64,000 nt of DNA. Source: Macrostomum lignano. Taxonomy: Eukaryota. Position numbers and translations under genes: made by a program. This document shows positions 1 to 64,000 of the stretch, piece after piece. The notes beneath the pieces were generated by a model that saw only the letters and a list, made by a program, of their open reading frames with translations, ran no database searches and was not told where the DNA came from. The DNA is taken from assembly GCA_002269645.1 (NCBI GenBank), contig NIVC01000215.1, forward strand, positions 248,001 through 312,000, written 5' to 3'. Position 1 is the stretch's first letter, and every line of letters begins with the position of its first letter.

Positions 1-630
1 TCAGCACAAATATTGTTATTGCTTTCGATAAGGAGGCAGACCCAATGTTCATCTTTTGATATGCTGTGCCTATCTTCTAGCTCTATTGATATTCATAAAG
101 CTCTTCGTTCAGAAAATTAGGATTTTATGTTAATTTTGTATTCTACCAGCGTACGTAAATTTCCTGTACTTAAAAATCATAAAAATGCATGACACATTTC
201 GAATCTTTGGTTTTATGAATCCATTTTATCATCTCTCATACACATTGTTTCACAGTCAGCTAGGAATGATAAAACAGATTCATAAAACCAATGAGCTGAG
301 CCGCGCCATTTTAATGGTTTTTAGGCACAGGGGATATGCAGTTGTACGTAAAATTAAAAAAATGACATACAATCCTAATTTTCTAAACAAAAAGCTTTAT
401 TGATATCAATAGAGCTATAACAAAGGCACAACAAATCAAAAGATGAACATTGGGTCTGCCTCCTATCGAAAGCAATAACAATATTTGTGCTGAAAAAATG
501 AAAACTTCCTATCTATTGTGTTTTTTTCTTTCAAAAAGTGGCCTTCAAAACATTGTTTTCAGTAGATTTCGAGTGTTGAATCCTTCTAGTTTAGTAGTCC
601 TTGCTGAACCTCTTGGCGCAATCTTTGCAG

Positions 631-863
631 ACTGCTACAACCCGGACTCTCCAGACTGGTTCTTCTTCAGTCGATTCAACCGGACCAAAACTGCGCCCTG
701 TGAGCTGTGGAATTTGGCCACCAGCACCCCTATCGAGCACAACTACTGTTTCTACTGGAAGTACTATAACCCGCCCATTGGCGAGCATAACGCTCCATGG
801 TGCATCGTCAACTATAACGGCATGCTAACTAAGAAATTCTGTCACGGTTTTGACGCATGCTAG
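631..863 (+). CDS. Terminal exon encoding a kringle-like domain (gene starts upstream of window)
   Basis: Acceptor ctttgcag|AC at 630/631; translation CYNPD...RTKTAPCELW...HNYC...NPP...APWCIV...KFCHGFDAC* has kringle-type Cys/Trp spacing (C..W, NYC, PWC); stop 861-863. Confidence 0.6.
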
Positions 864-1431
864 ACTGTTAATGCGCGATAGCAGCTGTTTAGCTGGGTTT
901 TTTATCCAACTCAAATGACTCACAACATCCTATTTCACATATGTCAGCGATTGCCAATTTCCCATTGGCCTGCCGTCTAATATAAAGCATACAGTTCCTA
1001 TAAACTATATACAGATCCACTCCGCCAGATGGGAGACTTCCGATGGGATTAATTGTGACTGAGAAAAATGCAAAACCAAAATTCAATTCAATTGCATTTG
1101 TTTCATTGGCTATATTTAAAAAAATTACGACATTTAAAGGATCACTAGCTTTGATGGCTACCAGGGGGATGGGTGTTTCACAAAACTAAAAATCGATAAA
1201 TCGATCGAACCTAGTAGTGAAGTGTTTCACGGTAAACACGAAAGAAGGTAGTCTGTGACACCACCCCACTCATAGGGAGTTGTCCTTATAGTTGAATCGA
1301 ATGGATATTTGATATAATAATTCAGCTCAATCATGGCAAAAAAGTACGATCGCGATCTTAACGGCCACTCATTGTCTATGGCCAATCCATTAGAATCGAT
1401 CAAGTGGAGAGTCCAAAATTCTCTGCAGCAT

Positions 1432-2020
1432 TAGCCACAGCCACAGAACTGCATTTAGCCACAGACAATAAAGCCAATCAAAGCCACAGCCACAGAACTG
1501 CACTCGGCCACAGACAATAAAGCCAATCAAAGCCACAGCCACAGAACTGCATTTGGCCATAGACAATAAAGCCAATCAAAGCCAAAGCCACAGAACTGCA
1601 TTTAGCCATAGACAATAAAGCCAATCAAAGCCACAGCCACAGAACTGCATTTCGCCATAGACAATAAAGCCAATCAAAGCCAAAGCCACATAACTGCATT
1701 TAGCCATAGACAATAAAGCCAATCAAAGCCACAGCCACAGAACTGCATTTAGCCATAGACAATAAAGCCAATCAAAGCCACAGCCACAGAACTGCATTTG
1801 GCCATATACAATCAAGCCAATCAAAGCCACAGCCACAGAACTGCACCCGGCCATAGACAATCAAGCCAATCAAAGCCACAGCCACAGAACTGCACCCGGC
1901 CATAGACAATCAAGCCAATCAAAGCCACTGCCACAGAACTGCACTCGGCAATAGACAATCAAGCCAATCAAAGCCACTGTCACAGAACTGCTCTCGGCCA
2001 TAGACAATAAAGCCAATCAA
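1432..2020 (+). repeat. 48-bp minisatellite, about 12 copies
   Basis: Unit GCCACAGCCACAGAACTGCATTTAGCCATAGACAATAAAGCCAATCAAA repeated with point variants. Confidence 0.95.
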
Positions 2021-2539
2021 GCTGAAAGCTGGGAATTTCAAGCTGCACCCTTCCACGCAGGTCCGTCTTAATTGCAAATTGCTGATGAAAGAATGGTTAA
2101 TGAGATAAACCAACTGTGCAGATGCAACACAATCCTTTTGAGCTGGCCAGTGAAACTCCTAAAATTCCATCCCGTATGATTCATCTTAGATCACCCATCC
2201 AGTTGCGACCGGATCTCGATCGTGTATAGATCCGCTCGACGTTTTAAACAAAATAATTGCTCGAAATAGCGGAATAGATTGAAGCTAGCGGCAGAATATT
2301 TTCAAAGCATGGGAGAGAACTGAACCAGCATCCGGTTATTACTGCAGTAGGCTCTCTCACTCATCATGCAAGCCAATGGTGTAAGCCTGCAATTTATCGT
2401 TCGCTACCGCTATTTAAAACAGACGCCACTCCAAAATGGAGGGCGCAATCCCCATGCGGGAGGCGAGAGAGCGACTGGTTGCACATTTCAGAGAGTTCGA
2501 ACAGGCTACAGTCGAGCTATTAGAGAGTCTTCAGCAATA

Positions 2540-4623
2540 ATGCAGCAGGGAGTTTCAACGGCCGCGGACAAGGCCAGAAGCTGCTTCCAATGGTGCGCGT
2601 CGATCTTCTTCAGGTACCGCCACCTGTTCATCCTAGCGTTTGCTGCCGCCAGCGTCATTCTTGTTGGCGGCAAAAGGCGCTGCTTTTCCATCTTTCTAGG
2701 CGAGCTGCACGAACAGTTCAATAGTACTAAACTGGAGCTGAACATGATCGGTGAGCTGAGTTCAAATATGTCTTTCTGGTTTGTGGCTTTTAAATGTCAA
2801 ATTTCTCATGCATTGAGAAATGACAACTGACAAGCAAAGACCGGAATCCGGTCAGAGGTCCGAGAAAGTCAGAGAACGCATAGCGCTGAATGAAGTTTGG
2901 CCATAGACCAATTCGGCAGAAAAAATCGGCGCTAGGCCCGCAGTTCATTTCTAAGAAAATCTAGTTAGGAAACACTGTAATTAAGTTGACAATGTGATTC
3001 ATTGCGTTCTTCAGTAGTAGCTCGTACAGAAGCAAAACACGGATATACTTGTAAATTCACGGCAGAACAAACGCAAAACTAAATGCCGTCTTCGCGTGCT
3101 TTTTGAGATAGGACTGGGACTATTGATCAGTTGATCAGTTCTCTAGCCGACAGTGGTCCGGGAGTACCGACATGTACACCTTCTGACGTATCCATGTGCG
3201 TGTACACCCAGGGTTCAATGCAATGGTGTCTACTATAGAGTAATTTGAATGAGAGAACATCGGATTTCGATTTCATTGGCCAGGCGACAGCTATGCAGCG
3301 ACCGGCTTCTTCCTGATGCCCTTCGTGGCCACCGCGCTGCTGACTTACGGCCGCCACTACGGCCTGGCCTCGACTATCGCCGGAGTTCTGATCTTCATCA
3401 GCTGTTTGGCGTCGTCCTACGTGCCAAGCCCTGGCTGGATGTTCCTCACACATACCGTCATCCACGGAGTCGGCTCCGCTCTGGCCATGACTTCGGCGGC
3501 GTTGATTGTTGGCGAGTACTTCGATAGGAATCATCGATTCCACGTGCTGGCCACCACGCTGGTGTCCGGCGGGCCATTCGGAGCCATCATCTTCTGCCCG
3601 ATCTACGCCTACTGGATCCGAGAGGACGGCTGGCGGAACGCCTTTCGATTCATGGGCGTCGTGTTCTTCATCGAGATGCTCGTAGCCGGATTTGTCTACG
3701 AGCCGAAGCGGCTTGACTACGACGATCTGGACAAGCAGGCTGCCTCCGAGAGCGCCAGCAGCGACGGCGCCAGACCGTCCGAACGGCATGAGCTGAAGCC
3801 GGAGCAGCAGCAGAAAAAGCGAACTATCGGCTTCTGTACTCTGAAGGAAATTCGCGAAAGACCCCCGATTGCTCTGTGGATTCTGCAGCGCACAGTGCAC
3901 AACATGGTGATGTACAGCTTGGCTATGAACCTGTACGACTTCGAATACGACTCGATATCCCGTTCGACGTCCAAGTTCAGCTCTGTTGATAACGACACCA
4001 CGCCGGCAGGCGATTCCGACTGGGCTGTGCTGATCAAGACGAAGGCAACTAAAGTGCAGCTTTGCTACACAGTCGGCGAGTCGCTGATGTACGTCACCGG
4101 CATGCTGCTTGGTGACCATATCCGCGGCAAGCTCATCCTGGTGTACTTGGGCGGTTCGGCCACCCTGGCGCTGACTCTGTTTTTGTGGTTCTTCACCCGC
4201 CAGGTGCAGGGGCTCCAGTACGTGCTCGGCTTCGTGTCCGGCCTGTCAATCGGCACGGGGAACACCATGGTGTACGCCACCGCCGAGGAAGTCATGAACC
4301 TCGACGGCTCCGTGGCCTTCCCGATGAGCCGCTTGGGAGCCGGTCTGGGCATGCTCACCGCGCCGCTATTCTCCGGTCTGGTCATCGATCGTCTGAACTT
4401 CTCCGGTTTCTTCCTGATCCAGTGCGGCTTAGCGCTGTTGTCACTCTGCATCCTTGCCGCCATCACCATCATGCTGAAGCGTCTGGCCCACTGCGAGAGC
4501 ATGGATACCGGAGGCGCCGCACTGCAGAACCGGTGCTCCGATTTTCTCGACGGACATCACGGACACTCGCACGATGGGACAACGGCTCAGACGGCTGAAG
4601 ATTCGGAACCAACAGGTTACTGA
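2540..4623 (+). CDS. MFS transporter, SLC16/monocarboxylate-transporter-like; exons 2540-2750 and 3284-4623
   Basis: Phase-1 donor G|GTGAG at 2750 joins acceptor CCAG|GC at 3284 in frame with ORF 3316-4623; TM1 motif FSIFLGELHEQF, about 12 hydrophobic segments, large central loop, GEYFDRNH loop motif. Confidence 0.8.
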
Positions 4624-5258
4624 TTTCAAGGCCGAGAACATCTTTCCGCACTAGCGGTGTTTTGAATTAGTCTTGATCATGACCGATTTAAAAATTAGTA
4701 TTATAAATGCATGTTGAAGATAAGCCTAACTGATTCGTTATCAGTCACTTATTCTGATTAGTAATGCACCCAAAATTGACTTTAGGTTTGAACAAATTAT
4801 TGAACCATTTTATTCAGTTTGCTTTACCATAATTATTGTTAGTCGGTACCACACGAAAAGTCCACCATAACTGTTCAATTAATCTTTTTCCAATGCAACA
4901 CTGGGCCCAAGTTAGAATCCAATTTGAAATTATAGCCCAATATAAATCAAGGTCTCAAGCACTAATATTAAATGTTTTAGGGCTGTCATCAGATTTTTCG
5001 TCTTTAATCTTAATACATATTATTTTAAATAGACAAAAGCCAATTTGTATTGTATATGAATTTTGTCCAACACATTTCATTGCGTATATATACTATCTAT
5101 TAAGACACAATAGCAATTCGTTTTCGCTATTATTCCACAGTTACTTCACAATGTACAAAGTCCATTGCGTTGACTATACTTTCCCAACTTTATTATCTAT
5201 CCAACCCTCCTTACCTTCGTTACTGAGCTCGATATACTAAAGTCTACCATTTTTCCAG

Positions 5259-5552
5259 AGGGGTTTGTAGCCTAGTGGTTAGAGCGCCGAACTCACGACT
5301 TGAAAGCCGGGGGTTCGATTCCCGATCCCACTCGGAACAATTTGGGTCCTTGAGCAAGACACTTCACTCTGCGTTTCTTCAGTTCACCAATCTGTAAAAT
5401 GGGTGCCAGCATTAGATGTGGTAGCTGAGGGTGTGTGGCGACCCTCAAGTCATTGGACTGAACAGCCGTACGCAGCTTCAGATGCGCCGCGCAATAGCTG
5501 CGGCTGAGCTGTCGGTTGCACATCTACCCATTATGGCTGGTGTAATCAATTA
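5259..5552 (+). mobile_element. tRNA-derived SINE, copy 1
   Basis: A box TAGCCTAGTGG (5268), B box GGTTCGATTCC (5312), central TTGAGCAAGACACTT...CAGTTCACC..TGTAAAATGGGTGCCAGC, (ATT)n tail; homologous to 7375-7592 and 11357-11683. Confidence 0.85.
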
Positions 5553-5927
5553 TTATTATTATAAATCCACACTTTTTCACGCTAGTGGAAAGAGAAAGAG
5601 GGTGAATAGATGATAAAGACAATATAAAGCAGTCACGTGATGAAATTCGTACACGATGTAAATGTAGATTGGGGAGCAATAGGGAAATAATGACCAAAAC
5701 TAATTGTTTTTGTGTGTCTGGGTGAAGGTAGATAATATATATTCCAGTATGCAATGCCATTACTAATGTTAAGACAATCAAGTCTGTAAAGTTACAGAGA
5801 AAGGGAAATTTCTGTTATTCCTATATTTTAGTGTATTTGTACGAGTGTAGAGAGAGTCTTCCTAACATAGTTATCCGTTATCTGAGTTATCCGGAGTAAG
5901 TCTTGAACTCAGTAAACCTGTGTGTAG

Positions 5928-8900
5928 TCATACAAAGCCTTCCTCGTAGGCGAACTCGCTACAGCTGCTGTTTGGATTGGACTCTGCGCATTGGTTGGCA
6001 ACCACATCCAGCGGAACCGGCTTTGCTGTCACCGTGTCCGGTTGCCGAACTTCTTCGACGCTGTCTTCTGGCTTAGCGTCGATGCAAACGTCTTCACTAG
6101 GTGTACCAGCATTTTCTAGCGCTAATCCGTTCACGACGTCGTGGCTGACTGGAAGCGACAGTGGCGGTTTTAGTAGCCTGAGGCGTCGCTTCATAATCTG
6201 TTGTTGCTTCTGCTGTGGACTGCCGATTCTGTTTTGAACAACTTCGCTGTCCTGACTAAGCCGCCGCTGCTGTCGATGCTGATTGGTGCTGGCATCCGCT
6301 ATTGGGTCTTTGAAATCGGGGAAAAATCTTAATGCCTCATCTGCTCCTAGTGCTCTTAGCTAAGTTTTTAGTTAATCATGAATACCTCCGAGTGGGATGC
6401 AGACATTTTACAATAATTTTAATGCCATCATGGAGATTTTAACCATACCATAAATCACTCGATATTCTCCACCAATTTCGTCCAACTCCTCACCATGGCA
6501 AACTGACTCACTCTGCATGGCAAACTGACTCACTCAGCATGGCAAACTGACTCACTCTGCATGGCAAACTGACTCACTCAGCATGGCAAACTGACTCACT
6601 CTGCATGGCAAACTGACTCACTCTGCATGGCAAACTGACTCACTCTGCATGGCAAACTGACTCACTCTGCATGGCAAAGCTTCCGCTACTCGACGCGTTT
6701 CTCCGATAATGATTGGAATGAACTGTCAACTTTCGAACATTCTTCTCCGGCTGCCAGAAGATGATGTACAGCTTGGGCGCGAACAGACAGATGAGAGCGA
6801 CAGTTGCTGATAGAGAGATGCTGACGCATAGGGTGCAAACCTGCATCTGCATGTGCGGTTTGGCATGCGCAAAGTTTTTACGAGCAATGCGTCTTTTATA
6901 CGAAGTACGATACTTGTCTTTAATATTCAGGACTGGTTAACAAATTTCCTCATCAAAAGTTTTCAAAAAACTTGGCATGCAGATGCTAGATCGAGCTTGA
7001 AAATTTTGTCATCAATGATTCACCAATGATTCACAAAAACTGTATTAAACGCACCTCAACCGACGATTCCGTTCCAAAGTACAACGGCACAAATGCCAAC
7101 CAAATGACGCATGTTGTGTACATTGTGAAACCAATAAACTTGGACTCGTTGAAATTCTCCGGTATTCGCCGAGTTCTAACGGCAAAATAGGTGCAAACGA
7201 TAATTAGGCAGGCGTTGTACAGCAGCGAGGCTATGAAGGCTTGGCGCTCGACTCGACAGACTAAAACGGCCGCAAGCCTGCAGAGAGTGAAGATATCGGC
7301 TTGAAAATCATGCTCAAGATTTGATAAGCTAGAATTCTTCTACCACTGCCAACAATAATAATATTATTGTTAATTGATTACACCTGCCTTAATGGGCAGA
7401 TGTGCAACCGACAGCTCACACACACTCAATTACCCCAGCTAATACTGGCACCCATTTTAAATCTGGGTGAACTGAAGCAATGCAGAGTTAAGCGTTCTTG
7501 CTCAAGGACACATATTGTTCCGAGTTGGGTCGAGAATCGAACCTTCGACCTTCAAGTCGTGAGTTCGACACTAACCACTAGGCTACAACACCTAGGCTCG
7601 AACACCACATAAAAGTAGTAATGTATATTTATGCCAGTTTTGAGTTTCTGAAATACTGTTTTCTATGTACTACTATTATATAGTAGTACATTCAGGCATA
7701 CGAAGCTTTAAGAATGAATAACAAACGAACAATATATTGCTTTACGCAACCAGTTTTTTAGTGAAGCATTTTGAAAATCCGTCGCAAAGGAACAACCCGT
7801 GAAGCAGAGTTGGAAAATGTATGCCCCTAAGAACGAGCTGCCCCATAGGTTACCTGTGCGGTTGAAGAACTCGAGTTGCCGGCGGATCAACTACCAGCCA
7901 CAGTAAAGTGGACGCCAGCTGCACACTGATGAGGCCAGCCGTGATGAGAAGCTGGGAGCGGGGCGAGATGAAGCTCGGCCGACGCGCTGTCCGTCGAGCC
8001 GCCTCGAATATCCGAGCGATTCGATTGGTCTTCGTGAGCAGGGCGGCGTAGATGACGGCAAAGCCGAGGCCCACGCCACACCGTTGCAGGGCGCAGACTG
8101 CTGGGCTGGGCTTGGCCAGCAACAGGAAGCTGGTCAGGTAGCAGAGAAGGCAGCCGATCAGCAGGGCGTAGCTCAGCTCGCGACCCGACGCCTTCACCAC
8201 CGGCGTCTCGTTGAATCTGTCCGCGGGTGCGGTCAGTGTGGTGACAGCTACAACTCCTGCACCCATTTCTCACCTCGTACCTCCCTCTGTACCGCTGTAT
8301 ATAAAGCTTTACAATATTCTCACTTTGCAGTCCCAGGCTCGAGCCCAGGTTTGAACCCAAGTGCAGTCACATTATTTGGGGCTATATTGGAATCTCGGCT
8401 TGGCTCTGCTCGTGCAATTAATGGGTTTGAGGGCCAACCCTCAAGGCACAGTGAAGTGTACATGCCTAACGATTAATAAAGTTAGGGCCACTGTACACTG
8501 CTGTGTGAGTGTGTGCCTGTGCGTATGACTGCCTACGTATCTACGCGCTTGTGTGCCTGCATAGAGGAGTCGGCGGAATGGGGGCAGTAATGCCTCTCGC
8601 CGGTTGTGTGAAAATGTCGCTTAAATTGCGCCAGGGTGCACACAACCCCCTTGCTACCAGTAACTAGTACACCTAAACTAGCATTATTGAGGCTCACTTG
8701 ATAAAAGTGACCACCACGAACAGGGTGGCGCAGATGCCCGCCGAGCTCAGACTGCAGGGCACAATTGCATACCAACTGGTCCATCGGATGTGAGTGATCT
8801 GCAATTGTTGAGAATTATATTTTTCTATATACAGCTCCGTCGAATCTATGAAACTTGTAAGTTAATTGGCCTTGCCATAGGGCTTACTCACTCTCTGTAG

Positions 8901-11600
8901 TTACAGAGCTACAATACATAGTAAATTTGAGCTTTTTCTAAATAAATGAGTTGACAGGAAGAAGGCCAATCAGTGATATTCCAAGATTCCTTGATTAATT
9001 CCATCGAGAATTTAAAAAAAAACCCGGTGTTATTTTTAGCAAATTTTGTTGCGTGATACCTCAGTGCAGGCGAACTAAAGTGGATCTGATAACTGAATAC
9101 TATAGGACATATTTTATACGTGTCGCAGATAGGTGGGCTTACATTTTTCATCTCTGATAGTGTTACAAATAGTTCCGCAATGCAGTTAGTCCTAAGTCAA
9201 AATCGCAAATCGGTAAAGACTGCTGCCCCGATAATAACAAAAAGACCTCCATCTGAGGTCAATGGGGTTCCTACGAACATGGAAAGTAGATTTACTGGAA
9301 TGCGGCGTGGCTTTGGTCTGTAAACGCTGTTTTCTTTAGCTTTAACTGATGCTTTTTAAGGCTGACAGACTTACTTGCTTCATGGATGACTCATACATTG
9401 AAAACAGCGGCCCTACAATGCAAGCTGCTACATGCGAGGGGTGACCAGTTTTTACACTTCAAATTCATCGATGCCATTCTGACTTCATCGATTGCCATTC
9501 TGCATTCATCGATGCCATTCTGAATTCATCGATGCCATTCTGAATTCATCGATGCCATTCTGAATTCATCGATGCCATTCTGAATTCATCGATGCCATTC
9601 TGAATTCATCGATGCCATTCTGAATTCATCGATGCCATTCTGAATTCATCGATGCCATTCTGAATTCATCGATGCCATTCTGAATTCATCGATGCCATTC
9701 TGAATTCATCGATGCCATTCTGAATTCATCGATGCCATTCTGAATTCATCGCGAAGTACTCACAGAACGACACTCAACCAAAAATCTCTTTATTGGAAGC
9801 TTTCAGTAAGGTTGATGTGACGTGACAATGTTTTCCTCTCTGATGCAGAGTCTAGCTACGAGCCACAATCTAACGATATTCAATACCGATTCACATTTCA
9901 ACTGAAAATTCACCCTCAAAGGCAGACACCGAGTTCGTCCAGCGCTAGCGTCGGGTCCCTGTCCTGTTGGACAATCCTCGCAGGCGTCTCCGCCAGCCAC
10001 CAGCCGCTGATGTGGCAGACAGTCGGTGCAGCTCCAGCAGCAACCGCGACTTCTATGGTTGCCATCAGTGCTGCTCACAATTTTTGAGTCTCTTTGAAAG
10101 CCTTTCTCCTCTCGCGATCCCAAAGCTCGAGCCTGTTGAGAGTTGAAGTAATTTCAAGTTGAGCGGCTTGTGTTGATAGGATAAATAAGAGGGACTCGTA
10201 GGTTTCATTGTTTTGCTACGTTCACGACATTCTCTAATGGTCAAATTGAAGCAACGTCTAACGACGTCAAGAAGAGCTTTGTTGAATACCTCTGCAGAGT
10301 ACAGTCGCCGCTGTCCCGGCCTGCAGTCCTCGCTGCACCGAGACTTCGGCACCGAGTTTGAAGCGCCAGTTGGCCAGCGAATTGTTGAGGCCTCGTCGAA
10401 CCAGCTGAGTTTGCCTGTCCCGGAGGAGTCTTTCCGCCATTCGCCCACGGCTGCGTAGACTGGGTGGCCAGAAACCGCGGAATCTGTTGCTCGATAGTTG
10501 TACACTGTGTAAGCTCCCATGCCGTCACCCTCGGGGGTGAATTCAACTCGGCGACCAGCTGGATCTGCGGTATGCGGGTTTAGGTTTCTTGGAATTAGTT
10601 TTGTATTCTTGATACAGGATATTTCAATCTGTTGGCTGGTGAGGACAGTGCTGTGGGATGGCGGGGTTCTGCGGGGTGGTGGGGCTCCGTGGGTCGGTGG
10701 GGCTCGGTGGGGTGCTGGGGCTCTGTGGGTCGGTGAGCTCTGTGGGGTGGTGGGGCTCTGTGGGGTGCTGGGGCTCTGTGGGGTGCTGGGGCTGTGTGAG
10801 TCGGTGAGCTCTGTGGGTTGGTGGGGCTCTGTGGGGTAGTGGGGCTTTGTGGGGTGGTGGAGCTCTGTAGGGTGTTGGGGCTCTTTGGGGTGGTGAGGCT
10901 CTGTGGGGTGGTGAGGCTCTGTGGGGTGGTGAGGCTCTGTGGGGTGGTGAGGCTCTGTGGGGTGGTGAGGCTCTGTGGGGTGGTGGGGCTCTGTGGGGTG
11001 GTGAGGCTCTGTGGGGTGGTGAGGCTCTGTGGGGTGGTGAGGCTCTGTGGGGTGGTGAGGCTCTGTGGGGTGGTGAGGCTCTGTGGGGTGGTGAGGCTCT
11101 GTGGGGTGGTGAGGCTCTGTGGGGTGGTGAGGCTCTGTGGGGTGGTGGGTGCCGTAGGATCGTAGGATCGTTTCAGACAGAAAGTAGAGCTTTTAAATTT
11201 TCGCAGGTATTAGAAGATAAAGTCGTATGCGGTTTACTTTAGTCGTTGGCCTCATTAGGATATTTTTTCAAGCGAACAATTCAAACCAAATTTTTTAGCT
11301 CCTCAACAATCAGTGGCCCAAGCAGCTCTAAATCACTAATTTATACTTAAAGGCAGGGGTTTTAGCATCAGACTAGAGCATCGGTTAGAGCATCAGACTC
11401 ATGACTGGATTGTCGGGGGTTCGATTCTCGACTCAATTCCGAACAATTTGTGTGGTTGAGCAAGACACTTAACTCTGCATTGCTTCAGTTCACCTATCTG
11501 TAAAATGAGTGCCAGCATTAGCTGGGGTAATTGTGGTGTGTGGCGACCCCCCAGTCCATCGACAACAGCTGCGGCTGAGCTGTCGGTTGGACATCTGCTC

Positions 11601-11683
<83 letters not shown>

Positions 11684-13813
11684 GCACATATAGTCTGTCC
11701 AGTTTAAGGTATTTTAAACATCTGTAGTGGTTAAATTCAAACTAAGACTCATACTTTTTTGTTTGATTCTGCCAATTCCCGGAGAGTAATAGAGGGAGTC
11801 GGATTGGATATGATCTGATATATCAACTCGGCAGGTTAACTCGTGTGCAATGAGCTGAACTGCACGCACTCGCTGTGGGATTCAAGTGCGCAGAGATTAC
11901 TCGGCACAATTATCGGATTCGATCAACTGAAATATTCGTATCGATTGAATTATTGAATCAACCAAGGACAGGGGATTAAGAGGTCTAGCGGCTCTGGCAG
12001 TTTTTTTATTTCTATTTTGATTAAGTTTGTCTAGCGTTCATCAAGTTCAGTAACGGACAGTTTTGCACTTCTTCAATAGATATTCTTGGTCTGCTGGCGA
12101 ATTTAAGTGCAGCTTTTTCCTTCCTTCTCTAAAGCATTATGGAAATGCGCTAACAGCATCTCGGTTTCCCAGGACACGCTTACTCTCAGTAAGACAAATT
12201 AAAAATGAATTAACGACACCCACTTGAGCATAGGGTATAGTTCTCAACCCCCTTCATCACAGCTAGGACAAACACGCGATTCCTTTACGAAGGCCCAATG
12301 AATAAACAGAAACTTTTTTATGTGTAAAACATAAAGACTTTTACAACTCACTGACAAAAACATTCTCAGGCCCGATCAGAATTTCGTACAGTTGCTTTCC
12401 GGAAAATTCTGTGATGTTTCTCACGCACCGATCGAACGCTCCGCTGGTCTTTGTGTCTGCGCTCGGATCCTGCGGCGAACAGACCCGCTTCATCACTTTG
12501 TCTAGGCCGTGAACAAACGTGAGCACCGCATCGTAAACAAATTGCACCTTGGACTCTTGCTTGAACTGCTTGATGTCTATTCTAAGATTTTCACCGCAAG
12601 ACTTCTGTTGTCTCTTGGGCGATACCAGCGATTGATGAGTTCGACTCAAAACACAATTGAAGTTTTGTTCCCAAAATCGATCGAAAAAGCGATTAGAGTA
12701 CATGTTGCTCTTTGTCCCATCCGCCGAGTGAATTTGCCTTGGCTGATTCGGTCGCAGAGAGGCAAAGTATTGATTGAATCCGGGTAGTTCACTGGCTGCT
12801 ACCTCCAGGGTGACAGCGCCGTCCGCCGCCCTGGAGTTGTTGGCCACTGGCCGGTAGCTCTTGCCCCAGCCGTCAGCTGAGAGCCATACAAACCGGCCTG
12901 CGCTCACGTTTGCCCGACTCACCGCGTCAAGAAACAGCTCGGTGTGGTCCTGCCGAGTGAACAGCACAACCACCCGAGCCCTCGGCTGGTCTAGAAGTCT
13001 CTGAACAATGCCGTCCAGTTCCCGGGCGCTGGGCTCGCTGCCAACCAGCAGCCGCTCGGCTGTGCACACGCCGCGTTTCTCAGCTTCAGCCTCGAAGCTC
13101 TGAATGCCGCCCTCCCCGTAGTCGCCCTTGCTGAACACGGTAGACACGAAGGTCCAGTTGAAGTGAGCCACGATGTCGGCGAGCGCTCTCGCCTGCTCAG
13201 TGTCCGGTGGGACAGTTCGAGCAAACAGACCGAATCGAGTTTTGTCGCTAAGCGCAGACGACGTCGAAGCGTAGCTGATCTGAGGCAGGGCGAACATTCG
13301 GAGCAAGTTGGCCACCTGAATTGACACCTGACTATAGGCACCACCGACAACACCCAGAATGCGATTCTGTCCGATTTCTTTGCTACCAGAGGCCAGGGTG
13401 CCGCCCTGGGCCGAACAAGTGAGTCCGATATCGTACTCGCTACTCAACGAGCTCTTCACGAACTCCAGTGCCTGCTCCAAGGCGGTGGCCTCGCGAGAAC
13501 AGGTGTCCAACAGCAAGCCACCGAGTCGGATCTTGTGCCGACCGTAGCGAAGCAATTTAGAATCTTTGTTAGCCTCAGCCAGGCTGAAAATCATTGCCTC
13601 TACGCGTTGGATGCCTCTCTGGATGTCGATGGTGCTGCAGTCGATTCGAGTAACCGGGAACAGGCCGCCAAGGGTGACGTCGCCATCGATGGCCACGCGT
13701 TCAACGCGACCTTTCGACTCTGTCATAATAACTGCCCATATAAATAACAGCAAAGAAGTTTTACTCATCCTGAAAGCTGTGTCTAGTCCTGCGGTTTTTT
13801 GTTGGCCAAGCAT
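5928..13813 (-). CDS. GRM: Metabotropic glutamate receptor (class C GPCR), group II-like; exons 13813-12352, 10564-10290, 10132-9914, 8798-8698, 8216-7854, 7277-7055, 6846-6666, 6340-5928
   Basis: All seven GT-AG junctions are phase-compatible; Venus flytrap motifs QRVEAM, YSQVSIQVANLLR, PQISYASTS, ADGWG, ESKVQFV; cysteine-rich domain; 7TM motifs TPVVKASGRELSY, LTKTNRIARIF, PENFNESKFIGFTMYTTC, LFAPKLYII. Confidence 0.95.
6494..6678 (-). repeat. 22-bp tandem repeat (8 full units plus a partial) spanning the mGluR exon 7 3' end and its splice donor
   Basis: Plus-strand CATGGCAAACTGACTCACTC(T/A)G starts at 6494, 6516, 6538, 6560, 6582, 6604, 6626, 6648, 6670; minus-strand unit contains (C/T)GA|GTGAGT-type donors. 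Confidence 0.95.
7375..7592 (-). mobile_element. tRNA-derived SINE, copy 2 (mGluR intron)
   Basis: Reverse complement gives TAGCCTAGTGGTTAG, GGTTCGATTCTCGACCC, TTGAGCAAGAACGCTTAACTCTGCATTGCTTCAGTTCACCC; matches copies 1 and 3. Confidence 0.85.
9465..9750 (+). repeat. 20-bp minisatellite, about 14 copies
   Basis: TTCATCGATGCCATTCTGAA repeated almost perfectly, no spacers. Confidence 0.95.
10635..11150 (+). repeat. G-rich 18-bp minisatellite in mGluR intron 1
   Basis: GTGGGGTGGTGAGGCTCT units, more degenerate at the left end. Confidence 0.95.
11357..11683 (+). mobile_element. tRNA-derived SINE, copy 3, with long (ATT)n tail
   Basis: B box GGTTCGATTCTCG, same central domain as copy 1, (ATT)n at about 11603-11683. 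Confidence 0.85.
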
Positions 13814-15807
13814 GTTAAGTGACGAAACTTCTAAGAAACAGCGCCAGCTGAAATCACGTCGGAGGAGCTGCGAATTAACTTAGAAGGGCCGTCTCCCATT
13901 GGCTGGGAAGATATGCAAGGATTAGTTAGGAAAGAGAACTTTGCTTGTACAGAGCCGCGGATTTTGGTACCAATTTTATTTTTATTGTCGACTTGAGACC
14001 GACGGATTATTAATGAAGATGGGGAGCCTCCGCACGGTTAGACTCCCTATTGGGTGCAGATTTTTTCACCAGCAAATATGGTACAGAAAGCTGGCTTGAT
14101 AGTAGTTACTCGGAAAGCACAAAACACTGTAGATAAAAGATTATAAAAATTAATCCTATTTTTCATGACCAAAACTGGCATATTTAACGAGATTTTACAT
14201 TGTATTATTAACAAGAAAATCAAATTTGATTTGATTAATTTTTTTACTAAATGACGATTGATTTTCAATAGGCTTTTTCCTCTGCAGAATTTAATCCAAC
14301 GATGGGGGCTGCGTTTGTGTTGTCCGAGGCGTTGCCTATAGCAGCATGAAATTAATAAAAGAATCGGTTGTAGTTGCTCATTTTTTGACAGGAAAATTCT
14401 CTCAGCTCTGTAGACAACGCAACGGAATGAAGTTCTTGTCGCTAGTTGCCATCCTACCGCTGGCTTTAACGACTGCTTTCGTGGGCAGTCGTTATTAAGC
14501 AGAGTTATTAAACCATACCGTAATGCTCTACTTAAAGTAATATTCTAAGGAAGTCAATTTCTTTCAAAATGAGTCATATCTATTTTAGGAATCACGCGTA
14601 AACAGAATGATTTAGAAACCTACATAGTTTGATCAAGGAACCGGATTCCAACAGCTGTATTTGCTTAACCCCATATATGGAAATGCTCAAACATGCATGA
14701 CCGCTTAATCAAACATTTTTGACCTAAGTAAATACCCAATCCCAAACCGGTTTTTCTCCAAAATTTTGCCATAAATATAAGTCAAAATTCGAGTAAAAAA
14801 TTCAGACTCGGAGCGGTCTCTAAAAAGACTCTAAAGAAATAAGAAGACCAATCTCTGAGGGACCACACCTGTCCAATTAGTAAGCGTTTACCCGATTTAG
14901 TTATTTGTTACTAGCGCTAATAAGTTGGTTAATTGAGTTATACGAGAGCAGTTCATTGTCGATACATTTGAGAAAGGCCTCCTTGTTTCCTAGGATATTC
15001 CTAGAGGATTTATTGAGTTAATTGAGTTACCCGTTACGTTTCGGACGTAACGAAGAAGACGCCCTTCAGGAGGACCTATTGCAGACAGTTAGAGAATTCA
15101 ATTGTTCATTAGGGCGCACGTGCACGTTCGATTGTGAATTCAGAGCTCGAGGACCGTCAAGAATTCTGATTCGCTCTCGTTCTGGTCGACCCACAGATAA
15201 AGTTAAGGACACCAAGGAAGAACAGTTGTTCACCGGAACAGGTCGCCGTAACCGCTCAGCAAGCTTGCTATCCCGACGCGCCACAGAACTCCACCGGCTG
15301 CCGACCCCAAGAGGATCCGCTGCAGTAAGTTGTTTGAACTGGTAAATACCTAGGCACTTGCTCCCCAGTGTCTAGAATGACTGATCACCACTCTTAAACT
15401 CTTCATCAAATTTTGATCTTAAACTGATCGCAAATGAAGAAAATGGAAGCGCGGTATCGACTCCCCACCTGCCTGGCCAGGCATTCGTAGTGAAGTTCAC
15501 GTTTCAAGTCAAACCGAACACAACCGGCTATTTATCTGTGGAATTTGCCGCCTCAGCCAGCGACTGCGGCAGCGGATTGATCGACTTTTCCGATTTGATG
15601 ATCAAAGACGCCCAGGCTGGTGCCAACTACTGCTGGAGCAGACCGCCCGTCTTCAATAGGTTTGTGCCAAGTTTTTTCAACCGTTCATTTACACCGGCGT
15701 CAAATGAGCCATTTAAAACATAAAACGAGGCAAAGATTGTTTTTTATGACAATTCAAATGAGACTTGATTAACTAAAGTAGCAAAGCCTGTTGTCTCCAT
15801 AATCCTA

Positions 15808-16372
15808 CGATGATGAAGCGTCACTGTCCCGATAATCCTTCGATGATGAAGCGTCACTGTCTCCATAGTCCTTCGATGATGAAGCGTCACTGTCTCCATC
15901 GTCCTTCGATGATGAAGCGTCACTGTCTCCATAGTTCTTCGGTGATGAAGCGTCACTGTCCCGATAATCCTTCGATGATGAAGCGTCACTGTCCCGATAA
16001 TCCTTCGATGATGAAGCGTCACTGTCTCCATCGTCCTTCGATGATGAAGCGTCACTGTCTCCATAGTTCTTCGGTGATGAAGCGTCACTGTCTCCATCGT
16101 CCTTCGATGATAAAGCGTCACTGTTTCCATAGTCATTCGATGATGAAGCGTCACTGTCTCCATAGTCATTCGATGATGAAGCGTCACTGTTTCCATAGTC
16201 ATTCAATGATGAAGCGTCACTGTTTCCATAGTCATTCGATGATGAAGCGTCACTGTTTCCATAGTCATTCAATGATGAAGCGTCACTGTTTCCATAGTCA
16301 TTCGATGATGAAGCGTCACTGTTTCCATAGTCATTCGATGATGAAGCGTCACTGTTTCCATAGTCATTCAAT
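15808..16372 (+). repeat. 33-bp minisatellite, about 17 copies
   Basis: GATGATGAAGCGTCACTGT(C/T)TCCATAGTCATTC; variant types cluster along the array; lies in a predicted intron. Confidence 0.95.
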
Positions 16373-16829
16373 GATAGGGAGAGCATCACTGTTCAGATGG
16401 TCCTTCGATTAGGCATCGCTGTTTAGGAACAAGTTTAATTGATGGTAAGATGAGTTGAGTACCTATCCATTTGCAGCAACAACTCCGAGTCCATAGACGC
16501 TATCTACCTGGACTTTGGTCGCATGCAGGTGTCACACTTGACTAAACCCGATCCAGCGAGCGTAAGTTACTTTACCTTGCTTCTCAACCCTGTCAAATTC
16601 GCGTAACTAGCTACTGATAGTAGTTAGCCTAATCGATCAAACGCATTAAAACTTCAGTTTACTTTACGCGCCCTTGGTCGAATACGCGCAGGGCCTCTGT
16701 GGAGCCGTGGGGCTTACAGTTGCTCGATTAATGTCACGGCTAGATCTGAGGAGGTATATTCTAACCAGATTGTTATGCAAGCTTCGGTCGATGCCACAAA
16801 TATGACGGATCTGATGGTGCTGGTAAGTA

Positions 16830-17455
<626 letters not shown>

Positions 17456-19189
17456 CAAAGAAAGTACTGCTTTTCGTTCCCCCTTAGAACGACCAGCGGA
17501 ACATTACCATAAACGATCACTCCGGCGACACCGCCCTAGTTCGAATCGGCAGCAGAGTCTATGCAACCCTGACAGTCACTGTGCGAACCAATTTATCTGG
17601 TCCGATGGAATTTCTAGTGCCGAATTTCCGCATCGAGAATGGAAGCGCCGAGACGCCAGCTGCCTCGAACAGGTCGAGCTCCTGGTACTCCATGTCGGAC
17701 CTTTTCAGTGTGGAATCAGTCGACACGGAATTCGTTGGATTCGCCAAGGAACAGTACCGACTGCACCGGATCAGCAGTGCCGGCACAGTCCTGATGGACG
17801 TCGCCCATCTTTACCAGATGATTGTGCAAACAGTCAGCCTGTCGGAAAGCAAAAATCAAGCTGACCACCAGTTTAATGTTACTTTCGGCTTTCAAATTGC
17901 CGACCCCATTTTGGTGAATAACGGGACGATATTTTATTTTGTGGCCTATCTAAGAGTGATAGACTACATAGCAGTTCTAAATAAAAGCGTTCTGATAATA
18001 CGCGATTGCACCGAAGCGGTAAACGCTAATATCCAGGTCGACTCAAACATAGAAAAACTTCAGAAATGGATCCTTGACAGCAGGTACGTATGGTGACTTC
18101 AAGTTAAGACAGAGCAGCTCTGCGGTGAACCCGTACGTCTGACTCGCGCCACCGTGACCCCTGGTTAATTTGGGGTTTTTTTTCAAACGCAAACACATTC
18201 ATTTGGGGTTTGCATACACGAAAACTGGCCAGGTGGGTTGTCGTTGTCGTACGATTCACAGCCATGGGAGCCAGCCCCAAAGCCCAAAGGCAGAGAGAGT
18301 GTACATGCCGGACGATTAGAAAGTCAGGGACGCTGTACATCCCCGAAGGCACAAAGCTGCCTATTTGTTTAACTTAACTGCTGCTTGCTCAACTTTTAGC
18401 GATAACATCGAAATTACGGCCAGAGTGGTCCTTTATAGATAACGCGTCCTCGGCTGGGATGCAGAATCCGGCGTTGTTCTTTCACTTTCCGTCATAACTG
18501 AAGCTGAGCGGGTCGGCTAGCGCCAGCTATGAGTCCGGTAGCATTAGCAACCAGGCTACCGCGGGTGGTGGAATCAAATTTGAAGTAGGTTTGTGTCTGT
18601 GTTTTGCTTCCGACTGACTAAAATGTCTTTAGATTGAGCTATTTGCCTTGGTCTATAGTGTGTCAGGATGAATAGATGAATCTTAGATTATTATTAATGA
18701 CAAGTCTACGCAGCAATGTGTCGTCTAAGGTCTAAGCAGACGCTGCAACTCAATCTCAACTCCAAAGTTCAGCAAAACGGTATTCTTCGACAGTGCGGCC
18801 ACAATCAACTTCACTTTGAAACTCAACGGCAGTCGAGGATTTCCCAGCGGCAGGAGGATATCGTAAGACGCAATTATCTGGGAGATGACCTACCGGATGT
18901 TCACTAGGGAAAGCAATCTAGGGTTGAGGCAGTACGGATACAAGACGCTTATTCTTGAATCGGGCATTGCCAATGCAACATGTGAGTTTTTGATTCTAGC
19001 AGACGCTGCGAAAAAAGCTTGACAAATATTTTGTCCAGCAAACTGAGCATGGAGGTGTCTCTTTGTAGTGCCCTTTCCTCTGTTACCAATGCACCTCAGC
19101 TACCCCTGAGACATGTCGCAGTTTCAATTTTATGATTTGTCAACGATGTCCTAAAGACTGCCAGACTATAAGTGATTCCTACAGACTTA

Positions 19190-19455
19190 AGTGATTCCTA
19201 CAGACTGTCAGTGATTCCTACAGACTGTCAGTGATTCCTACAGACTGTCAGTGATTCCTACAGACTCTCAGTGATTCCTACAGAGTTCAGTGATTCCTAC
19301 AGACTGTCAGCGATTCCTACAGTGATTCCTACTCTCAGTGATTCCTACAGAGTTCAGTGATTCCTACAGACTGTCAGCGATTCCTACAGACTGTCAGCGA
19401 TTCCTACAGACTGTCAGTGATTCCTACAAACTGTCAGTGATATCTGCAGACTGTC
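19190..19455 (+). repeat. About 20-bp minisatellite
   Basis: CAGTGATTCCTACAGACTGT units with small indels. Confidence 0.9.
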
Positions 19456-19827
19456 AGTGCTTCATAAAAGCCCATTTTTTGTCAGATTCTGTCAAAATCT
19501 TTTCCGTTTCTTAAAATTACGAGCGTATGTGTCAATTATTTTGTTAGACTTTGCTGACTTTTTTTTCTTTCAAAGCCTCTCGTGTGGCGTTGTTGCAGCT
19601 GTTTAACTTTCTAGAAAATTCTCTATTCTCCCACGCCCAGTGACAGATGACAATTCAGAATAAGTAAAAAAGGGGAGGCACACACAACTGATGCAGAAAT
19701 GAAGGAGGATAGTACAATTCAGGGTTGCTGTCGATAAAAGTGTCGCTTCTGTTGTAGAGAAAAGGCGCTAGAGGTGAAGTTGAAAGTTGAAACTACTTGA
19801 GTATACATTGTCTGGGACTGCTAAAGA

Positions 19828-20612
<785 letters not shown>

Positions 20613-20626
20613 GTTCGTTAATCTGT

Positions 20627-21578
20627 TCAGCAGCCGGCTCCATCCGTCAGCAGCCGCAGCGTCACCCAGCCCTGATCGGAGGCCGAGTTGCCGCCGTCAA
20701 CTCCAAAGCAGCCGCCTCCGCCGCAGAAAGATCCGCCGCCGCCACCGGCGTGGTAGACACCGCCACCGGCACCGCCGCCGCTGAATCCGCCGCCAGCGCC
20801 AGCAGCCCCCCACGGATCGCCGCCGCCTCCTCCGCCGCCGAAGCCGCCGTCGCCACCGTCGCCGCCGCTGCCGGCTGCGCCGCCTGTCCAGCCAACGCTT
20901 CGATCGCCGCCGGAGTCTCCGTAGCCGGCTTTGACTCGCCGGGCGGCCATGCCGAGCCATCCGGAGCCCAAGCCGCCGTCGAAGTCGGGGTTGAAACCGG
21001 CGGGGCCGCTGCCCGGTTGGCCGCCGGCGCCGCCGAAGCCGGTGTTTGGCGAGTAGGAGCCGATAGTTGAGTCGCTGCCGTTGTGTCCGGAAAGTCCTGG
21101 GCGGCCTGGGAGGCGGTTTGAAAGGAAATCCATCGATTACATGAGTTTTTAGCGCCACACACTACTCAGGAACAGTTTTGGCGCCACCCTCAGAAACATT
21201 GTTAGAGCTCCCACCTGGTGCAAACGTGGAGGCTCCGCCGCCGCCTCCGGCAGCCAGCAGCAGCTCAGCGCTGTCCGTCAGGTAAACAAAGGTGCCGCCG
21301 CCGCCGCCAGCTCCTGCACCCTGAGTTGTCGGCCAGCCGCCAGCCTGACCGACCACGATTGACAGCTTCGAACCGGTCAGAAGGCTAAAATTGCCAACAA
21401 TGAAGGCGCCTTTGCCGCCAGAATGACTTTTGAAGCTGTTGGCTCCGCCAGCTGCACCTGAAGCTTCGATGAGGTAGCAGCCTGAGACGATCATAATTAT
21501 CTTCTGGATGGTTCCGTCCCTGCCTGCGGATGAGTCTGGATTGAGCCGGGAATTTTTTTGTGAAGGCTTTGTTGACAT
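20627..21578 (-). CDS. ALK/LTK-like glycine-rich domain protein; exons (5' end uncertain)-21215 and 21105-20627
   Basis: Motifs GTIQ...GCYLIEASGAAGG, GGKGA, LSIVVGQAG, GGGGGTFV, LLLAAGGGGG, GGGGGS, GWVTLRLL; 109-bp phase-1 intron (G|GTGGGA...CCCAG|GC) joins the two ORFs in frame. Confidence 0.75.
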
Positions 21579-21600
21579 CGATCTCTTTCAATCTATCATC

Positions 21601-23147
21601 TAGACCCCATCAGTGACCCCCCGGTCATAACTAGACCCCATCAGTGACCCCCCTGTTATAACTAGACCCCATCAGTGACCCCCCTGTTATAACTAGACCC
21701 CATCAGTGACCCCCCTGTTATAACTAGACCCCATCAGTGACCCCCCCGGTTAACAGTAGAAAAACCACGCTATTTTCCCATGGGAAAAGACCATGGGGGT
21801 GTATTACAAATACACACGACCCATTTCACGATAGCTCGCAAACCGAATTACCAATTTTCGTAAAAGTCGACCATATGGATCAAAATTTTCCGCCCTTTTC
21901 GACGAACTAACTTTCAAAGTCATCCGACGTCAGCATCGTCGAGATATTCAACGATTCTTACCGAAGACACAGGTGATAAGGACAGCCAACACTACACTGT
22001 ATAAACCTTTGTGGTGAATCCATATTGGCACAATATTCTGGGTCCATCTGTCATAGAGGCCTTTGCTGTCAGCATCACAGGCACCAGGGTCCCCTTCATC
22101 ACCGTCTGGAGCATCGGCGGTGACCGTCGGGACCTACAACAAAAGCACCCGATCGGCATCTCAGAGACGGCTGCGTTCCCAAAACTGAAATGGAAGAATC
22201 CTCTTCTGCATTCAGCATTCAGTCAGTAGACACAATCGGTGAATGAAATGGACGACGGCGACCTGTAGACATACAGGCGACCTTCAGGACCTTCAACGGA
22301 GTGCCACCACGCGGCCCTGACGAGCGGGCAGGCACCCCTAACATGAGGCAAGGCACCAAACCTGGTATGTCTGTATATTTTACAATGATTTTGCACCATG
22401 TTAAATTTGAGAGAATTGACTTCAATTGGTGCCTTGATATAAAAAAATGCTTTAATATCATTTTTGATATGCTGTAATATTGTTTTTGACATGCTGCAAT
22501 ATCATTTTTGACATGCTATGGTATCAATTTTGACATGCTGTAATATCATTTTTGACATGCTGTAATATCATTTTTGAGAAATTAAATATTTGTTATTTTT
22601 TAGTCGCCAGTTAAATCTGTAACTCTCCAATTTAACATGGTGCAAAAGCATTGTATAATATGCTTTGATAGAAAAATCACGATTTTGGCGGTGTCAGCTC
22701 GTCGGGGCCGCGTGGTGGCACTCCGTTGAAGGTCCTGAAGGTCGCCTGTATGCTCCAGACGGTGATGAAGGGGACCCTGGTACCTGGGATGCTGAGAGCA
22801 AAAGTTCCTTCGACTGATATGAATAGTTTGTTGAGCCGACGTGGTTTCATGATGAGATTTTGTGAGCAGAAACTTTTGCCAATGTTGGTGGTTTTTTGCC
22901 ACCAGACACCCCGAGGAGAATCGTTGAATATCTCAACGATGCCGATTTTTCGTGATTCTCGAAGTTGCTTCATTGAATAGAGCGGAAAAATTTTAGGCCG
23001 TGTTCTGGATTTTCATGGCAATTGGTTGAATATTTTTGGAGATCCAGACAAAGGAATAATGTGTGTATCTGAAATACACCCCCATGGTCTTTCTACTGTT
23101 AACTAGACCCCATCAGTGACCCCGGTTATAACTAGACCCCATCAGAA
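21601..23147. repeat. About 31-bp minisatellite interrupted by a foldback element
   Basis: CTAGACCCCATCAGTGACCCCCCTGTTATAA units at 21601-21753 resume at 23099-23147. Confidence 0.9.
21754..23098. mobile_element. Non-autonomous foldback/MITE-like DNA element, about 1.35 kb
   Basis: Ends TTAA|CAGTAGAAA...TTTCTACTG|TTAA; sub-terminal GACCATGGGGGTGTATT on both arms; long internal inverted segments (about 22030-22330 vs 22690-22830); central about 25-bp AT-rich repeats; no transposase ORF. Confidence 0.85.
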
Positions 23148-23203
23148 ACTAGCAATAACTCTGTTTATCTACAAGCTATACACTCGATAAACAACTAGAA
23201 AAC

Positions 23204-23698
23204 TCATCTGCAACCACTCTTAAACACAGCAGTCTTGTTGACAAGCTGGTGTACGTTGGTCTGCTCATCGGGCACCCAAAGCCTCCAGCCATTCTCAGTT
23301 TGAGTCAGATCGTTGAGCTGCACCACCAGCTGGCAAAACCAGACGCTAAAAGAAGTCTTCAAAGTGCGCACCGCCCCGCAGCCCATTATGGTGCAGGCGC
23401 TGAGACACTGGAACTCTTGCCCACACCTGACAGTTGATGAAGCATTCAAAAACGGATTATTGATGGACTCCTTGAATTTTACAGAGCCGGTCAACTCGGT
23501 ATAGGTGCGCTCGAGACTTCTCTCAGAAGCCGAGCAGAAACCTGGGCAAACAGTAATTATTAGAGAGTTTTGCGATGTTGTTTTTTGTGATAAAAGACTT
23601 GAACGATCCTGTCTACAGACAAGTGACTTACCGATAATGGAAAATATTAGCAGACTTTGAAAAAGCGATCGGTGAGAACACATGGTAGACATAGTCAT
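23204..23698 (-). CDS. Small secreted PAN/apple-like protein (or 5' exons of a longer gene); probable 90-bp intron 23631-23542
   Basis: Hydrophobic leader SLFQSLLIFSII, donor G|GTAAGT and acceptor CCCAG|GT in phase; Cys pattern RCGQEFQCLSACTIMGCGAV...WFCQL resembles a PAN module. Confidence 0.45.
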   Translation of the reverse strand: MTMSTMCSHRSLFQSLLIFSIIGKSLVCRQDRSSLLSQKTTSQNSLIITVCPGFCSASERSLERTYTELTGSVKFKESINNPFLNASSTVRCGQEFQCLSACTIMGCGAVRTLKTSFSVWFCQLVVQLNDLTQTENGWRLWVPDEQTNVHQLVNKTAVFKSGCR

Positions 23699-23844
23699 TG
23701 TATAGCTTGATTAGGACAGTGTAGCTTTGTGATATAATGGCGAATTAAAATTTCCTTTTGGGAAGTTTCTTATGGAAAGCAGGAACCTTAAGCAGCCAAT
23801 CAGACGCTTCTCCCATCTGTTCCGATCCTGAGCTGCCTCTTGGC

Positions 23845-24038
23845 GCCCCCCTTTCCAGCAGGCTTGTAGCCCCCCCCTTCCAGCAGGCTTGGCGCCACCT
23901 CCTTCCAGCAGGCTTGGCGCCCCCCCCCCTTTCCAGCAGGCTTGCCCCCCCTTTCCAGCAGGCTTGCCCCCCCTTTCCAGCAGGCTTGCCCCCTCCTTTC
24001 CAGCAGGCTTGGCGCCCCCCTCCTTTCCAGCAGGCTTG
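23845..24038 (+). repeat. C-rich minisatellite
   Basis: CCCCCCTTTCCAGCAGGCTT(GGCG) units with variable C-runs. Confidence 0.9.
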
Positions 24039-24492
24039 GTGCCCTCCCCTGAGACGTGCCCCCTTCCAATCAGAAATCCTGGCTAAAACTCTGAAGCGAT
24101 AATAGAGCAAATTTGAGTTTACCTGAAATCTCTTTAACTGAAAATTGAACAAATACTGACGTAAAGAATCTATTTGCAGCTTGCAGCAAATCGTTAGGAA
24201 TGAACAACACAATGCAGGACTGCTAGATCAGCAGCTTCATGCAGTCGTCTAACTCGAGTCGTAGCGGCGTCCATGCTCGGCCCAACTCGGTTGGCTGGGT
24301 TCCGCACGTTCGAGGTGGAAGCTACGCCATCATCTATCGCTTCGTCGCCGTTCTGTTTGGCAGCCTCAGGCGGGTCAGCAGGATTGCGGTGCACGCTGAT
24401 GCCACCGGCAACCGATCCAGCTGTCTGAATGTTTATAAAACGATGGACGGTCGAACGTTTGCGCTGGTTGGAACGGTGAGTTTTCGGTTATA

Positions 24493-25768
24493 TTGGGGTG
24501 AGCCAAAAGTTTCCGGAACTTGAACAATTTAAAACTATAACAAATAGTGTCAAGAACAAACAGTTTACAGCAATGTGATGTAGTTGCCATTCAAGGCCCT
24601 GACCCTCTCCCATCTTGCTGGCAATGCCTCAATCCCCTCCCTCCAGAAGCTCGCAGGCTTTGAATCAATCCATTTCTGCACTGCCTGCTCCACATGTTGC
24701 TTGTTGGCAAACCGCTGTCCATCACAAAAGCTCTGGAGAGACCTGAACACATGGTAGTCGCATGGCGAGAGGTCTGGCGAGTATGGTGGGTGGGGCAAAA
24801 CACTGAAGCCCAGGCTTGCCAGCTTGGCCTGGGTGAGTCTTGCTTTGTGAGGCCGCGCATTGTCGAAGAGGAGCACCTTGTCGCGGTGGCCCGGGCACAC
24901 GGATCGCAGCAAACGGGCGACCTGCTCCAGTTCGCTGCAGATCACCTCCGCGTTCACAGCCATGCCATGCGGGATGACCTCCCAGAAAACAGGGCCAGAC
25001 GAGCAGAACCAGAAAGAGAGCAGCTCCTTGCCGCAGTGGGGGTTCCGCATTGGGCAGCTGGGTGGTTCTTCAGAAGCATCGACCCAGACGGCTGATGTGC
25101 TTGGGTTCTCATAGCAGACCCACTTCTCGTCTTGAGCGATTATCGACTTGAGAAAGTTTGGCGAACCGGCCTGGCGAAGATTCGAAGTTGCCACATCCAC
25201 CCTGGCTCTCAGCTGCTGAGGTGTCAGCTCATGGGGCACCAGAGTTGGCTTCTTCGGCACCTTGTCCGCAGCATGCAGGCTCCGCCGGACCGTGCCACAG
25301 GACACCCCAGTAGCAGCTGGCAGCTTGCGCACGCTGTAGTCCGGATTGTCCTCAAGGGCTTGGAGAACGGCATCGCCATCAGCAGCAGGGGGTCGGCCTG
25401 ACCTCGGCTTGTCCTTCAGCTGATAGTTCTCCTCAGCAAAGCGAGAGAACCAGTCGTACACCGACGACTTGGAGGGTGCATGTGGGCCCATCAGCTGCAA
25501 CAACTCGCGATGTGCCTCTGCTGCGTTGCGTCCCGCATGAAAGTGGTTGAGCAGAATTGCTCGCCATTCAGTTCTTGGCAGTTCCATTGGATGCGTTTGC
25601 TGCCTTAAGTAGGCAGGGTCTGGGGAACTGAGCGATGTTAAGCTAAAGAGTGATGATAAGGCTGGCCAACAGCATAGTAGATGGTTGCTGCTTTTAAGCT
25701 TTTCCATAGACAAAAATTAGCTAAAAGTTCGATTCTAAAAAATTCCGGAAACTTTTGGCTCACCCTAA
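24493..25768 (-). mobile_element. Full-length mariner (DD34D) transposon, 1276 bp
   Basis: 26-bp TIRs TTGGGGTGAGCCAAAAGTTTCCGGAA (24493-24518) and TTCCGGAAACTTTTGGCTCACCCTAA (25743-25768), one mismatch; TA target duplication at 24491 and 25769. Confidence 0.98.
24565..25587 (-). CDS. Mariner transposase, 340 aa, uninterrupted
   Basis: HTH region, PRSGRP, LVPHEL linker, catalytic AQDEKW, FDNARPH and YSPDLSPCDY with 34 residues between the last two Asp. Confidence 0.97.
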   Translation of the reverse strand: MELPRTEWRAILLNHFHAGRNAAEAHRELLQLMGPHAPSKSSVYDWFSRFAEENYQLKDKPRSGRPPAADGDAVLQALEDNPDYSVRKLPAATGVSCGTVRRSLHAADKVPKKPTLVPHELTPQQLRARVDVATSNLRQAGSPNFLKSIIAQDEKWVCYENPSTSAVWVDASEEPPSCPMRNPHCGKELLSFWFCSSGPVFWEVIPHGMAVNAEVICSELEQVARLLRSVCPGHRDKVLLFDNARPHKARLTQAKLASLGFSVLPHPPYSPDLSPCDYHVFRSLQSFCDGQRFANKQHVEQAVQKWIDSKPASFWREGIEALPARWERVRALNGNYITLL

Positions 25769-26957
25769 TACCATAGACCATATAAAATTGTGTTTGGTAG
25801 AACCCCTGAGCATTTCACAACCAGGATCTGAGGGAATTCCGCTGACTCCTGAGCACATGCAAAGGCTCCAATACTGTTACGCAAGCACGCACTCATGCAC
25901 ACGCTCACAAGGGGTGTACAGCTGCCCTTTTGAATTTCTGTGCCTTGGAGTCGTTGCCCGAGAGTCACACGAGTTTACAGCTGCTCCGACCCTCAGACTG
26001 AGTACTATAAGAACTTATTAATAAAATTATATACCTGGTGTAGCTGTCTGACTTGTGTAAATAAGAATTCCATCTATACACAAACAGCTTTATCACAAGT
26101 TAATGTCCTTTGCCAATGAAATTCCTGATTAACCGTGGATTGCTTTACATAAAGAAAGCAGAAAACTTTGTCGCAACCCTTTATGCTTGTACTATTAAAA
26201 CTTCAGTACACCATCGAGAACTTGTACATCGGAGACAATGCACTCCTAGTTCTGGACAGAACAGTCCTATTGCGGGGAATCCGGATTGGACTTTGCGGAA
26301 CAACTAGTTCTCTCTTCGGGGGGGGGGGGCATCTCTGAGTTAACACGTCCAACTCTCGAACCAAACTACCCTGATTCGATTCAATTGAACACATTCATTT
26401 GGGGCTTGTGTGCCCCCCAGTGGGTTGTCGTGCGATGGCACAGATCAGAGTGTATATGCCTGACGATTAGAAAGTCGGGATTGCTGTACACCTGCTAACA
26501 CCTGCGTATCCATGACTTCTTTCTAACGCTCTGGCTGCGAGTCAGTCTCCAAACCTCATTGCTTAACTTAACTAAACTAATTTTCAACCTCTTCAGATCC
26601 CTATTAAGAACAGAAAAGTCTAGAGAAAAAAGTCAGTTGTAGCGTTTTGATTCGCACGAACAATGACACAAGCTCGGTGTACTATTACGACTACATGCCA
26701 ACCGGCGGTGCCACCTATTTGACTGGCAGGCATCGCTGCTTCAAAACCGAAAGTCGGAGCCCCAGAAAGTGGCAATGTTAGTCATTTTGATTGTTTCTGT
26801 ACTTCACAACAGCCAAACCCCCTAGCTAACAATGTCGTTCATATTCAGTAACGTGTGAAGGGACCAGCGAGCAAAAGTGCCCTTAAAGATAGCGGCATCA
26901 GGGTCGTAGCCAGAATGATCTTTCCATTCCAAGGGCGCGTCTTTGGAGGGGGGCTTC

Positions 26958-27146
26958 AGCACCAGGGGTTTAAGCACCAGGGGATTTAGAACCAGGGGCT
27001 TTAGCACCAGGGGCGCCAGCACTAGGGGCGCCAGAACCAGGGGCGCCAGCACCAGGGGCGCTAGCACCAGGGGCGCCAGCACCAGGGGCGCTAGCACCAG
27101 GGGCGCCAGCACCAGGGGCGCCAGCACCAGGGGCGCCAGCACCAGT
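26958..27146 (+). repeat. 15-bp minisatellite
   Basis: AGCACCAGGGGCGCC units; left units read GGGGCTTTAGCACC. Confidence 0.95.
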
Positions 27147-28717
27147 TGACAAACTCCGAATTAGTGAGTTAGAGTTAATTAGGACGGTTCGCTGTTGCTG
27201 AGCTCATTTCTACAAGGTACGAGTATATTCGAGAAAACCTTTTAACAAATATTTCAGGCCTGGGACCCCGCCTCTCCAGAATCATTGGTTTCAGCACGCT
27301 AACAAAAATAATCCATGGTCAAACTGACGGACTCAATGGCATCAGAACAATGGCAGTCGGCCTGTTACTTATTTCGCTGAGAGCGCTGAAAACAATGATA
27401 ACAGTTTATGGACCTACCTGGGTCCCAGTAATTATGAGGAGAGCGTACTGAAGCAGGGCAATAATTTTTTGGCAGCTCGACTCGACGAATGGAAGCTGGT
27501 CCCGGCCGTATTCGGTCCAGGAGTAACTGGGCAAGCGTGCAACTTGTACAGTCACGGAAACTGGAGCGGTGAGTTGATAACTGTGTCAGTAATTACATGT
27601 GCGTGTTATATACTTTAGAGTCGTTACACTATGTCCAATAGCTATCAACAAAAATTCAGCGCAATAAAAACCATGCACAAACTACTTTTTGCAAGGAGCT
27701 ACAGTAGCTTAGATGATTTTTATAATAAAAATCCCAATACTTTGTGAAAATCAGACTAATTAAGTAATTATTTCCTATGCGTATTTCTGTAGCTTGAGAC
27801 TTTTATCGTTTTCTAAGAAATAAAGTGCCGGGCCTTTATACCATGTACTTTTAGCGTTCTATTTAGCACTCTTTTTGAACCCCCACAGATTTTCGAGTGC
27901 ATGCAGTTTACTCCATCAGATCTCACCTCGAATTGTTCATAACTTTCAGTGTGCTACGATGGAATCTATTATCAGGATGAAAATGCGCTGCCATGGAACG
28001 ACTGCCCATTGTGTCCTACGAACTGATTCAAGATTTATAATCGTCTTATAATAACTATTTATATATAATGAATCTGTACTTTTGATTCAATATTTACACA
28101 CTGGCAGCAGGCGTATATGCACATGTGCACTTATTAGTTAAAAGTGAGCACCTTGTGCGTTCATGGCAACGCACATGGAAGTACTGTCCCGATTTGCATT
28201 GCTTACGAGCTATATTTTGCCTTTATTATCTGTACACCAACATGCAGGACAGGCCGAAAAACATGTGTATGAACAATGCACATGTGCAGTACATGAAAGT
28301 GACCGGCTCAACCATGGTGTAGTTCAATCTATTATTTTTTCAAGGTTGCACGAGTATTAGGTATGCAAACTTACTACTGTAAGTGATAGTCCACTTATGC
28401 TAAATTTTATTTTATAAATCAGAAATCTTTTGACCGAAATTTTAGTAAAATAAAGAAAGCACACATTAGACTACCAGCAGTAACTTCCTAAAGATTATTA
28501 TTAAATAATAACTTTTCGATTTTTTTACTCGATAATTTTTTAATAGTTTGAAAAGTTATCACGTAGGTCCCTAATCAGTCAGAATCTTTCAGACAAGCAG
28601 AAACTGCTTTAGAAGGGACAAAGATGAGTAATTAATTGGTCAATATAAACAGCAGCAAAGTTGGTTTCCTGCTTAATCTCAAATTGAGTTCAGAAAGATG
28701 GTTGCGATCCTTGGTTT

Positions 28718-29479
28718 TCAATCGAACGGTGAGACACACTGGCAGATCACGGCGTTCACACTCGGACTGTTGTCAGCGAAGTCGGACAGCAGCAGGCCAT
28801 GGTGATGATCGACGGCCGTGGCATTCTCGTACACCCCTCCGTTTGGCTCGGTGGCGGCCCAGAGACCGCTGTCGATGCTAAGGCCGCACTTCGCCCAGGA
28901 CCAGCTGCCGCCCGGCTGCTGGTGTCCGCCCAGCCACACACTGGTCAGCGGCGATAGCGACTCGTTGCGCAGCTGGTCCAGGTGAGTGAGCTCAGCCAGG
29001 TCCACACCGTTCGCCATGATGGTCAGGTCGCCGTAGGACTCGCACCGCTGCTTGCTCAGCCACCAGTTTCCGCTGCCGTTGGACGCTCCGTACTTCACTC
29101 CGCAGCGGCTGTGGCCAAAGCCGGACGGGCACAGCGAGCCCTCGGGCAGACCGGATCGCTGCTTCACGAACAGCCGGCCGCGCTGTGAGCAGCCGCAGTC
29201 CGAGCGCACCGTCGGGCTGCAGGCGTCGAACACGTACAGCTGGCACGTACTGCCGTCGGAATCGTCGTCCGACCTGAGGGCTTGACAGCGCTGGTTTTCG
29301 CTGCACAGCATCGCGCACTGTCGAACGCCGTTAACACCGAGGTGCGTCTCGACAAACTCGCTGGCTATGCACAGGAAAGCGTCGGACACGGCCGAGTAGC
29401 TGCTGACGATGCCGCTAGTCAGAGTTGGAGGCGGAACCCCCACCACGAACAGTAGAAGCAGCATCTTCATCTTGAGCAT
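28718..29479 (-). CDS. Intronless secreted PAN/apple + C-type lectin domain protein, 253 aa
   Basis: Leader MKMLLLLFVVGV; PAN-like QCAMLCSENQRCQAL...TCQLY; CTLD with W..SKQRC, VWLGG, WSW, W...EPNG, terminal VICQ. Confidence 0.8.
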   Translation of the reverse strand: MLKMKMLLLLFVVGVPPPTLTSGIVSSYSAVSDAFLCIASEFVETHLGVNGVRQCAMLCSENQRCQALRSDDDSDGSTCQLYVFDACSPTVRSDCGCSQRGRLFVKQRSGLPEGSLCPSGFGHSRCGVKYGASNGSGNWWLSKQRCESYGDLTIMANGVDLAELTHLDQLRNESLSPLTSVWLGGHQQPGGSWSWAKCGLSIDSGLWAATEPNGGVYENATAVDHHHGLLLSDFADNSPSVNAVICQCVSPFD

Positions 29480-30199
29480 AGCTTTGTTGCAGGGCTTTGC
29501 AGAGGCGCGGTTTCAATCCAAATGCAACTGAGTTCCCCACTGGTACCACCCCATGCAGTGCTCATGGGCATGAATACGCGCAATGAGGCCAGAAAATATG
29601 TTATGCTTTGTTGCCAAGGTAACACAATTGGTTTCTGGGGAGGGGGAGAGAATGCTTCCAATAGATTAATCGATAAACTGGATGGTCTACAGTTAGCTGC
29701 GCAAAATTTTTTGGACAATTATATTTCCTGGACTGTACATTGACCGTGGGGATGCTAACAGCTGAGGTTGAGACGAGAGCCCAACTCTCACGCCAACACC
29801 CATCATTATTGGGGGGGGGGTGTTAAAACTTTTGAGATGATTTTTGAGCCTAATTAAATATCCCTAGCTCTCTGATTATATGGCATGTGTGATGAGATTC
29901 TGCTCAGTCATCAAGTTAGATAAGTTTTTATCGTTATTAGCCAACCTGTCGCTTATGGCCGCTGGCTACACTCCTTTTTAATGAGCATGCAGGCTACCCA
30001 TTAGCTATAGCGGTCTGAGCTTGCGTGAACAACATACAGCAGGCAGAATGGGGAGACTCCAACGGTTTTAATTATAACGACTTTTAACGGACTCGCCTTG
30101 TCCAAGTCTCGGCATTTGCCCTGGAGGACTATCTTGAGATATACATGTTGATGCTATGTACACTGGTATGATCGAGAGCCGATCCCGAAGCAACAGAGT

Positions 30200-30545
30200 T
30201 TGCATGTGTACATGTACAATTGTGTAAGTGTGCATGTGTACATGTACAATTGTGTGTAAGTGTGCATGTGTACATGTACAATTGTGTGTAAGTGTGCATG
30301 TGTACATGTACAATTGTGTGTAAGTGTGCATGTGTACATGTACAATTGTGTGTAAGTGTGCAAGTGTACATGTACAATTGTGTGTAAGTTTGCATGTGTA
30401 CATGTACAATTGTGTAAGTGTGCATGTGTACATGTACAATTGTGTGTAAGTGTGCATGTGTACATGTACAATTGTGTGTAAGTGTGCATGTGTATATGTA
30501 AAATTGTGTGTAAGTGTGCATGTGTATATGTAAAATTGTGTATGT
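30200..30545 (+). repeat. 32-bp minisatellite
   Basis: TGTGCATGTGTACATGTACAATTGTGTGTAAG units. Confidence 0.95.
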
Positions 30546-31773
30546 GTGTGCAGCTGTCGTTTTTCGAGTTGCATTGATTTGCGTAACTCAAGATCGGGCT
30601 CATAGTTGACGTTAAATTGCCCCATTCTATATGGCTTCCCCATGAGGCTGGCAGCTGCGCACACTCGCTGACCGTTAAACAAAAGTTACTCATAACTGCT
30701 GTATTTTAAGTCAATTTTGCATGAAAATTAAGTTTTACATTTTGATTTGCAAAATTCTAAAGGTCGCGTGTTCTTAAAACTGCGATGATGACCGAGCGGT
30801 TGATGACATAAATAGATTGAATGACACAGAGGTCTCTGTCAGAGAGGTCCGCGGTTTTATACCATGCAGGTTGGTCGAGGTCCAGTTTATTACAGTAGTA
30901 CATGTACACGTACTGTATTTGTACAGGAAATTTAATTTGCCTCCGAAAACTTTCAAAATCGTTGAGTTTCACGTCCTGTTATTCTAGTGGTCCTTATAGT
31001 ACATGCAGACGAGTTATAATCGTGTGTCATGCTTCAAAAAGAACGCAATATATATATATATTATATACATGCCAGCTACAATATAATGATCGACGTCGCC
31101 GCGAGGTCGATCGACGTAATTTCGACGTCTAAAGTAGGGACTCGCTTACAATGTAAATTTACATTGTACCGACGTTCAGCCGACGTATGAAGTCGTTATC
31201 CGGCGATGTCATGTAAAAATAAATATTGGCCAACGACGTCGATAGAAATCGGAAACCGTCGGCCGATGTCGCTGACGTCGGATTGCTAGCTGTACGGAAT
31301 GCATTACAGTACTGTAAATGAAATCGATTTCTTAAAAGGGGGTGGCAAATACACCAACCTATTGCCTATTAGGGAGAGGTGAAAGCCGTTTTAATTGGGG
31401 TTTTAATTTCTTGGATGTGGTTTTCTACAATGCAGTCAAATTCGTCAAATATGTCAAATATAAATGCTAAAATTAAATATTTTAGTTCAAAGTAAAAGTC
31501 TAGCATTACTTGACAGACTTTTATAAAATTATTAACTGTTTATTTTTCTGATAGTTTTTATATTATTGTTTTTATTCTTGTACACATTGCAAAATATATT
31601 TGGAATTGCCTTTTTCCGAGAACCGAACTGGAAAGTGTCGATTGGCCTACAAACAGCTCAGTTTAGTTTAGGCCTAGTCTATATGTGCAGGTATCCTCTT
31701 TAATAAGGATCGTTATTCGTTAATAAGTGTACGTCTTCAAAATTTTTCATATCTACTATACAATAAACAAGTC

Positions 31774-34500
31774 ATGAGTTCTGTTGCCCTGTGTGCTAGC
31801 TTCTTTTTTTTCTCCCTGCTTGTCAGCGTCACTTTTGCAACGTCGCAGTCAGATGCTCCATCCCCTTATCTCCAGATGTTTGATGTAAAGCCTGGAGGAG
31901 TTCAGCATGAATTCAGTATGGAACGTGTAAGTTGATTCTTTATTAGTGTGTCAATTATTATTTTATGCATTTAAAAATGTGTTAAATATTCTATCTGTAC
32001 AGTTAGCAACCATTACCTTATCATTGGAATTTTTAATAGCACAACTTCCATACACTATGCAACTTTAATGATGAAATAGTGTCATATTCCAGCTTGTGTT
32101 ATACTATGCATATTCTGAAATTAAATTCAGTCTCTTTTCATATAAACTATATACCTATTCATATGAGTCAATATAAAGATATTGATGTTTATAATATGAG
32201 GGCTGTCCCAAAACACCAAAAATAGAGTTAATTTTTATTATATCTCTGATGTCTTATTATATTATATCTTATTATTATCATTCTAATGATCCAAATAATA
32301 CCATTTTGCACCATTTTATAGTTGCAACTCTCTTTTATATTAACTTTAACATCTTTAAAATCAAACAATGGAAACAAAAGTTATGAACAAAATTGTAACA
32401 GGAGCTTGACCTTGACCATAGACTTATAGTAAATCAAAAAGCTAGCAGAAAGTAGCAAAAATACTTTTGAATGAATGCACTCAGACTTTTTTGTTAGGCT
32501 GCTATGACAAAGAGATATCTATAGAAAAACTTAAAGAAATTTAAAACTTTTAAAGTGGCAGAATATTTCCCACTGGGCTTCAGCTTCATTGCCTTTTGTT
32601 CCCTCTTTGCTGCACTAAAAATCATGGATGTGCATTTAAGTGTTTTTAAGGAAGTATGATTTATACCCTTTAGAGGACAAAGCACAGTTTAGCCAATATT
32701 AATATATAACTTTTATCAGCTCAGGGGTATAATGCAGTCATTTACTGCAGTCATTTTACACATTTACTATATAGCCAGTTACCCATTTATCAGCTTCCAT
32801 TCAATACTTTGCTTTGCTAGCTTGTTGATTTATTATAAGTCTATGGTTGAACTCCTGCTAAATTTTTGTTCATAACTTTTATTTCACATTGTTTTTAAAG
32901 ATGTTAAAGTTAATGTAAAGAAGAGAGTTTCTATAATAAAATGGTGCAACATGATTTTGATTATCAGAATGTGTGATATAGGCCTAATTAAAAGTAGGGC
33001 CTAACATTATTTTTGGAACAGCCTTTGTAGTATTTGATATTTGGAATCTAATTAAAAACAATATTTTCAAATTCTAAGTATTATAATTGGTTGTAATGAT
33101 AAAGTTCATTGTTAAGATACCTTAATAAATCTATCATTTCAGGACGGAATCAAATGCACTTTCACCTACATGTGCCAAGGTGGCACTAATGAGGTAAGCA
33201 AGTCAAGTTTTTATATTAACTAATTGTCTAATTGATAGTGGCTATTGATTTAAAATCCAGTTGCAGTTAATAGATTAGCTAGAATTTTTTATCTTTTAGG
33301 GTTTTAATAAATTTATAGGATTTATAGGTATACAAAGTTTGCTAGCAATCTATGCCCTATTTGGGAACAACCATAAAGTATTTAAAATGTTTTAATCAGC
33401 TATATGCATGTTTTGACCTTGCATAGTCAGTATCAGTTCTTTCAAGGAAAATGATACTTAAAGAAAAAAATACATGAGCCCTGAGCCATCTAGCCTAAGA
33501 AATCAGCATCCCTTATGAGCTTTGGCATTGAAGCCTCCCTTTGAGCCATCACTTAGCAACCTACCAACAGCTCTCAATTGACACTTGGCATCTCAGCAAT
33601 CCCCCCATGAGCCACAGCATTTCACCAAGAGCTTTGATGTCCCAGCAACAGCGCTACCCCTCCTCCCAATAAAGCCTAGACAATCTCAGCAATTCCCAAT
33701 GAGCTTTGACATCTGAGCAATAGATGTAAATTAGCAATCTTGTGCCCCCCCTTCGTGGCAGCCAATAAGCAAGAGACAAAAAATATTTTTGAGAATCCTT
33801 TGAAATAAAAGCACATTTTCTTAAAAACATTCCTAATTCAGTTATGATGTAAATAAATAAGCTTATTTGAGTAAAATTTTTCAAAGAATGGAAAAAATTA
33901 AAAAATTACATGTAGCTTCTGATCTCTTAGCCTTGATATATCTTAGCAATTCCCGCAGTAAGCCTTGCCATTTCAGCAATTCCCCCCAAGCCTTGACATC
34001 TCAGCAATTCCCCCAGTATGCCTTGAGATCTCAGCAATTCCCCCATGAGCGTTGACATCTTAGAGAATTTCAGAGAGTTTTTTCCTCTCTTGAGATCCAC
34101 ATTCAGGTTTGGTAAATTTGGAAACTTGCAAACTTTCAAATCAAATCAGATCAGTATCAATGAGTAAAGTAACTAAAATTTGTTATTTTCTTTAAACCCT
34201 GTGTTGCAGAAGTGGCGCATGTTGATTACGCAAATCCACGAAGTTGGAACCTATGGCTGCGTTGTGGAACGCGAGTCTGGCACCAGCTATTTATTCTTCC
34301 AATCGTTCACATTGGCCCTGCAGGGCGAAGCAGAGGCCCATCAGGCCCACGCATTCGGCAATGGCGGTCGCGAGTTGAAACCGGAGGAATTCAAATTCGA
34401 CAAAGCTGCCGCTAAAGTGCAGAATAGCGACAAGTTCGGGGCTGAGTTGGCTAGGCTAGCCTTGGAATTCTCTGCCACTGGAAAGCGAAGCGATTTGTAA
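31774..34500 (+). CDS. MYDGF: Myeloid-derived growth factor (C19orf10) orthologue, 164 aa; exons 31774-31926, 33143-33193, 34210-34500
   Basis: Phase-0 junctions; signal peptide; FDVKPGG, CTFTYMCQGGTNEKW, SYLFF, LKPEEF match recalled human FDVRPGG, CMFTYASQGGTNEQW, SYLYF, LKTEEF; C-terminal RSDL parallels RTEL. Confidence 0.92.
32198..33026. mobile_element. Old foldback/MITE-like element in MYDGF intron 1
   Basis: Imperfect inverted arms about 32198-32480 vs 32790-33026 (e.g. TTAACTTTAACATCTTTAAAA, AAAAGTTATGAACAAAA, CCATAGACTTATA and their reverse complements). Confidence 0.75.
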
Positions 34501-35694
34501 AGCTTTTGCCAGTGCCACGGGCTGATGCGTCATATACTACTTAACTTGTCAGTAGTTGAAATTGTGACAGTGTCTTAACTTTTTGGACTTTTGCATTGCA
34601 TATGATTGTCTCAAGAACAAATCAAGGAGTAATTAAGTTGTCCTTGGCTTGTCTGTGGTAGAACTTCATGAAACAAATAGTTTGATAAACTTGTGAATTG
34701 CATATTGGACACAACACGTGCTGGCTTCGTTTGGAATTGATCGAAGTGTCTGTCATTTCACAGTAATGACCTATGATAAATGACCGGTGGACAAGGATGT
34801 CCGCCTTGCTATGTTCCGCGGTCTCCAGATTGCAGATCCTGGTGACTCCTAGGAGAAGATGAACATAAGGTACATCGATTTTCGAGATCAATAAGGATTT
34901 ACATTATGAGTAGATTCATAGCCCATAAGGTAGGGTATAGGGAGTTTAGTGCTAATAACTTAAATTGGCACAATTTGGAGTGCTCCTGACCTATCAGCTC
35001 TCGAGCTCAGTCAAATCTGAGTTTTTTCCTCGATTGCCTCTTCTGCCTAGAAGTTGTTTTGCACTTTTTTATTTAATGTTATTGACCACCGCTGCTCCAT
35101 CCTGTCTTGGTCCAGTTCAACTTGTCTATAAAGTTATTTCATTTCACAATTACTGGTTCTATACATGTAAGCTATGTGCTTAGTAAGAAGTAGAGTTTAG
35201 TTACTGTACCTTGACTTCTGCTATTCAATAATCTAAATAGTGTAATTTTTCGTGCCAATTCAAATAAATGCTGATCACTAGGTGTTTTCTGGCTTATCCT
35301 ACTCAAAAAGTAATTAGCTATTTAAAATGTTCAGATTATACTTTTTATTTAAAAACTATTTTACTACCATAAGTAGCAACTGTAGGCTTTTCTGAGAGTG
35401 ATAAGTAAAACTAGACTTTTAACAAAATAAGCGAAACAAGCGAGATTTTAAACAAAGTAGTTTTGGACAATAATAATAAAAGTTAGGGAAATTTTCTATG
35501 AGAAGTATCAGAAATCTTATATGCAAATTAGTAAGTGTGGACAAGTAAAGAATATCCCAACAGACAGTTATAAATAAAATGATATTTATATTATGGTAAA
35601 TGATATTGCATTATTGTAGCACAGATTGCATTTGCAGAAAATCTGTTTTTAGTTTTTTTAATAGAAACATTTTTGTTGCGAGCTTACGATAACA

Positions 35695-37981
35695 CTAATC
35701 GCAGAATAAAGTTTCCACCGTCTCTACCATTGAATTTCGTTGCGTTTTTTTGAACAGCCCAACAAATTTTCGCCAGTAGCGCAAAAGATCTGCAAACATT
35801 TGCCAGATGAAAATTATGTGATCGAACCGGGTCAATTGGTGCACCAAATCGAAGTTGGCCGCGATGCTGTTGAACTCGTTAGACACGTAGGCGATGAGGA
35901 AGTTCTGTATGTTGATGGTGACTATCAGAACGAACATCGTGTGCAGCATGGCTGTTGAAGGTCGAGCCTGGGACAAGTTGGCCGTGTTGACGAAAATCCT
36001 CAGTGGCGAGTAGAACACGGAGAAGTGCGACTCGAACTCGGCCTTGTCGAAGTCGACCATGAAGAAGAGCGTGCCGAACACAAAGTAGGCCCAGATGAGG
36101 AACAGGGGCACGGCCGCGATGAACCGGCTGAACATCTTGCGAAAGCAGATTCCCAGGAAAGCGAGTCGTTTAAACCTCAACTCGAAACCGCCGGTGAAGC
36201 AAAGCATGGCGAAGAACATGTACATCACAGCGGAGCCTTCTGTCACGTGTATAGCCCAGCTATTAGCATATCTTTTCGACCTGTCGAATACAAAGCCGGT
36301 GCAGTCGAGGGAGCTCATAAGCAACATTGAGCCAATCAGATGCTGCAAGCCACAAATAAGCATTGCCGCCATTGAGACAGGGATGATTTCGTTCCTGACG
36401 AAGTACTCACCCCGGACTTTAAACCGGCTATCAATGCGGTACAGAGGAGATCTTTTTGCCAGACTAAATTTTGCTACTCCAAAAAGCAAAGCTAAAAACT
36501 TAATAAAAAGAATGCAGGCAATAACATATTGATTGATGATGATATTTGACACCACATTCCTCCTAGTAGCGCAGTAGAAGTAGATTGGCGATGTCTTCAC
36601 GCACTCAGCGCCTCGAGATCCGTTTTTCAGGAACCTGACGAGGTTATCTGAGCGGCAGGCACTTCGCACAGCATCTTCATTTCTGGCATTTGAACTATTT
36701 TCATTTGCGTTCATATTAGGGAGAAATTCTTCTTTAATTTCATTTGCAAAGTCATCGAAGCCTTTGTCCAATTCATAAGCATGCTGAGCCATCGCGACAA
36801 TCATTTTGAAGTTAAATGACAACGGAGTCAGCTGAAAAAGCAAAAATCCAAAAAACATCGACACTGCCAAGTATGTCCATCTCATATCCAGGTAAATTAT
36901 ATTAATCCACTTGTCAACAAGAAGGCCAGCCTGCATCAGGTTCGATCTTCTCAGCGCCGGCACCTGCTGCATTCGAGTTTCGTTCAGCATTAGAATCGGA
37001 GTCTTGCCTCTTCTGACCCCGGATGTCATGTCATATTCCGATAGGTTGTACTTTTTATACACTCGAGTGCCTGTCAAGTGTTCTTCAATCTTGATGTAGT
37101 TGTCCACTTCAGCAATTTTTTGGAATGTGCTGTACGCCCCGATTTGCATAGCGAACTCAATTGGTCTCAGGCCGGCTTTGTTCTCCATCAGGCAGAGCGC
37201 GTGAAGAAACGATTTGGGCTGCCTGTGGGTGTCGAAAAGAATGGGAATCATCTGATTGGTAATGCAAACAATAAAAGGCTTTTGAAAACTTGTTGCAATC
37301 TAGATATTTCAATAAACAGCTAGCTAGATAAACAGCCGTCTAGATTGAAATCAATTTAAATCGGACTCCTCGGAATGAACTCCAGATGGCTCACTCTGTC
37401 CCGACTGGCAAGCCGCAGTATCCGGCCGCTGTCTCCTTGTCGCAGCTGCAGTTGGGCTCACCGACCTCGGCCAGGATTTTGAACGCGCCCGACTCGAACT
37501 CGTCCAGCAGCTGCAGCTCCGCCTCGGACGGCTCGCCGCCTCGCCGACCCTCTCGCAGGACTCGAGCCTTGGCCAGCGAGTGCAGAAGGTTGCTGCCGTC
37601 TGCATCGTCCAGAACGGCGAGCGACTTCCAGCAGCAACAGTCGGCCAGAGTCTTTCTGACCAGGAATTCCAGAGTTTGCCCAGCCGAGTAGTGAACTGCC
37701 AGGTGGTGCATCCGGCCGGATTCCGTCTCTGCATCGCTGCTGCTGGGCATGTGGAATGTCAAGCGGTGGTGGAGCAACCGATCTGGTGGAATTTGAGCCA
37801 ACTCGAGCTCTGCTGCCAGCTTTTCAGGCTGGTCTCTGCGGATGAGAGCAGCCAGAGAAAGAGAAAGTCGGTTGTCCAGCACACCGCTATCATCGACAGA
37901 ATCCTGCTCTGGAAGCCTTGAGCCGGACTCCGAATCTTCCTGTGTCGCAGGAGCTACACGTATTTGCTTTGACGCAGCCAT
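35695..37981 (-). CDS. TRPV-like cation channel, copy A, about 704 aa; exons 37981-37395 and 37222-35695
   Basis: Phase-2 junction GA|GTGAG...CCCACAG|G; ankyrin-like MHHLAV and DGSNLLHSL; ENKAGLRPIEFA and KYNLSEYD parallel TRPV N..GLTP and LYDL..ID; six hydrophobic segments; S6 NIQNFLIAYVS parallels MLNLLIAMMG. Confidence 0.8.
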
Positions 37982-38753
37982 AATCTGTCGAATATTTTAT
38001 GCCTATAAATTATTCGACAGAGAGCATGTCTTTCTGGACCGAACGAAGCTTTTTTAAAAGCTGCTTTGTTTGTCTAATAGCCAATTAATTCTACGATTTT
38101 TCCTGCTAACTCAATTTGATTAGCGAAATAGGAATGGAAAAGACATATTTGACCATTTTGCCTAACCTCGTGTGTGTGGTCCATACTGCAGTCACCAATC
38201 ATTAATTTATTAGCCTTTCGTTCAATATTTGCGTATCTTCTATGAATACGAATCGAGGCGCTTGGGTCAATAAGGCGTATATTGTTTGAGCTGATCTTTA
38301 GCTACAGTGGCAATGCATGCAACTCTTATTTTGACCAAATGGATTTCTGTCTACTCAACAGATTTGGCTACGCACTGCAATCTTCTAAGCATCATGGATA
38401 TTTGACTACAGTACGATTATGTAAATTCATGGGGTCATATCATAAACCCGAAATATCATAACTCCGAAAACCAAAATAGTGTTGGACATTGCTAGAAATT
38501 TCGGAGCTACATGTATGATATTACGGGTTTATGATGGAAAGCGCTTTTCGGAGTTGTGATTTTTCGGGTTTCTGATGCCCCCTCCCCGAATAAGTCATGA
38601 CTAATCGGTAATCGCCTAGACAACTTGGTATTAATTTGATATATGAGAGACAGCTAATTGTAATCCTTATTCATTTTAACTGTTCCAGTTAGCACTGATC
38701 TGCATACAATTTAAGTACTTTAGTACCCATAAATAATTTCCACGTCGGGCACC

Positions 38754-41293
38754 TGTTGTACTTTGAGGCAGCGTGGCCAAATGAACAAGGTGCGAGAAGC
38801 GATTGCAGGGTAGAAAAAGTCACAAAGGCTTGAAAGGCCTGTGCGCACTTATATTATAGTTAAACTAACTAGCATGATTCAGCAAACATCAAAACCCCCC
38901 ACCCGGCCTAGGCCGCTCTGGGCAGACAGACAAACCCCCAGCCAATTAGAACGCAAGAACTCTAGGCGGCGTGCAAGCCGCATACACAACAACATCCCCC
39001 TTCGAAAAAGCAACGACAAGCACGACGCTGAAGTTGTTCAACAGGAGGCGGTCGTTCCATCGGTGGATGCGCAGCGACATGGGCCCGGTGCCTTGGGTAC
39101 ACAGCAGTGCCTTGAGAGCCGAATGGTCAGTGCGCAAAGTCAGCCGTCTGCCGTAGGTGTAGATGTGCCAGCGCTCGAGAGACCAGATGCACACCAGAGC
39201 CTCTTTCTCGCTAGCTGAGTATCTGGACTCCGTTGGCGTCAGTGCTCGCGAGGCGTAGGCCACTGGCTTCTCGTTGGCCTACGCGTTGAAGCAGCACAGC
39301 GCCAAGCGCGAAGTCAGACGCGTCACACTCGACGATGGTGTCAGCGTTGCAGTCGAAGTGGCTTAGCACCGCGGACTCGTCAGCTGTTGCCTGAGCTCGG
39401 CAAAAGCAGCGTCACACTCGCTCGTCCAGTGAAAGACAGTGTCCTTGAGCAGCTCTCGTAGTGGTCTCGCTGTCTTGGCGAAGTCAGGTATGAACTTGTC
39501 GAAGTAGTTGACGGTTGACAGGAATGACGAGACGGTGCCTACTGCCGGGGTCCAGCTTGCAGAAGATCTGCGCGCCTGCAAACTCTGCGGCCAGCTCCTC
39601 CTGGGTCGGCACGGGAAACTTATCCGGGTTGATCGCTTGGTTGCAGTTGCGCGGATCAACGCACAGTCGCAGGTCGCCATTCTTCTTAGATACGACTAGA
39701 TTGGACACCCAGGGAGAGGCATCGATCTTCTCGATGACACCTGCGGCCTCCATCTTGCTTAGCTCGTCCTTCACGCGGTCCTGAAGTGCCAGCGGCACCC
39801 GGCACAACGGCTAAACTGTTGGTGTCACATTCTGGCGCAGCTGTGGTCGATGGCAAAACTTCTTGGCCATACCGATACCGTCAAAGATTCCCGTTAACTC
39901 TCCAGCGATATCATCGATGTTGCTGATTGCGTTGACTCTGATTGAGAATCCCAGCTTGTCCATGCCGTCGAGACCGAGGATGTTGGCACCTCGTCGTGCA
40001 ATGAAGAAGCGGCAGATGGCGGACTTGCCGCGGTGCACAACGCACAGCTCTGCTATCCCGAGCACGTCAATTGCAATTAGCTTCGGAGTCGGCGTGATGA
40101 CCGGTTGCTTCGGCAAGCGTTTCACAGTCTTCTCGTTGATGATGTTGATTCTTGAGCTCGTATCCAATAGGAGCCCTGACGTCGATGTCAGCAATGCTGC
40201 TCGTCGCGAAGTTAAGAAGCGACGTTTCATATTCTACTGTAGATACTTCGAATGGCTCATCATCTTCGTCCTTTACAGTGCGAAGCTGGCGTCGCTGTCG
40301 GCAGCAAGCTTTGAAGTGTCCGACCTTGTCGCAGTGCAAGCAGGTCTTGTCCTTCGCTGGACACTCTAAGGCGCGGGCGGCATGCCCGGCCCTCCCGCAG
40401 TTGCCGCACCGTGACTCTGCGCCGGATTTCTGCGGTGCCGCATGCTTGGGTCCCTTGCGTGATGGCGTACGCTGGCTGACCTTCTGGATGCGGGACTCGT
40501 CCTTGTCGCTCTTGCTGTCGCGCAGCTTCTTGGCGTCGTTGATTGCAGATTCGACTTGAATCGCCAATGCCATCGCCCTATCCAGCTCGAGCTCCGTCTC
40601 AATGAGCAGTCGCTCTCGAATGCGCGGCGAATGGGTCTTCTCGATGATCTGGTCCCGGATCATCTGGTCATGGAGAGCGCCGTATTCGCAGTCTGCCGCG
40701 AGTTCTCGGAGGGCGTCGACGAACTGGCTAACTGGCTCGCCTGGCGCGCGACTTGAACTTGTAGCGGTTCTGATTGTGCTGTGCGACTGACCGAAGATCG
40801 TTTTCAGTGCAGCCACGAGCTTGTCAAACGTATCAACGCTCTTCGTGGGCAGATTCCTCAGCGCGTAGACTCTCTGGCCTTCTTCGCCTAGTAGATGAAA
40901 GAGAATCGCCTTCTTTCGTGCATCAAATGCTTCATTTAGGTCCAAGGCCTCCAGGTAAATCTTGAATCCTTCGATCCAACGATTCCAAGGCGTGTGTGGC
41001 TGTCCTGGGTGGGCGAGAAACACGCGTGGCTCGGAAATGCTCAGACTCGTCGCCATGTTGTACTTTGAGGCAGCGTGGCCAAATGAACAAGATGCGAGAA
41101 GCGATTGCAGGGTAGAAAAAGTCACAAAGGCTTGAAAGGCCTGTGCGCACTTATATTATAGTTAAACTAACTAGCATGATTCAGCAAACATCAAAACCCC
41201 CCACCCGGCCTAGGCCGCTCTGGGCAGACAGACAAACCCCCAGCCAATCAGAACGCAAAAACTCTAGGCGGCGTGCAAGCCGCATACACAACA
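38754..41293 (-). mobile_element. Ty3/Gypsy LTR retrotransposon, non-autonomous deletion derivative, 2540 bp
   Basis: 238-bp LTRs (38754-38991, 41056-41293; TG...CA; 3 differences); 5-bp TSD GCACC at 38749 and 41294; PBS TGGCGACGAG; PPT GAAGGGGGA near 38995-39003; gag, degenerate protease, partial RT and RNase H; no integrase. Confidence 0.96.
40067..41056 (-). CDS. Gag protein of the Gypsy element
   Basis: Open frame from MATSLS; Q..GE.V..FV..LRELA..CEYG...MIRDQII motif; two zinc-knuckle-like motifs (CGNCGRAGH...C, CLHCDKVGHFKAC). Confidence 0.85.
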   Translation of the reverse strand: MATSLSISEPRVFLAHPGQPHTPWNRWIEGFKIYLEALDLNEAFDARKKAILFHLLGEEGQRVYALRNLPTKSVDTFDKLVAALKTIFGQSHSTIRTATSSSRAPGEPVSQFVDALRELAADCEYGALHDQMIRDQIIEKTHSPRIRERLLIETELELDRAMALAIQVESAINDAKKLRDSKSDKDESRIQKVSQRTPSRKGPKHAAPQKSGAESRCGNCGRAGHAARALECPAKDKTCLHCDKVGHFKACCRQRRQLRTVKDEDDEPFEVSTVEYETSLLNFATSSIADIDVRAPIGYELKNQHHQREDCETLAEATGHHADSEANCN

Positions 41294-41845
41294 GCACCAT
41301 CACTTTGTTATATTCTTGATTACTAGATAGCTATAAGAGAAATTTGTGACTGGATGTGAGATCTGAGAAACAGACACACACGTATCTGATCGGTATCGGC
41401 GTCTGATCACATTGCATAGACCCTCTCTGTTCGGACATGAAAAATTGGTGCTTGCATGTTCACTTGCGTCTAAACCAATCATCGGATCAAGTGCAATTGC
41501 GCGTACTTGCAGCCTTGCCACTTCATCTACCATAGACTAAGAGAAGAACAATGAAATAAAAGTTGTCATTTCAATATAGATTCGAATTCATCTTCGAGTC
41601 TCTCTTAGCTCGCAAATGCTACAATTATATTGCATACGAGCTAGCTACAAATGCTTCATGCTTGATAAACGCAGCAACTGTCTGTGGCATTCAAAGCTGA
41701 TTTGACGTTAATACGTTGTCATATCTCCTTCCAACTAAATAGTTGCAGACATTTTTGTGCTTGTCATCATAAAGTCTAAATTAAGAGTAAGAGTGATTTT
41801 GTTATCAAATCTAATAATTAAGTAATTCAGGAGAGCAACAATCCG

Positions 41846-44800
41846 ATGCATTCTGATTCGGTTGAAGACGATCCCATTAAGACGATGGCTTCAAAGTGCC
41901 CGATGAAAGATTCGCTGAACAAAGTCGAGTCACGAAGTGCCGTCCGCGGTTATGTGAGCGACGATCCACAACTTCCGGAACGGGAGCTCGCGTTTTACCT
42001 AGTCGCCATGCTGTCCATTGTCATCTATGCTGGCTACGGGTTTTACGTCACCTATGGGCACGACATGACGCAAAGTGAGCTGTTAATTGAAAATCGAAGA
42101 TGACACACTCCGAACTACTTGTAGCTAGTTCTTGCAGTTGGAAAATATTCTGATGATTAGGTTCTCTGGACTCGTATTTTGTAAGCTGCAAACGAATGCT
42201 GTTGACGCTACAATTTTTAGATCTTCCGGTTCAAGCATTAAAACGCGGTTGGATGAGAGATTACAAGGTAATCTAACTTTATAATTGTGTATTGATTTTT
42301 TCGTTATTACCAAATTTTGTTCCTCAAATTTATTCCACAGGACATTGTTGTTCACCCGATGTTTGAACAAGCGACTAACAACTGGCCTCAACTGACTCTG
42401 GCGTCTGCTGGTTTTCTCATAGTTAGCAAAGCGTCGCTGGCATTTGCGCCAATGAATGTCAGTCTCCTTTTTACTAAAGATCATAGTGTCATAAGTTCGC
42501 AAACAGAATAGACTGGAGAAAAAGCAGGCGGTGCTCAGTCTGAAACTCGGGTTACATTCTCGGGTACGTCAGTGGCCTTCAGCTGCACACACTTGAGCAG
42601 CTTGCTGGTGCAGTCAGCAAAGAATTCTTCGGGTGTCCTCTGTACCCCCTCTCGTAATAACTCTGTGCGGACAGGTTGCTGTAGTGCTTTCCCCACACGG
42701 TGGTTCCTCATCTCTAGGAGCAGTCAGTAATCGCTGCGAGCCAGGCCATCAGGTTTTGCGCCCATGAACAACGAACGTGTCATTCCCAGCTGCTTCCCCG
42801 ACAATGCGGTGAAAGAGATCTTCAGTGGAATGTCCAAGAAGTACTCAAACTGTCGAAGCTTCGATCTGCATCCAGCACCTGCTGTTCATGATGCACGTTT
42901 CTTACCATTGCAGTTTGATCGTTGCTGAGCAGCGCCAGTATACGCGCAGCATCCAAGCCGTCATCTAACCACTGAAGATACACTTTGACACCGTCTGTTC
43001 TGCTTTCGAAAGATGCTGCTTTGAAATTTAAAGTAGTTTGTAGAGAGGGTAAAATTGGGGTTTAGGTCACTATTTAATAAATCATCATTAAATGGCGGTT
43101 TATTTGTGTCTTGTGAAATCGAGCTGCCAGCTTTTGTCGGCGAACTTACGACATAATATTTTTAATATTTTTGGCACTTTCTAACGGCAGAAAAATCATA
43201 AACGTTGCTTACCATCGTACCAACCCTAGGTGCATCATCTGGCTTGCTCAATTTATACTCTGCTCATGATTAGCATCGCCCTGTCGTCCAAAGCTGCGTT
43301 CGCACTAGTCTTCCTGTACACTGTCTGCCTCTCCTTAGCCTACTTCTCTAATCCCGCTGTGTGGATCTTACCTAGCGCTCTGCTCTACTCTTTCAGTCGC
43401 GTAGAAGTGTCTGCAGTCCTGCTTTCTGCTCTGGAAATCCAGGATGATAAATTGAATACCTTTTCGGCAATGTCCAGCTACCTAATGTGCCGCCTGATCT
43501 CGCTTGGTCACACGTTGAGAACGGAGGTGAGTGAGCAGCCCTGTGGATTTAGGCAATATTTGCTCAACAATGTTCCTCTGAGTCTGGCCTACACTTTCTA
43601 CATGCCATACACGTGGTCCGGACCGATTCTCACTTTTGACGCGTTTCGCAAACAGCTGCAATCTCGCGGTCGTCGTGTTGAAATTGACAGCAATACTATT
43701 TCTGTTGTGGCATGGCGCGTGTGCCGCATGGTGCTGTGGTACTACGTTCTGGAGATGATCTATCACTACTTGCCAACGGGATCTTACCTGCTCACACTCC
43801 AACCCGATGTACCCATCGTGTACAAGCATATGTCCTTTTCTATCTACATACACGGTCAGAGCTTTATGCTTCTCTGCATTCAGTACTTCGGATGGCCAGC
43901 CGTCCTTGCTCTGCTCGATGGTGTTGAGCTGTTTCACTGGCCAGACTGCATCAGCTGGGTGTACAGCTACAGCATCATGTGGCGCGTGTTTGACCGAGGT
44001 TTGTTCTCAGTGATCCAGGAACACATCTACAGGCCTCTTGGAGGCAGTCGCCGGGGTCCATTGCGACAATTTTTAGCTCTGGTTGCTTCCTTCCTTTTTG
44101 TCTGCATCTTCCACGGCGACAGCGCGAGCAGTCGAGCCTGGGTGACGCTGAATGTGGTTCAGTTGGTGATGGAGCGGCTGATGATTTTTGTCTATTATAA
44201 ATATCTGAGATGCGCTGTTGTGAGTCAATTATTGCTTGTGCGGGATCTTATTTGGTTGCGTATGCATTGCATATACTCGTAAATACTTGCACCATCTTTC
44301 AGACTAAGTACCTGAGTCCTCAGAATGAGAAGCGACTCACTGGCTACGTCATCGCTTGGAATATGACAGTCTCCTGCGGCATAATCTTCTTCTTACTAGC
44401 CGGCACGAACGGCTTCATCATTTTTCCCGAGCTGCTGCTACTGCGCTCGATGAGTTCGCATAGTGAGTTTTGCTTTCACTAATTGTTGTCGACTGTCCAT
44501 CGGTGCTTTCGTACTAACTTACTAATTACTATTGAAAATATACTTTTCCTTGCTGTAATTTAGTAATATACAATATTAATAATTAAACTTTATTTTACGA
44601 GTAGTATTTCATATCAGTATAATAATTATTATTATATCGACCCGGCGGAAGTCGTGGTGGTCGCCCATGTCGGTGTACTTGGCTGATTTGCGGACCTCGA
44701 CCGAGGTGGCAGGTGACTTGGCCCAGGTGTGCGTGATAGTCGCGTCCCAAGCCAATGGCAGCCCGCTCTCAAGAGCCGCCACCGTGGCGCCGTCGAAGCG

Positions 44801-45544
44801 GCGAGAGTCCCGCGCGGAGAGGCCGGCTGGTTCGAGTACCGATGGAAAGCCGGTCTCCCCCAGGATGTCCCGGAGCCGCCAGTTAAGCTCGTCGTGTCGT
44901 CGGAAGCGCTCTACGCATTATGAGGGCATGTGAGGGTGTCGGTCCCCTAGGCCATCGAGTGGCTGGCGGCACTCGCACACTCCAGGTGCCGCAGTTTGCA
45001 GACCGCGAGCCGCAGGCTGACGATGATGGACAGCTCGATGTCCGAGGGGTGCGTGCCCTCACGGCTGTTCAGCAGACCGGTAACAAAAGCCGGCTGACTC
45101 CGGGGTGGAGGCAGAGTGCAGCCTGGCCACGTCCCTGGGCTCCGCGAGGTTGGCAGGCAGCGCCTGATGGCGTGTGCGGAAAAGCGGCTCTTGCCAGGAG
45201 CGGGCGGCAGGGGGCCCGCAGGTTCCGAGGGAACTCGGGGGTTGTCTGGTAGAGCTCATTGACGAGTGGCGCTGTAGCAGCTGCATGGGATAGGAAGGCT
45301 GGCAGGGCGAGGTCTGGGGGTGCACAGATTCTAATGCTTCTCAGACCCGTTGGCAGAGAGGCCTGCAGCCAATCTCGAGGATCATTTAAAATAGTGAATA
45401 TTATTTTCAATTTCAGCTCCATTGTGGCACCTGTTGACCTTCCAATTCGGCACTTATTGCGCTGTACAAATGGGTCGCTACTTTGAGGTCAAGCTAAAGC
45501 CGAAGTTGTGCGATAAAGCCAAGAAGGTCAAGACTATGGATTGA
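41846..45544 (+). CDS. MBOAT acyltransferase, HHAT/Rasp-like, copy 1, 556 aa; exons 41846-42074, 42221-42267, 42341-42457, 43230-44219, 44303-44462, 45417-45544
   Basis: Phase-compatible junctions, no internal stop; WSGPILTF, PDCISW..SY..MWRVFDRGL..IY.PLGGS and catalytic FVCIFHG; intron 3 donor is the weaker GTCAGT. Confidence 0.88.
44640..45388 (-). mobile_element. Degraded non-LTR retrotransposon fragment (zinc knuckle + restriction-like endonuclease) in MBOAT-1 intron 5
   Basis: Across frameshifts reads WLQASLP...DLALPAFL, CEC...DGLG.H, RHDELN, LEPAGL..RDSRRFDG.T...LAWDATITHTWA...EVRKSAKY; absent from the matching MBOAT-2 intron. Confidence 0.8.
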
Positions 45545-46664
45545 TGAGGCATGCTGGTTACCATAGAAACTTCGATACGGATCTACTTTAATAGTAGTGC
45601 TAAAATACTATTTCATTCAAGCTGACAGTTTGAAAAAATCTGCGAGCCAGGTTAATCAAATATTTTAAAACTAAAATACTGCTATCCATATGCCAACCAA
45701 TCTATAAATCAATCACTACTATGACTTTTTGTATATCTGTCAGCTATTGTTGCGAATAAAAGTTTGGAAATTAAATAGATAGTATCTTAGTCTACAATAA
45801 TTTAAAGCGAAATGTTATTGTATCTATTTGTTATTGTAACTCATGCAGCAAGCTGACGTGGAAGTTTCCGATGTCTATCGAAGTCACTCGCAAAAAAGTA
45901 CTTTTACATTTTACCGACGTACGAGTATAACGTCTGGTGGAATACGGAGGAGGACGGAGGAGTATACTGCATGTTGATGTGTTCCTTATTACCAGACTCT
46001 TTCTGTAATCAAAGAACACTCACTTCTAGCTATTTCTAGGCAACCCAGTAGTCGACTGCAGGTATTTAATTACCTTAATCCGGATTAGCAGTGTCTTCCT
46101 TTGTCTTCTGAGTAGTTCTCGTTTGTAGATCTCGTCTGTGGATCTCTCAGCTGATCTCGTAGATCAGGCGCCTTGATTCTTCAGTTGCTCTGGTCCTGGT
46201 TTTCTTGTACTTCCGATGAAGTGACTTCCGGCCGGTGTCTGCAGTCAGGACTAATCAGAGGCCTCGTATCAATGGGTACCCTGCGCCGAATAGCGGTTTC
46301 TCCTTAGCCTTCTCCTTCTAGTAGTGCCTCTATGCACTCTAGGTAATGCTCCGGTAATCTCTAATAGATCCTCTAAGATCTATTAGGGTAGTCCTTCGGG
46401 CGACTACTGCCAATGGAGTCTCAAATGGACTCAAGAGTCTCAACAGACTCTAACACTATAACAATAGTGAGTCGACTCAACAACAACTGGCGCAAATGAG
46501 AGAGGCTTACCGCAACAACTTGACCGAGTCTCGATTCACTTGGTGATCAGGAAGTCCTCCTAAGGCTTCCTCTTCGGAGCTTCTCCTATCGTCGGGAGTT
46601 GGCTCCGGTACCGCTTTGGACCGCTTGTATTTATAGACGATTTTGCAGGCCAGAAATAGTAACA

Positions 46665-46822
46665 TGATTCACGTGTTGCCCTATAAGGGGTAACATGATT
46701 CATCGCGTGGTTATAAATAGTAACATGACTTATAGTGCTGCCATAAATAGTAACATGATTCATTCTGCTGCTATGAATAGTAACATGAATCATTCTGCTG
46801 CTATAAATAGTAACATGATTCA
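46665..46822 (+). repeat. About 29-bp minisatellite, about 5 copies
   Basis: AAATAGTAACATGATTCATTCTGCTGCTA-like units. Confidence 0.8.
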
Positions 46823-47619
46823 TCGTTAAAGTTTAGGTGCGCATGCGTGCACTTACTTACTCATAGTAGCATCCTACGATTGACTCATTTTACTTATGCG
46901 GGAGATATAACACTCTACAATATGTTACTAGAATTTGTGGCTTAAGTTATTTACAGTTTATATACCACTAAGTTGAGTGGCTATTAGAGTTCGTAGATAT
47001 AATAATACTTGTAACTTGTATTCTGTTATGATAGAGGTCGATGATTGCTTCAGTTAAGTTAAAAAAACTTTTGGTTCAATGTGTGTTTTCCAATCCGAAC
47101 CCAAATGACGCGTTTAAAACCGGAAGCCCACAAAACTAACTGGAACTAGACCTAAATAAAACTGATTTTATAGCTAATCGGAAGAAATAACGCTTTTCTG
47201 TTGCTTGTACGAGCGACGTTTTCCGTTTTAATAAGTGCACAAGTATCATACTTTTGGGTAAGAAGCTATAGCTAGTTTTATTTAGTAGACTAATCTACGA
47301 GGTGTTACTAATTTATGCTGCCTTTCTTGTCCTGCCTAAACAGTTATCCCACGCACGTCTTTGGCCCGAAGTTTTAACTAATTATAGTCTAGCTAAATTC
47401 AGTTAAATTATTAGAATGTGGTACACAGCAACTGTCAGACTTCGCTGACCTTGAAAGCTTTCCTCCAAGAACAGTCTATGGTGAAAATTGAGCGGCCACT
47501 TAATAAGCAGTGCTTCTTTTGTTCCAAGTTTTTGTATCTTAATTTTTTAACTAGCTACAGATTCTGCTATATTAAAACTGTTTTAAGCTTACTAACATAG
47601 CACCACTGTAGTTGCCAAG

Positions 47620-50600
47620 ATGCAATCTGGAGAGGTTGAAGACGATCCCATTAAGTCGTCGGCTTCAAAGTGCCCGATGAAAGATTCCTTGAACAAATTC
47701 GAGTCACGAAGTGCCGTCCGCAGTTATGTGAGCGACGATCCACAACTTCCGAAACGGGAGCTCGCGTTTTACCTGGTCGCCATGCTGTCCATTGTCATCT
47801 ATGCTGGCTACGGGTTTTACGTCACCTATGGACTCGACATGACGCGAAGTGAGATTAACTTTCGATCTTTCTAGTTTTGCTTTTTTGTAACAATAGTATT
47901 ACTCTTAGTTTTATACATCTTTCCAATCCATGGGCATAATTTGCTATTATAGTTCTAGCAGTAGGACCATGCAGTCTTGATAGCAGAAAGCTCCTCTAGA
48001 CCTATATGGCGCATGCTACATCTACAGTCTTGAAACCAGTTTCTAGTTTATACCTCTACACGCCTTTATGCATATACATGAAGCATCTTATAGTGGCTTT
48101 CGCAGAGTGGCTTGCCCCTATATATAAATATTATACTCTTTAAAAACTACATACATGTAAAGCATGCAACCCGGTGCAGCTTTTCGCCGTTTGCCGGCGT
48201 ACCCGACGTCGAAGGACGTCACAAGCAAATATGTAGGTCTTCGCAGAAAAAAAACAGTACCTTATACGAACGTACGTTGGCCGAACGTTGATAAACGTCT
48301 GCCTGAAGTCGATGACGTCGTATTTCTGTACGGTTTACCAAGCTCGGCGAATGGCAAGATTTTAAATTTTGCGACGGCTTGGATCGACGTGAAGAATCCA
48401 TTGGTCGAAAAAGATATAGGGAAGGGGGCGCAAACTTGGGACACCAGATGCGCTCGTATTAACAAGTCCAGATTAGATAAAAAACATATACGCTTTTTAA
48501 CTTTTTAGACCTTCCGGCTGAAGCATTAAAGCCTGGCTGGATCAGAAAGTACAAGGTAAACTATAGATTGTCGCATTTGAAATTGCTGTAGGTTTTGTAC
48601 GACCATTACCATATTTCTTTGGCCAAATAGAATTGAATAAAAAAAATTAATCATCCTTAATCATCACACTTGCCCGACAGGACATCGGCGTTCAAGACTT
48701 GTTCGAGCGAGCGTCAAACAACTGGCCTAGGCTGGTTCTGGCTTCCATAGGCTTCCTGCTTGTTAGCAAAACCTCATTGGCTTTTGCACCAATCAATGTA
48801 GGTTGTAGAATTCAAAGTTTTACTTTCAAGTATGCGCCAGTTCACAAACATTTTTGCAATCAAATTTTAGGTACATTATCTAGCTTGCTCAGTCTATACC
48901 CTCGTAATGATTGGGATTGCCGTGTCACCAGAAGCGGTAGCTGCATTGGTCTTAATGTACGCTTTTTACCTCTGCATGGCCTACTTCTCGTACATTGGCG
49001 TATGGTTGTTCACTTGCACGATTCTCTACGGCTTCAGTCATGGCAGACTTGCCGCAGTCCTGGTTCCGGCACTCAATATTCAAGGTGAAACATTACCCAC
49101 TTTTTCCGCCATACTTTGCTACTTCCTCTGTCGCCTAATCTCGTTTGGTCACACATTGAGAACGGAGGTGAGTGAGCAGCCCTGTGGATTTAGGCAATAT
49201 TTGCTCAACAATGTTCCTCTGAGTCTGGCCTACACTTTCTACATGCCATACACGTGGTCCGGACCGATTCTCACTTTTGACGCGTTTCGCAAACAGCTGC
49301 AATCTCGCGGTCGTCGTGTTGAAATTGACAGCAATACTATTTCTGTTGTGGCATGGCGCGTGTGCCGCATGGTGCTGTGGTACTACGTTCTGGAGATGAT
49401 CTATCACTACTTGCCAACGGGATCTTACCTGCTCACACTCCAACCTGATGTTCCCATCGTGTACAAGCATATGTCCTTTTGTGTCTACCTTAATGGCCAG
49501 AGCTTTATGCTACTTTACATTCAGTACTATGGATGGCCAGCCGTCCTTGCTCTGCTCGATGGTGTTGAGCTGTTTCACTGGCCAGACTGCATCAGCTGGG
49601 TGTACAGCTACAGCATCATGTGGCGCGTGTTCGACCGAGGTCTGTTCTCAGTGATCCAGGAACACATCTACAGGCCTCTTGGAGGCAGTCGCCGGGGTCC
49701 ATTGCGACAGATTTTTGCTCTGGTAGTCTGCTTTGGCTTTATCTGCGCCTTCCACGGCGACACCGCAAACAGTCGGGCCTGGGTGACGCTGAATGTAGTT
49801 CAACTGGTGATGGAGCGGCTGATTACTTTTGTCTATTATAAACACATGAGGTGTTTTATTGTGAGTCAAACTACGTGTTTGTTTGTGCTTGTTTTTCTGC
49901 AACTAAAAATCCGTTGTGGGGCTATTTTGTCTACATAAGGGGTAAATGTGTACATGGGAATGCAAACGGAAAAGAAGATAAGGTATGTTATGCGTGAGGA
50001 TTTCCTAGGAATCCAGCTCTCGTTTTGACTCTTGACTACGGTAGCCCCAGCCTTCTCGCGTACAACGTATGACACTCCAAGTTCACTCTAACCGTAGGCG
50101 TAGTGCTTTCGGTAACGGTAGTGCCTGAGACAGGCAGGCGAATGTATCTCAAAGCTTTTCTACTCGTAATTTGCAGCAGATATTGTCTGGCCGACAAGCC
50201 GACGCATTCAAAAGTTAGCCGCTTACGACCGCTATAAGTAGGCCTACAGAGCCATGAACAGCTGGTGGATGGAAAAGCGGGGGTGGGGTGGCTGCGGGCT
50301 CCGGCCAATATGACATATTTCTTCCCAAATGACATGATAAATTGACTATGACCAAAGCTGACTTGCGTCATATAGTTTTATATCCACAAAGATGCATTCT
50401 GACGGGTCTACGAAATTTGCTTGCGGAAATTTGCTTGCCGAACTTTGCTTGCCGAGATTTGTCAGCCAAAGTTTTCTTGCGAAACCTTAAAGAACCTGCA
50501 AGCAAATTTCCTGCAAGCAAAGTTCGGCAGGGAAAATTCGGCAAGCAAACTTCCTGCAAGCAAAGTTCGGCAAGGAATATTCATCAAGCAAAGTTCGGCA

Positions 50601-51077
50601 AGCAAAGTTCCTGCAAGCAAACGTTGTACTCCCATTCTGAAATTTGCCCTGAGCCATAGCTACATGTAGTTGTGACCTTTTTTTAGACCAAGTACCTGAG
50701 TCCTCAGAATGAGAAGCGACTTACTGGCTACGTCATCGCTTGGAATATGACAGCCTCCTGCGGCATAATCTACTTCTTTCTAGGCGGCACGAAAGGCTTC
50801 ATCATTTTTCCCGAGCTGCTGCTACTGCGCTCGATGAGTTCGCATAGTGAGTTTTGCTTTTATTATTGTTGTCAATTGTCCATCGGTGCTTTGGTACTAA
50901 CTTATTAATTACCATAGAAAATGTTGAGTATTATTCTCAATTTCAGCTCCATTGTGGCACCTGTTAACTTTTCAATTCGGAACTTATTGCGCTGTACAAA
51001 TGGGTCGCTACTTCGAGGTCAAGCTGAAGCCAGCTCTGTGCAACAAGGCCAAGAAAGCCAAGGTCACCGCTGAGTGA
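47620..51077 (+). CDS. MBOAT acyltransferase, HHAT/Rasp-like, copy 2, 557 aa; exons 47620-47848, 48509-48555, 48681-48797, 48871-49860, 50687-50846, 50947-51077
   Basis: Same exon sizes and phases as copy 1 (229/47/117/990/160); catalytic FICAFHG; open throughout. Confidence 0.88.
50415..50625. repeat. Inverted array of short repeats inside an intron-4 insertion of MBOAT-2
   Basis: TTTGCTTGCCGAA units followed by reverse-complement TTCGGCAAGCAAA units; intron is 826 bp vs 83 bp in copy 1. Confidence 0.75.
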
Positions 51078-51536
51078 GACACGCGAATGGCTGAGACATA
51101 TTTTAGATACAATGTTACTAGGCACTACAGGTAATGTAATTTTAGTAGTCTTTTTTGTTTACTCTTGCCTACTTAAGAAGATGCATGCATGCTAAATCAG
51201 CTACCCTACTCTTTGCGTCCGCATAGTCTTGAAGTTTATAAAAAATTGTATAAACAAGAATAATTCTCCAATATATCAAATCAATAACAGTAACTTATTA
51301 CTTTTTGTTAAAATAGTCAGAATATCCTTGAAGAAACCGGTGCGAATATTTTGATCTGAATGGAAAATGTGTTTGCTTGTTTGTTATTTCATCAAGTTTT
51401 TAGTTTTTGTAAAAGGTCTGCCGGGATTCACCGTACGTACCTGCCTGCAGCAGTTTCCAGTTTGTATTTTGCACTATTCAAACATTCAGGGTGAATTTTA
51501 TAAACATTTAGAGATGTCTCTATGTGCACATCAGGT

Positions 51537-53853
51537 TTAAGCCATTCCGTCTTGTGGTTTTTCTAAATCAGCAAAAGAAATTTCCTTTGTTTCCACAAAG
51601 TAGCGCCGTTCTGTTTTGTAGAAATGGTCAACAAATCGGCGCCAATGCTTGAGAATGCCGCCCCACATTTGCCAGGTAACGGTTACGTGGTTGAACCGGG
51701 TCAATTGGTGCACCAAATCGAAGTTGGCCGCGATGCTGTTGAACTCGTTAGACACGTAGGCGATGAGGAAGTTCTGTATGTTGATGGTGACTATCAGAAC
51801 GAACATCGTGTGCAGCATGGCTGTTGAAGGTCGAGCCTGGGACAAGTTGGCCGTGTTGACGAAAATCCTCAGTGGCGAGTAGAACACGGAGAAGTGCGAC
51901 TCGAACTCGGCCTTGTCGAAGTCGACCATGAAGAAGAGCGTGCCGAACACAAAGTAGGCCCAGATGAGGAACAGGGGCACGGCCGCGATGAACCGGCTGA
52001 ACATCTTGCGAAAGCAGATTCCCAGGAAAGCGAATCGTTTGAACCTCAATTCGAAACCGCCGGTGAAGCAAAGCATGGCGAAGAACATGTACATGACAGC
52101 GGAGCTTTCCGTCATTATGGTTAACCAAGTGTTTGGGAATTTCTTCGCTCTGCCGAGTACAACATCCGTGCAGTCGAGCGATCTCATAAGCAACATTGAG
52201 CCAATCAGATGCTGCAAGCCACAAATAAGCATCGACACCATTGAGACAGTGATGAATTCGTTCCTGACGAAGTACTCACCCCGGAATTTAAGACGGCTAT
52301 CAATGCGGTACAGAGGACAACTTTGCGCTCGTATTGCCGCAGCCAGTCCAAACAGCAACATCGCCAACTGTGCGACTAGCAGAGCAACCATGGTATAGTG
52401 GTTGACAGAGATGTTCGCCATCACGTTTGCTCTGCTGACAGGGTAGAAATAAATTGGCGAAATCTTCAGATATTCATCTCCTCGAGATCCGTTACTGAGG
52501 TACCTGATGAGATTAGCCGGATAGCAGGCACTTCGCACTGCGTCTTCAATGTTGCTGATGTTTGAAACTATTTCGTTTCCATTCGTAATGAATTCTTCTT
52601 TAATCTTGCCTGCAAATTCGTTGAAGCCCTTTTCAAGTTCGTAGGCATGCTGCGCCATAGTGACAATCATGATAAAGTTCAACGACAGCGGAGTAAGTTG
52701 GAAAAACAGAGTCCCGTAGTAAACCTGCGCCAGCAGGTAAGTCCACATCAAGTCTCTGTACATCAAATCAATCCACTTGTCAACAAGAAGGCCAGCCTGC
52801 ATCAGGTTCGATCTTCTCAGCGCCGGCACCTGCTGCATTCGAGTTTCGTTCAGCATTAGAATCGGAGTCTTGCCTCTTCTGACGCCGGAAGTCATGTCAT
52901 ATTCCGATAGGTTGTACTTTTTATACACTCGAGTGCCTGTCAAGTGTTCTTCAATCTTGATGTAGTTGTCCACTTCAGCAATTTTTTGGAATGTGCTGTA
53001 CGCCCCGATTTGCATAGCGAACTCAATCGGTCTCAGGCCGGCTTTGTTCTCCATCAGGCAGAGCGCGTGAAGAAACGATTTGGGCTGCCTGTGGGTGTCG
53101 AAAAGAATGGGAATCATCTGATTGGTAATGCAAACAATAAAAGGCTTTTGAAAACTTGTTGCAATCTAGATATTTCAATAAACAGCTAGCTAGATAAACA
53201 GCCGTCTAGATTGAAATCAATTTAAATCGGACTCCTCGGAATGAACTCCAGATGGCTCACTCTGTCCCGACTGGCAAGCCGCAGTATCCGGCCGCTGTCT
53301 CCTTGTCGCAGCTGCAGTTGGGCTCACCGACCTCGGCCAGGATTTTGAACGCGCCCGACTCGAACTCGTCCAGCAGCTGCAGCTCCGCCTCGGACGGCTC
53401 GCCGCCTCGCCGACCCTCTCGCAGGACTCGAGCCTTGGCCAGCGAGTGCAGAAGGTTGCTGCCGTCTGCATCGTCCAGAACGGCGAGCGACTTCCAGCAG
53501 CAACAGTCGGCCAGAGTCTTTCTGACCAGGAATTCCAGAGTTTGCCCAGCCGAGTAGTGAACTGCCAGGTGGTGCATCCGGCCGGATTCCGTCTCTGCAT
53601 CGCTGCTGCTAGGCATGTGGAATGTCAAGCGGTGGTGGAGCAACCGATCTGGTGAAATTTGAGCCAACTCGAGCTCTGCTGCCAGCTTTTCAGGCTGGTC
53701 TCTGCGGATGAGAGCAGCCAGAGAAAGAGAAAGTCGGTTGTCCAGCACACCGCTATCATCGACAGAATCCTGCTCTGGAAGCCTTGAGCCGGACTCAGAA
53801 TCTTCCTGTGTCGCGGCAGCTACACGAATCAGTTTCGGTGCTGCCATCGTCAT
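51537..53853 (-). CDS. TRPV-like cation channel, copy B, about 714 aa; exons 53853-53261 and 53088-51537
   Basis: Paralogue of 35695-37981 with the same intron and motifs; open throughout. Confidence 0.8.
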
Positions 53854-54554
53854 GTCCCGATTTTAAGTGGCTTTGCTTCACCCATAGCTGACTTGCTTAA
53901 ATAGTCATTTCCCAGCCTTCCCTTGCCTATCACCAACTTTGATTAATCTTCAGAAAGCTTTTAAGTTAATGAGTTAGTTTGTAGACTAAGGCCATTTTTG
54001 GTAGTGCAATTTCGGCTAATCAATCAGTGAGTCCATTGTTGTGCTATTCAGCTATACATTTGCTGCCATCAAATCGGTTAGTTGCATTTGTTGTTGCCGT
54101 TGAATAAGAGTCCAATCTTCATAATTGTTTGCTTGACGTAATTGAATTGTCGTTTCCTCTGATCAACTGCATAGAAATCAGTCTAAATGATTGTTTTCTC
54201 TGCTGGAAAAAACATGGGAAGTCGATCGATGGGAAAACGGTGTTTTGTGTTTACTCACGCTGCTGCGTCGCCGTGGGGGTTGCCTTCGACTTCGTAAAGA
54301 CTCGCAAATCAGCAAGCAGACTTAATTCTACCTGATTCAGTTCGCGTAGCTCGAGTGGTTCTTTCATGTAGATGATTGAATGATTCTTGCTAAGCGTCCT
54401 CTGCGGCACTCGGCAAACCCCAGAACTGTTTTCACTTTACCCCTCTCTTGTCGGGAGGTAAAGGGTTACTCGCATATAGGTCATTATTGTCGAGACTAGA
54501 AATTTTATCGCCGTCAATGTTCGCGTAATTAATTACGCGAATCATCATGCGGCT

Positions 54555-55005
54555 ACCGGACATTTGCCCTCCGGCATTTGCCCTCCGGACATTTGCCCTC
54601 CGGCATTTCCCCTCCGGACATTTGCCCTCGAGGACATTTGCCCTCGGGGACATTTGCCCTCCGGACATTTGCCCTCCGGACATTTGCCCTCGGGGACATT
54701 TGCCCTCGGGGACATTTCCCCTCCGGACATTTCCCCTCTGGAAAAGTACAGGTAAGGCTGGGGATAGGGTAGGGCGGGTATATATTGCTTACTAGAAAAG
54801 GATGAGTTGTTGGCTGGAGAAGAACCTGATGGATGCAAGAGGCGGGAGGATGAGGTTGGTGCTGGAGGAACGACGGGTGGGTACAGGAGGAGGTGAGGTG
54901 AGTAATGTGCGAGGGGGTAAATTTGCAGAGGGCAAATGTGCGGAGGGGAAATGTCCGGAGGGCAAATGTCCCCGAGGGCAAATGTCCTCGAGGGCAAATG
55001 TCCGG
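54555..55005. repeat. Palindromic minisatellite element with inverted arms
   Basis: CCGGACATTTGCCC(T/C) units at about 54555-54738 and inverted GGGCAAATGTCCGG units at about 54925-55005; GTCGATGGGAAAACG...TTTACTCACGCT occurs directly repeated near 54225 and 55005. Confidence 0.85.
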
Positions 55006-55394
55006 TCGATGGGAAAACGTTTTTGTTTACTCACGCTCACATATTCTATTATATAGAATCACTGCCAACGTGCGGCTATAATCTACGCAATAGTAGTGAA
55101 CGTTGGTCGGGAGGGCTATAGCTAGTCAGAGAAAAGCGTAAAGACGTAGAGGGGCGTGTATTACATCTCTCCTGCAGCCAAAAAAATTACAAGCCTATAA
55201 CTCGATAATTTCGCAGATAAGCGGAATGAGCTTTCCGAACAGTTATGCCAATCAGCCAATCAGCCAATCAGCCAATCAGTTAAATTTACGTATGCATGTA
55301 CATGTGATTTGTTTAGGGTGCGTGCAGCCGTGTTGCTATTGCCTTGTGGTTTGCTGGCATGTCGTCATGCAGCAGTAGACCTTCCAGAGGCCGT

Positions 55395-56215
55395 CGCAAA
55401 ATTTCGGTCACCACCTGGCGGAGCGCCGATTTAAAGTAGCAGCGTCGCGCGCGCCGTCTGCTGGCCACCAACTTTCAGCCGAGCTCCGACGGCTGCTGAA
55501 CGTCCGCCTCTCCTGCTGTGTCTGCCGTTTGCTGTTGGCCGGCTGAGAGTAGTGTCTCTCTCGTACCACCACCTCCGATATCCTGGTGCTGGCGTCTCCT
55601 TTACAGATCCGCCTGCACCTGCCGCGCCACGCCGGGCCACCAGAATTTTCTCCCGCCGATCTGATGCTGGTGGGCCCAACTGATGGTCTGCTGCTGAAGC
55701 CCTGCGGGTACAACTATCCTGCTGCCCCTGAGCAGCATGCCGTCACGCACCCTGAGCTTTCCGTTGAGCGAGTGGAAGCTGCCGGGCGGGGCTGTAGCGC
55801 CGGAGCGCCAGTTGCCAGTCGCCAGCGCCTGCATGACGAAGGTCAGAGCCGGGTCCCGCGCTGTGACCTCGAGTACGCTCTTGATGGTTGGGCCTTCCGG
55901 TGCGGACTTGACGGTGTTGAGCTGCTGCAGCAGTACTCCGTCCTGGGCCGGTTAATTGCTTATCGTTTGGAGCGTCGGTTGGCCTTGTAGCCCCTCTGGC
56001 CAGTGCCCAGGGATTCGTCCCCAGACTCAGGATCTCGAGGTTGCACGGCCGAGCACACTGGTGCCGCTCCGTGGGACGATGATGAAGCTAGCTGGCGCGC
56101 TGGACATGAGAAAATCCTCTTTGTCGTTGGCTGCAGGCCTGCGGGTCCCGGGAGCTTGCGACAGGCTGTCTCAGTGAAGACGCTGTCCACCAGCACCTGT
56201 ACTGGAGTCACTTTC
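55395..56215 (-). mobile_element. Degraded Gypsy pol fragment (RNase H end and integrase zinc-binding region)
   Basis: DSLSQAP (cf. ADALSRLP) near 56160; LRVRDGMLLRGSRIVVPAGLQQQTISWAH...WWPGV at 55601-55834; multiple frameshifts. Confidence 0.75.
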
Positions 56216-56828
56216 AATAACACGTTGACAAGAGCCGATGCACGTTTGTGTCGGATAACATCACGGAGTACTACAAGGAGTAAATTAGCATTTGTATTGT
56301 GTGTAGAAATTCTGAGGAGCAGCTTTAGTTGTGCCACATACAAAACTGAGGCAGAATTTGTCTTGTCTTTCATAGCGTGGAACTTCTCATGTTGCCAGGT
56401 TTATTTTACTGTGGGTTTACCAACAAATAAATTATGAGCATACGAGTATTGTACTTATAATTTATGTAATTGTACAAGAATACGTAGACAAAATCAAAAT
56501 GCAGACTGTTGAGCTTAAATTAAGCTTTTGGCTTCTGATGATACTCATCTCAATGGTTGGATTTACTGTTCAGTAACAGAATTATTTAGCAGGAAATGGT
56601 GTAAACAAATCTTCACGATCCATCGCGCGGTTGGACTGTTCTGAATTCTGTCTGATGTCTATGGCTTTTTCTTTTTCAAATTCAGCTACAATTTTATGTC
56701 TATGGCTGGAGCAAATCTTTATAAGCAGCTTCGATTTTTCTAAACCCATCGCTGTATAACGTCTCTCTCTAACTGTCTGACTTTCAATCTGTGCTTTTTT
56801 TATCTAAACCACCAAAAAGGACAGCAGC

Positions 56829-59800
56829 ATGCAAGACCGAGAAAGCATGGAAGCTGAAGTTACTAAACAATCTGAATCAAAGTGCCCAATGTACGACTCG
56901 ACCACAAAGACCAAACAGCAGCAGAATCCAATTCATGGATTCGTCTCTGATGATCCTCAGTTACCGAAACGGGAGATTGCTTTCTACCTGGTCGCGCTGG
57001 TGTCAATCATCGCCTACGCTGGCCACGGGTTTTATCTCACGTACGGAATCAACCTGCATGAAAGTGAGTTAGTTGTTTTCTTCTATGCTTTAGCCACATT
57101 GTTTTGGATCGACTAATAATACACATTTTAACAGTGTTTTGGGCAGAACCACAGATACTAGAATAACTAGATGGGTCACTCAGAAAATTTGCGTGTAAGC
57201 TACTTTCAGTTTAGTAGCGAGTTAAACTGAAGCATTTTAATGCATTTTTAAAGCCAATGCTTATTTATTGGCTCTTACCCTCCAGCCTTAAACTCTCAAA
57301 CCACGCCTTTCCACGCTGCCCCCACCCCGCGCACCTCAATTTTTATTGCCTTCCTCGGAATTCCAACTAGCTCGTTCTTGCGAAGTAATTTCGATGATAG
57401 AGGCCAAAGATGCGATTAAATCAAATTCACTTTGTACACTTTTGTCTATGTGTGGCCCATTGTAGTAGTGTAGCTCATTTAATTATGGCTCCTTTTTCTA
57501 TTGGTATTTCGAATGAAAGCTCAGAATCCACTAGAGAATTAATTTATGACAGTTAGGCTAGTCGCCTTTACTGTCCTTTCCAATTACCATAGACGATTGA
57601 CTGATTATCTCTATTCTTCTCTTTCAAAGTGCCATAGACAGAAGAATTGACTAGAAATCCGGGCAAACAATCACATTTGATACAAAAGGGTACAATAACG
57701 ACATTAGATTCTTACGCGGCAGCAATTGCGTAAGCTAAAAATCCGTATATATCGTAATTACATTACATAAGGGTTAGTAGCAACGTCTGAGTAAAAACAT
57801 TTCACTTCTCCTAAAAACTCTCTAGCTGTTAAAAGGTATGTTAAAAACAACAGATACATGAACAACATCAACATTATCGATAAAATAGGCAACAGAAACA
57901 TCAAAAACAATATTATCAACAACCACGACAACAGCAAAAAGCAAATTATCAAAACAACATATAAAACAGCGAAAAAACATTAGTAACAACAGTAAGTCCA
58001 TATCGACGAATACCAAGAAGGAGCAACAACGAAAAGGACCAGACATAAAAGGCATATTTAAATAAATTTGAACTTGAATGCCTCGAAAAATATCGACAGT
58101 AAAAACTCGAATCCATTTGAAAAATCTGTTAACAAATCATTTAATTGAAATTTTGTTAACATTTTAACAAAATTATTAACCCGGCGAATGTTCTTAAGGA
58201 ATTTGCCGAGACTGATAAGCTAAGCATTGTTCCTTCACTACCAATTAAAGTACAATCAAAGCCTTAGCTTTGGCCTAAAGTAAATTGATTCAATCACAAG
58301 CTGACGAGTGCTTCTGATCCTGATAGCTAACTGAGGGAGCGCACCAAACTTTACACAGTTCTCGAAGTGTATGGGAAATTTCGAGGGGCTTTAGCACCAA
58401 GGGGCTTTAGCACCAAGGGGCTTTAGCACCAAGGGGCTTTAGCACCAAGGGGCTTTAGCACCAAGGGGCTTTAGCACCAAGGGGCTTTAGCACCAAGGGG
58501 CTTTAGCACCAAGGGGCGCCAGCACCAAGGGGCGCCAGCACCAAGGGGCGCCAGCACCAAGGGGCGCCAGCACCAAGGGGCGCCAGCACCAAGGGGCGCC
58601 AGCACCAAGGGGCGCCAGCACCAAGGGGCGCCAGCACCAAGGGGCGCCAGCACCAAGGGGCGCCAGCACCAAGGGGCGCCAGCACCAAGGGGCGCCAGCA
58701 CCAAGGGGCGCCAGCACCAAGGGGCGCCAGCACCAAGGGGCGCCAGCACCAAGGGGCGCCAGCACCAAGGGGCGCCAGCACCAAAGGGCGCCAGCACCAA
58801 GGGGCGCCAGCACCAAGGGGCACCAGCACCAAGGGGCACCAGCACCAAAAAAAACATTGTAGACAAAGTTACTTGTAAATATTTCTATCAACTATTTGCT
58901 TCAGATCTACCGGCTGAGCTTTTGAAACCCGGCTGGATGCGCGATTTCAAGGTAAGCTTAAATTGAAATAATCAGCTTTGACTTTCACGTTTATAAAAGT
59001 TTTACCAATTTATTGTAAAAAAGCAAATCTATAAATCTGTCCCCAACGCAGGATGGCAGCGCTGATGCTCTGCTTGAAAAGTCGACAGAAAATTGGAAGA
59101 ATTTGTTGGTTGCATCAGCTGGATTTCTGTTTGTCAGCAAAGCTTCTTTGGCAACTGCGCCTATCGAGGTGAGCATATTGTACTTTTGTCATTGACGGAA
59201 AACTTTGTTTCTTAGAAAGTTTCAAAGGTCAGCCCATACAACCAATAAAACTCAGTCAATCCATGCATTTTCACCTTCAAATATTTTCTGAGAAAAAAAA
59301 TCGGCTTAACATTATTTTATTTAATGCGTACCTGACTTGAGTGTGCAAACGTGAACCCGAGATAACTACATGAAATCAATTCAAGTCAATTTTTAAACCT
59401 TGCAGTTGCACTACCTAGTTTGCTCCGCCTACGCTCTGATGCTCGTTTTTCTAGCTGTGTCATTCGAAGCCGTTCTGTGGCTGATAGTTGCCTATTTTGT
59501 AACTCTCTGTCTGGCCTACTGGTCTTTCCCAGCCGTGTGGATCTTTGTTGGCTCGCTGCTTTACGTCATGAACAGCCACGGTGCGGCGACACTGTTTCTA
59601 GACTACCTCAACATTGACGGTGACAGCGGGCCAACCTTTGCGGCCTTGTATGGCTACGTGCTCTGCCGATTTATCTCGCTTGGCCACGCTATGCAGCAAG
59701 AGCTGAGCGGTGAACTAAAAACTGCAGGATTCTGGCGGTACCTTCGCTCTAATTTGTTTCTAACTCTGCACTATTCGTTCTACATGCCCTACCTTTGGTG

Positions 59801-61572
59801 CGGACCAATTTTAACGTACGACGATTTTTGTAAACAGTTGAAAGTTCGAGCTCGCAACATCGCTGTTGATGGTCGGACGGCTAGTTTGGTCGCTTGGCGC
59901 GCCTGTCGGATGTTGCTTTGGTACTGCATTCTGGAGATTATCTATCACAATTTTCCAGTTGGAACCTATTTGGATCTTCTAAGTCCCGACGAGGCTATCG
60001 TGTACAAGCACCTGGCTTTTGCCATGTTTTTTCACGGTCAGATCTTCATGCTGCTGTACGTGCAGTACTACGGATGGCCGGCCGCACTCGCCCTTCTGGA
60101 CGGAATTCAGCTGTTCCATTGGCCAGACTGCATCAGCTGGGTGTACAGCTACAGCATCATGTGGCGCGTGTTCGACCGAGGTCTGTTCGCCATGATGCGG
60201 TCGCACTTGTATATACCGCTCGGTGGTAGCCGCCATGGCCCCGTCCGTCAAATGTTGGCCATCATGGCTACGTTTGCTTTCATCAGCTTGTTCCACGGCG
60301 ACTCGACCAACGTGCGTGCCTGGGCAGCGTTGAATTTTTGTCAACTGCTAATTGAACGTTGTGCCGCTTTTGTCTACTATAGTCACGCGAGAAGCATTGT
60401 GGTGAGTTCATTGCTAAGGTTTTTCAGAGCCAGAATCTAGTTCAAAGTCAGGGCATTTTAGCACAACCCTGCGTGACGGTTTGCCTGCGTGCGTATCCGC
60501 GTGAACGCGTGCTTCAATTCAGTCAGAGGCACAGACATGACTGCTTGTCTCTCTCGCTACTAGCTGACATGGGGCGAGTGTACATGTACCATGCGTACTC
60601 AATATTTTATCACAGAAACCTGCACTGTTATTAAATTATTTAAACCGTTATCATCTTTCAGACAAGGTACTTGAGTCCGCAAAACGAGAAGCGTTTAATT
60701 GGCTACATAATCGCTTGGAATATGATGGCCTCCTGCGGCATAATCTTCTTCTTTCTATCCGGCATGAACGGATTCATCATATTTCCGGAGTTTCTGCTTC
60801 TAAAATCAAATAGTCGCCACAGTGAGTTCGATTTATTTATTTTGATCAAGTTTATTTGCATGCAAATATTGTCTTAATTAAGATTCGATGGTTAGTAGCT
60901 CTGGGTGTAAGGATTCAGGATCTGGGTGAATGAATCTTGGACCCATCGATAGGAAGGACCTTGAACGACGATGATGTTAGCATACATCTATCTCTTCTAA
61001 TGGCTACAGAAATTTATACTCGTAGCTACACTATGTGTTTATGTATATATATTATAATACTATTTTGTGGTACTAATGGGGTCACTCGTACAGCAATCCG
61101 ACACGTCTGGGGTCTGGCCGACAAATTACATCGACATATTACGACATCATACGTCTACTGAATGTCGGTGCAACGTAAAAGTACATATTTGTCATCGAAC
61201 GCAGGATGTCGCCGACATCGGATTGCTGTACGGGTCGGTTTTCACAAGCTCGCGACATTTCACATCGTCGAAGAGGGTAAACTTCACAAGCTCGAGTTTT
61301 CATACGTGTAAGTTCGAAATTCATTGACAAAAGTGACTATAGGCAAAACTTTTGACAATATGAAAAATTTCGAACTTGGGAAGCTATAATAAATGTATCA
61401 CCAGAAGAAAATAACTTTCCCGCATCACAAAACGTATCCATTTCGATTGGATTTTGCAGCACCCGTGTGGCACATGCTGACCATGCAGTTTGCCGCCTAT
61501 TGTGCCGTTCAAATTGGCCGCTACTACGAGGCCAAATTAAAGCCGTCTCTGTGCAAGCACGTCAAGGAGTGA
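56829..61572 (+). CDS. MBOAT acyltransferase, HHAT/Rasp-like, copy 3, about 555 aa; exons 56829-57063, 58905-58951, 59052-59168, 59406-60401, 60662-60821, 61460-61572
   Basis: Same intron positions and phases as copies 1 and 2; catalytic FISLFHG; open throughout; most diverged copy. Confidence 0.88.
57845..58050 (+). repeat. AAC-rich low-complexity tract
   Basis: Degenerate (AAC)n in MBOAT-3 intron 1. Confidence 0.7.
58385..58846 (+). repeat. 16-bp minisatellite
   Basis: AGCACCAAGGGGCTTT units on the left changing to AGCACCAAGGGGCGCC on the right. Confidence 0.95.
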
Positions 61573-64000
61573 TGAAATTTTGACGGTGTACTGTTTATTG
61601 TTCTTCTAGTTGAAACTAAAACAATTTAAAAACAAGTTCTCAAAATTTTATATGACATAATGTACTTTAAAATTGTTACAATTTATTTATTTATTAGTCG
61701 TATTGAAACGGTTGTGTTATTTAAATATAAATTAACCCGATTGAATATCGAAATGATCGTTTTAATCGTTGTTGACGGATTGCATGTACTGCATTTCTTC
61801 GACTGTTGTTATACTTGTACAATACATAAGTGCAGATGACATGTGATCAATAGACATTTATTAGACGTAGCCTGCCCTTTAAAAATTAAACAATTAATTA
61901 GTACAAAATTTGAATTACATTTTAAAAAAATTCTTCTGTGGCCGGGTATCGTTGCTGTGGATTGATCACTCATGCGTCGATTGTACTACGACAGGACACG
62001 TACCCGGAGCGTCGCCACAGGCCGGGGTGGACAGGGGGGTAAGACATGTGTCGCCCCCCCCCCCAGTAAAAGCTATGGGGGACATGACTAAGTCTAATAT
62101 GCTTTTGTCCCCAGCTCCACCCCACCTTGTGACGGCCGTTTTGGAAGGCTATAATTTTGTTTCAGGGCACGAAAATATAGCTATAGCATTTAAAATGAGT
62201 GCCTGCGACGCCAAAATGAGCGCTGACAATCACCGATTCTCAAAATAATGTACATGCATGTAGTAATTTATAGTCATATATGGTACATGTATGCATGTAA
62301 AATCCTTTGCTGTTGTCACTCCCGCACCATAAAATCCATGGCATAAAATCGACCACACTAAAAAGTACGTATAGTGTATATATTATGGCACTTACCAGGG
62401 ACTACTTAAACTTTAAGTAGTTTAAGTAGTCCCTGGCACGTACGTGTAAACTTGCATGATGTACATGTAATTCTGCGCATATGGCTCCATAGAAACACTA
62501 TGGTAACGAGATTTTATTATTGTATTAAGGCCGATCGAAGCCTGTGATTTAATTATGCTGCAGAAACATGATGCAGTCTGCAGCTTAATTCTAATGACTT
62601 TTATTACATGTACATTCAATTAGTACCATCTTGAGTATATCCATAAGAGAACTTGACGTGTATTAAAAGGGCATGTGACAGCAGAGGGTCTCTTTACGTC
62701 ACCCAGCAATTCTAATTATTAGCTGTGTAATTGTACATCTACTGCTTTACAGTACATGCAATGTATAATTATTTATAGTGCGTAAATTGTGGCTAATGGT
62801 TTTATACGAAAAAAATTAGATAACCGAAGAGAACCGATCGAACAAAAAGCAAGGACGATTTAAGTAGACGACTTTAGTCGTCCTTGACAAAAAGGTGGAG
62901 TTACATGTGCATCAGCTGGACAATTTTTTGGGGAAAACTTTGCAGGCCACTTTTACTGAGAAAATATCAGTAATTAACTAATGCCGGAGAGTAAACTCAA
63001 AGTTAGTGTTCGCATTCTCAGGTACTAAATTTCTAAAACAATTAACAGAAGTTTTTAACTTAAGCTGTATTTCTATACGAAACATTTTAAAGTACGTTTT
63101 TGTTAAGTTATGCATAATTGCATTCGTTTTTGACTTTGATATTTTTCGTAGAACTGTATTAAGACTTCTGCAGTCTGCTAGTACTGCTGCAACTGCATAC
63201 TACACTTGAAAAAGTCAAATATATTTATACTGTCAATCACCTTCCTGGTCTTGGTTAACTAGTAAATGAGTACTGTCAGTTCGTTAAAAGCCATGAGCTA
63301 TACTAAAAAAGTAATTAGGCAAAAGGTCCTATTAGGCTATGCCGCTATGGTATGTTCTTTGGCATTGGCACGACGGCACTGACTGACTCTGACTGTTTTT
63401 ATTAGTTAGGGACGTTGGAAATGCACTGAAGTCTACTGTAGTTTAATCGTTAAAGCTATTTTGATAGTTTTACTATTCAATCTCTATTCAAGACAATAGG
63501 TTTCAAGACAACCCAACCTGGCCCCTGGGTTTTTTTAAGGTTGGAAATCCAGTTGCCAGCTGGCCCTTGGGGCTCAAAATCCAGTTGCCAATGCCTATTT
63601 TTGGTTGCCCATTGGCATCTAGCCAAATTCTCGAGGATGGATATTTCCAAGGCTACATTTCAAGGCAGAAATTTGCTCTTTTAACTCCAAGGTTACTATC
63701 TATGCTGCAAAAAATAACAAGCTATCAATTCTATCATATGGTCATATTAATTCATATGGCACTTTTATTACACTTAAAAAATCATTTTTTTAAATTGGCA
63801 ACTGGCACAGGGAAAATAAAGTTGCCAGATTGGCCTCTGATACCAAAAATCCAGTTGCCAATAAGATTTTCAAGGGGCCAAAAACCCTGTATGGCCCAAA
63901 AAACCCAGAACCAAACATGTTAAAAATAACTTGATAGGCCTAGTGATTGCACTATAGATAGGGGGGCCTAGTATTGCTAGGCCCCCTATTACAATTCATA

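What the first reader, a model, noticed from the sequence alone, without database searches (positions are those of the whole stretch)
35695..61572. Duplicated head-to-head TRPV-like channel / HHAT-like acyltransferase cassette (2 channels, 3 enzymes, all intact)
Seen: order TRP-A(-) | MBOAT1(+) MBOAT2(+) TRP-B(-) | MBOAT3(+). Each channel is divergently paired with an MBOAT; TRP-A and MBOAT1 starts are about 1.3 kb apart once the LTR element is removed. All five frames are open while surrounding DNA is heavily invaded. Established: HHAT/Rasp acylate secreted proteins and are usually low-copy; TRPV channels are gated by lipids and acyl amides. Inference: a co-regulated module in which diversified acyltransferases make or modify ligands, or acylate the enlarged extracellular loop, of co-diversified channels. 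I know of no described system like this, but linkage could be passive.
Basis: partly seen in the sequence, partly recalled or inferred. Interest (0 to 1): 0.8.

Follow-up and report, generated by a model that had tools for sequence, protein, structure and literature searches.

The report
Flatworm TRPV-like / HHAT-like gene cluster
A 26-kb stretch of the flatworm Macrostomum lignano genome does hold two intact TRPV-type ion-channel genes and three intact Hedgehog-acyltransferase-type genes in two head-to-head pairs, but the evidence fits an old local duplication kept similar by gene conversion, and nothing shows that the channels and enzymes work together.

Summary
The window is Macrostomum lignano contig NIVC01000215.1. 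Positions 35695-61572 hold TRP-A(-), a 2.5-kb LTR element, MBOAT1(+), MBOAT2(+), TRP-B(-) and MBOAT3(+). All five genes have open frames and GT-AG introns.

The enzymes are HHAT-type by sequence (E 2e-24), by fold (TM 0.82) and by four conserved HHAT residues. The channels have no direct Pfam or PDB hit. A family profile (TRPV6, E 3e-44) and an AF2 model (Foldseek top 50 all TRPV) show a divergent TRPV-type channel with a 93-aa S1-S2 loop.

A [channel(-) | MBOAT(+)] unit was duplicated long ago (dS saturated), and MBOAT1 then gave rise to MBOAT2. All genes are under purifying selection (dN/dS about 0.15-0.45). Ongoing gene conversion makes the ankyrin/linker region and the S5-pore-S6 of the two channels identical. 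S1-S4, the loop and the TRP helix stay anciently divergent.

The functional-module idea is untested, and indirect evidence leans against it:
- The pairing occurs only here and on the homeologous contig.
- The two intergenic regions share no sequence.
- The transcript-based annotation lists the MBOATs but neither channel.

Interest is modest.

The parts
35695..37222 (-). TRP-A exon 2 (aa 196-704). It encodes the last ankyrin helices, the linker beta-hairpin, S1, the 93-aa S1-S2 loop, S2-S6, the pore helix, the TRP helix and a C-terminal beta-strand. The stop codon is at 35695-35697.
   Evidence: ORF. Splice acceptor cacag|G confirmed against P0001. AF2 model pLDDT 81, pTM 0.79. Foldseek top 50 hits are all TRPV.
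37395..37981 (-). TRP-A exon 1 (aa 1-196). It encodes the N-terminal region with ankyrin-type repeats. The donor is GA|GTGAGC and the intron spans 37223-37394.
   Evidence: UniProt labels the homologue P0001 ANK_REP_REGION. Pfam gave no hit.
37982..41845 (.). Divergent spacer between the TRP-A and MBOAT1 start codons (3864 bp; about 1.32 kb without the LTR element).
   Evidence: The homeologous contig has 1229 bp here. No similarity to the TRP-B/MBOAT3 spacer.
38754..41293 (-). Truncated LTR retrotransposon with gag and RT-RNaseH remnants. LTRs at 38754-38994 and 41056-41293. TSD GCACC at 38749-38753 and 41294-41298. It is a recent insertion, absent from the homeologue.
   Evidence: repeat D8, 98%; 237/241 identical, TSD; Retrotrans_gag and zf-CCHC weak hits; RT_RNaseH E 1e-17.
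41846..45544 (+). MBOAT1, an HHAT-like acyltransferase of 556 aa. Exons: 41846-42074, 42221-42267, 42341-42457, 43230-44219, 44303-44462, 45417-45544.
   Evidence: all GT-AG; 556/556 identical to P0005. Pfam MBOAT E 1e-13. AF2 model matches human HHAT 7q1u/7mhy at E 3e-14, TM 0.72/0.82.
47620..51077 (+). MBOAT2, an HHAT-like acyltransferase of 557 aa. Exons: 47620-47848, 48509-48555, 48681-48797, 48871-49860, 50687-50846, 50947-51077.
   Evidence: all GT-AG; 542/557 identical to the homeologous product P0004. Pfam MBOAT E 2.9e-11.
51537..53088 (-). TRP-B exon 2 (aa 198-714). Its stop codon lies 459 bp from the MBOAT2 stop, and the two genes converge.
   Evidence: Per-element identity to TRP-A.
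53261..53853 (-). TRP-B exon 1 (aa 1-198).
53854..56828 (.). Divergent spacer between the TRP-B and MBOAT3 start codons (2975 bp). It holds 15/16-bp tandem arrays at 54556-55005.
   Evidence: The homeologue has 3441 bp here.
56829..61572 (+). MBOAT3, an HHAT-like acyltransferase of 555 aa. Exons: 56829-57063, 58905-58951, 59052-59168, 59406-60401, 60662-60821, 61460-61572. Intron 1 holds a 16-bp x 28.5 tandem array at 58393-58848.
   Evidence: all GT-AG; 542/555 identical to P0002. Pfam MBOAT E 3.4e-17. PDB HHAT E 2e-24 with the Cys324, Trp335, Asp339 and His379 equivalents conserved. Tandem array.
36911..37887 (-). Gene-conversion tract 1 in TRP-A (partner in TRP-B, about 52777-53759). A and B are 98-100% identical here, intron included, and more alike than either is to its homeologue.
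   Evidence: A-B 0.98-1.00 against A-A' 0.94-1.00 and B-B' 0.81-1.00. (dS about 0 over aa 20-300).
35814..36213 (-). Gene-conversion tract 2 in TRP-A (partner in TRP-B, about 51683-52082). It covers S5, the pore helix and S6.
   Evidence: S5 0.98; pore and S6 1.00 aa identity.
43509..43736 (+). Gene-conversion tract in MBOAT1 exon 4 (partner 49150-49377 in MBOAT2). Aa 225-300 are identical with dS 0, while the homeologous MBOAT2' (P0004) differs here.
   Evidence: Compare the P0004 sequence with the MBOAT2 model.

Best explanation
This is an old tandem gene cluster, found only in Macrostomum lignano among the genomes that could be examined. It is built from two unrelated membrane-protein families.

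History (inferred from divergence). An ancestral head-to-head unit [TRPV-type channel (-) | HHAT-type MBOAT (+)] was duplicated as a segment, giving TRP-A|MBOAT1 and TRP-B|MBOAT3. MBOAT1 was then duplicated in tandem to give MBOAT2. All of this happened long ago, because synonymous sites are saturated wherever conversion has not erased the signal. The whole five-gene array was copied again by the recent genome duplication of M. lignano (homeologues differ by dS about 0.06-0.09).

State of the genes (shown). All five are intact and under purifying selection. Non-allelic gene conversion within the locus is still running. It keeps the ankyrin/linker region, the intron and the S5-pore-S6 of the two channels identical. 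The S1-S4 domain, its large extracellular loop, the TRP helix and the C-terminus stay anciently different. A similar mosaic is seen between MBOAT1 and MBOAT2.

Likely function (inferred from family membership). The channels are tetrameric cation channels that share one pore and one cytoplasmic domain but have two different sensor domains. The MBOATs are ER-lumen-facing protein acyltransferases with a complete HHAT active site.

The adjacency of channel and enzyme is most simply a legacy of the duplicated segment, that is, passive linkage. No functional coupling has been shown.
For: Gene models and integrity.

HHAT type:
- Pfam MBOAT E 1e-11 to 3e-17.
- PDB HHAT E 2e-24 with the equivalents of Cys324, Trp335, Asp339 and His379 conserved in all paralogues.
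- AF2 model against HHAT E 3e-14, TM 0.82. The next-best hits (LPCAT3, PORCN, DltB) are about E 1e-3.

TRPV type:
- phmmer relatives carry Ion_trans and ANK domains.
- The family profile matches TRPV6, 5, 3, 4 and 2 at E 3e-44 to 6e-31 in a single stretch from the ankyrin repeats to the TRP helix.
- AF2 model pLDDT 81. The Foldseek top 50 are all TRPV or Nanchung-Inactive.

Old duplication plus selection:
- MBOAT1/2 against MBOAT3: dS about 1.6-1.8, dN/dS about 0.2.
- TRP-A against TRP-B: dS above 1 over aa 300-545 and 660-704, dN/dS about 0.2.
- Homeologue comparisons: dN/dS 0.14-0.45.

Conversion:
- A and B are 98-100% identical, intron included, where A-A' is 94-100% and B-B' is 81-100%.

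Passive linkage:
- The same five-gene order is found only on the homeologous contig.
- There is no TRP near the distant HHAT-like pair.
- There is no MBOAT near the Lineus, L006 or L007 channel relatives.
- There is no TRP near Lingula or Elysia HHAT.
- The two spacers share nothing at E below 1.
- The annotation is transcript-based and lists the MBOATs but no channel gene.
Against: - Both head-to-head pairs have stayed intact and adjacent through saturating synonymous divergence.
- Both members of the duplicated unit were retained, which is what co-diversification would also predict.
- The negative synteny tests use only distant relatives (27% identity or less). No other Macrostomum genome was available.
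- Absence of the channels from the annotation may reflect rare-cell expression rather than lack of co-regulation.
- The channels keep a family-conserved extracellular loop Cys although the turret Cys present in 36/39 relatives is deleted. That leaves a possibly free lumenal Cys, which an acyltransferase could in principle use.
Confidence: 0.62

Rival explanations
1. Biochemical module. The HHAT-like enzymes lipidate the channels themselves, for example on the enlarged S1-S2 loop, or they make lipidated secreted ligands that gate them. Enzyme and channel paralogues would then have diversified together.
For: - The head-to-head pairing is retained in both ancient copies and on the homeologue.
- Both families resist homogenisation in membrane-embedded parts despite active conversion.
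- The S1-S2 loop is 93-94 aa, the longest of 41 family members, with N-glycosylation sequons.
- The loop carries a conserved Cys whose likely partner Cys in the pore turret is deleted in M. lignano only.
- The HHAT active site is complete.
- From established knowledge: the HHAT active site faces the ER lumen, and PORCN shows that an MBOAT can acylate an internal residue of a folded lumenal loop.
Against: - There is no independent recurrence of the pairing.
- Known HHAT/Rasp substrates are N-terminal cysteines of secreted proteins, not internal loop residues (established knowledge).
- The loop Cys is conserved in relatives that have no MBOAT neighbour.
- MBOAT copy number (3) does not match channel copy number (2).
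- No expression or biochemical data exist.
Confidence: 0.13
2. Shared regulation only. Each spacer acts as a bidirectional or shared regulatory region, so channel and MBOAT are expressed in the same cell type, but the proteins do not act on each other.
For: - The orientation is divergent, with 1.2-1.3 kb between start codons in the A pair (without the LTR) and 3.0-3.4 kb in the B pair.
- The arrangement has been retained through long divergence.
Against: - The spacers are longer than the usual limit of under 1 kb for bidirectional promoters, though TSSs are unknown.
- The two spacers share no detectable sequence.
- A 2.5-kb LTR insertion splits the A-pair spacer in this haplotype or subgenome while both genes stay intact.
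- Transcript-derived gene models exist for the MBOATs but not for the channels.
Confidence: 0.2
3. Assembly or annotation artefact. The duplicated cassette would be collapsed or uncollapsed haplotypes, or a mis-join, and some of the genes would be pseudogenes.
For: - The Mlig_3_7 assembly is redundant and PacBio-based.
- The homeologous contig shows 1-nt indels in TRP-B' and MBOAT1'.
Against: - The within-window copies are far too divergent for haplotypes (dS above 1 and 37-60% aa identity in S1, S2 and S4; MBOAT3 is 57-58% identical to MBOAT1 and 2).
- The same five-gene order is found on an independent contig.
- All five window genes have clean GT-AG models and dN/dS below 0.5.
Confidence: 0.02

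Closest known systems
TRPV channels (vertebrate TRPV1-6; insect Nanchung/Inactive) and the sister TRPVL group
   Same: The architecture matches over the whole aligned length: ankyrin repeats, a linker with a beta-hairpin, six TM helices with a pore helix, the S6 motif NFLIA, a TRP helix, and a C-terminal beta-strand. The family profile hits TRPV6 at E 3e-44, and all top-50 Foldseek hits are TRPV.
   Different: - The M. lignano proteins have no direct Pfam or PDB sequence hit, and are only about 11-13% identical to solved TRPVs.
- The S1-S2 loop is 93-94 aa.
- The filter-position residue is Asn rather than Asp, as in 13 of 39 relatives.
- The turret Cys is lost.
- The TRP box is degenerate.
- The N-terminal region is shorter, and the number of ankyrin repeats was not determined.
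- The nearest named relative is an uncharacterised Lineus longissimus protein (27% identity).
- Placement in TRPV as against TRPVL was not tested.
Hedgehog acyltransferase (HHAT / Drosophila Rasp)
   Same: The sequence matches HHAT at E 2e-24, and the fold matches at TM 0.82 with rmsd 4.0 over about 517 columns. The heme-Cys324, Trp335, Asp339 and His379 equivalents are conserved.
   Different: - M. lignano has at least five paralogues in two tandem groups, each doubled by the homeologue, instead of one gene.
- All are about equally distant from Lingula HHAT (24-26% identity), so none is an obvious one-to-one orthologue.
- There is an N-terminal extension of about 45 aa.
- The substrates are unknown.
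Tandem gene arrays evolving by concerted evolution with protected divergent segments
   Same: The paralogues are mosaics. Tracts with dS about 0, including an intron, alternate with saturated tracts. The conversion is younger than the homeologue split.
   Different: Here the protected segments are the S1-S4 sensor domain and TRP helix of a channel and TM segments of an acyltransferase. Whether selection or chance sets the tract borders is unknown.
Bidirectional (head-to-head) gene pairs with a shared promoter
   Same: Divergent orientation is present in both pairs.
   Different: The spacing is 1.2-3.9 kb between start codons. The two spacers share no sequence, and there is no expression evidence.

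Membership tests
TRPV-type TRP channel | Six-TM Ion_trans fold with S5, pore helix and S6, and a TRP-type S6 motif | tested here: met
   Profile A1 against PDB TRPV6, E 3e-44, spanning to the TRP helix. The AF2 model has S1-S6 and a pore helix. Foldseek top 50 are all TRPV. The S6 motif NFLIA is nearly invariant in the family.
TRPV-type TRP channel | Direct significant match of the protein itself to curated TRP/Ion_trans models or to solved TRP sequences | tested here: not met
   No Pfam family at E 0.1 or below. phmmer against PDB gave only a chance hit at E 0.31. Membership rests on intermediate sequences.
TRPV-type TRP channel | N-terminal ankyrin repeat domain (six repeats in TRPV) | tested here: inconclusive
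   The last repeats align to the C-terminal ankyrin repeats of TRPV6. UniProt labels P0001 ANK_REP_REGION. Pfam finds no ANK in exon 1. The repeat number was not determined because exon 1 was not modelled.
TRPV-type TRP channel | Linker beta-hairpin joined by a C-terminal beta-strand after the TRP helix | tested here: met
   The AF2 model has strands at 44-50 and 53-59, a TRP helix at 457-490 and a strand at 498-504 in exon-2 numbering. This is a predicted structure, not a solved one.
TRPV-type TRP channel | Phylogenetic placement inside TRPV rather than TRPVL or another TRP family | not tested
   No reference TRPVL, TRPA or TRPC sequences could be obtained. The third homologue search returned only P0001.
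TRPV-type TRP channel | Cation-channel activity | not testable with these tools
   Needs electrophysiology.
HHAT (Hedgehog acyltransferase) subfamily of MBOAT | MBOAT domain | tested here: met
   PF03062 at 43.7-63.2 bits, above the cut-off of 27, in all three genes.
HHAT (Hedgehog acyltransferase) subfamily of MBOAT | Closest to HHAT rather than PORCN, GOAT, LPCAT or DltB | tested here: met
   HHAT chains are the only PDB sequence hits at E 1 or below. Foldseek gives HHAT E 3e-14 and TM 0.82, against LPCAT3, PORCN and DltB at E about 1e-3 and TM 0.5-0.65.
HHAT (Hedgehog acyltransferase) subfamily of MBOAT | Catalytic Asp339 and His379, heme-binding Cys324, and Trp335 (human numbering) | tested here: met
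   The blocks PDCIS...MWRVFDRGL...FHGD are conserved in MBOAT1-3 and in P0006 and P0007.
HHAT (Hedgehog acyltransferase) subfamily of MBOAT | One-to-one orthology with HHAT; N-palmitoylation of Hedgehog | tested here: inconclusive
   Five paralogues are equally distant (24-26% identity) from Lingula HHAT. The substrate cannot be tested here.
Bidirectional-promoter gene pair | Head-to-head orientation with TSSs less than 1 kb apart | tested here: inconclusive
   The orientation criterion is met. Start codons are 1229-1320 bp apart in the A pair (3864 bp with the LTR) and 2975-3441 bp apart in the B pair. TSSs are unknown.
Bidirectional-promoter gene pair | Correlated expression of the two genes | not testable with these tools
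   Only indirect evidence is available. The transcript-based annotation holds the MBOATs but not the channels. No expression tables were found.
Conserved functional gene cluster (microsynteny) | The same pairing recurs independently in paralogous loci or in other species | tested here: not met
   The pairing is present only on the homeologous contig. It is absent at L001, Lineus L005, L006 and L007, and at Lingula and Elysia HHAT. Close relatives, that is other Macrostomum species, were not available.

The most novel reading that the evidence does not exclude
The locus is a co-evolving enzyme-channel module. Each HHAT-like acyltransferase would lipidate its neighbouring TRPV-like channel in the ER lumen, or lipidate a secreted ligand for it. 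A candidate site on the channel is the family-conserved S1-S2 loop cysteine (TRP-A C385), which has lost its probable disulfide partner in M. lignano. The sensor domains and the enzymes would have diversified together, protected from the gene conversion that homogenises the rest of the genes. That would be the first protein substrate of an HHAT-type enzyme that is a multipass channel, and a new way of tuning TRP channels.
Probability: 0.1. Interest if true: 0.8.

Novelty: new member of a known kind. Interest (0 to 1): 0.3.

Why it matters
As it stands, the locus is a clean, well-resolved example of three things.
- A very divergent TRPV-type channel subfamily in a free-living flatworm, a phylum whose parasitic members have lost TRPV (PMC5196486).
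- An unusual multi-copy expansion of Hedgehog acyltransferase.
- Ongoing gene conversion that homogenises the pore and cytoplasmic domain of two channels while their sensor domains stay anciently different. That pattern suggests two sensors built on one pore.

If the channel-enzyme adjacency turned out to be functional, it would link MBOAT protein lipidation to TRP channel gating, which is not described. The present evidence does not favour that, so the finding mainly gives candidate genes for ordinary follow-up in a transgenic-capable model.

Tried and rejected
- Direct family assignment of the channel ORFs by Pfam and by PDB sequence search found nothing. It was resolved through an exhaustive HMMER search, a profile and a fold comparison.
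- The word-index homologue search for the channel found only the M. lignano fragment P0001, twice.
- My first guess at the intron, joining the two ORFs at the ATG of the 518-aa ORF, was wrong. The true acceptor is 29 nt downstream of that ATG, as P0001 shows.
- A greedy splice-site search mis-set the short MBOAT exons. It was replaced by a joint search.
- Literature and supplement searches for the Mlig gene IDs, HHAT in flatworms and M. lignano expression tables found nothing.
- The sigma-70 promoter/terminator scan of the spacer does not apply to a eukaryote and was ignored.
- The haplotype or assembly-artefact explanation was rejected on divergence and on the independent contig.
- Ancient microsynteny of HHAT with a TRP gene was rejected for Lingula and Elysia.

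Full report
**Origin of the window.** The channel ORF matches a UniProt entry of Macrostomum lignano at 93%, and the MBOAT ORFs match NCBI proteins BOX15_Mlig.... Locus L002 (GCA_002269645.1, contig NIVC01000215.1, 279846-303544) is 100% identical to window 31846-55544. The window is therefore about 248001-312000 of that contig in the Mlig_3_7 assembly of this free-living flatworm.

**Checking the observation.**
- TRP-A (minus strand) has two exons, 37981..37395 and 37222..35695. They are joined by a GT-AG intron (GA|GTGAGC ... CACAG|G). The junction VGTE|QPKS is the one in the UniProt model P0001. The product is 704 aa.
- TRP-B has the same structure (53853..53261 and 53088..51537) and gives 714 aa.
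- Each MBOAT gene has six exons with conserved boundaries and only GT-AG introns. The products are 556, 557 and 555 aa with no internal stop. MBOAT1 is 556/556 identical to the NCBI protein P0005.
- The element between TRP-A and MBOAT1 is a truncated LTR retrotransposon at 38754-41293. Its 241-nt LTRs are 237/241 identical, it has TG..CA ends and a 5-bp target duplication GCACC, and it carries gag and RT-RNaseH remnants.
- Without the element, the two start codons are about 1.32 kb apart. The homeologous contig lacks the element and has 1229 bp.
- The stated ends, 35695 and 61572, are exactly the stop codons of TRP-A and MBOAT3.

**What the enzymes are.**
- All three hit Pfam MBOAT above threshold.
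- Against solved structures, the only sequence hits are human HHAT chains (E 2e-24). The alignment conserves the equivalents of heme-binding Cys324, Trp335, catalytic Asp339 and His379. The same blocks are present in all M. lignano paralogues.
- An AF2 model of MBOAT1 (pLDDT 74, pTM 0.74) matches HHAT at E 3e-14, TM 0.72/0.82 and rmsd 4 Å over about 517 columns. LPCAT3, PORCN and DltB follow at E about 1e-3.
- They are therefore HHAT-type enzymes with a complete active site.
- M. lignano has at least five such paralogues: these three, plus a tandem pair (P0007 and a 556-aa MBOAT gene that is probably P0006) on another contig. All are 24-26% identical to Lingula HHAT. This is an expansion seen here in M. 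lignano, not a set of ancient subfamilies.

**What the channels are.**
- The proteins themselves hit nothing in Pfam and nothing meaningful in PDB.
- An exhaustive phmmer search of 1.8 billion cluster representatives found 51 proteins at E 1e-3 or below. The best outside Macrostomum is an uncharacterised Lineus longissimus protein (E 7e-17, 27% identity). Most of the others examined come from unnamed eukaryotic contigs.
- Several of these relatives pass the Pfam Ion_trans threshold, and one carries sub-threshold ANK hits.
- A profile of 41 family members matches TRPV6, 5, 3, 4 and 2 at E 3e-44 to 6e-31. For TRPV6, TRPV5 and most TRPV3 chains the match is a single stretch from the C-terminal ankyrin repeats to the TRP helix.
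- An AF2 model of TRP-A exon 2 (pLDDT 81, pTM 0.79) shows ankyrin helices, a linker beta-hairpin, S1-S6 with a pore helix, a long TRP helix and a C-terminal beta-strand. All 50 best Foldseek hits are TRPV channels or Nanchung-Inactive, aligned over 480-550 columns.
- 'TRPV-like' is therefore justified at the level of architecture and fold. I could not test whether the family belongs to TRPV proper or to TRPVL.
- Three features stand out.
  - The S1-S2 extracellular loop is 93-94 aa, the longest of the 41 members, with N-glycosylation sequons.
  - A loop Cys is conserved in 37/41 members.
  - A turret Cys present in 36/39 relatives is deleted in both M. lignano proteins.

**History of the locus.**
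- MBOAT1 and MBOAT2 against MBOAT3 have dS about 1.6-1.8 and dN/dS about 0.2.
- TRP-A against TRP-B is a sharp mosaic. dS is about 0 over aa 20-300 and 545-650. It is saturated (above 1) over aa 300-545 and 660-704, where dN/dS is about 0.2.
- Mapped on the model, the identical parts are the ankyrin/linker region and S5-pore-S6 (98-100% aa). S1 (52%), S2 (37%), S4 and the S4-S5 linker (60%), the TRP helix (59%) and the C-terminus (50%) are old and divergent.
- A four-way nucleotide comparison with the homeologous copies was decisive. In the identical tracts A and B are 98-100% alike, intron included, while A-A' is 94-100% and B-B' is 81-100%. This is non-allelic gene conversion, and it has continued since the homeologues separated.
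- MBOAT1 and MBOAT2 show the same kind of mosaic: dS above 1 at aa 80-220 and dS 0 at aa 225-300, where the homeologous MBOAT2' differs.
- The most economical history is as follows. An ancestral [channel(-)|MBOAT(+)] unit was duplicated as a segment. MBOAT1 was then duplicated in tandem. All copies were retained under purifying selection.
- The whole array was later copied by the recent genome duplication. Contig NIVC01000421.1 carries TRP-A', MBOAT1', MBOAT2', TRP-B' and MBOAT3' in the same order. Homeologue dS is 0.055-0.095 and dN/dS is 0.14-0.45.
- On that contig, TRP-B' and MBOAT1' each carry a 1-nt indel, which may be real or a PacBio error.

**Is the pairing functional?** Because the two pairs descend from one duplicated unit, they are a single observation of adjacency. 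I looked for independent recurrences and found none.
- The distant HHAT-like tandem pair of M. lignano has no channel within 10 kb on either side.
- The Lineus relative sits in tandem with a second copy, inside the range of a globin gene, with no MBOAT in 22.5 kb.
- Two further relatives, one on a 713-kb and one on a 5.7-kb contig, have no MBOAT nearby.
- Lingula and Elysia HHAT have unrelated neighbours.
- The two divergent spacers share no similarity at E below 1. The A-B similarity stops about 20 nt inside the coding sequence, so the 5' flanks are not co-homogenised.
- Spacing is 1.2-3.4 kb between start codons, and in this copy an LTR insertion stretches it to 3.9 kb.
- The Mlig_3_7 annotation was built purely from transcript evidence, with new transcripts below RPKM 0.5 discarded (PMC5730564). 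It lists all MBOAT genes but neither channel on both contigs. The channels are therefore much less abundant in whole-animal RNA than their neighbours.

None of this excludes coupling. The relatives tested are distant, and no other Macrostomum genome was within reach. A possibly unpaired lumenal Cys in an enlarged loop is a concrete lead. The balance still favours passive linkage.

**Mechanism I commit to.**
- Shown: five intact genes, HHAT-type active sites, TRPV-type fold, an old duplication, purifying selection and ongoing conversion with sharp tract borders.
- Inferred: the two channels share one pore and one cytoplasmic domain and differ in the S1-S4 sensor and TRP helix. They probably respond to different stimuli and could co-assemble.
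- Inferred: the MBOATs are ER protein acyltransferases with diverged substrate preference.
- Inferred: the adjacency is historical.

I put about 0.62 on this reading, about 0.2 on shared regulation without biochemical interaction, about 0.13 on a true enzyme-channel module, and about 0.02 on an artefact.

**Novelty and interest.** Both gene families, tandem clusters and concerted evolution are all known. The specific subfamily, the HHAT expansion and the conversion pattern are new members or details. No literature on this locus or on HHAT expansion in flatworms was found. TRPV homologues in M. lignano have been noted before (PMC5196486). I score interest at 0.3. The module reading would deserve about 0.8 if true, but I give it about 0.1.

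Noticed in passing
window 36670-36672 (TRP-A C385; exon-2 residue 189) and the S5-pore turret, about 36070: The S1-S2 loop Cys is conserved in 37/41 family members. A Cys in the S5-pore turret is present in 36/39 relatives but is deleted in both M. lignano paralogues, so the loop Cys may be unpaired. TRP-B has no other Cys in the loop.
   Followed up: partly
L004 (NIVC01000421.1): TRP-B' exon 2 nt 810 and MBOAT1' exon 4 nt 866: Single-nucleotide indels relative to the window copies would shift the frame of two of the five homeologous genes. NCBI calls no gene for MBOAT1' there. I could not tell whether this is real pseudogenisation or a PacBio error.
   Followed up: partly
window 7850-8266 and 12341-13813 (-): Exons of a class-C GPCR (7tm_3 E 1.5e-35; ANF_receptor E 7e-57), that is a metabotropic-glutamate or CaSR-like receptor gene.
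   Followed up: no
window 3316-4623 (+): A 435-aa ORF with an MFS_1 transporter domain (E 1.6e-22).
   Followed up: no
window 24565-25713 (-): An uninterrupted 382-aa mariner/Mos1-type transposase ORF (Transposase_1, HTH_48). It may be a recently active DNA transposon.
   Followed up: no
window 20627-21578 (-): Glycine-rich ORFs, one of which hits the ALK/LTK glycine-rich domain (E 1e-9). They lie in a GC-rich, strongly AT-skewed block.
   Followed up: no
window 15744-17512, 19787-20503, 30068-30693, 54556-55005, 58393-58848: Long micro- and minisatellite arrays. They include about 800 bp of a trinucleotide repeat, about 700 bp of an 8-mer repeat, and a 16-bp x 28.5 array (98% matches) inside MBOAT3 intron 1.
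   Followed up: no
L005 (Lineus longissimus OU342994.1) 7058-8407 and 10001-12559: The nearest named relative of the channel is intronless. It sits in tandem with a second copy, inside the range of a globin gene on the other strand.
   Followed up: no
window 51078-51536: The MBOAT2 and TRP-B stop codons converge with only 459 bp between them, so their 3' UTRs may overlap.
   Followed up: no
window 28718-29479 (-): A 253-aa Cys-rich ORF with a signal-peptide-like start and no Pfam hit. By eye it looks C-type-lectin or PAN-like, but this was not tested further.
   Followed up: no

What the first reader, a model, noticed from the sequence alone, without database searches (positions are those of the whole stretch)
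35695..53853. TRP paralogues are sharp mosaics: same ankyrin region and pore, different sensor
Seen by eye: A 36904-37960 vs B 52770-53826 (ankyrin region, whole intron, pre-S1) differ at under about 10 nt; A 35824-36236 vs B 51693-52105 (end of S4, S5, pore, S6) at about 4 nt; the S1-S4 block between them and the TRP helix/C-tail are heavily diverged, with abrupt borders at DKWI| and |MYMFF and LTRF|. Established: TRPV ligand pockets are built from S1-S4, the S4-S5 linker and TRP helix; the ARD and pore mediate assembly. Inference: gene conversion homogenises assembly and pore modules while sensor modules are kept distinct, allowing heteromers with different ligand specificity.
Basis: partly seen in the sequence, partly recalled or inferred. 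Interest (0 to 1): 0.8.

Follow-up and report, generated by a model that had tools for sequence, protein, structure and literature searches.

The report
Gene-converted TRPV-like paralogues in a flatworm
Two neighbouring ion-channel genes of the flatworm Macrostomum lignano are an old duplicate pair in which two stretches have recently been copied from one gene onto the other, a well-known process (gene conversion) shown here unusually cleanly; that it serves a modular sensor/pore function is not shown.

Summary
Copy A (35695-37981, minus strand) and copy B (51537-53853, minus strand) differ at 8 of 1057 nt and 4 of 413 nt in the two blocks named. They are about 63% identical in the S1-S2 block between them, and their flanks cannot be aligned.

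The 172-nt intron is identical. Synonymous differences affect about 2% of codons in the near-identical blocks and 46% of conserved codons in the diverged block, so protein-level selection cannot explain the pattern.

The window is Macrostomum lignano. UniRef holds a second A-type and a second B-type protein from another locus. In the ankyrin block, 7 amino-acid sites group (A,B) against (A',B') and none group by gene type. In the first 13 residues and in S1-S2, all informative sites group (A,A') against (B,B'). That is concerted evolution by interlocus gene conversion.

The proteins are divergent TRPV-like channels. The tract borders fall inside S4 and inside the TRP helix, not at domain edges. 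The neighbouring MBOAT paralogues show the same mosaic. Conversion is supported; "sensor modules kept distinct for heteromers" is untested. This is a known kind of event and of modest interest.

The parts
35695..37222 (-). Copy A, exon 2 (last ankyrin repeat, linker beta-hairpin, pre-S1, S1-S6, TRP helix, C-terminal strand; stop codon 35695-35697)
   Evidence: ORF. The acceptor cacccacag|G is inferred from the UniRef model P0001 junction GTE|QPKSF. AF2 model and TRPV fold matches.
37223..37394 (-). Copy A intron (172 nt, GTGAGC...CAG), identical to the copy B intron 53089-53260
   Evidence: There are 0 differences in 172 nt.
37395..37981 (-). Copy A, exon 1 (N-terminal region and ankyrin repeats)
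   Evidence: ORF. The family profile matches ankyrin repeats of TRPV and DARPins.
51537..53088 (-). Copy B, exon 2
   Evidence: ORF. The part of P0001 (UniRef A0A1I8H5B5) that exon 2 encodes matches copy B exactly, including the junction DKWI|DLMYRDLMWTYLLA.
53261..53853 (-). Copy B, exon 1 (the intron is 53089-53260)
36904..37948 (-). Homogenised tract H1 in A (B: 52770-53814): from codon 12 to DKWI, including the whole intron. 6 differences in 1045 nt (5 synonymous, 1 P/S). 582 nt (37163-37744) carry no difference.
   Evidence: The four-sequence test has 7 sites for (A,B)(A',B') and 0 for (A,A')(B,B').
36448..36903 (-). Diverged block D1 in A (B: 52317-52769): S1, the long extracellular S1-S2 loop and S2. 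About 63% nt and 54% aa identity, with two in-frame indels.
   Evidence: Hand count: 37 of 81 conserved-residue codons carry a synonymous difference, and 9 of 25 fourfold sites differ. In one search all informative sites group A with A' and B with B'.
36299..36447 (-). Intermediate block I (B: 52168-52316): S2-S3 linker and S3. 10 differences in 149 nt, 7 of them amino-acid changing.
   Evidence: Helix 289-316 of the model.
36227..36298 (-). Diverged block D2 (B: 52096-52167): S3-S4 turn and N-terminal half of S4
35824..36226 (-). Homogenised tract H2 in A (B: 51693-52095): C-terminal half of S4, S4-S5 linker, S5, pore helix, filter (NTAN), S6 and the first 10 residues of the TRP helix. 4 differences in 403 nt (3 synonymous, 1 L/F). 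341 nt (35824-36164) carry no difference.
35695..35823 (-). Diverged block D3 (B: 51537-51692): distal TRP helix and C-terminal tail, including the C-terminal beta-strand (VETxE retained in both copies)
43230..44282 (+). MBOAT paralogue M1 (context). It has the same kind of mosaic with M2 (48907-49938), while M3 (59400-60440) is about 70% identical throughout.

Best explanation
A and B are old tandem paralogues of a divergent TRPV-like channel in Macrostomum lignano. They are direct repeats about 15.9 kb apart. They probably arose when a head-to-head TRP-MBOAT gene pair was duplicated.

Since then, non-allelic (interlocus) gene conversion has repeatedly copied sequence between them. It has happened in two tracts. 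One runs from codon 12 through the intron to the pre-S1 helix. The other runs from mid-S4 through the pore and S6 into the TRP helix.

The segments between and beyond these tracts are now too different (about 60-65% identity) to form the heteroduplex that conversion needs. These are the first 11-13 codons, S1-loop-S2, the S3-S4 turn, the distal TRP helix and tail, and both flanks. They behave as ordinary old paralogues, and the tract borders are sharp.

Shown: the mosaic, the silent-site contrast, the switch of phylogeny at the DKWI border, and the TRPV-like fold. Inferred: that divergence itself, with or without selection, sets the borders; that conversion post-dates the split of the M. lignano subgenomes; and that the duplicated unit held two genes.
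For: 1. The intron (172 nt) is identical. H1 and H2 carry 8 synonymous differences in about 425 codons, against 37 of 81 conserved codons in D1. Fourfold sites differ at 9 of 25, giving dS of roughly 0.5 (hand count).
2. Flanks and both CDS ends are diverged or unalignable, so the pair is old rather than a recent copy.
3. Four-sequence test with UniRef proteins from a second locus of the same species (A' = P0054, B' = P0052). In the ankyrin block, 7 sites (Q/R, E/D, H/N, Q/R, A/T, D/S, M/V) unite A+B against A'+B', and none unite by gene type. In the N-terminal 13 residues (3 sites) and in S1-S2 (more than 30 sites) the grouping is by gene type.
4. P0001 matches B exactly across the DKWI junction.
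5. A-B divergence in the tracts (0.6-1.0%) is below the 1.9-2.4% reported between M. lignano subgenomes (PMC10733133).
6. MBOAT paralogues M1 and M2 in the same array have about 300 nt and 175 nt of near-identical core inside 70-75% flanks, while M3 is about 70% identical there. M2 and M3 share an exact 69-mer.
7. M1 vs M3 (69.6%) matches the A vs B diverged-block identity, as expected for one old two-gene duplication.
Against: - A' and B' are known only as partial predicted proteins from a draft assembly. No DNA was obtainable.
- No second-locus sequence covers the pore tract, so H2 rests on silent-site identity alone.
- I cannot tell whether the UniRef models come from an assembly independent of the window.
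- M. lignano assemblies are reported to be heavily chimeric between subgenomes.
- Synonymous and non-synonymous counts were made by hand, because the scripting machine was lost.
- The low-constraint N-terminal region is homogenised while S1-S2 is not. A purely neutral 'fast regions escape first' model does not predict this.
Confidence: 0.85

Rival explanations
1. Adaptive modular reading. Conversion is tolerated or favoured in the assembly and pore parts. Selection removes conversions that would erase copy-specific sensor segments. The two subunits can then co-assemble while differing in what they sense. This is an addition to the conversion mechanism, not an alternative to it.
For: - The escaped blocks include S1, S2, the extracellular S1-S2 loop, the N-terminal half of S4 and the distal TRP helix with the tail.
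- The probably low-constraint N-terminal 100 residues and the intron are homogenised although S1-S2 is not. This fits selection against conversion in S1-S2.
- Both gene types keep their own S1-S2 in the second locus.
- In the intermediate S3 block, 7 of 10 differences change the amino acid, against 2 of 10 in the homogenised tracts (one-sided Fisher about 0.035, hand calculation).
Against: - Borders lie inside S4 and inside the TRP helix.
- The S4-S5 linker, distal S4 and proximal TRP helix, which form ligand pockets in TRPV channels, are identical in the two copies.
- The escaped blocks coincide with the least conserved columns of the whole family (consensus), as expected without any special selection.
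- MBOAT neighbours show the same pattern.
- The rough dN/dS in D1 is below 1.
- A vs A' and B vs B' replacement rates in S1-S2 (5/81, 6/79) are not clearly above those in the ankyrin block (11/290, 14/290).
- There are no expression or assembly data.
Confidence: 0.2
2. Assembly or polishing artefact. The near-identical blocks result from collapsed reads or from short-read polishing that smeared one copy onto the other.
For: M. lignano is a neopolyploid with three subgenomes. Chimeric scaffolds make up 36% of the length of the Mlig_3_7 assembly (PMC10733133). Read-level evidence cannot be examined here.
Against: - Polishing cannot turn about 63% identity into 99%.
- The blocks still hold 12 scattered differences.
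- The second locus shows the same within-locus homogenisation with its own shared variants. Mis-mapping among four copies would blur all four rather than pair them by locus.
- P0001 reproduces the B junction.
- There are no N runs in the window.
Confidence: 0.04
3. Reverse history. A and B are a very recent duplication, and the diverged segments were pasted in later from more distant family members elsewhere in the genome.
For: A mosaic alone does not give direction. The family has other members in the species.
Against: - Promoter, 5' end of the CDS, C-tail and 3' flank are all diverged or unalignable. This is not expected for a recent 2.3-kb copy.
- Both A-type and B-type S1-S2 blocks pre-date the split of the two loci.
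- No third copy or donor lies in the window.
- The divergence matches that of the linked M1/M3 pair.
Confidence: 0.06
4. Purifying selection alone keeps the ankyrin and pore regions identical.
For: These regions are the most conserved in the family.
Against: The intron is identical (0/172), and synonymous sites are about 20 times less diverged than in D1. The tree topology switches at DKWI.
Confidence: 0.01

Closest known systems
Interlocus (non-allelic) gene conversion that produces mosaic divergence in tandem paralogues, e.g. Arabidopsis halleri HMA4 (bioRxiv 10.1101/2025.10.29.685298) and Tigriopus GOT1p1/p2 (PMC3728101). From my own knowledge: primate red/green opsins, RHD/RHCE, and the models of Teshima and Innan.
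   Same: Tandem copies in direct orientation; near-identical tracts that include an intron and silent sites; islands of high divergence with sharp borders; paralogues closer to each other than to their counterparts at another locus.
   Different: Here the contrast is extreme (under 1% vs about 37% divergence). The host is a neopolyploid flatworm in which the pattern is seen at two homeologous or duplicate loci, and two unrelated gene families in one array both show it. No population data are available.
TRPV / TRPVL channels (group I TRP; TRPV5/6, TRPV1-4, Nanchung-Inactive; TRPVL of cnidarians and annelids, PMC9242649)
   Same: N-terminal ankyrin repeats, linker beta-hairpin, six helices with a pore helix, the S6 motif NFLIA, a TRP helix, and a C-terminal strand predicted next to the linker sheet. 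The family profile hits TRPV6 at E = 1e-41, and all top fold matches are TRPV.
   Different: - Only 10-14% identity to solved TRPVs.
- The window proteins have no Pfam hit of their own.
- The TRP-helix tryptophan is His.
- The acidic filter residue (D in TIID of TRPV6; D or E in the invertebrate relatives) is Asn (NTAN).
- The extracellular S1-S2 loop is about 55 residues long, and the S4-S5 region carries a 6-residue insertion.
- Subfamily placement (TRPV, TRPVL or a new clade) was not resolved.

Membership tests
Interlocus gene conversion / concerted evolution | Within the tract, paralogues at one locus are more alike than each is to its counterpart at another locus or species | tested here: met
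   in the ankyrin block, 7 sites support (A,B)(A',B') and 0 support (A,A')(B,B'). This was tested for tract H1 only; no comparator exists for H2.
Interlocus gene conversion / concerted evolution | Phylogenetic signal switches along the gene at the tract borders | tested here: met
   grouping is by gene type in residues 1-13 and from the residue after DKWI onward, and by locus in between.
Interlocus gene conversion / concerted evolution | Silent sites and introns are homogenised as much as replacement sites | tested here: met
   intron 0/172. Synonymous differences occur in about 2% of codons in H1 and H2, against 46% of conserved codons in D1 (hand count).
Interlocus gene conversion / concerted evolution | Copies are close together on one chromosome | tested here: met
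   Both lie on the minus strand, about 15.87 kb apart.
Interlocus gene conversion / concerted evolution | GC enrichment of converted tracts (biased conversion) | tested here: inconclusive
   exon 1 is 55-70% GC, the pore tract 49-56%, and S1-S2 of A 35-51%. Amino-acid composition confounds this, and GC3 was not computed.
Interlocus gene conversion / concerted evolution | Formal tract detection (GENECONV or RDP) with outgroup DNA | not testable with these tools
   No DNA of A', B' or other Macrostomum species could be reached, and the scripting machine was lost.
TRP channel, TRPV-like | Six-helix channel fold with pore helix between S5 and S6 | tested here: met
   The AF2 model has pLDDT 82 and pTM 0.78. 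All 50 Foldseek matches listed are TRPV-family chains: TRPV1, 3, 5, 6 and the Nanchung-Inactive complex (probability 1.0, TM 0.43-0.53).
TRP channel, TRPV-like | Sequence homology to known TRPV | tested here: met
   Homology is transitive. Window exon 2 vs the Lineus protein P0002: E = 7e-17. The profile of A, B and 28 relatives vs TRPV6: E = 1.3e-41 over ARD to TRP helix. Directly, Pfam gives 0 hits and PDB phmmer gives none.
TRP channel, TRPV-like | N-terminal ankyrin repeat domain and linker beta-sheet joined by a C-terminal strand | tested here: met
   The profile matches TRPV ankyrin repeats and DARPins. The model has helix pairs at 13-47, a hairpin at 54-69 and a C-terminal strand at 508-514. 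Strand pairing itself was not inspected.
TRP channel, TRPV-like | TRP helix after S6 with a conserved Trp (TRP box) | tested here: inconclusive
   A helix is present at 467-500. The position aligned to the TRPV6 Trp is His in A and B, and variable in the relatives.
TRP channel, TRPV-like | Acidic residue in the selectivity filter | tested here: not met
   A and B have NTAN where relatives have NMVD, NMLD or NMIE and TRPV6 has TIID.
TRP channel, TRPV-like | Forms a cation-conducting tetramer | not testable with these tools
   Needs expression and electrophysiology.

The most novel reading that the evidence does not exclude
The diverged islands (S1-loop-S2, proximal S4, distal TRP helix and tail) are kept apart by selection against conversion in every subgenome copy. 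The shared ankyrin, S4-S5, pore and S6 core lets A and B co-assemble. The flatworm would then carry a natural 'domain-swap' pair of TRPV-like subunits that build heteromeric channels with two different sensor modules on one pore, and that pore lacks the usual acidic filter residue.
Probability: 0.15. Interest if true: 0.55.

Novelty: new member of a known kind. Interest (0 to 1): 0.3.

Why it matters
This is a clean, checkable case of concerted evolution confined to parts of a gene. It has three practical consequences.
- Trees or dS-based dating of this channel family in Macrostomum will be wrong unless converted tracts are masked.
- Short-read mapping and RNAi or in situ probes aimed at the ankyrin or pore region will hit both copies. 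Only D1 or the tail distinguishes them.
- If selection does protect the diverged islands, the pair marks which segments of a TRPV-like channel carry copy-specific function, and chimeras can test this.

It also documents a divergent TRPV-like clade in flatworms and other spiralians that Pfam does not recognise directly.

Tried and rejected
- Pfam and PDB sequence searches with the spliced protein A found nothing.
- The first word-indexed homology search found nothing.
- My first gene model used the first in-phase AG as acceptor. I replaced it after UniRef P0001 showed the GTE|QPKSF junction.
- The single-sequence AF2 model was useless (pLDDT 42).
- The scripting machine was lost. Sliding-window dS, GC3 and Fisher tests could therefore not be computed, and counts were made by hand.
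- A search for second-locus proteins covering the pore and tail found none.
- Lookup of DNA encoding A' found none.
- I looked for a third TRP copy or fragment in the window, in self-blastn and in ORFs of 60.8-64 kb. There is none.
- A literature search found no report of gene conversion in TRP channel paralogues with the terms used. That is not proof of absence.
- Purifying selection alone and the recent-duplication-plus-imports history were rejected for the reasons given under the rival explanations.


Full report
**Observation**

A 36904-37960 against B 52770-53826 gives 8 mismatches in 1057 nt. A 35824-36236 against B 51693-52105 gives 4 mismatches in 413 nt. Self-blastn of the window finds a single alignment, 35796-37981 against 51665-53847, at 89.7% over 2195 nt. 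It finds no other copy of this gene.

A MAFFT alignment of both loci with 300-nt flanks shows the full pattern on the coding (minus) strand:
- The 5' flank cannot be aligned.
- The first 33 nt of the CDS carry about 10 differences.
- A 1045-nt tract follows (H1, A 36904-37948) with 6 differences.
- D1 (A 36448-36903) is about 63% identical, with two in-frame indels.
- An intermediate block (I, 36299-36447) has 10 differences in 149 nt.
- D2 (36227-36298) is short and diverged.
- A second tract (H2, 35824-36226) has 4 differences in 403 nt, and 341 consecutive nt carry none.
- The tail (D3, 35695-35823) is diverged, and the 3' flank cannot be aligned.

The one correction is that S2-S3/S3 is not heavily diverged.

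**Gene models and organism**

Each copy has two exons. An exhaustive protein search with exon 2 of A returned UniRef proteins of Macrostomum lignano.

P0001 (A0A1I8H5B5) matches copy B exactly and reads ...PVGTE|QPKSF.... This fixes the donor at GA|GTGAGC and the acceptor at cacccacag|G, so the intron is 37223-37394 (172 nt) in A and 53089-53260 in B. The intron is identical in the two copies.

Other genes in the window fit an animal genome:
- a class-C receptor ligand-binding domain;
- an MFS transporter;
- a Mos1-type transposase;
- a gag-like ORF;
- three MBOAT genes.

**What the proteins are**

The window proteins have no Pfam hit and no direct sequence hit in PDB. They are related (E = 7e-17 to 1e-4) to 600-850-residue proteins of Lineus longissimus and of unnamed eukaryotic contigs. 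Those proteins carry Pfam Ion_trans and weak ankyrin matches.

A profile of A, B and 28 such relatives matches TRPV6, TRPV5, TRPV3, TRPV4 and TRPV2 at E down to 1.3e-41, from the last ankyrin repeats to the TRP helix. An AF2 model of exon 2 of A built on a 41-sequence alignment has pLDDT 82 and pTM 0.78. All 50 of its listed PDB fold matches are TRPV-family chains. The label 'TRP' is therefore justified as TRPV-like. The subfamily (TRPV, TRPVL or other) was not resolved.

In the model the borders fall as follows:
- I116|N117: end of the pre-S1 helix.
- G339|S340: the middle of S4, helix 319-353.
- F476|D477: ten residues into the TRP helix, 467-500.

H2 therefore contains distal S4, the S4-S5 linker, S5, the pore helix, the filter, S6 and the proximal TRP helix.

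**Is the identity due to conversion?**

*Silent sites.* H1 and H2 hold 8 synonymous and 2 replacement differences in about 425 codons, and none in the intron. In D1, 37 of 81 codons with a conserved amino acid carry a synonymous difference. That breaks down as twofold sites 19/41 and fourfold sites 9/25, for a dS of roughly 0.5 or more. These are hand counts. Protein-level constraint cannot explain the identity.

*Age.* Flanks and both CDS ends are diverged. The linked MBOAT genes M1 and M3 sit head-to-head with A and B respectively and are 69.6% identical, similar to D1. This points to an old duplication of a two-gene unit.

*Phylogenetic switch.* UniRef holds a second A-type protein (P0054) and a second B-type protein (P0052) of the same species. 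In the alignment:
- Residues 1-13 and everything after DKWI group A with A' and B with B' (3 sites and more than 30 sites).
- Between them, 7 sites (Q/R, E/D, H/N, Q/R, A/T, D/S, M/V) group A with B and A' with B', and none group by gene type.

This is the signature of concerted evolution, with conversion in at least one locus after the loci split. A' and B' are identical over 246 residues and differ only near the ends of the tract, so tract ends differ between loci.

*Timing.* The A-B distance in the tracts (0.6-1.0%) is below the 1.9-2.4% reported between M. lignano subgenomes (PMC10733133). This fits conversion after the genome duplication, although I cannot show that the second locus is a homeologue.

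**Is it specific to channel modules?**

It is not. The MBOAT paralogues M1 (43230-44282) and M2 (48907-49938) show the same picture. About 300 nt and about 175 nt of near-identity lie inside flanks of 70-75% identity, while M3 is about 70% identical across those cores. M2 and M3 also share an exact 69-mer that M1 matches with two mismatches. Conversion is thus a feature of this array.

The escaped blocks of the channel coincide with the least conserved columns of the family alignment. This is what a divergence barrier predicts without special selection.

Two observations lean the other way:
- The probably low-constraint N-terminal 100 residues and the intron are homogenised while S1-S2 is not.
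- In block I, 7 of 10 differences change the amino acid, against 2 of 10 in H1 and H2.

Both hints are weak. The rough dN/dS in D1 is 0.35-0.7.

**Rivals**

- *Assembly or polishing artefact.* This is unlikely. Polishing cannot create 99% identity from 63%. Twelve differences remain. The second locus has its own shared variants, and P0001 reproduces the B junction. Read-level proof is still missing, and these assemblies are known to be chimeric between subgenomes.
- *Recent duplication with imported divergent segments.* The unalignable flanks contradict it, as does the presence of both S1-S2 types at both loci.
- *Purifying selection alone.* The intron and the silent sites refute it.

**Comparison with what is known**

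Mosaic divergence caused by interlocus gene conversion, with 'islands' that persist, is well described. Examples are HMA4 in Arabidopsis halleri and GOT1 in Tigriopus. From my own knowledge, opsins and RH genes are further examples. I found no report for TRP channels with the terms searched. The finding is a new member of a known kind.

**Verdict**

Gene conversion is strongly supported (0.85). The functional reading, that sensor modules are kept distinct to allow heteromers, is untested and only loosely matched by the borders (about 0.15-0.2). Interest is 0.3.

Noticed in passing
window 43230-44282, 48907-49938, 59400-60440 (+): There are three tandem MBOAT-family genes. M1 and M2 are a sharp mosaic: about 300 nt and 175 nt are nearly identical inside 70-75% flanks. 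M3 is about 70% identical throughout, except for an exact 69-mer shared with M2 (49579-49647 = 60120-60188) that M1 (43938-44006) matches with 2 mismatches. This is probably a micro-conversion tract.
   Followed up: partly
window 35960-35975 (A) and 51829-51844 (B), approx.; protein motif NTAN: In both copies the filter position that is Asp or Glu in the invertebrate relatives (NMVD, NMLD, NMIE), and Asp in TIID of TRPV6, is Asn. The TRP-helix Trp position is His. Ion selectivity or even conduction may be unusual.
   Followed up: partly
window 38754-38994 and 41056-41296, with ORF 40067-41125 (-): A pair of 241-nt direct repeats (98.3% identical, 2.3 kb apart) brackets a gag-like ORF with a CCHC zinc knuckle. 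This is probably an LTR retroelement remnant inserted between copy A and M1.
   Followed up: no
window 24565-25713 (-): An intact-looking Mos1/mariner-type transposase ORF (HTH_48 plus Transposase_1 and DDE_3 matches).
   Followed up: no
window 12341-13813 (-) and 3316-4623 (+): A long exon encodes an ANF_receptor ligand-binding domain (class-C GPCR or glutamate-receptor type, E = 7e-57), and there is an MFS transporter ORF. A 330-aa antisense ORF (3127-4119) overlapping the MFS gene is probably spurious.
   Followed up: no
window 1433-2020, 9462-9751, 10628-11149, 15792-16424, 16826-17455, 19828-20627, 30197-30552, 58384-58848 (also 26950-27144): There are many minisatellite arrays with periods of roughly 98, 60, 54, 66, 51, 52, 32 and 64 nt. 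One is 99.8% homogeneous (16826-17455). The 58.4-kb array has a related copy at 26950-27144.
   Followed up: no
window 37400-37900 vs 36450-36900: There is a strong GC contrast inside copy A: 55-70% in exon 1 and 49-56% in the pore tract, against 35-51% in the diverged S1-S2 block. Copy B's S1-S2 is less AT-rich (40-52%). This could reflect GC-biased conversion or only amino-acid composition.
   Followed up: partly
UniRef A0A1I8FAF8 (P0004), relative to window 37351-37734 (-): This public M. lignano gene model mixes the true frame with the +1-frame ORF of exon 1 (MQRRNPAGCTT...). It appears to be a frameshifted prediction of a copy of this gene.
   Followed up: no
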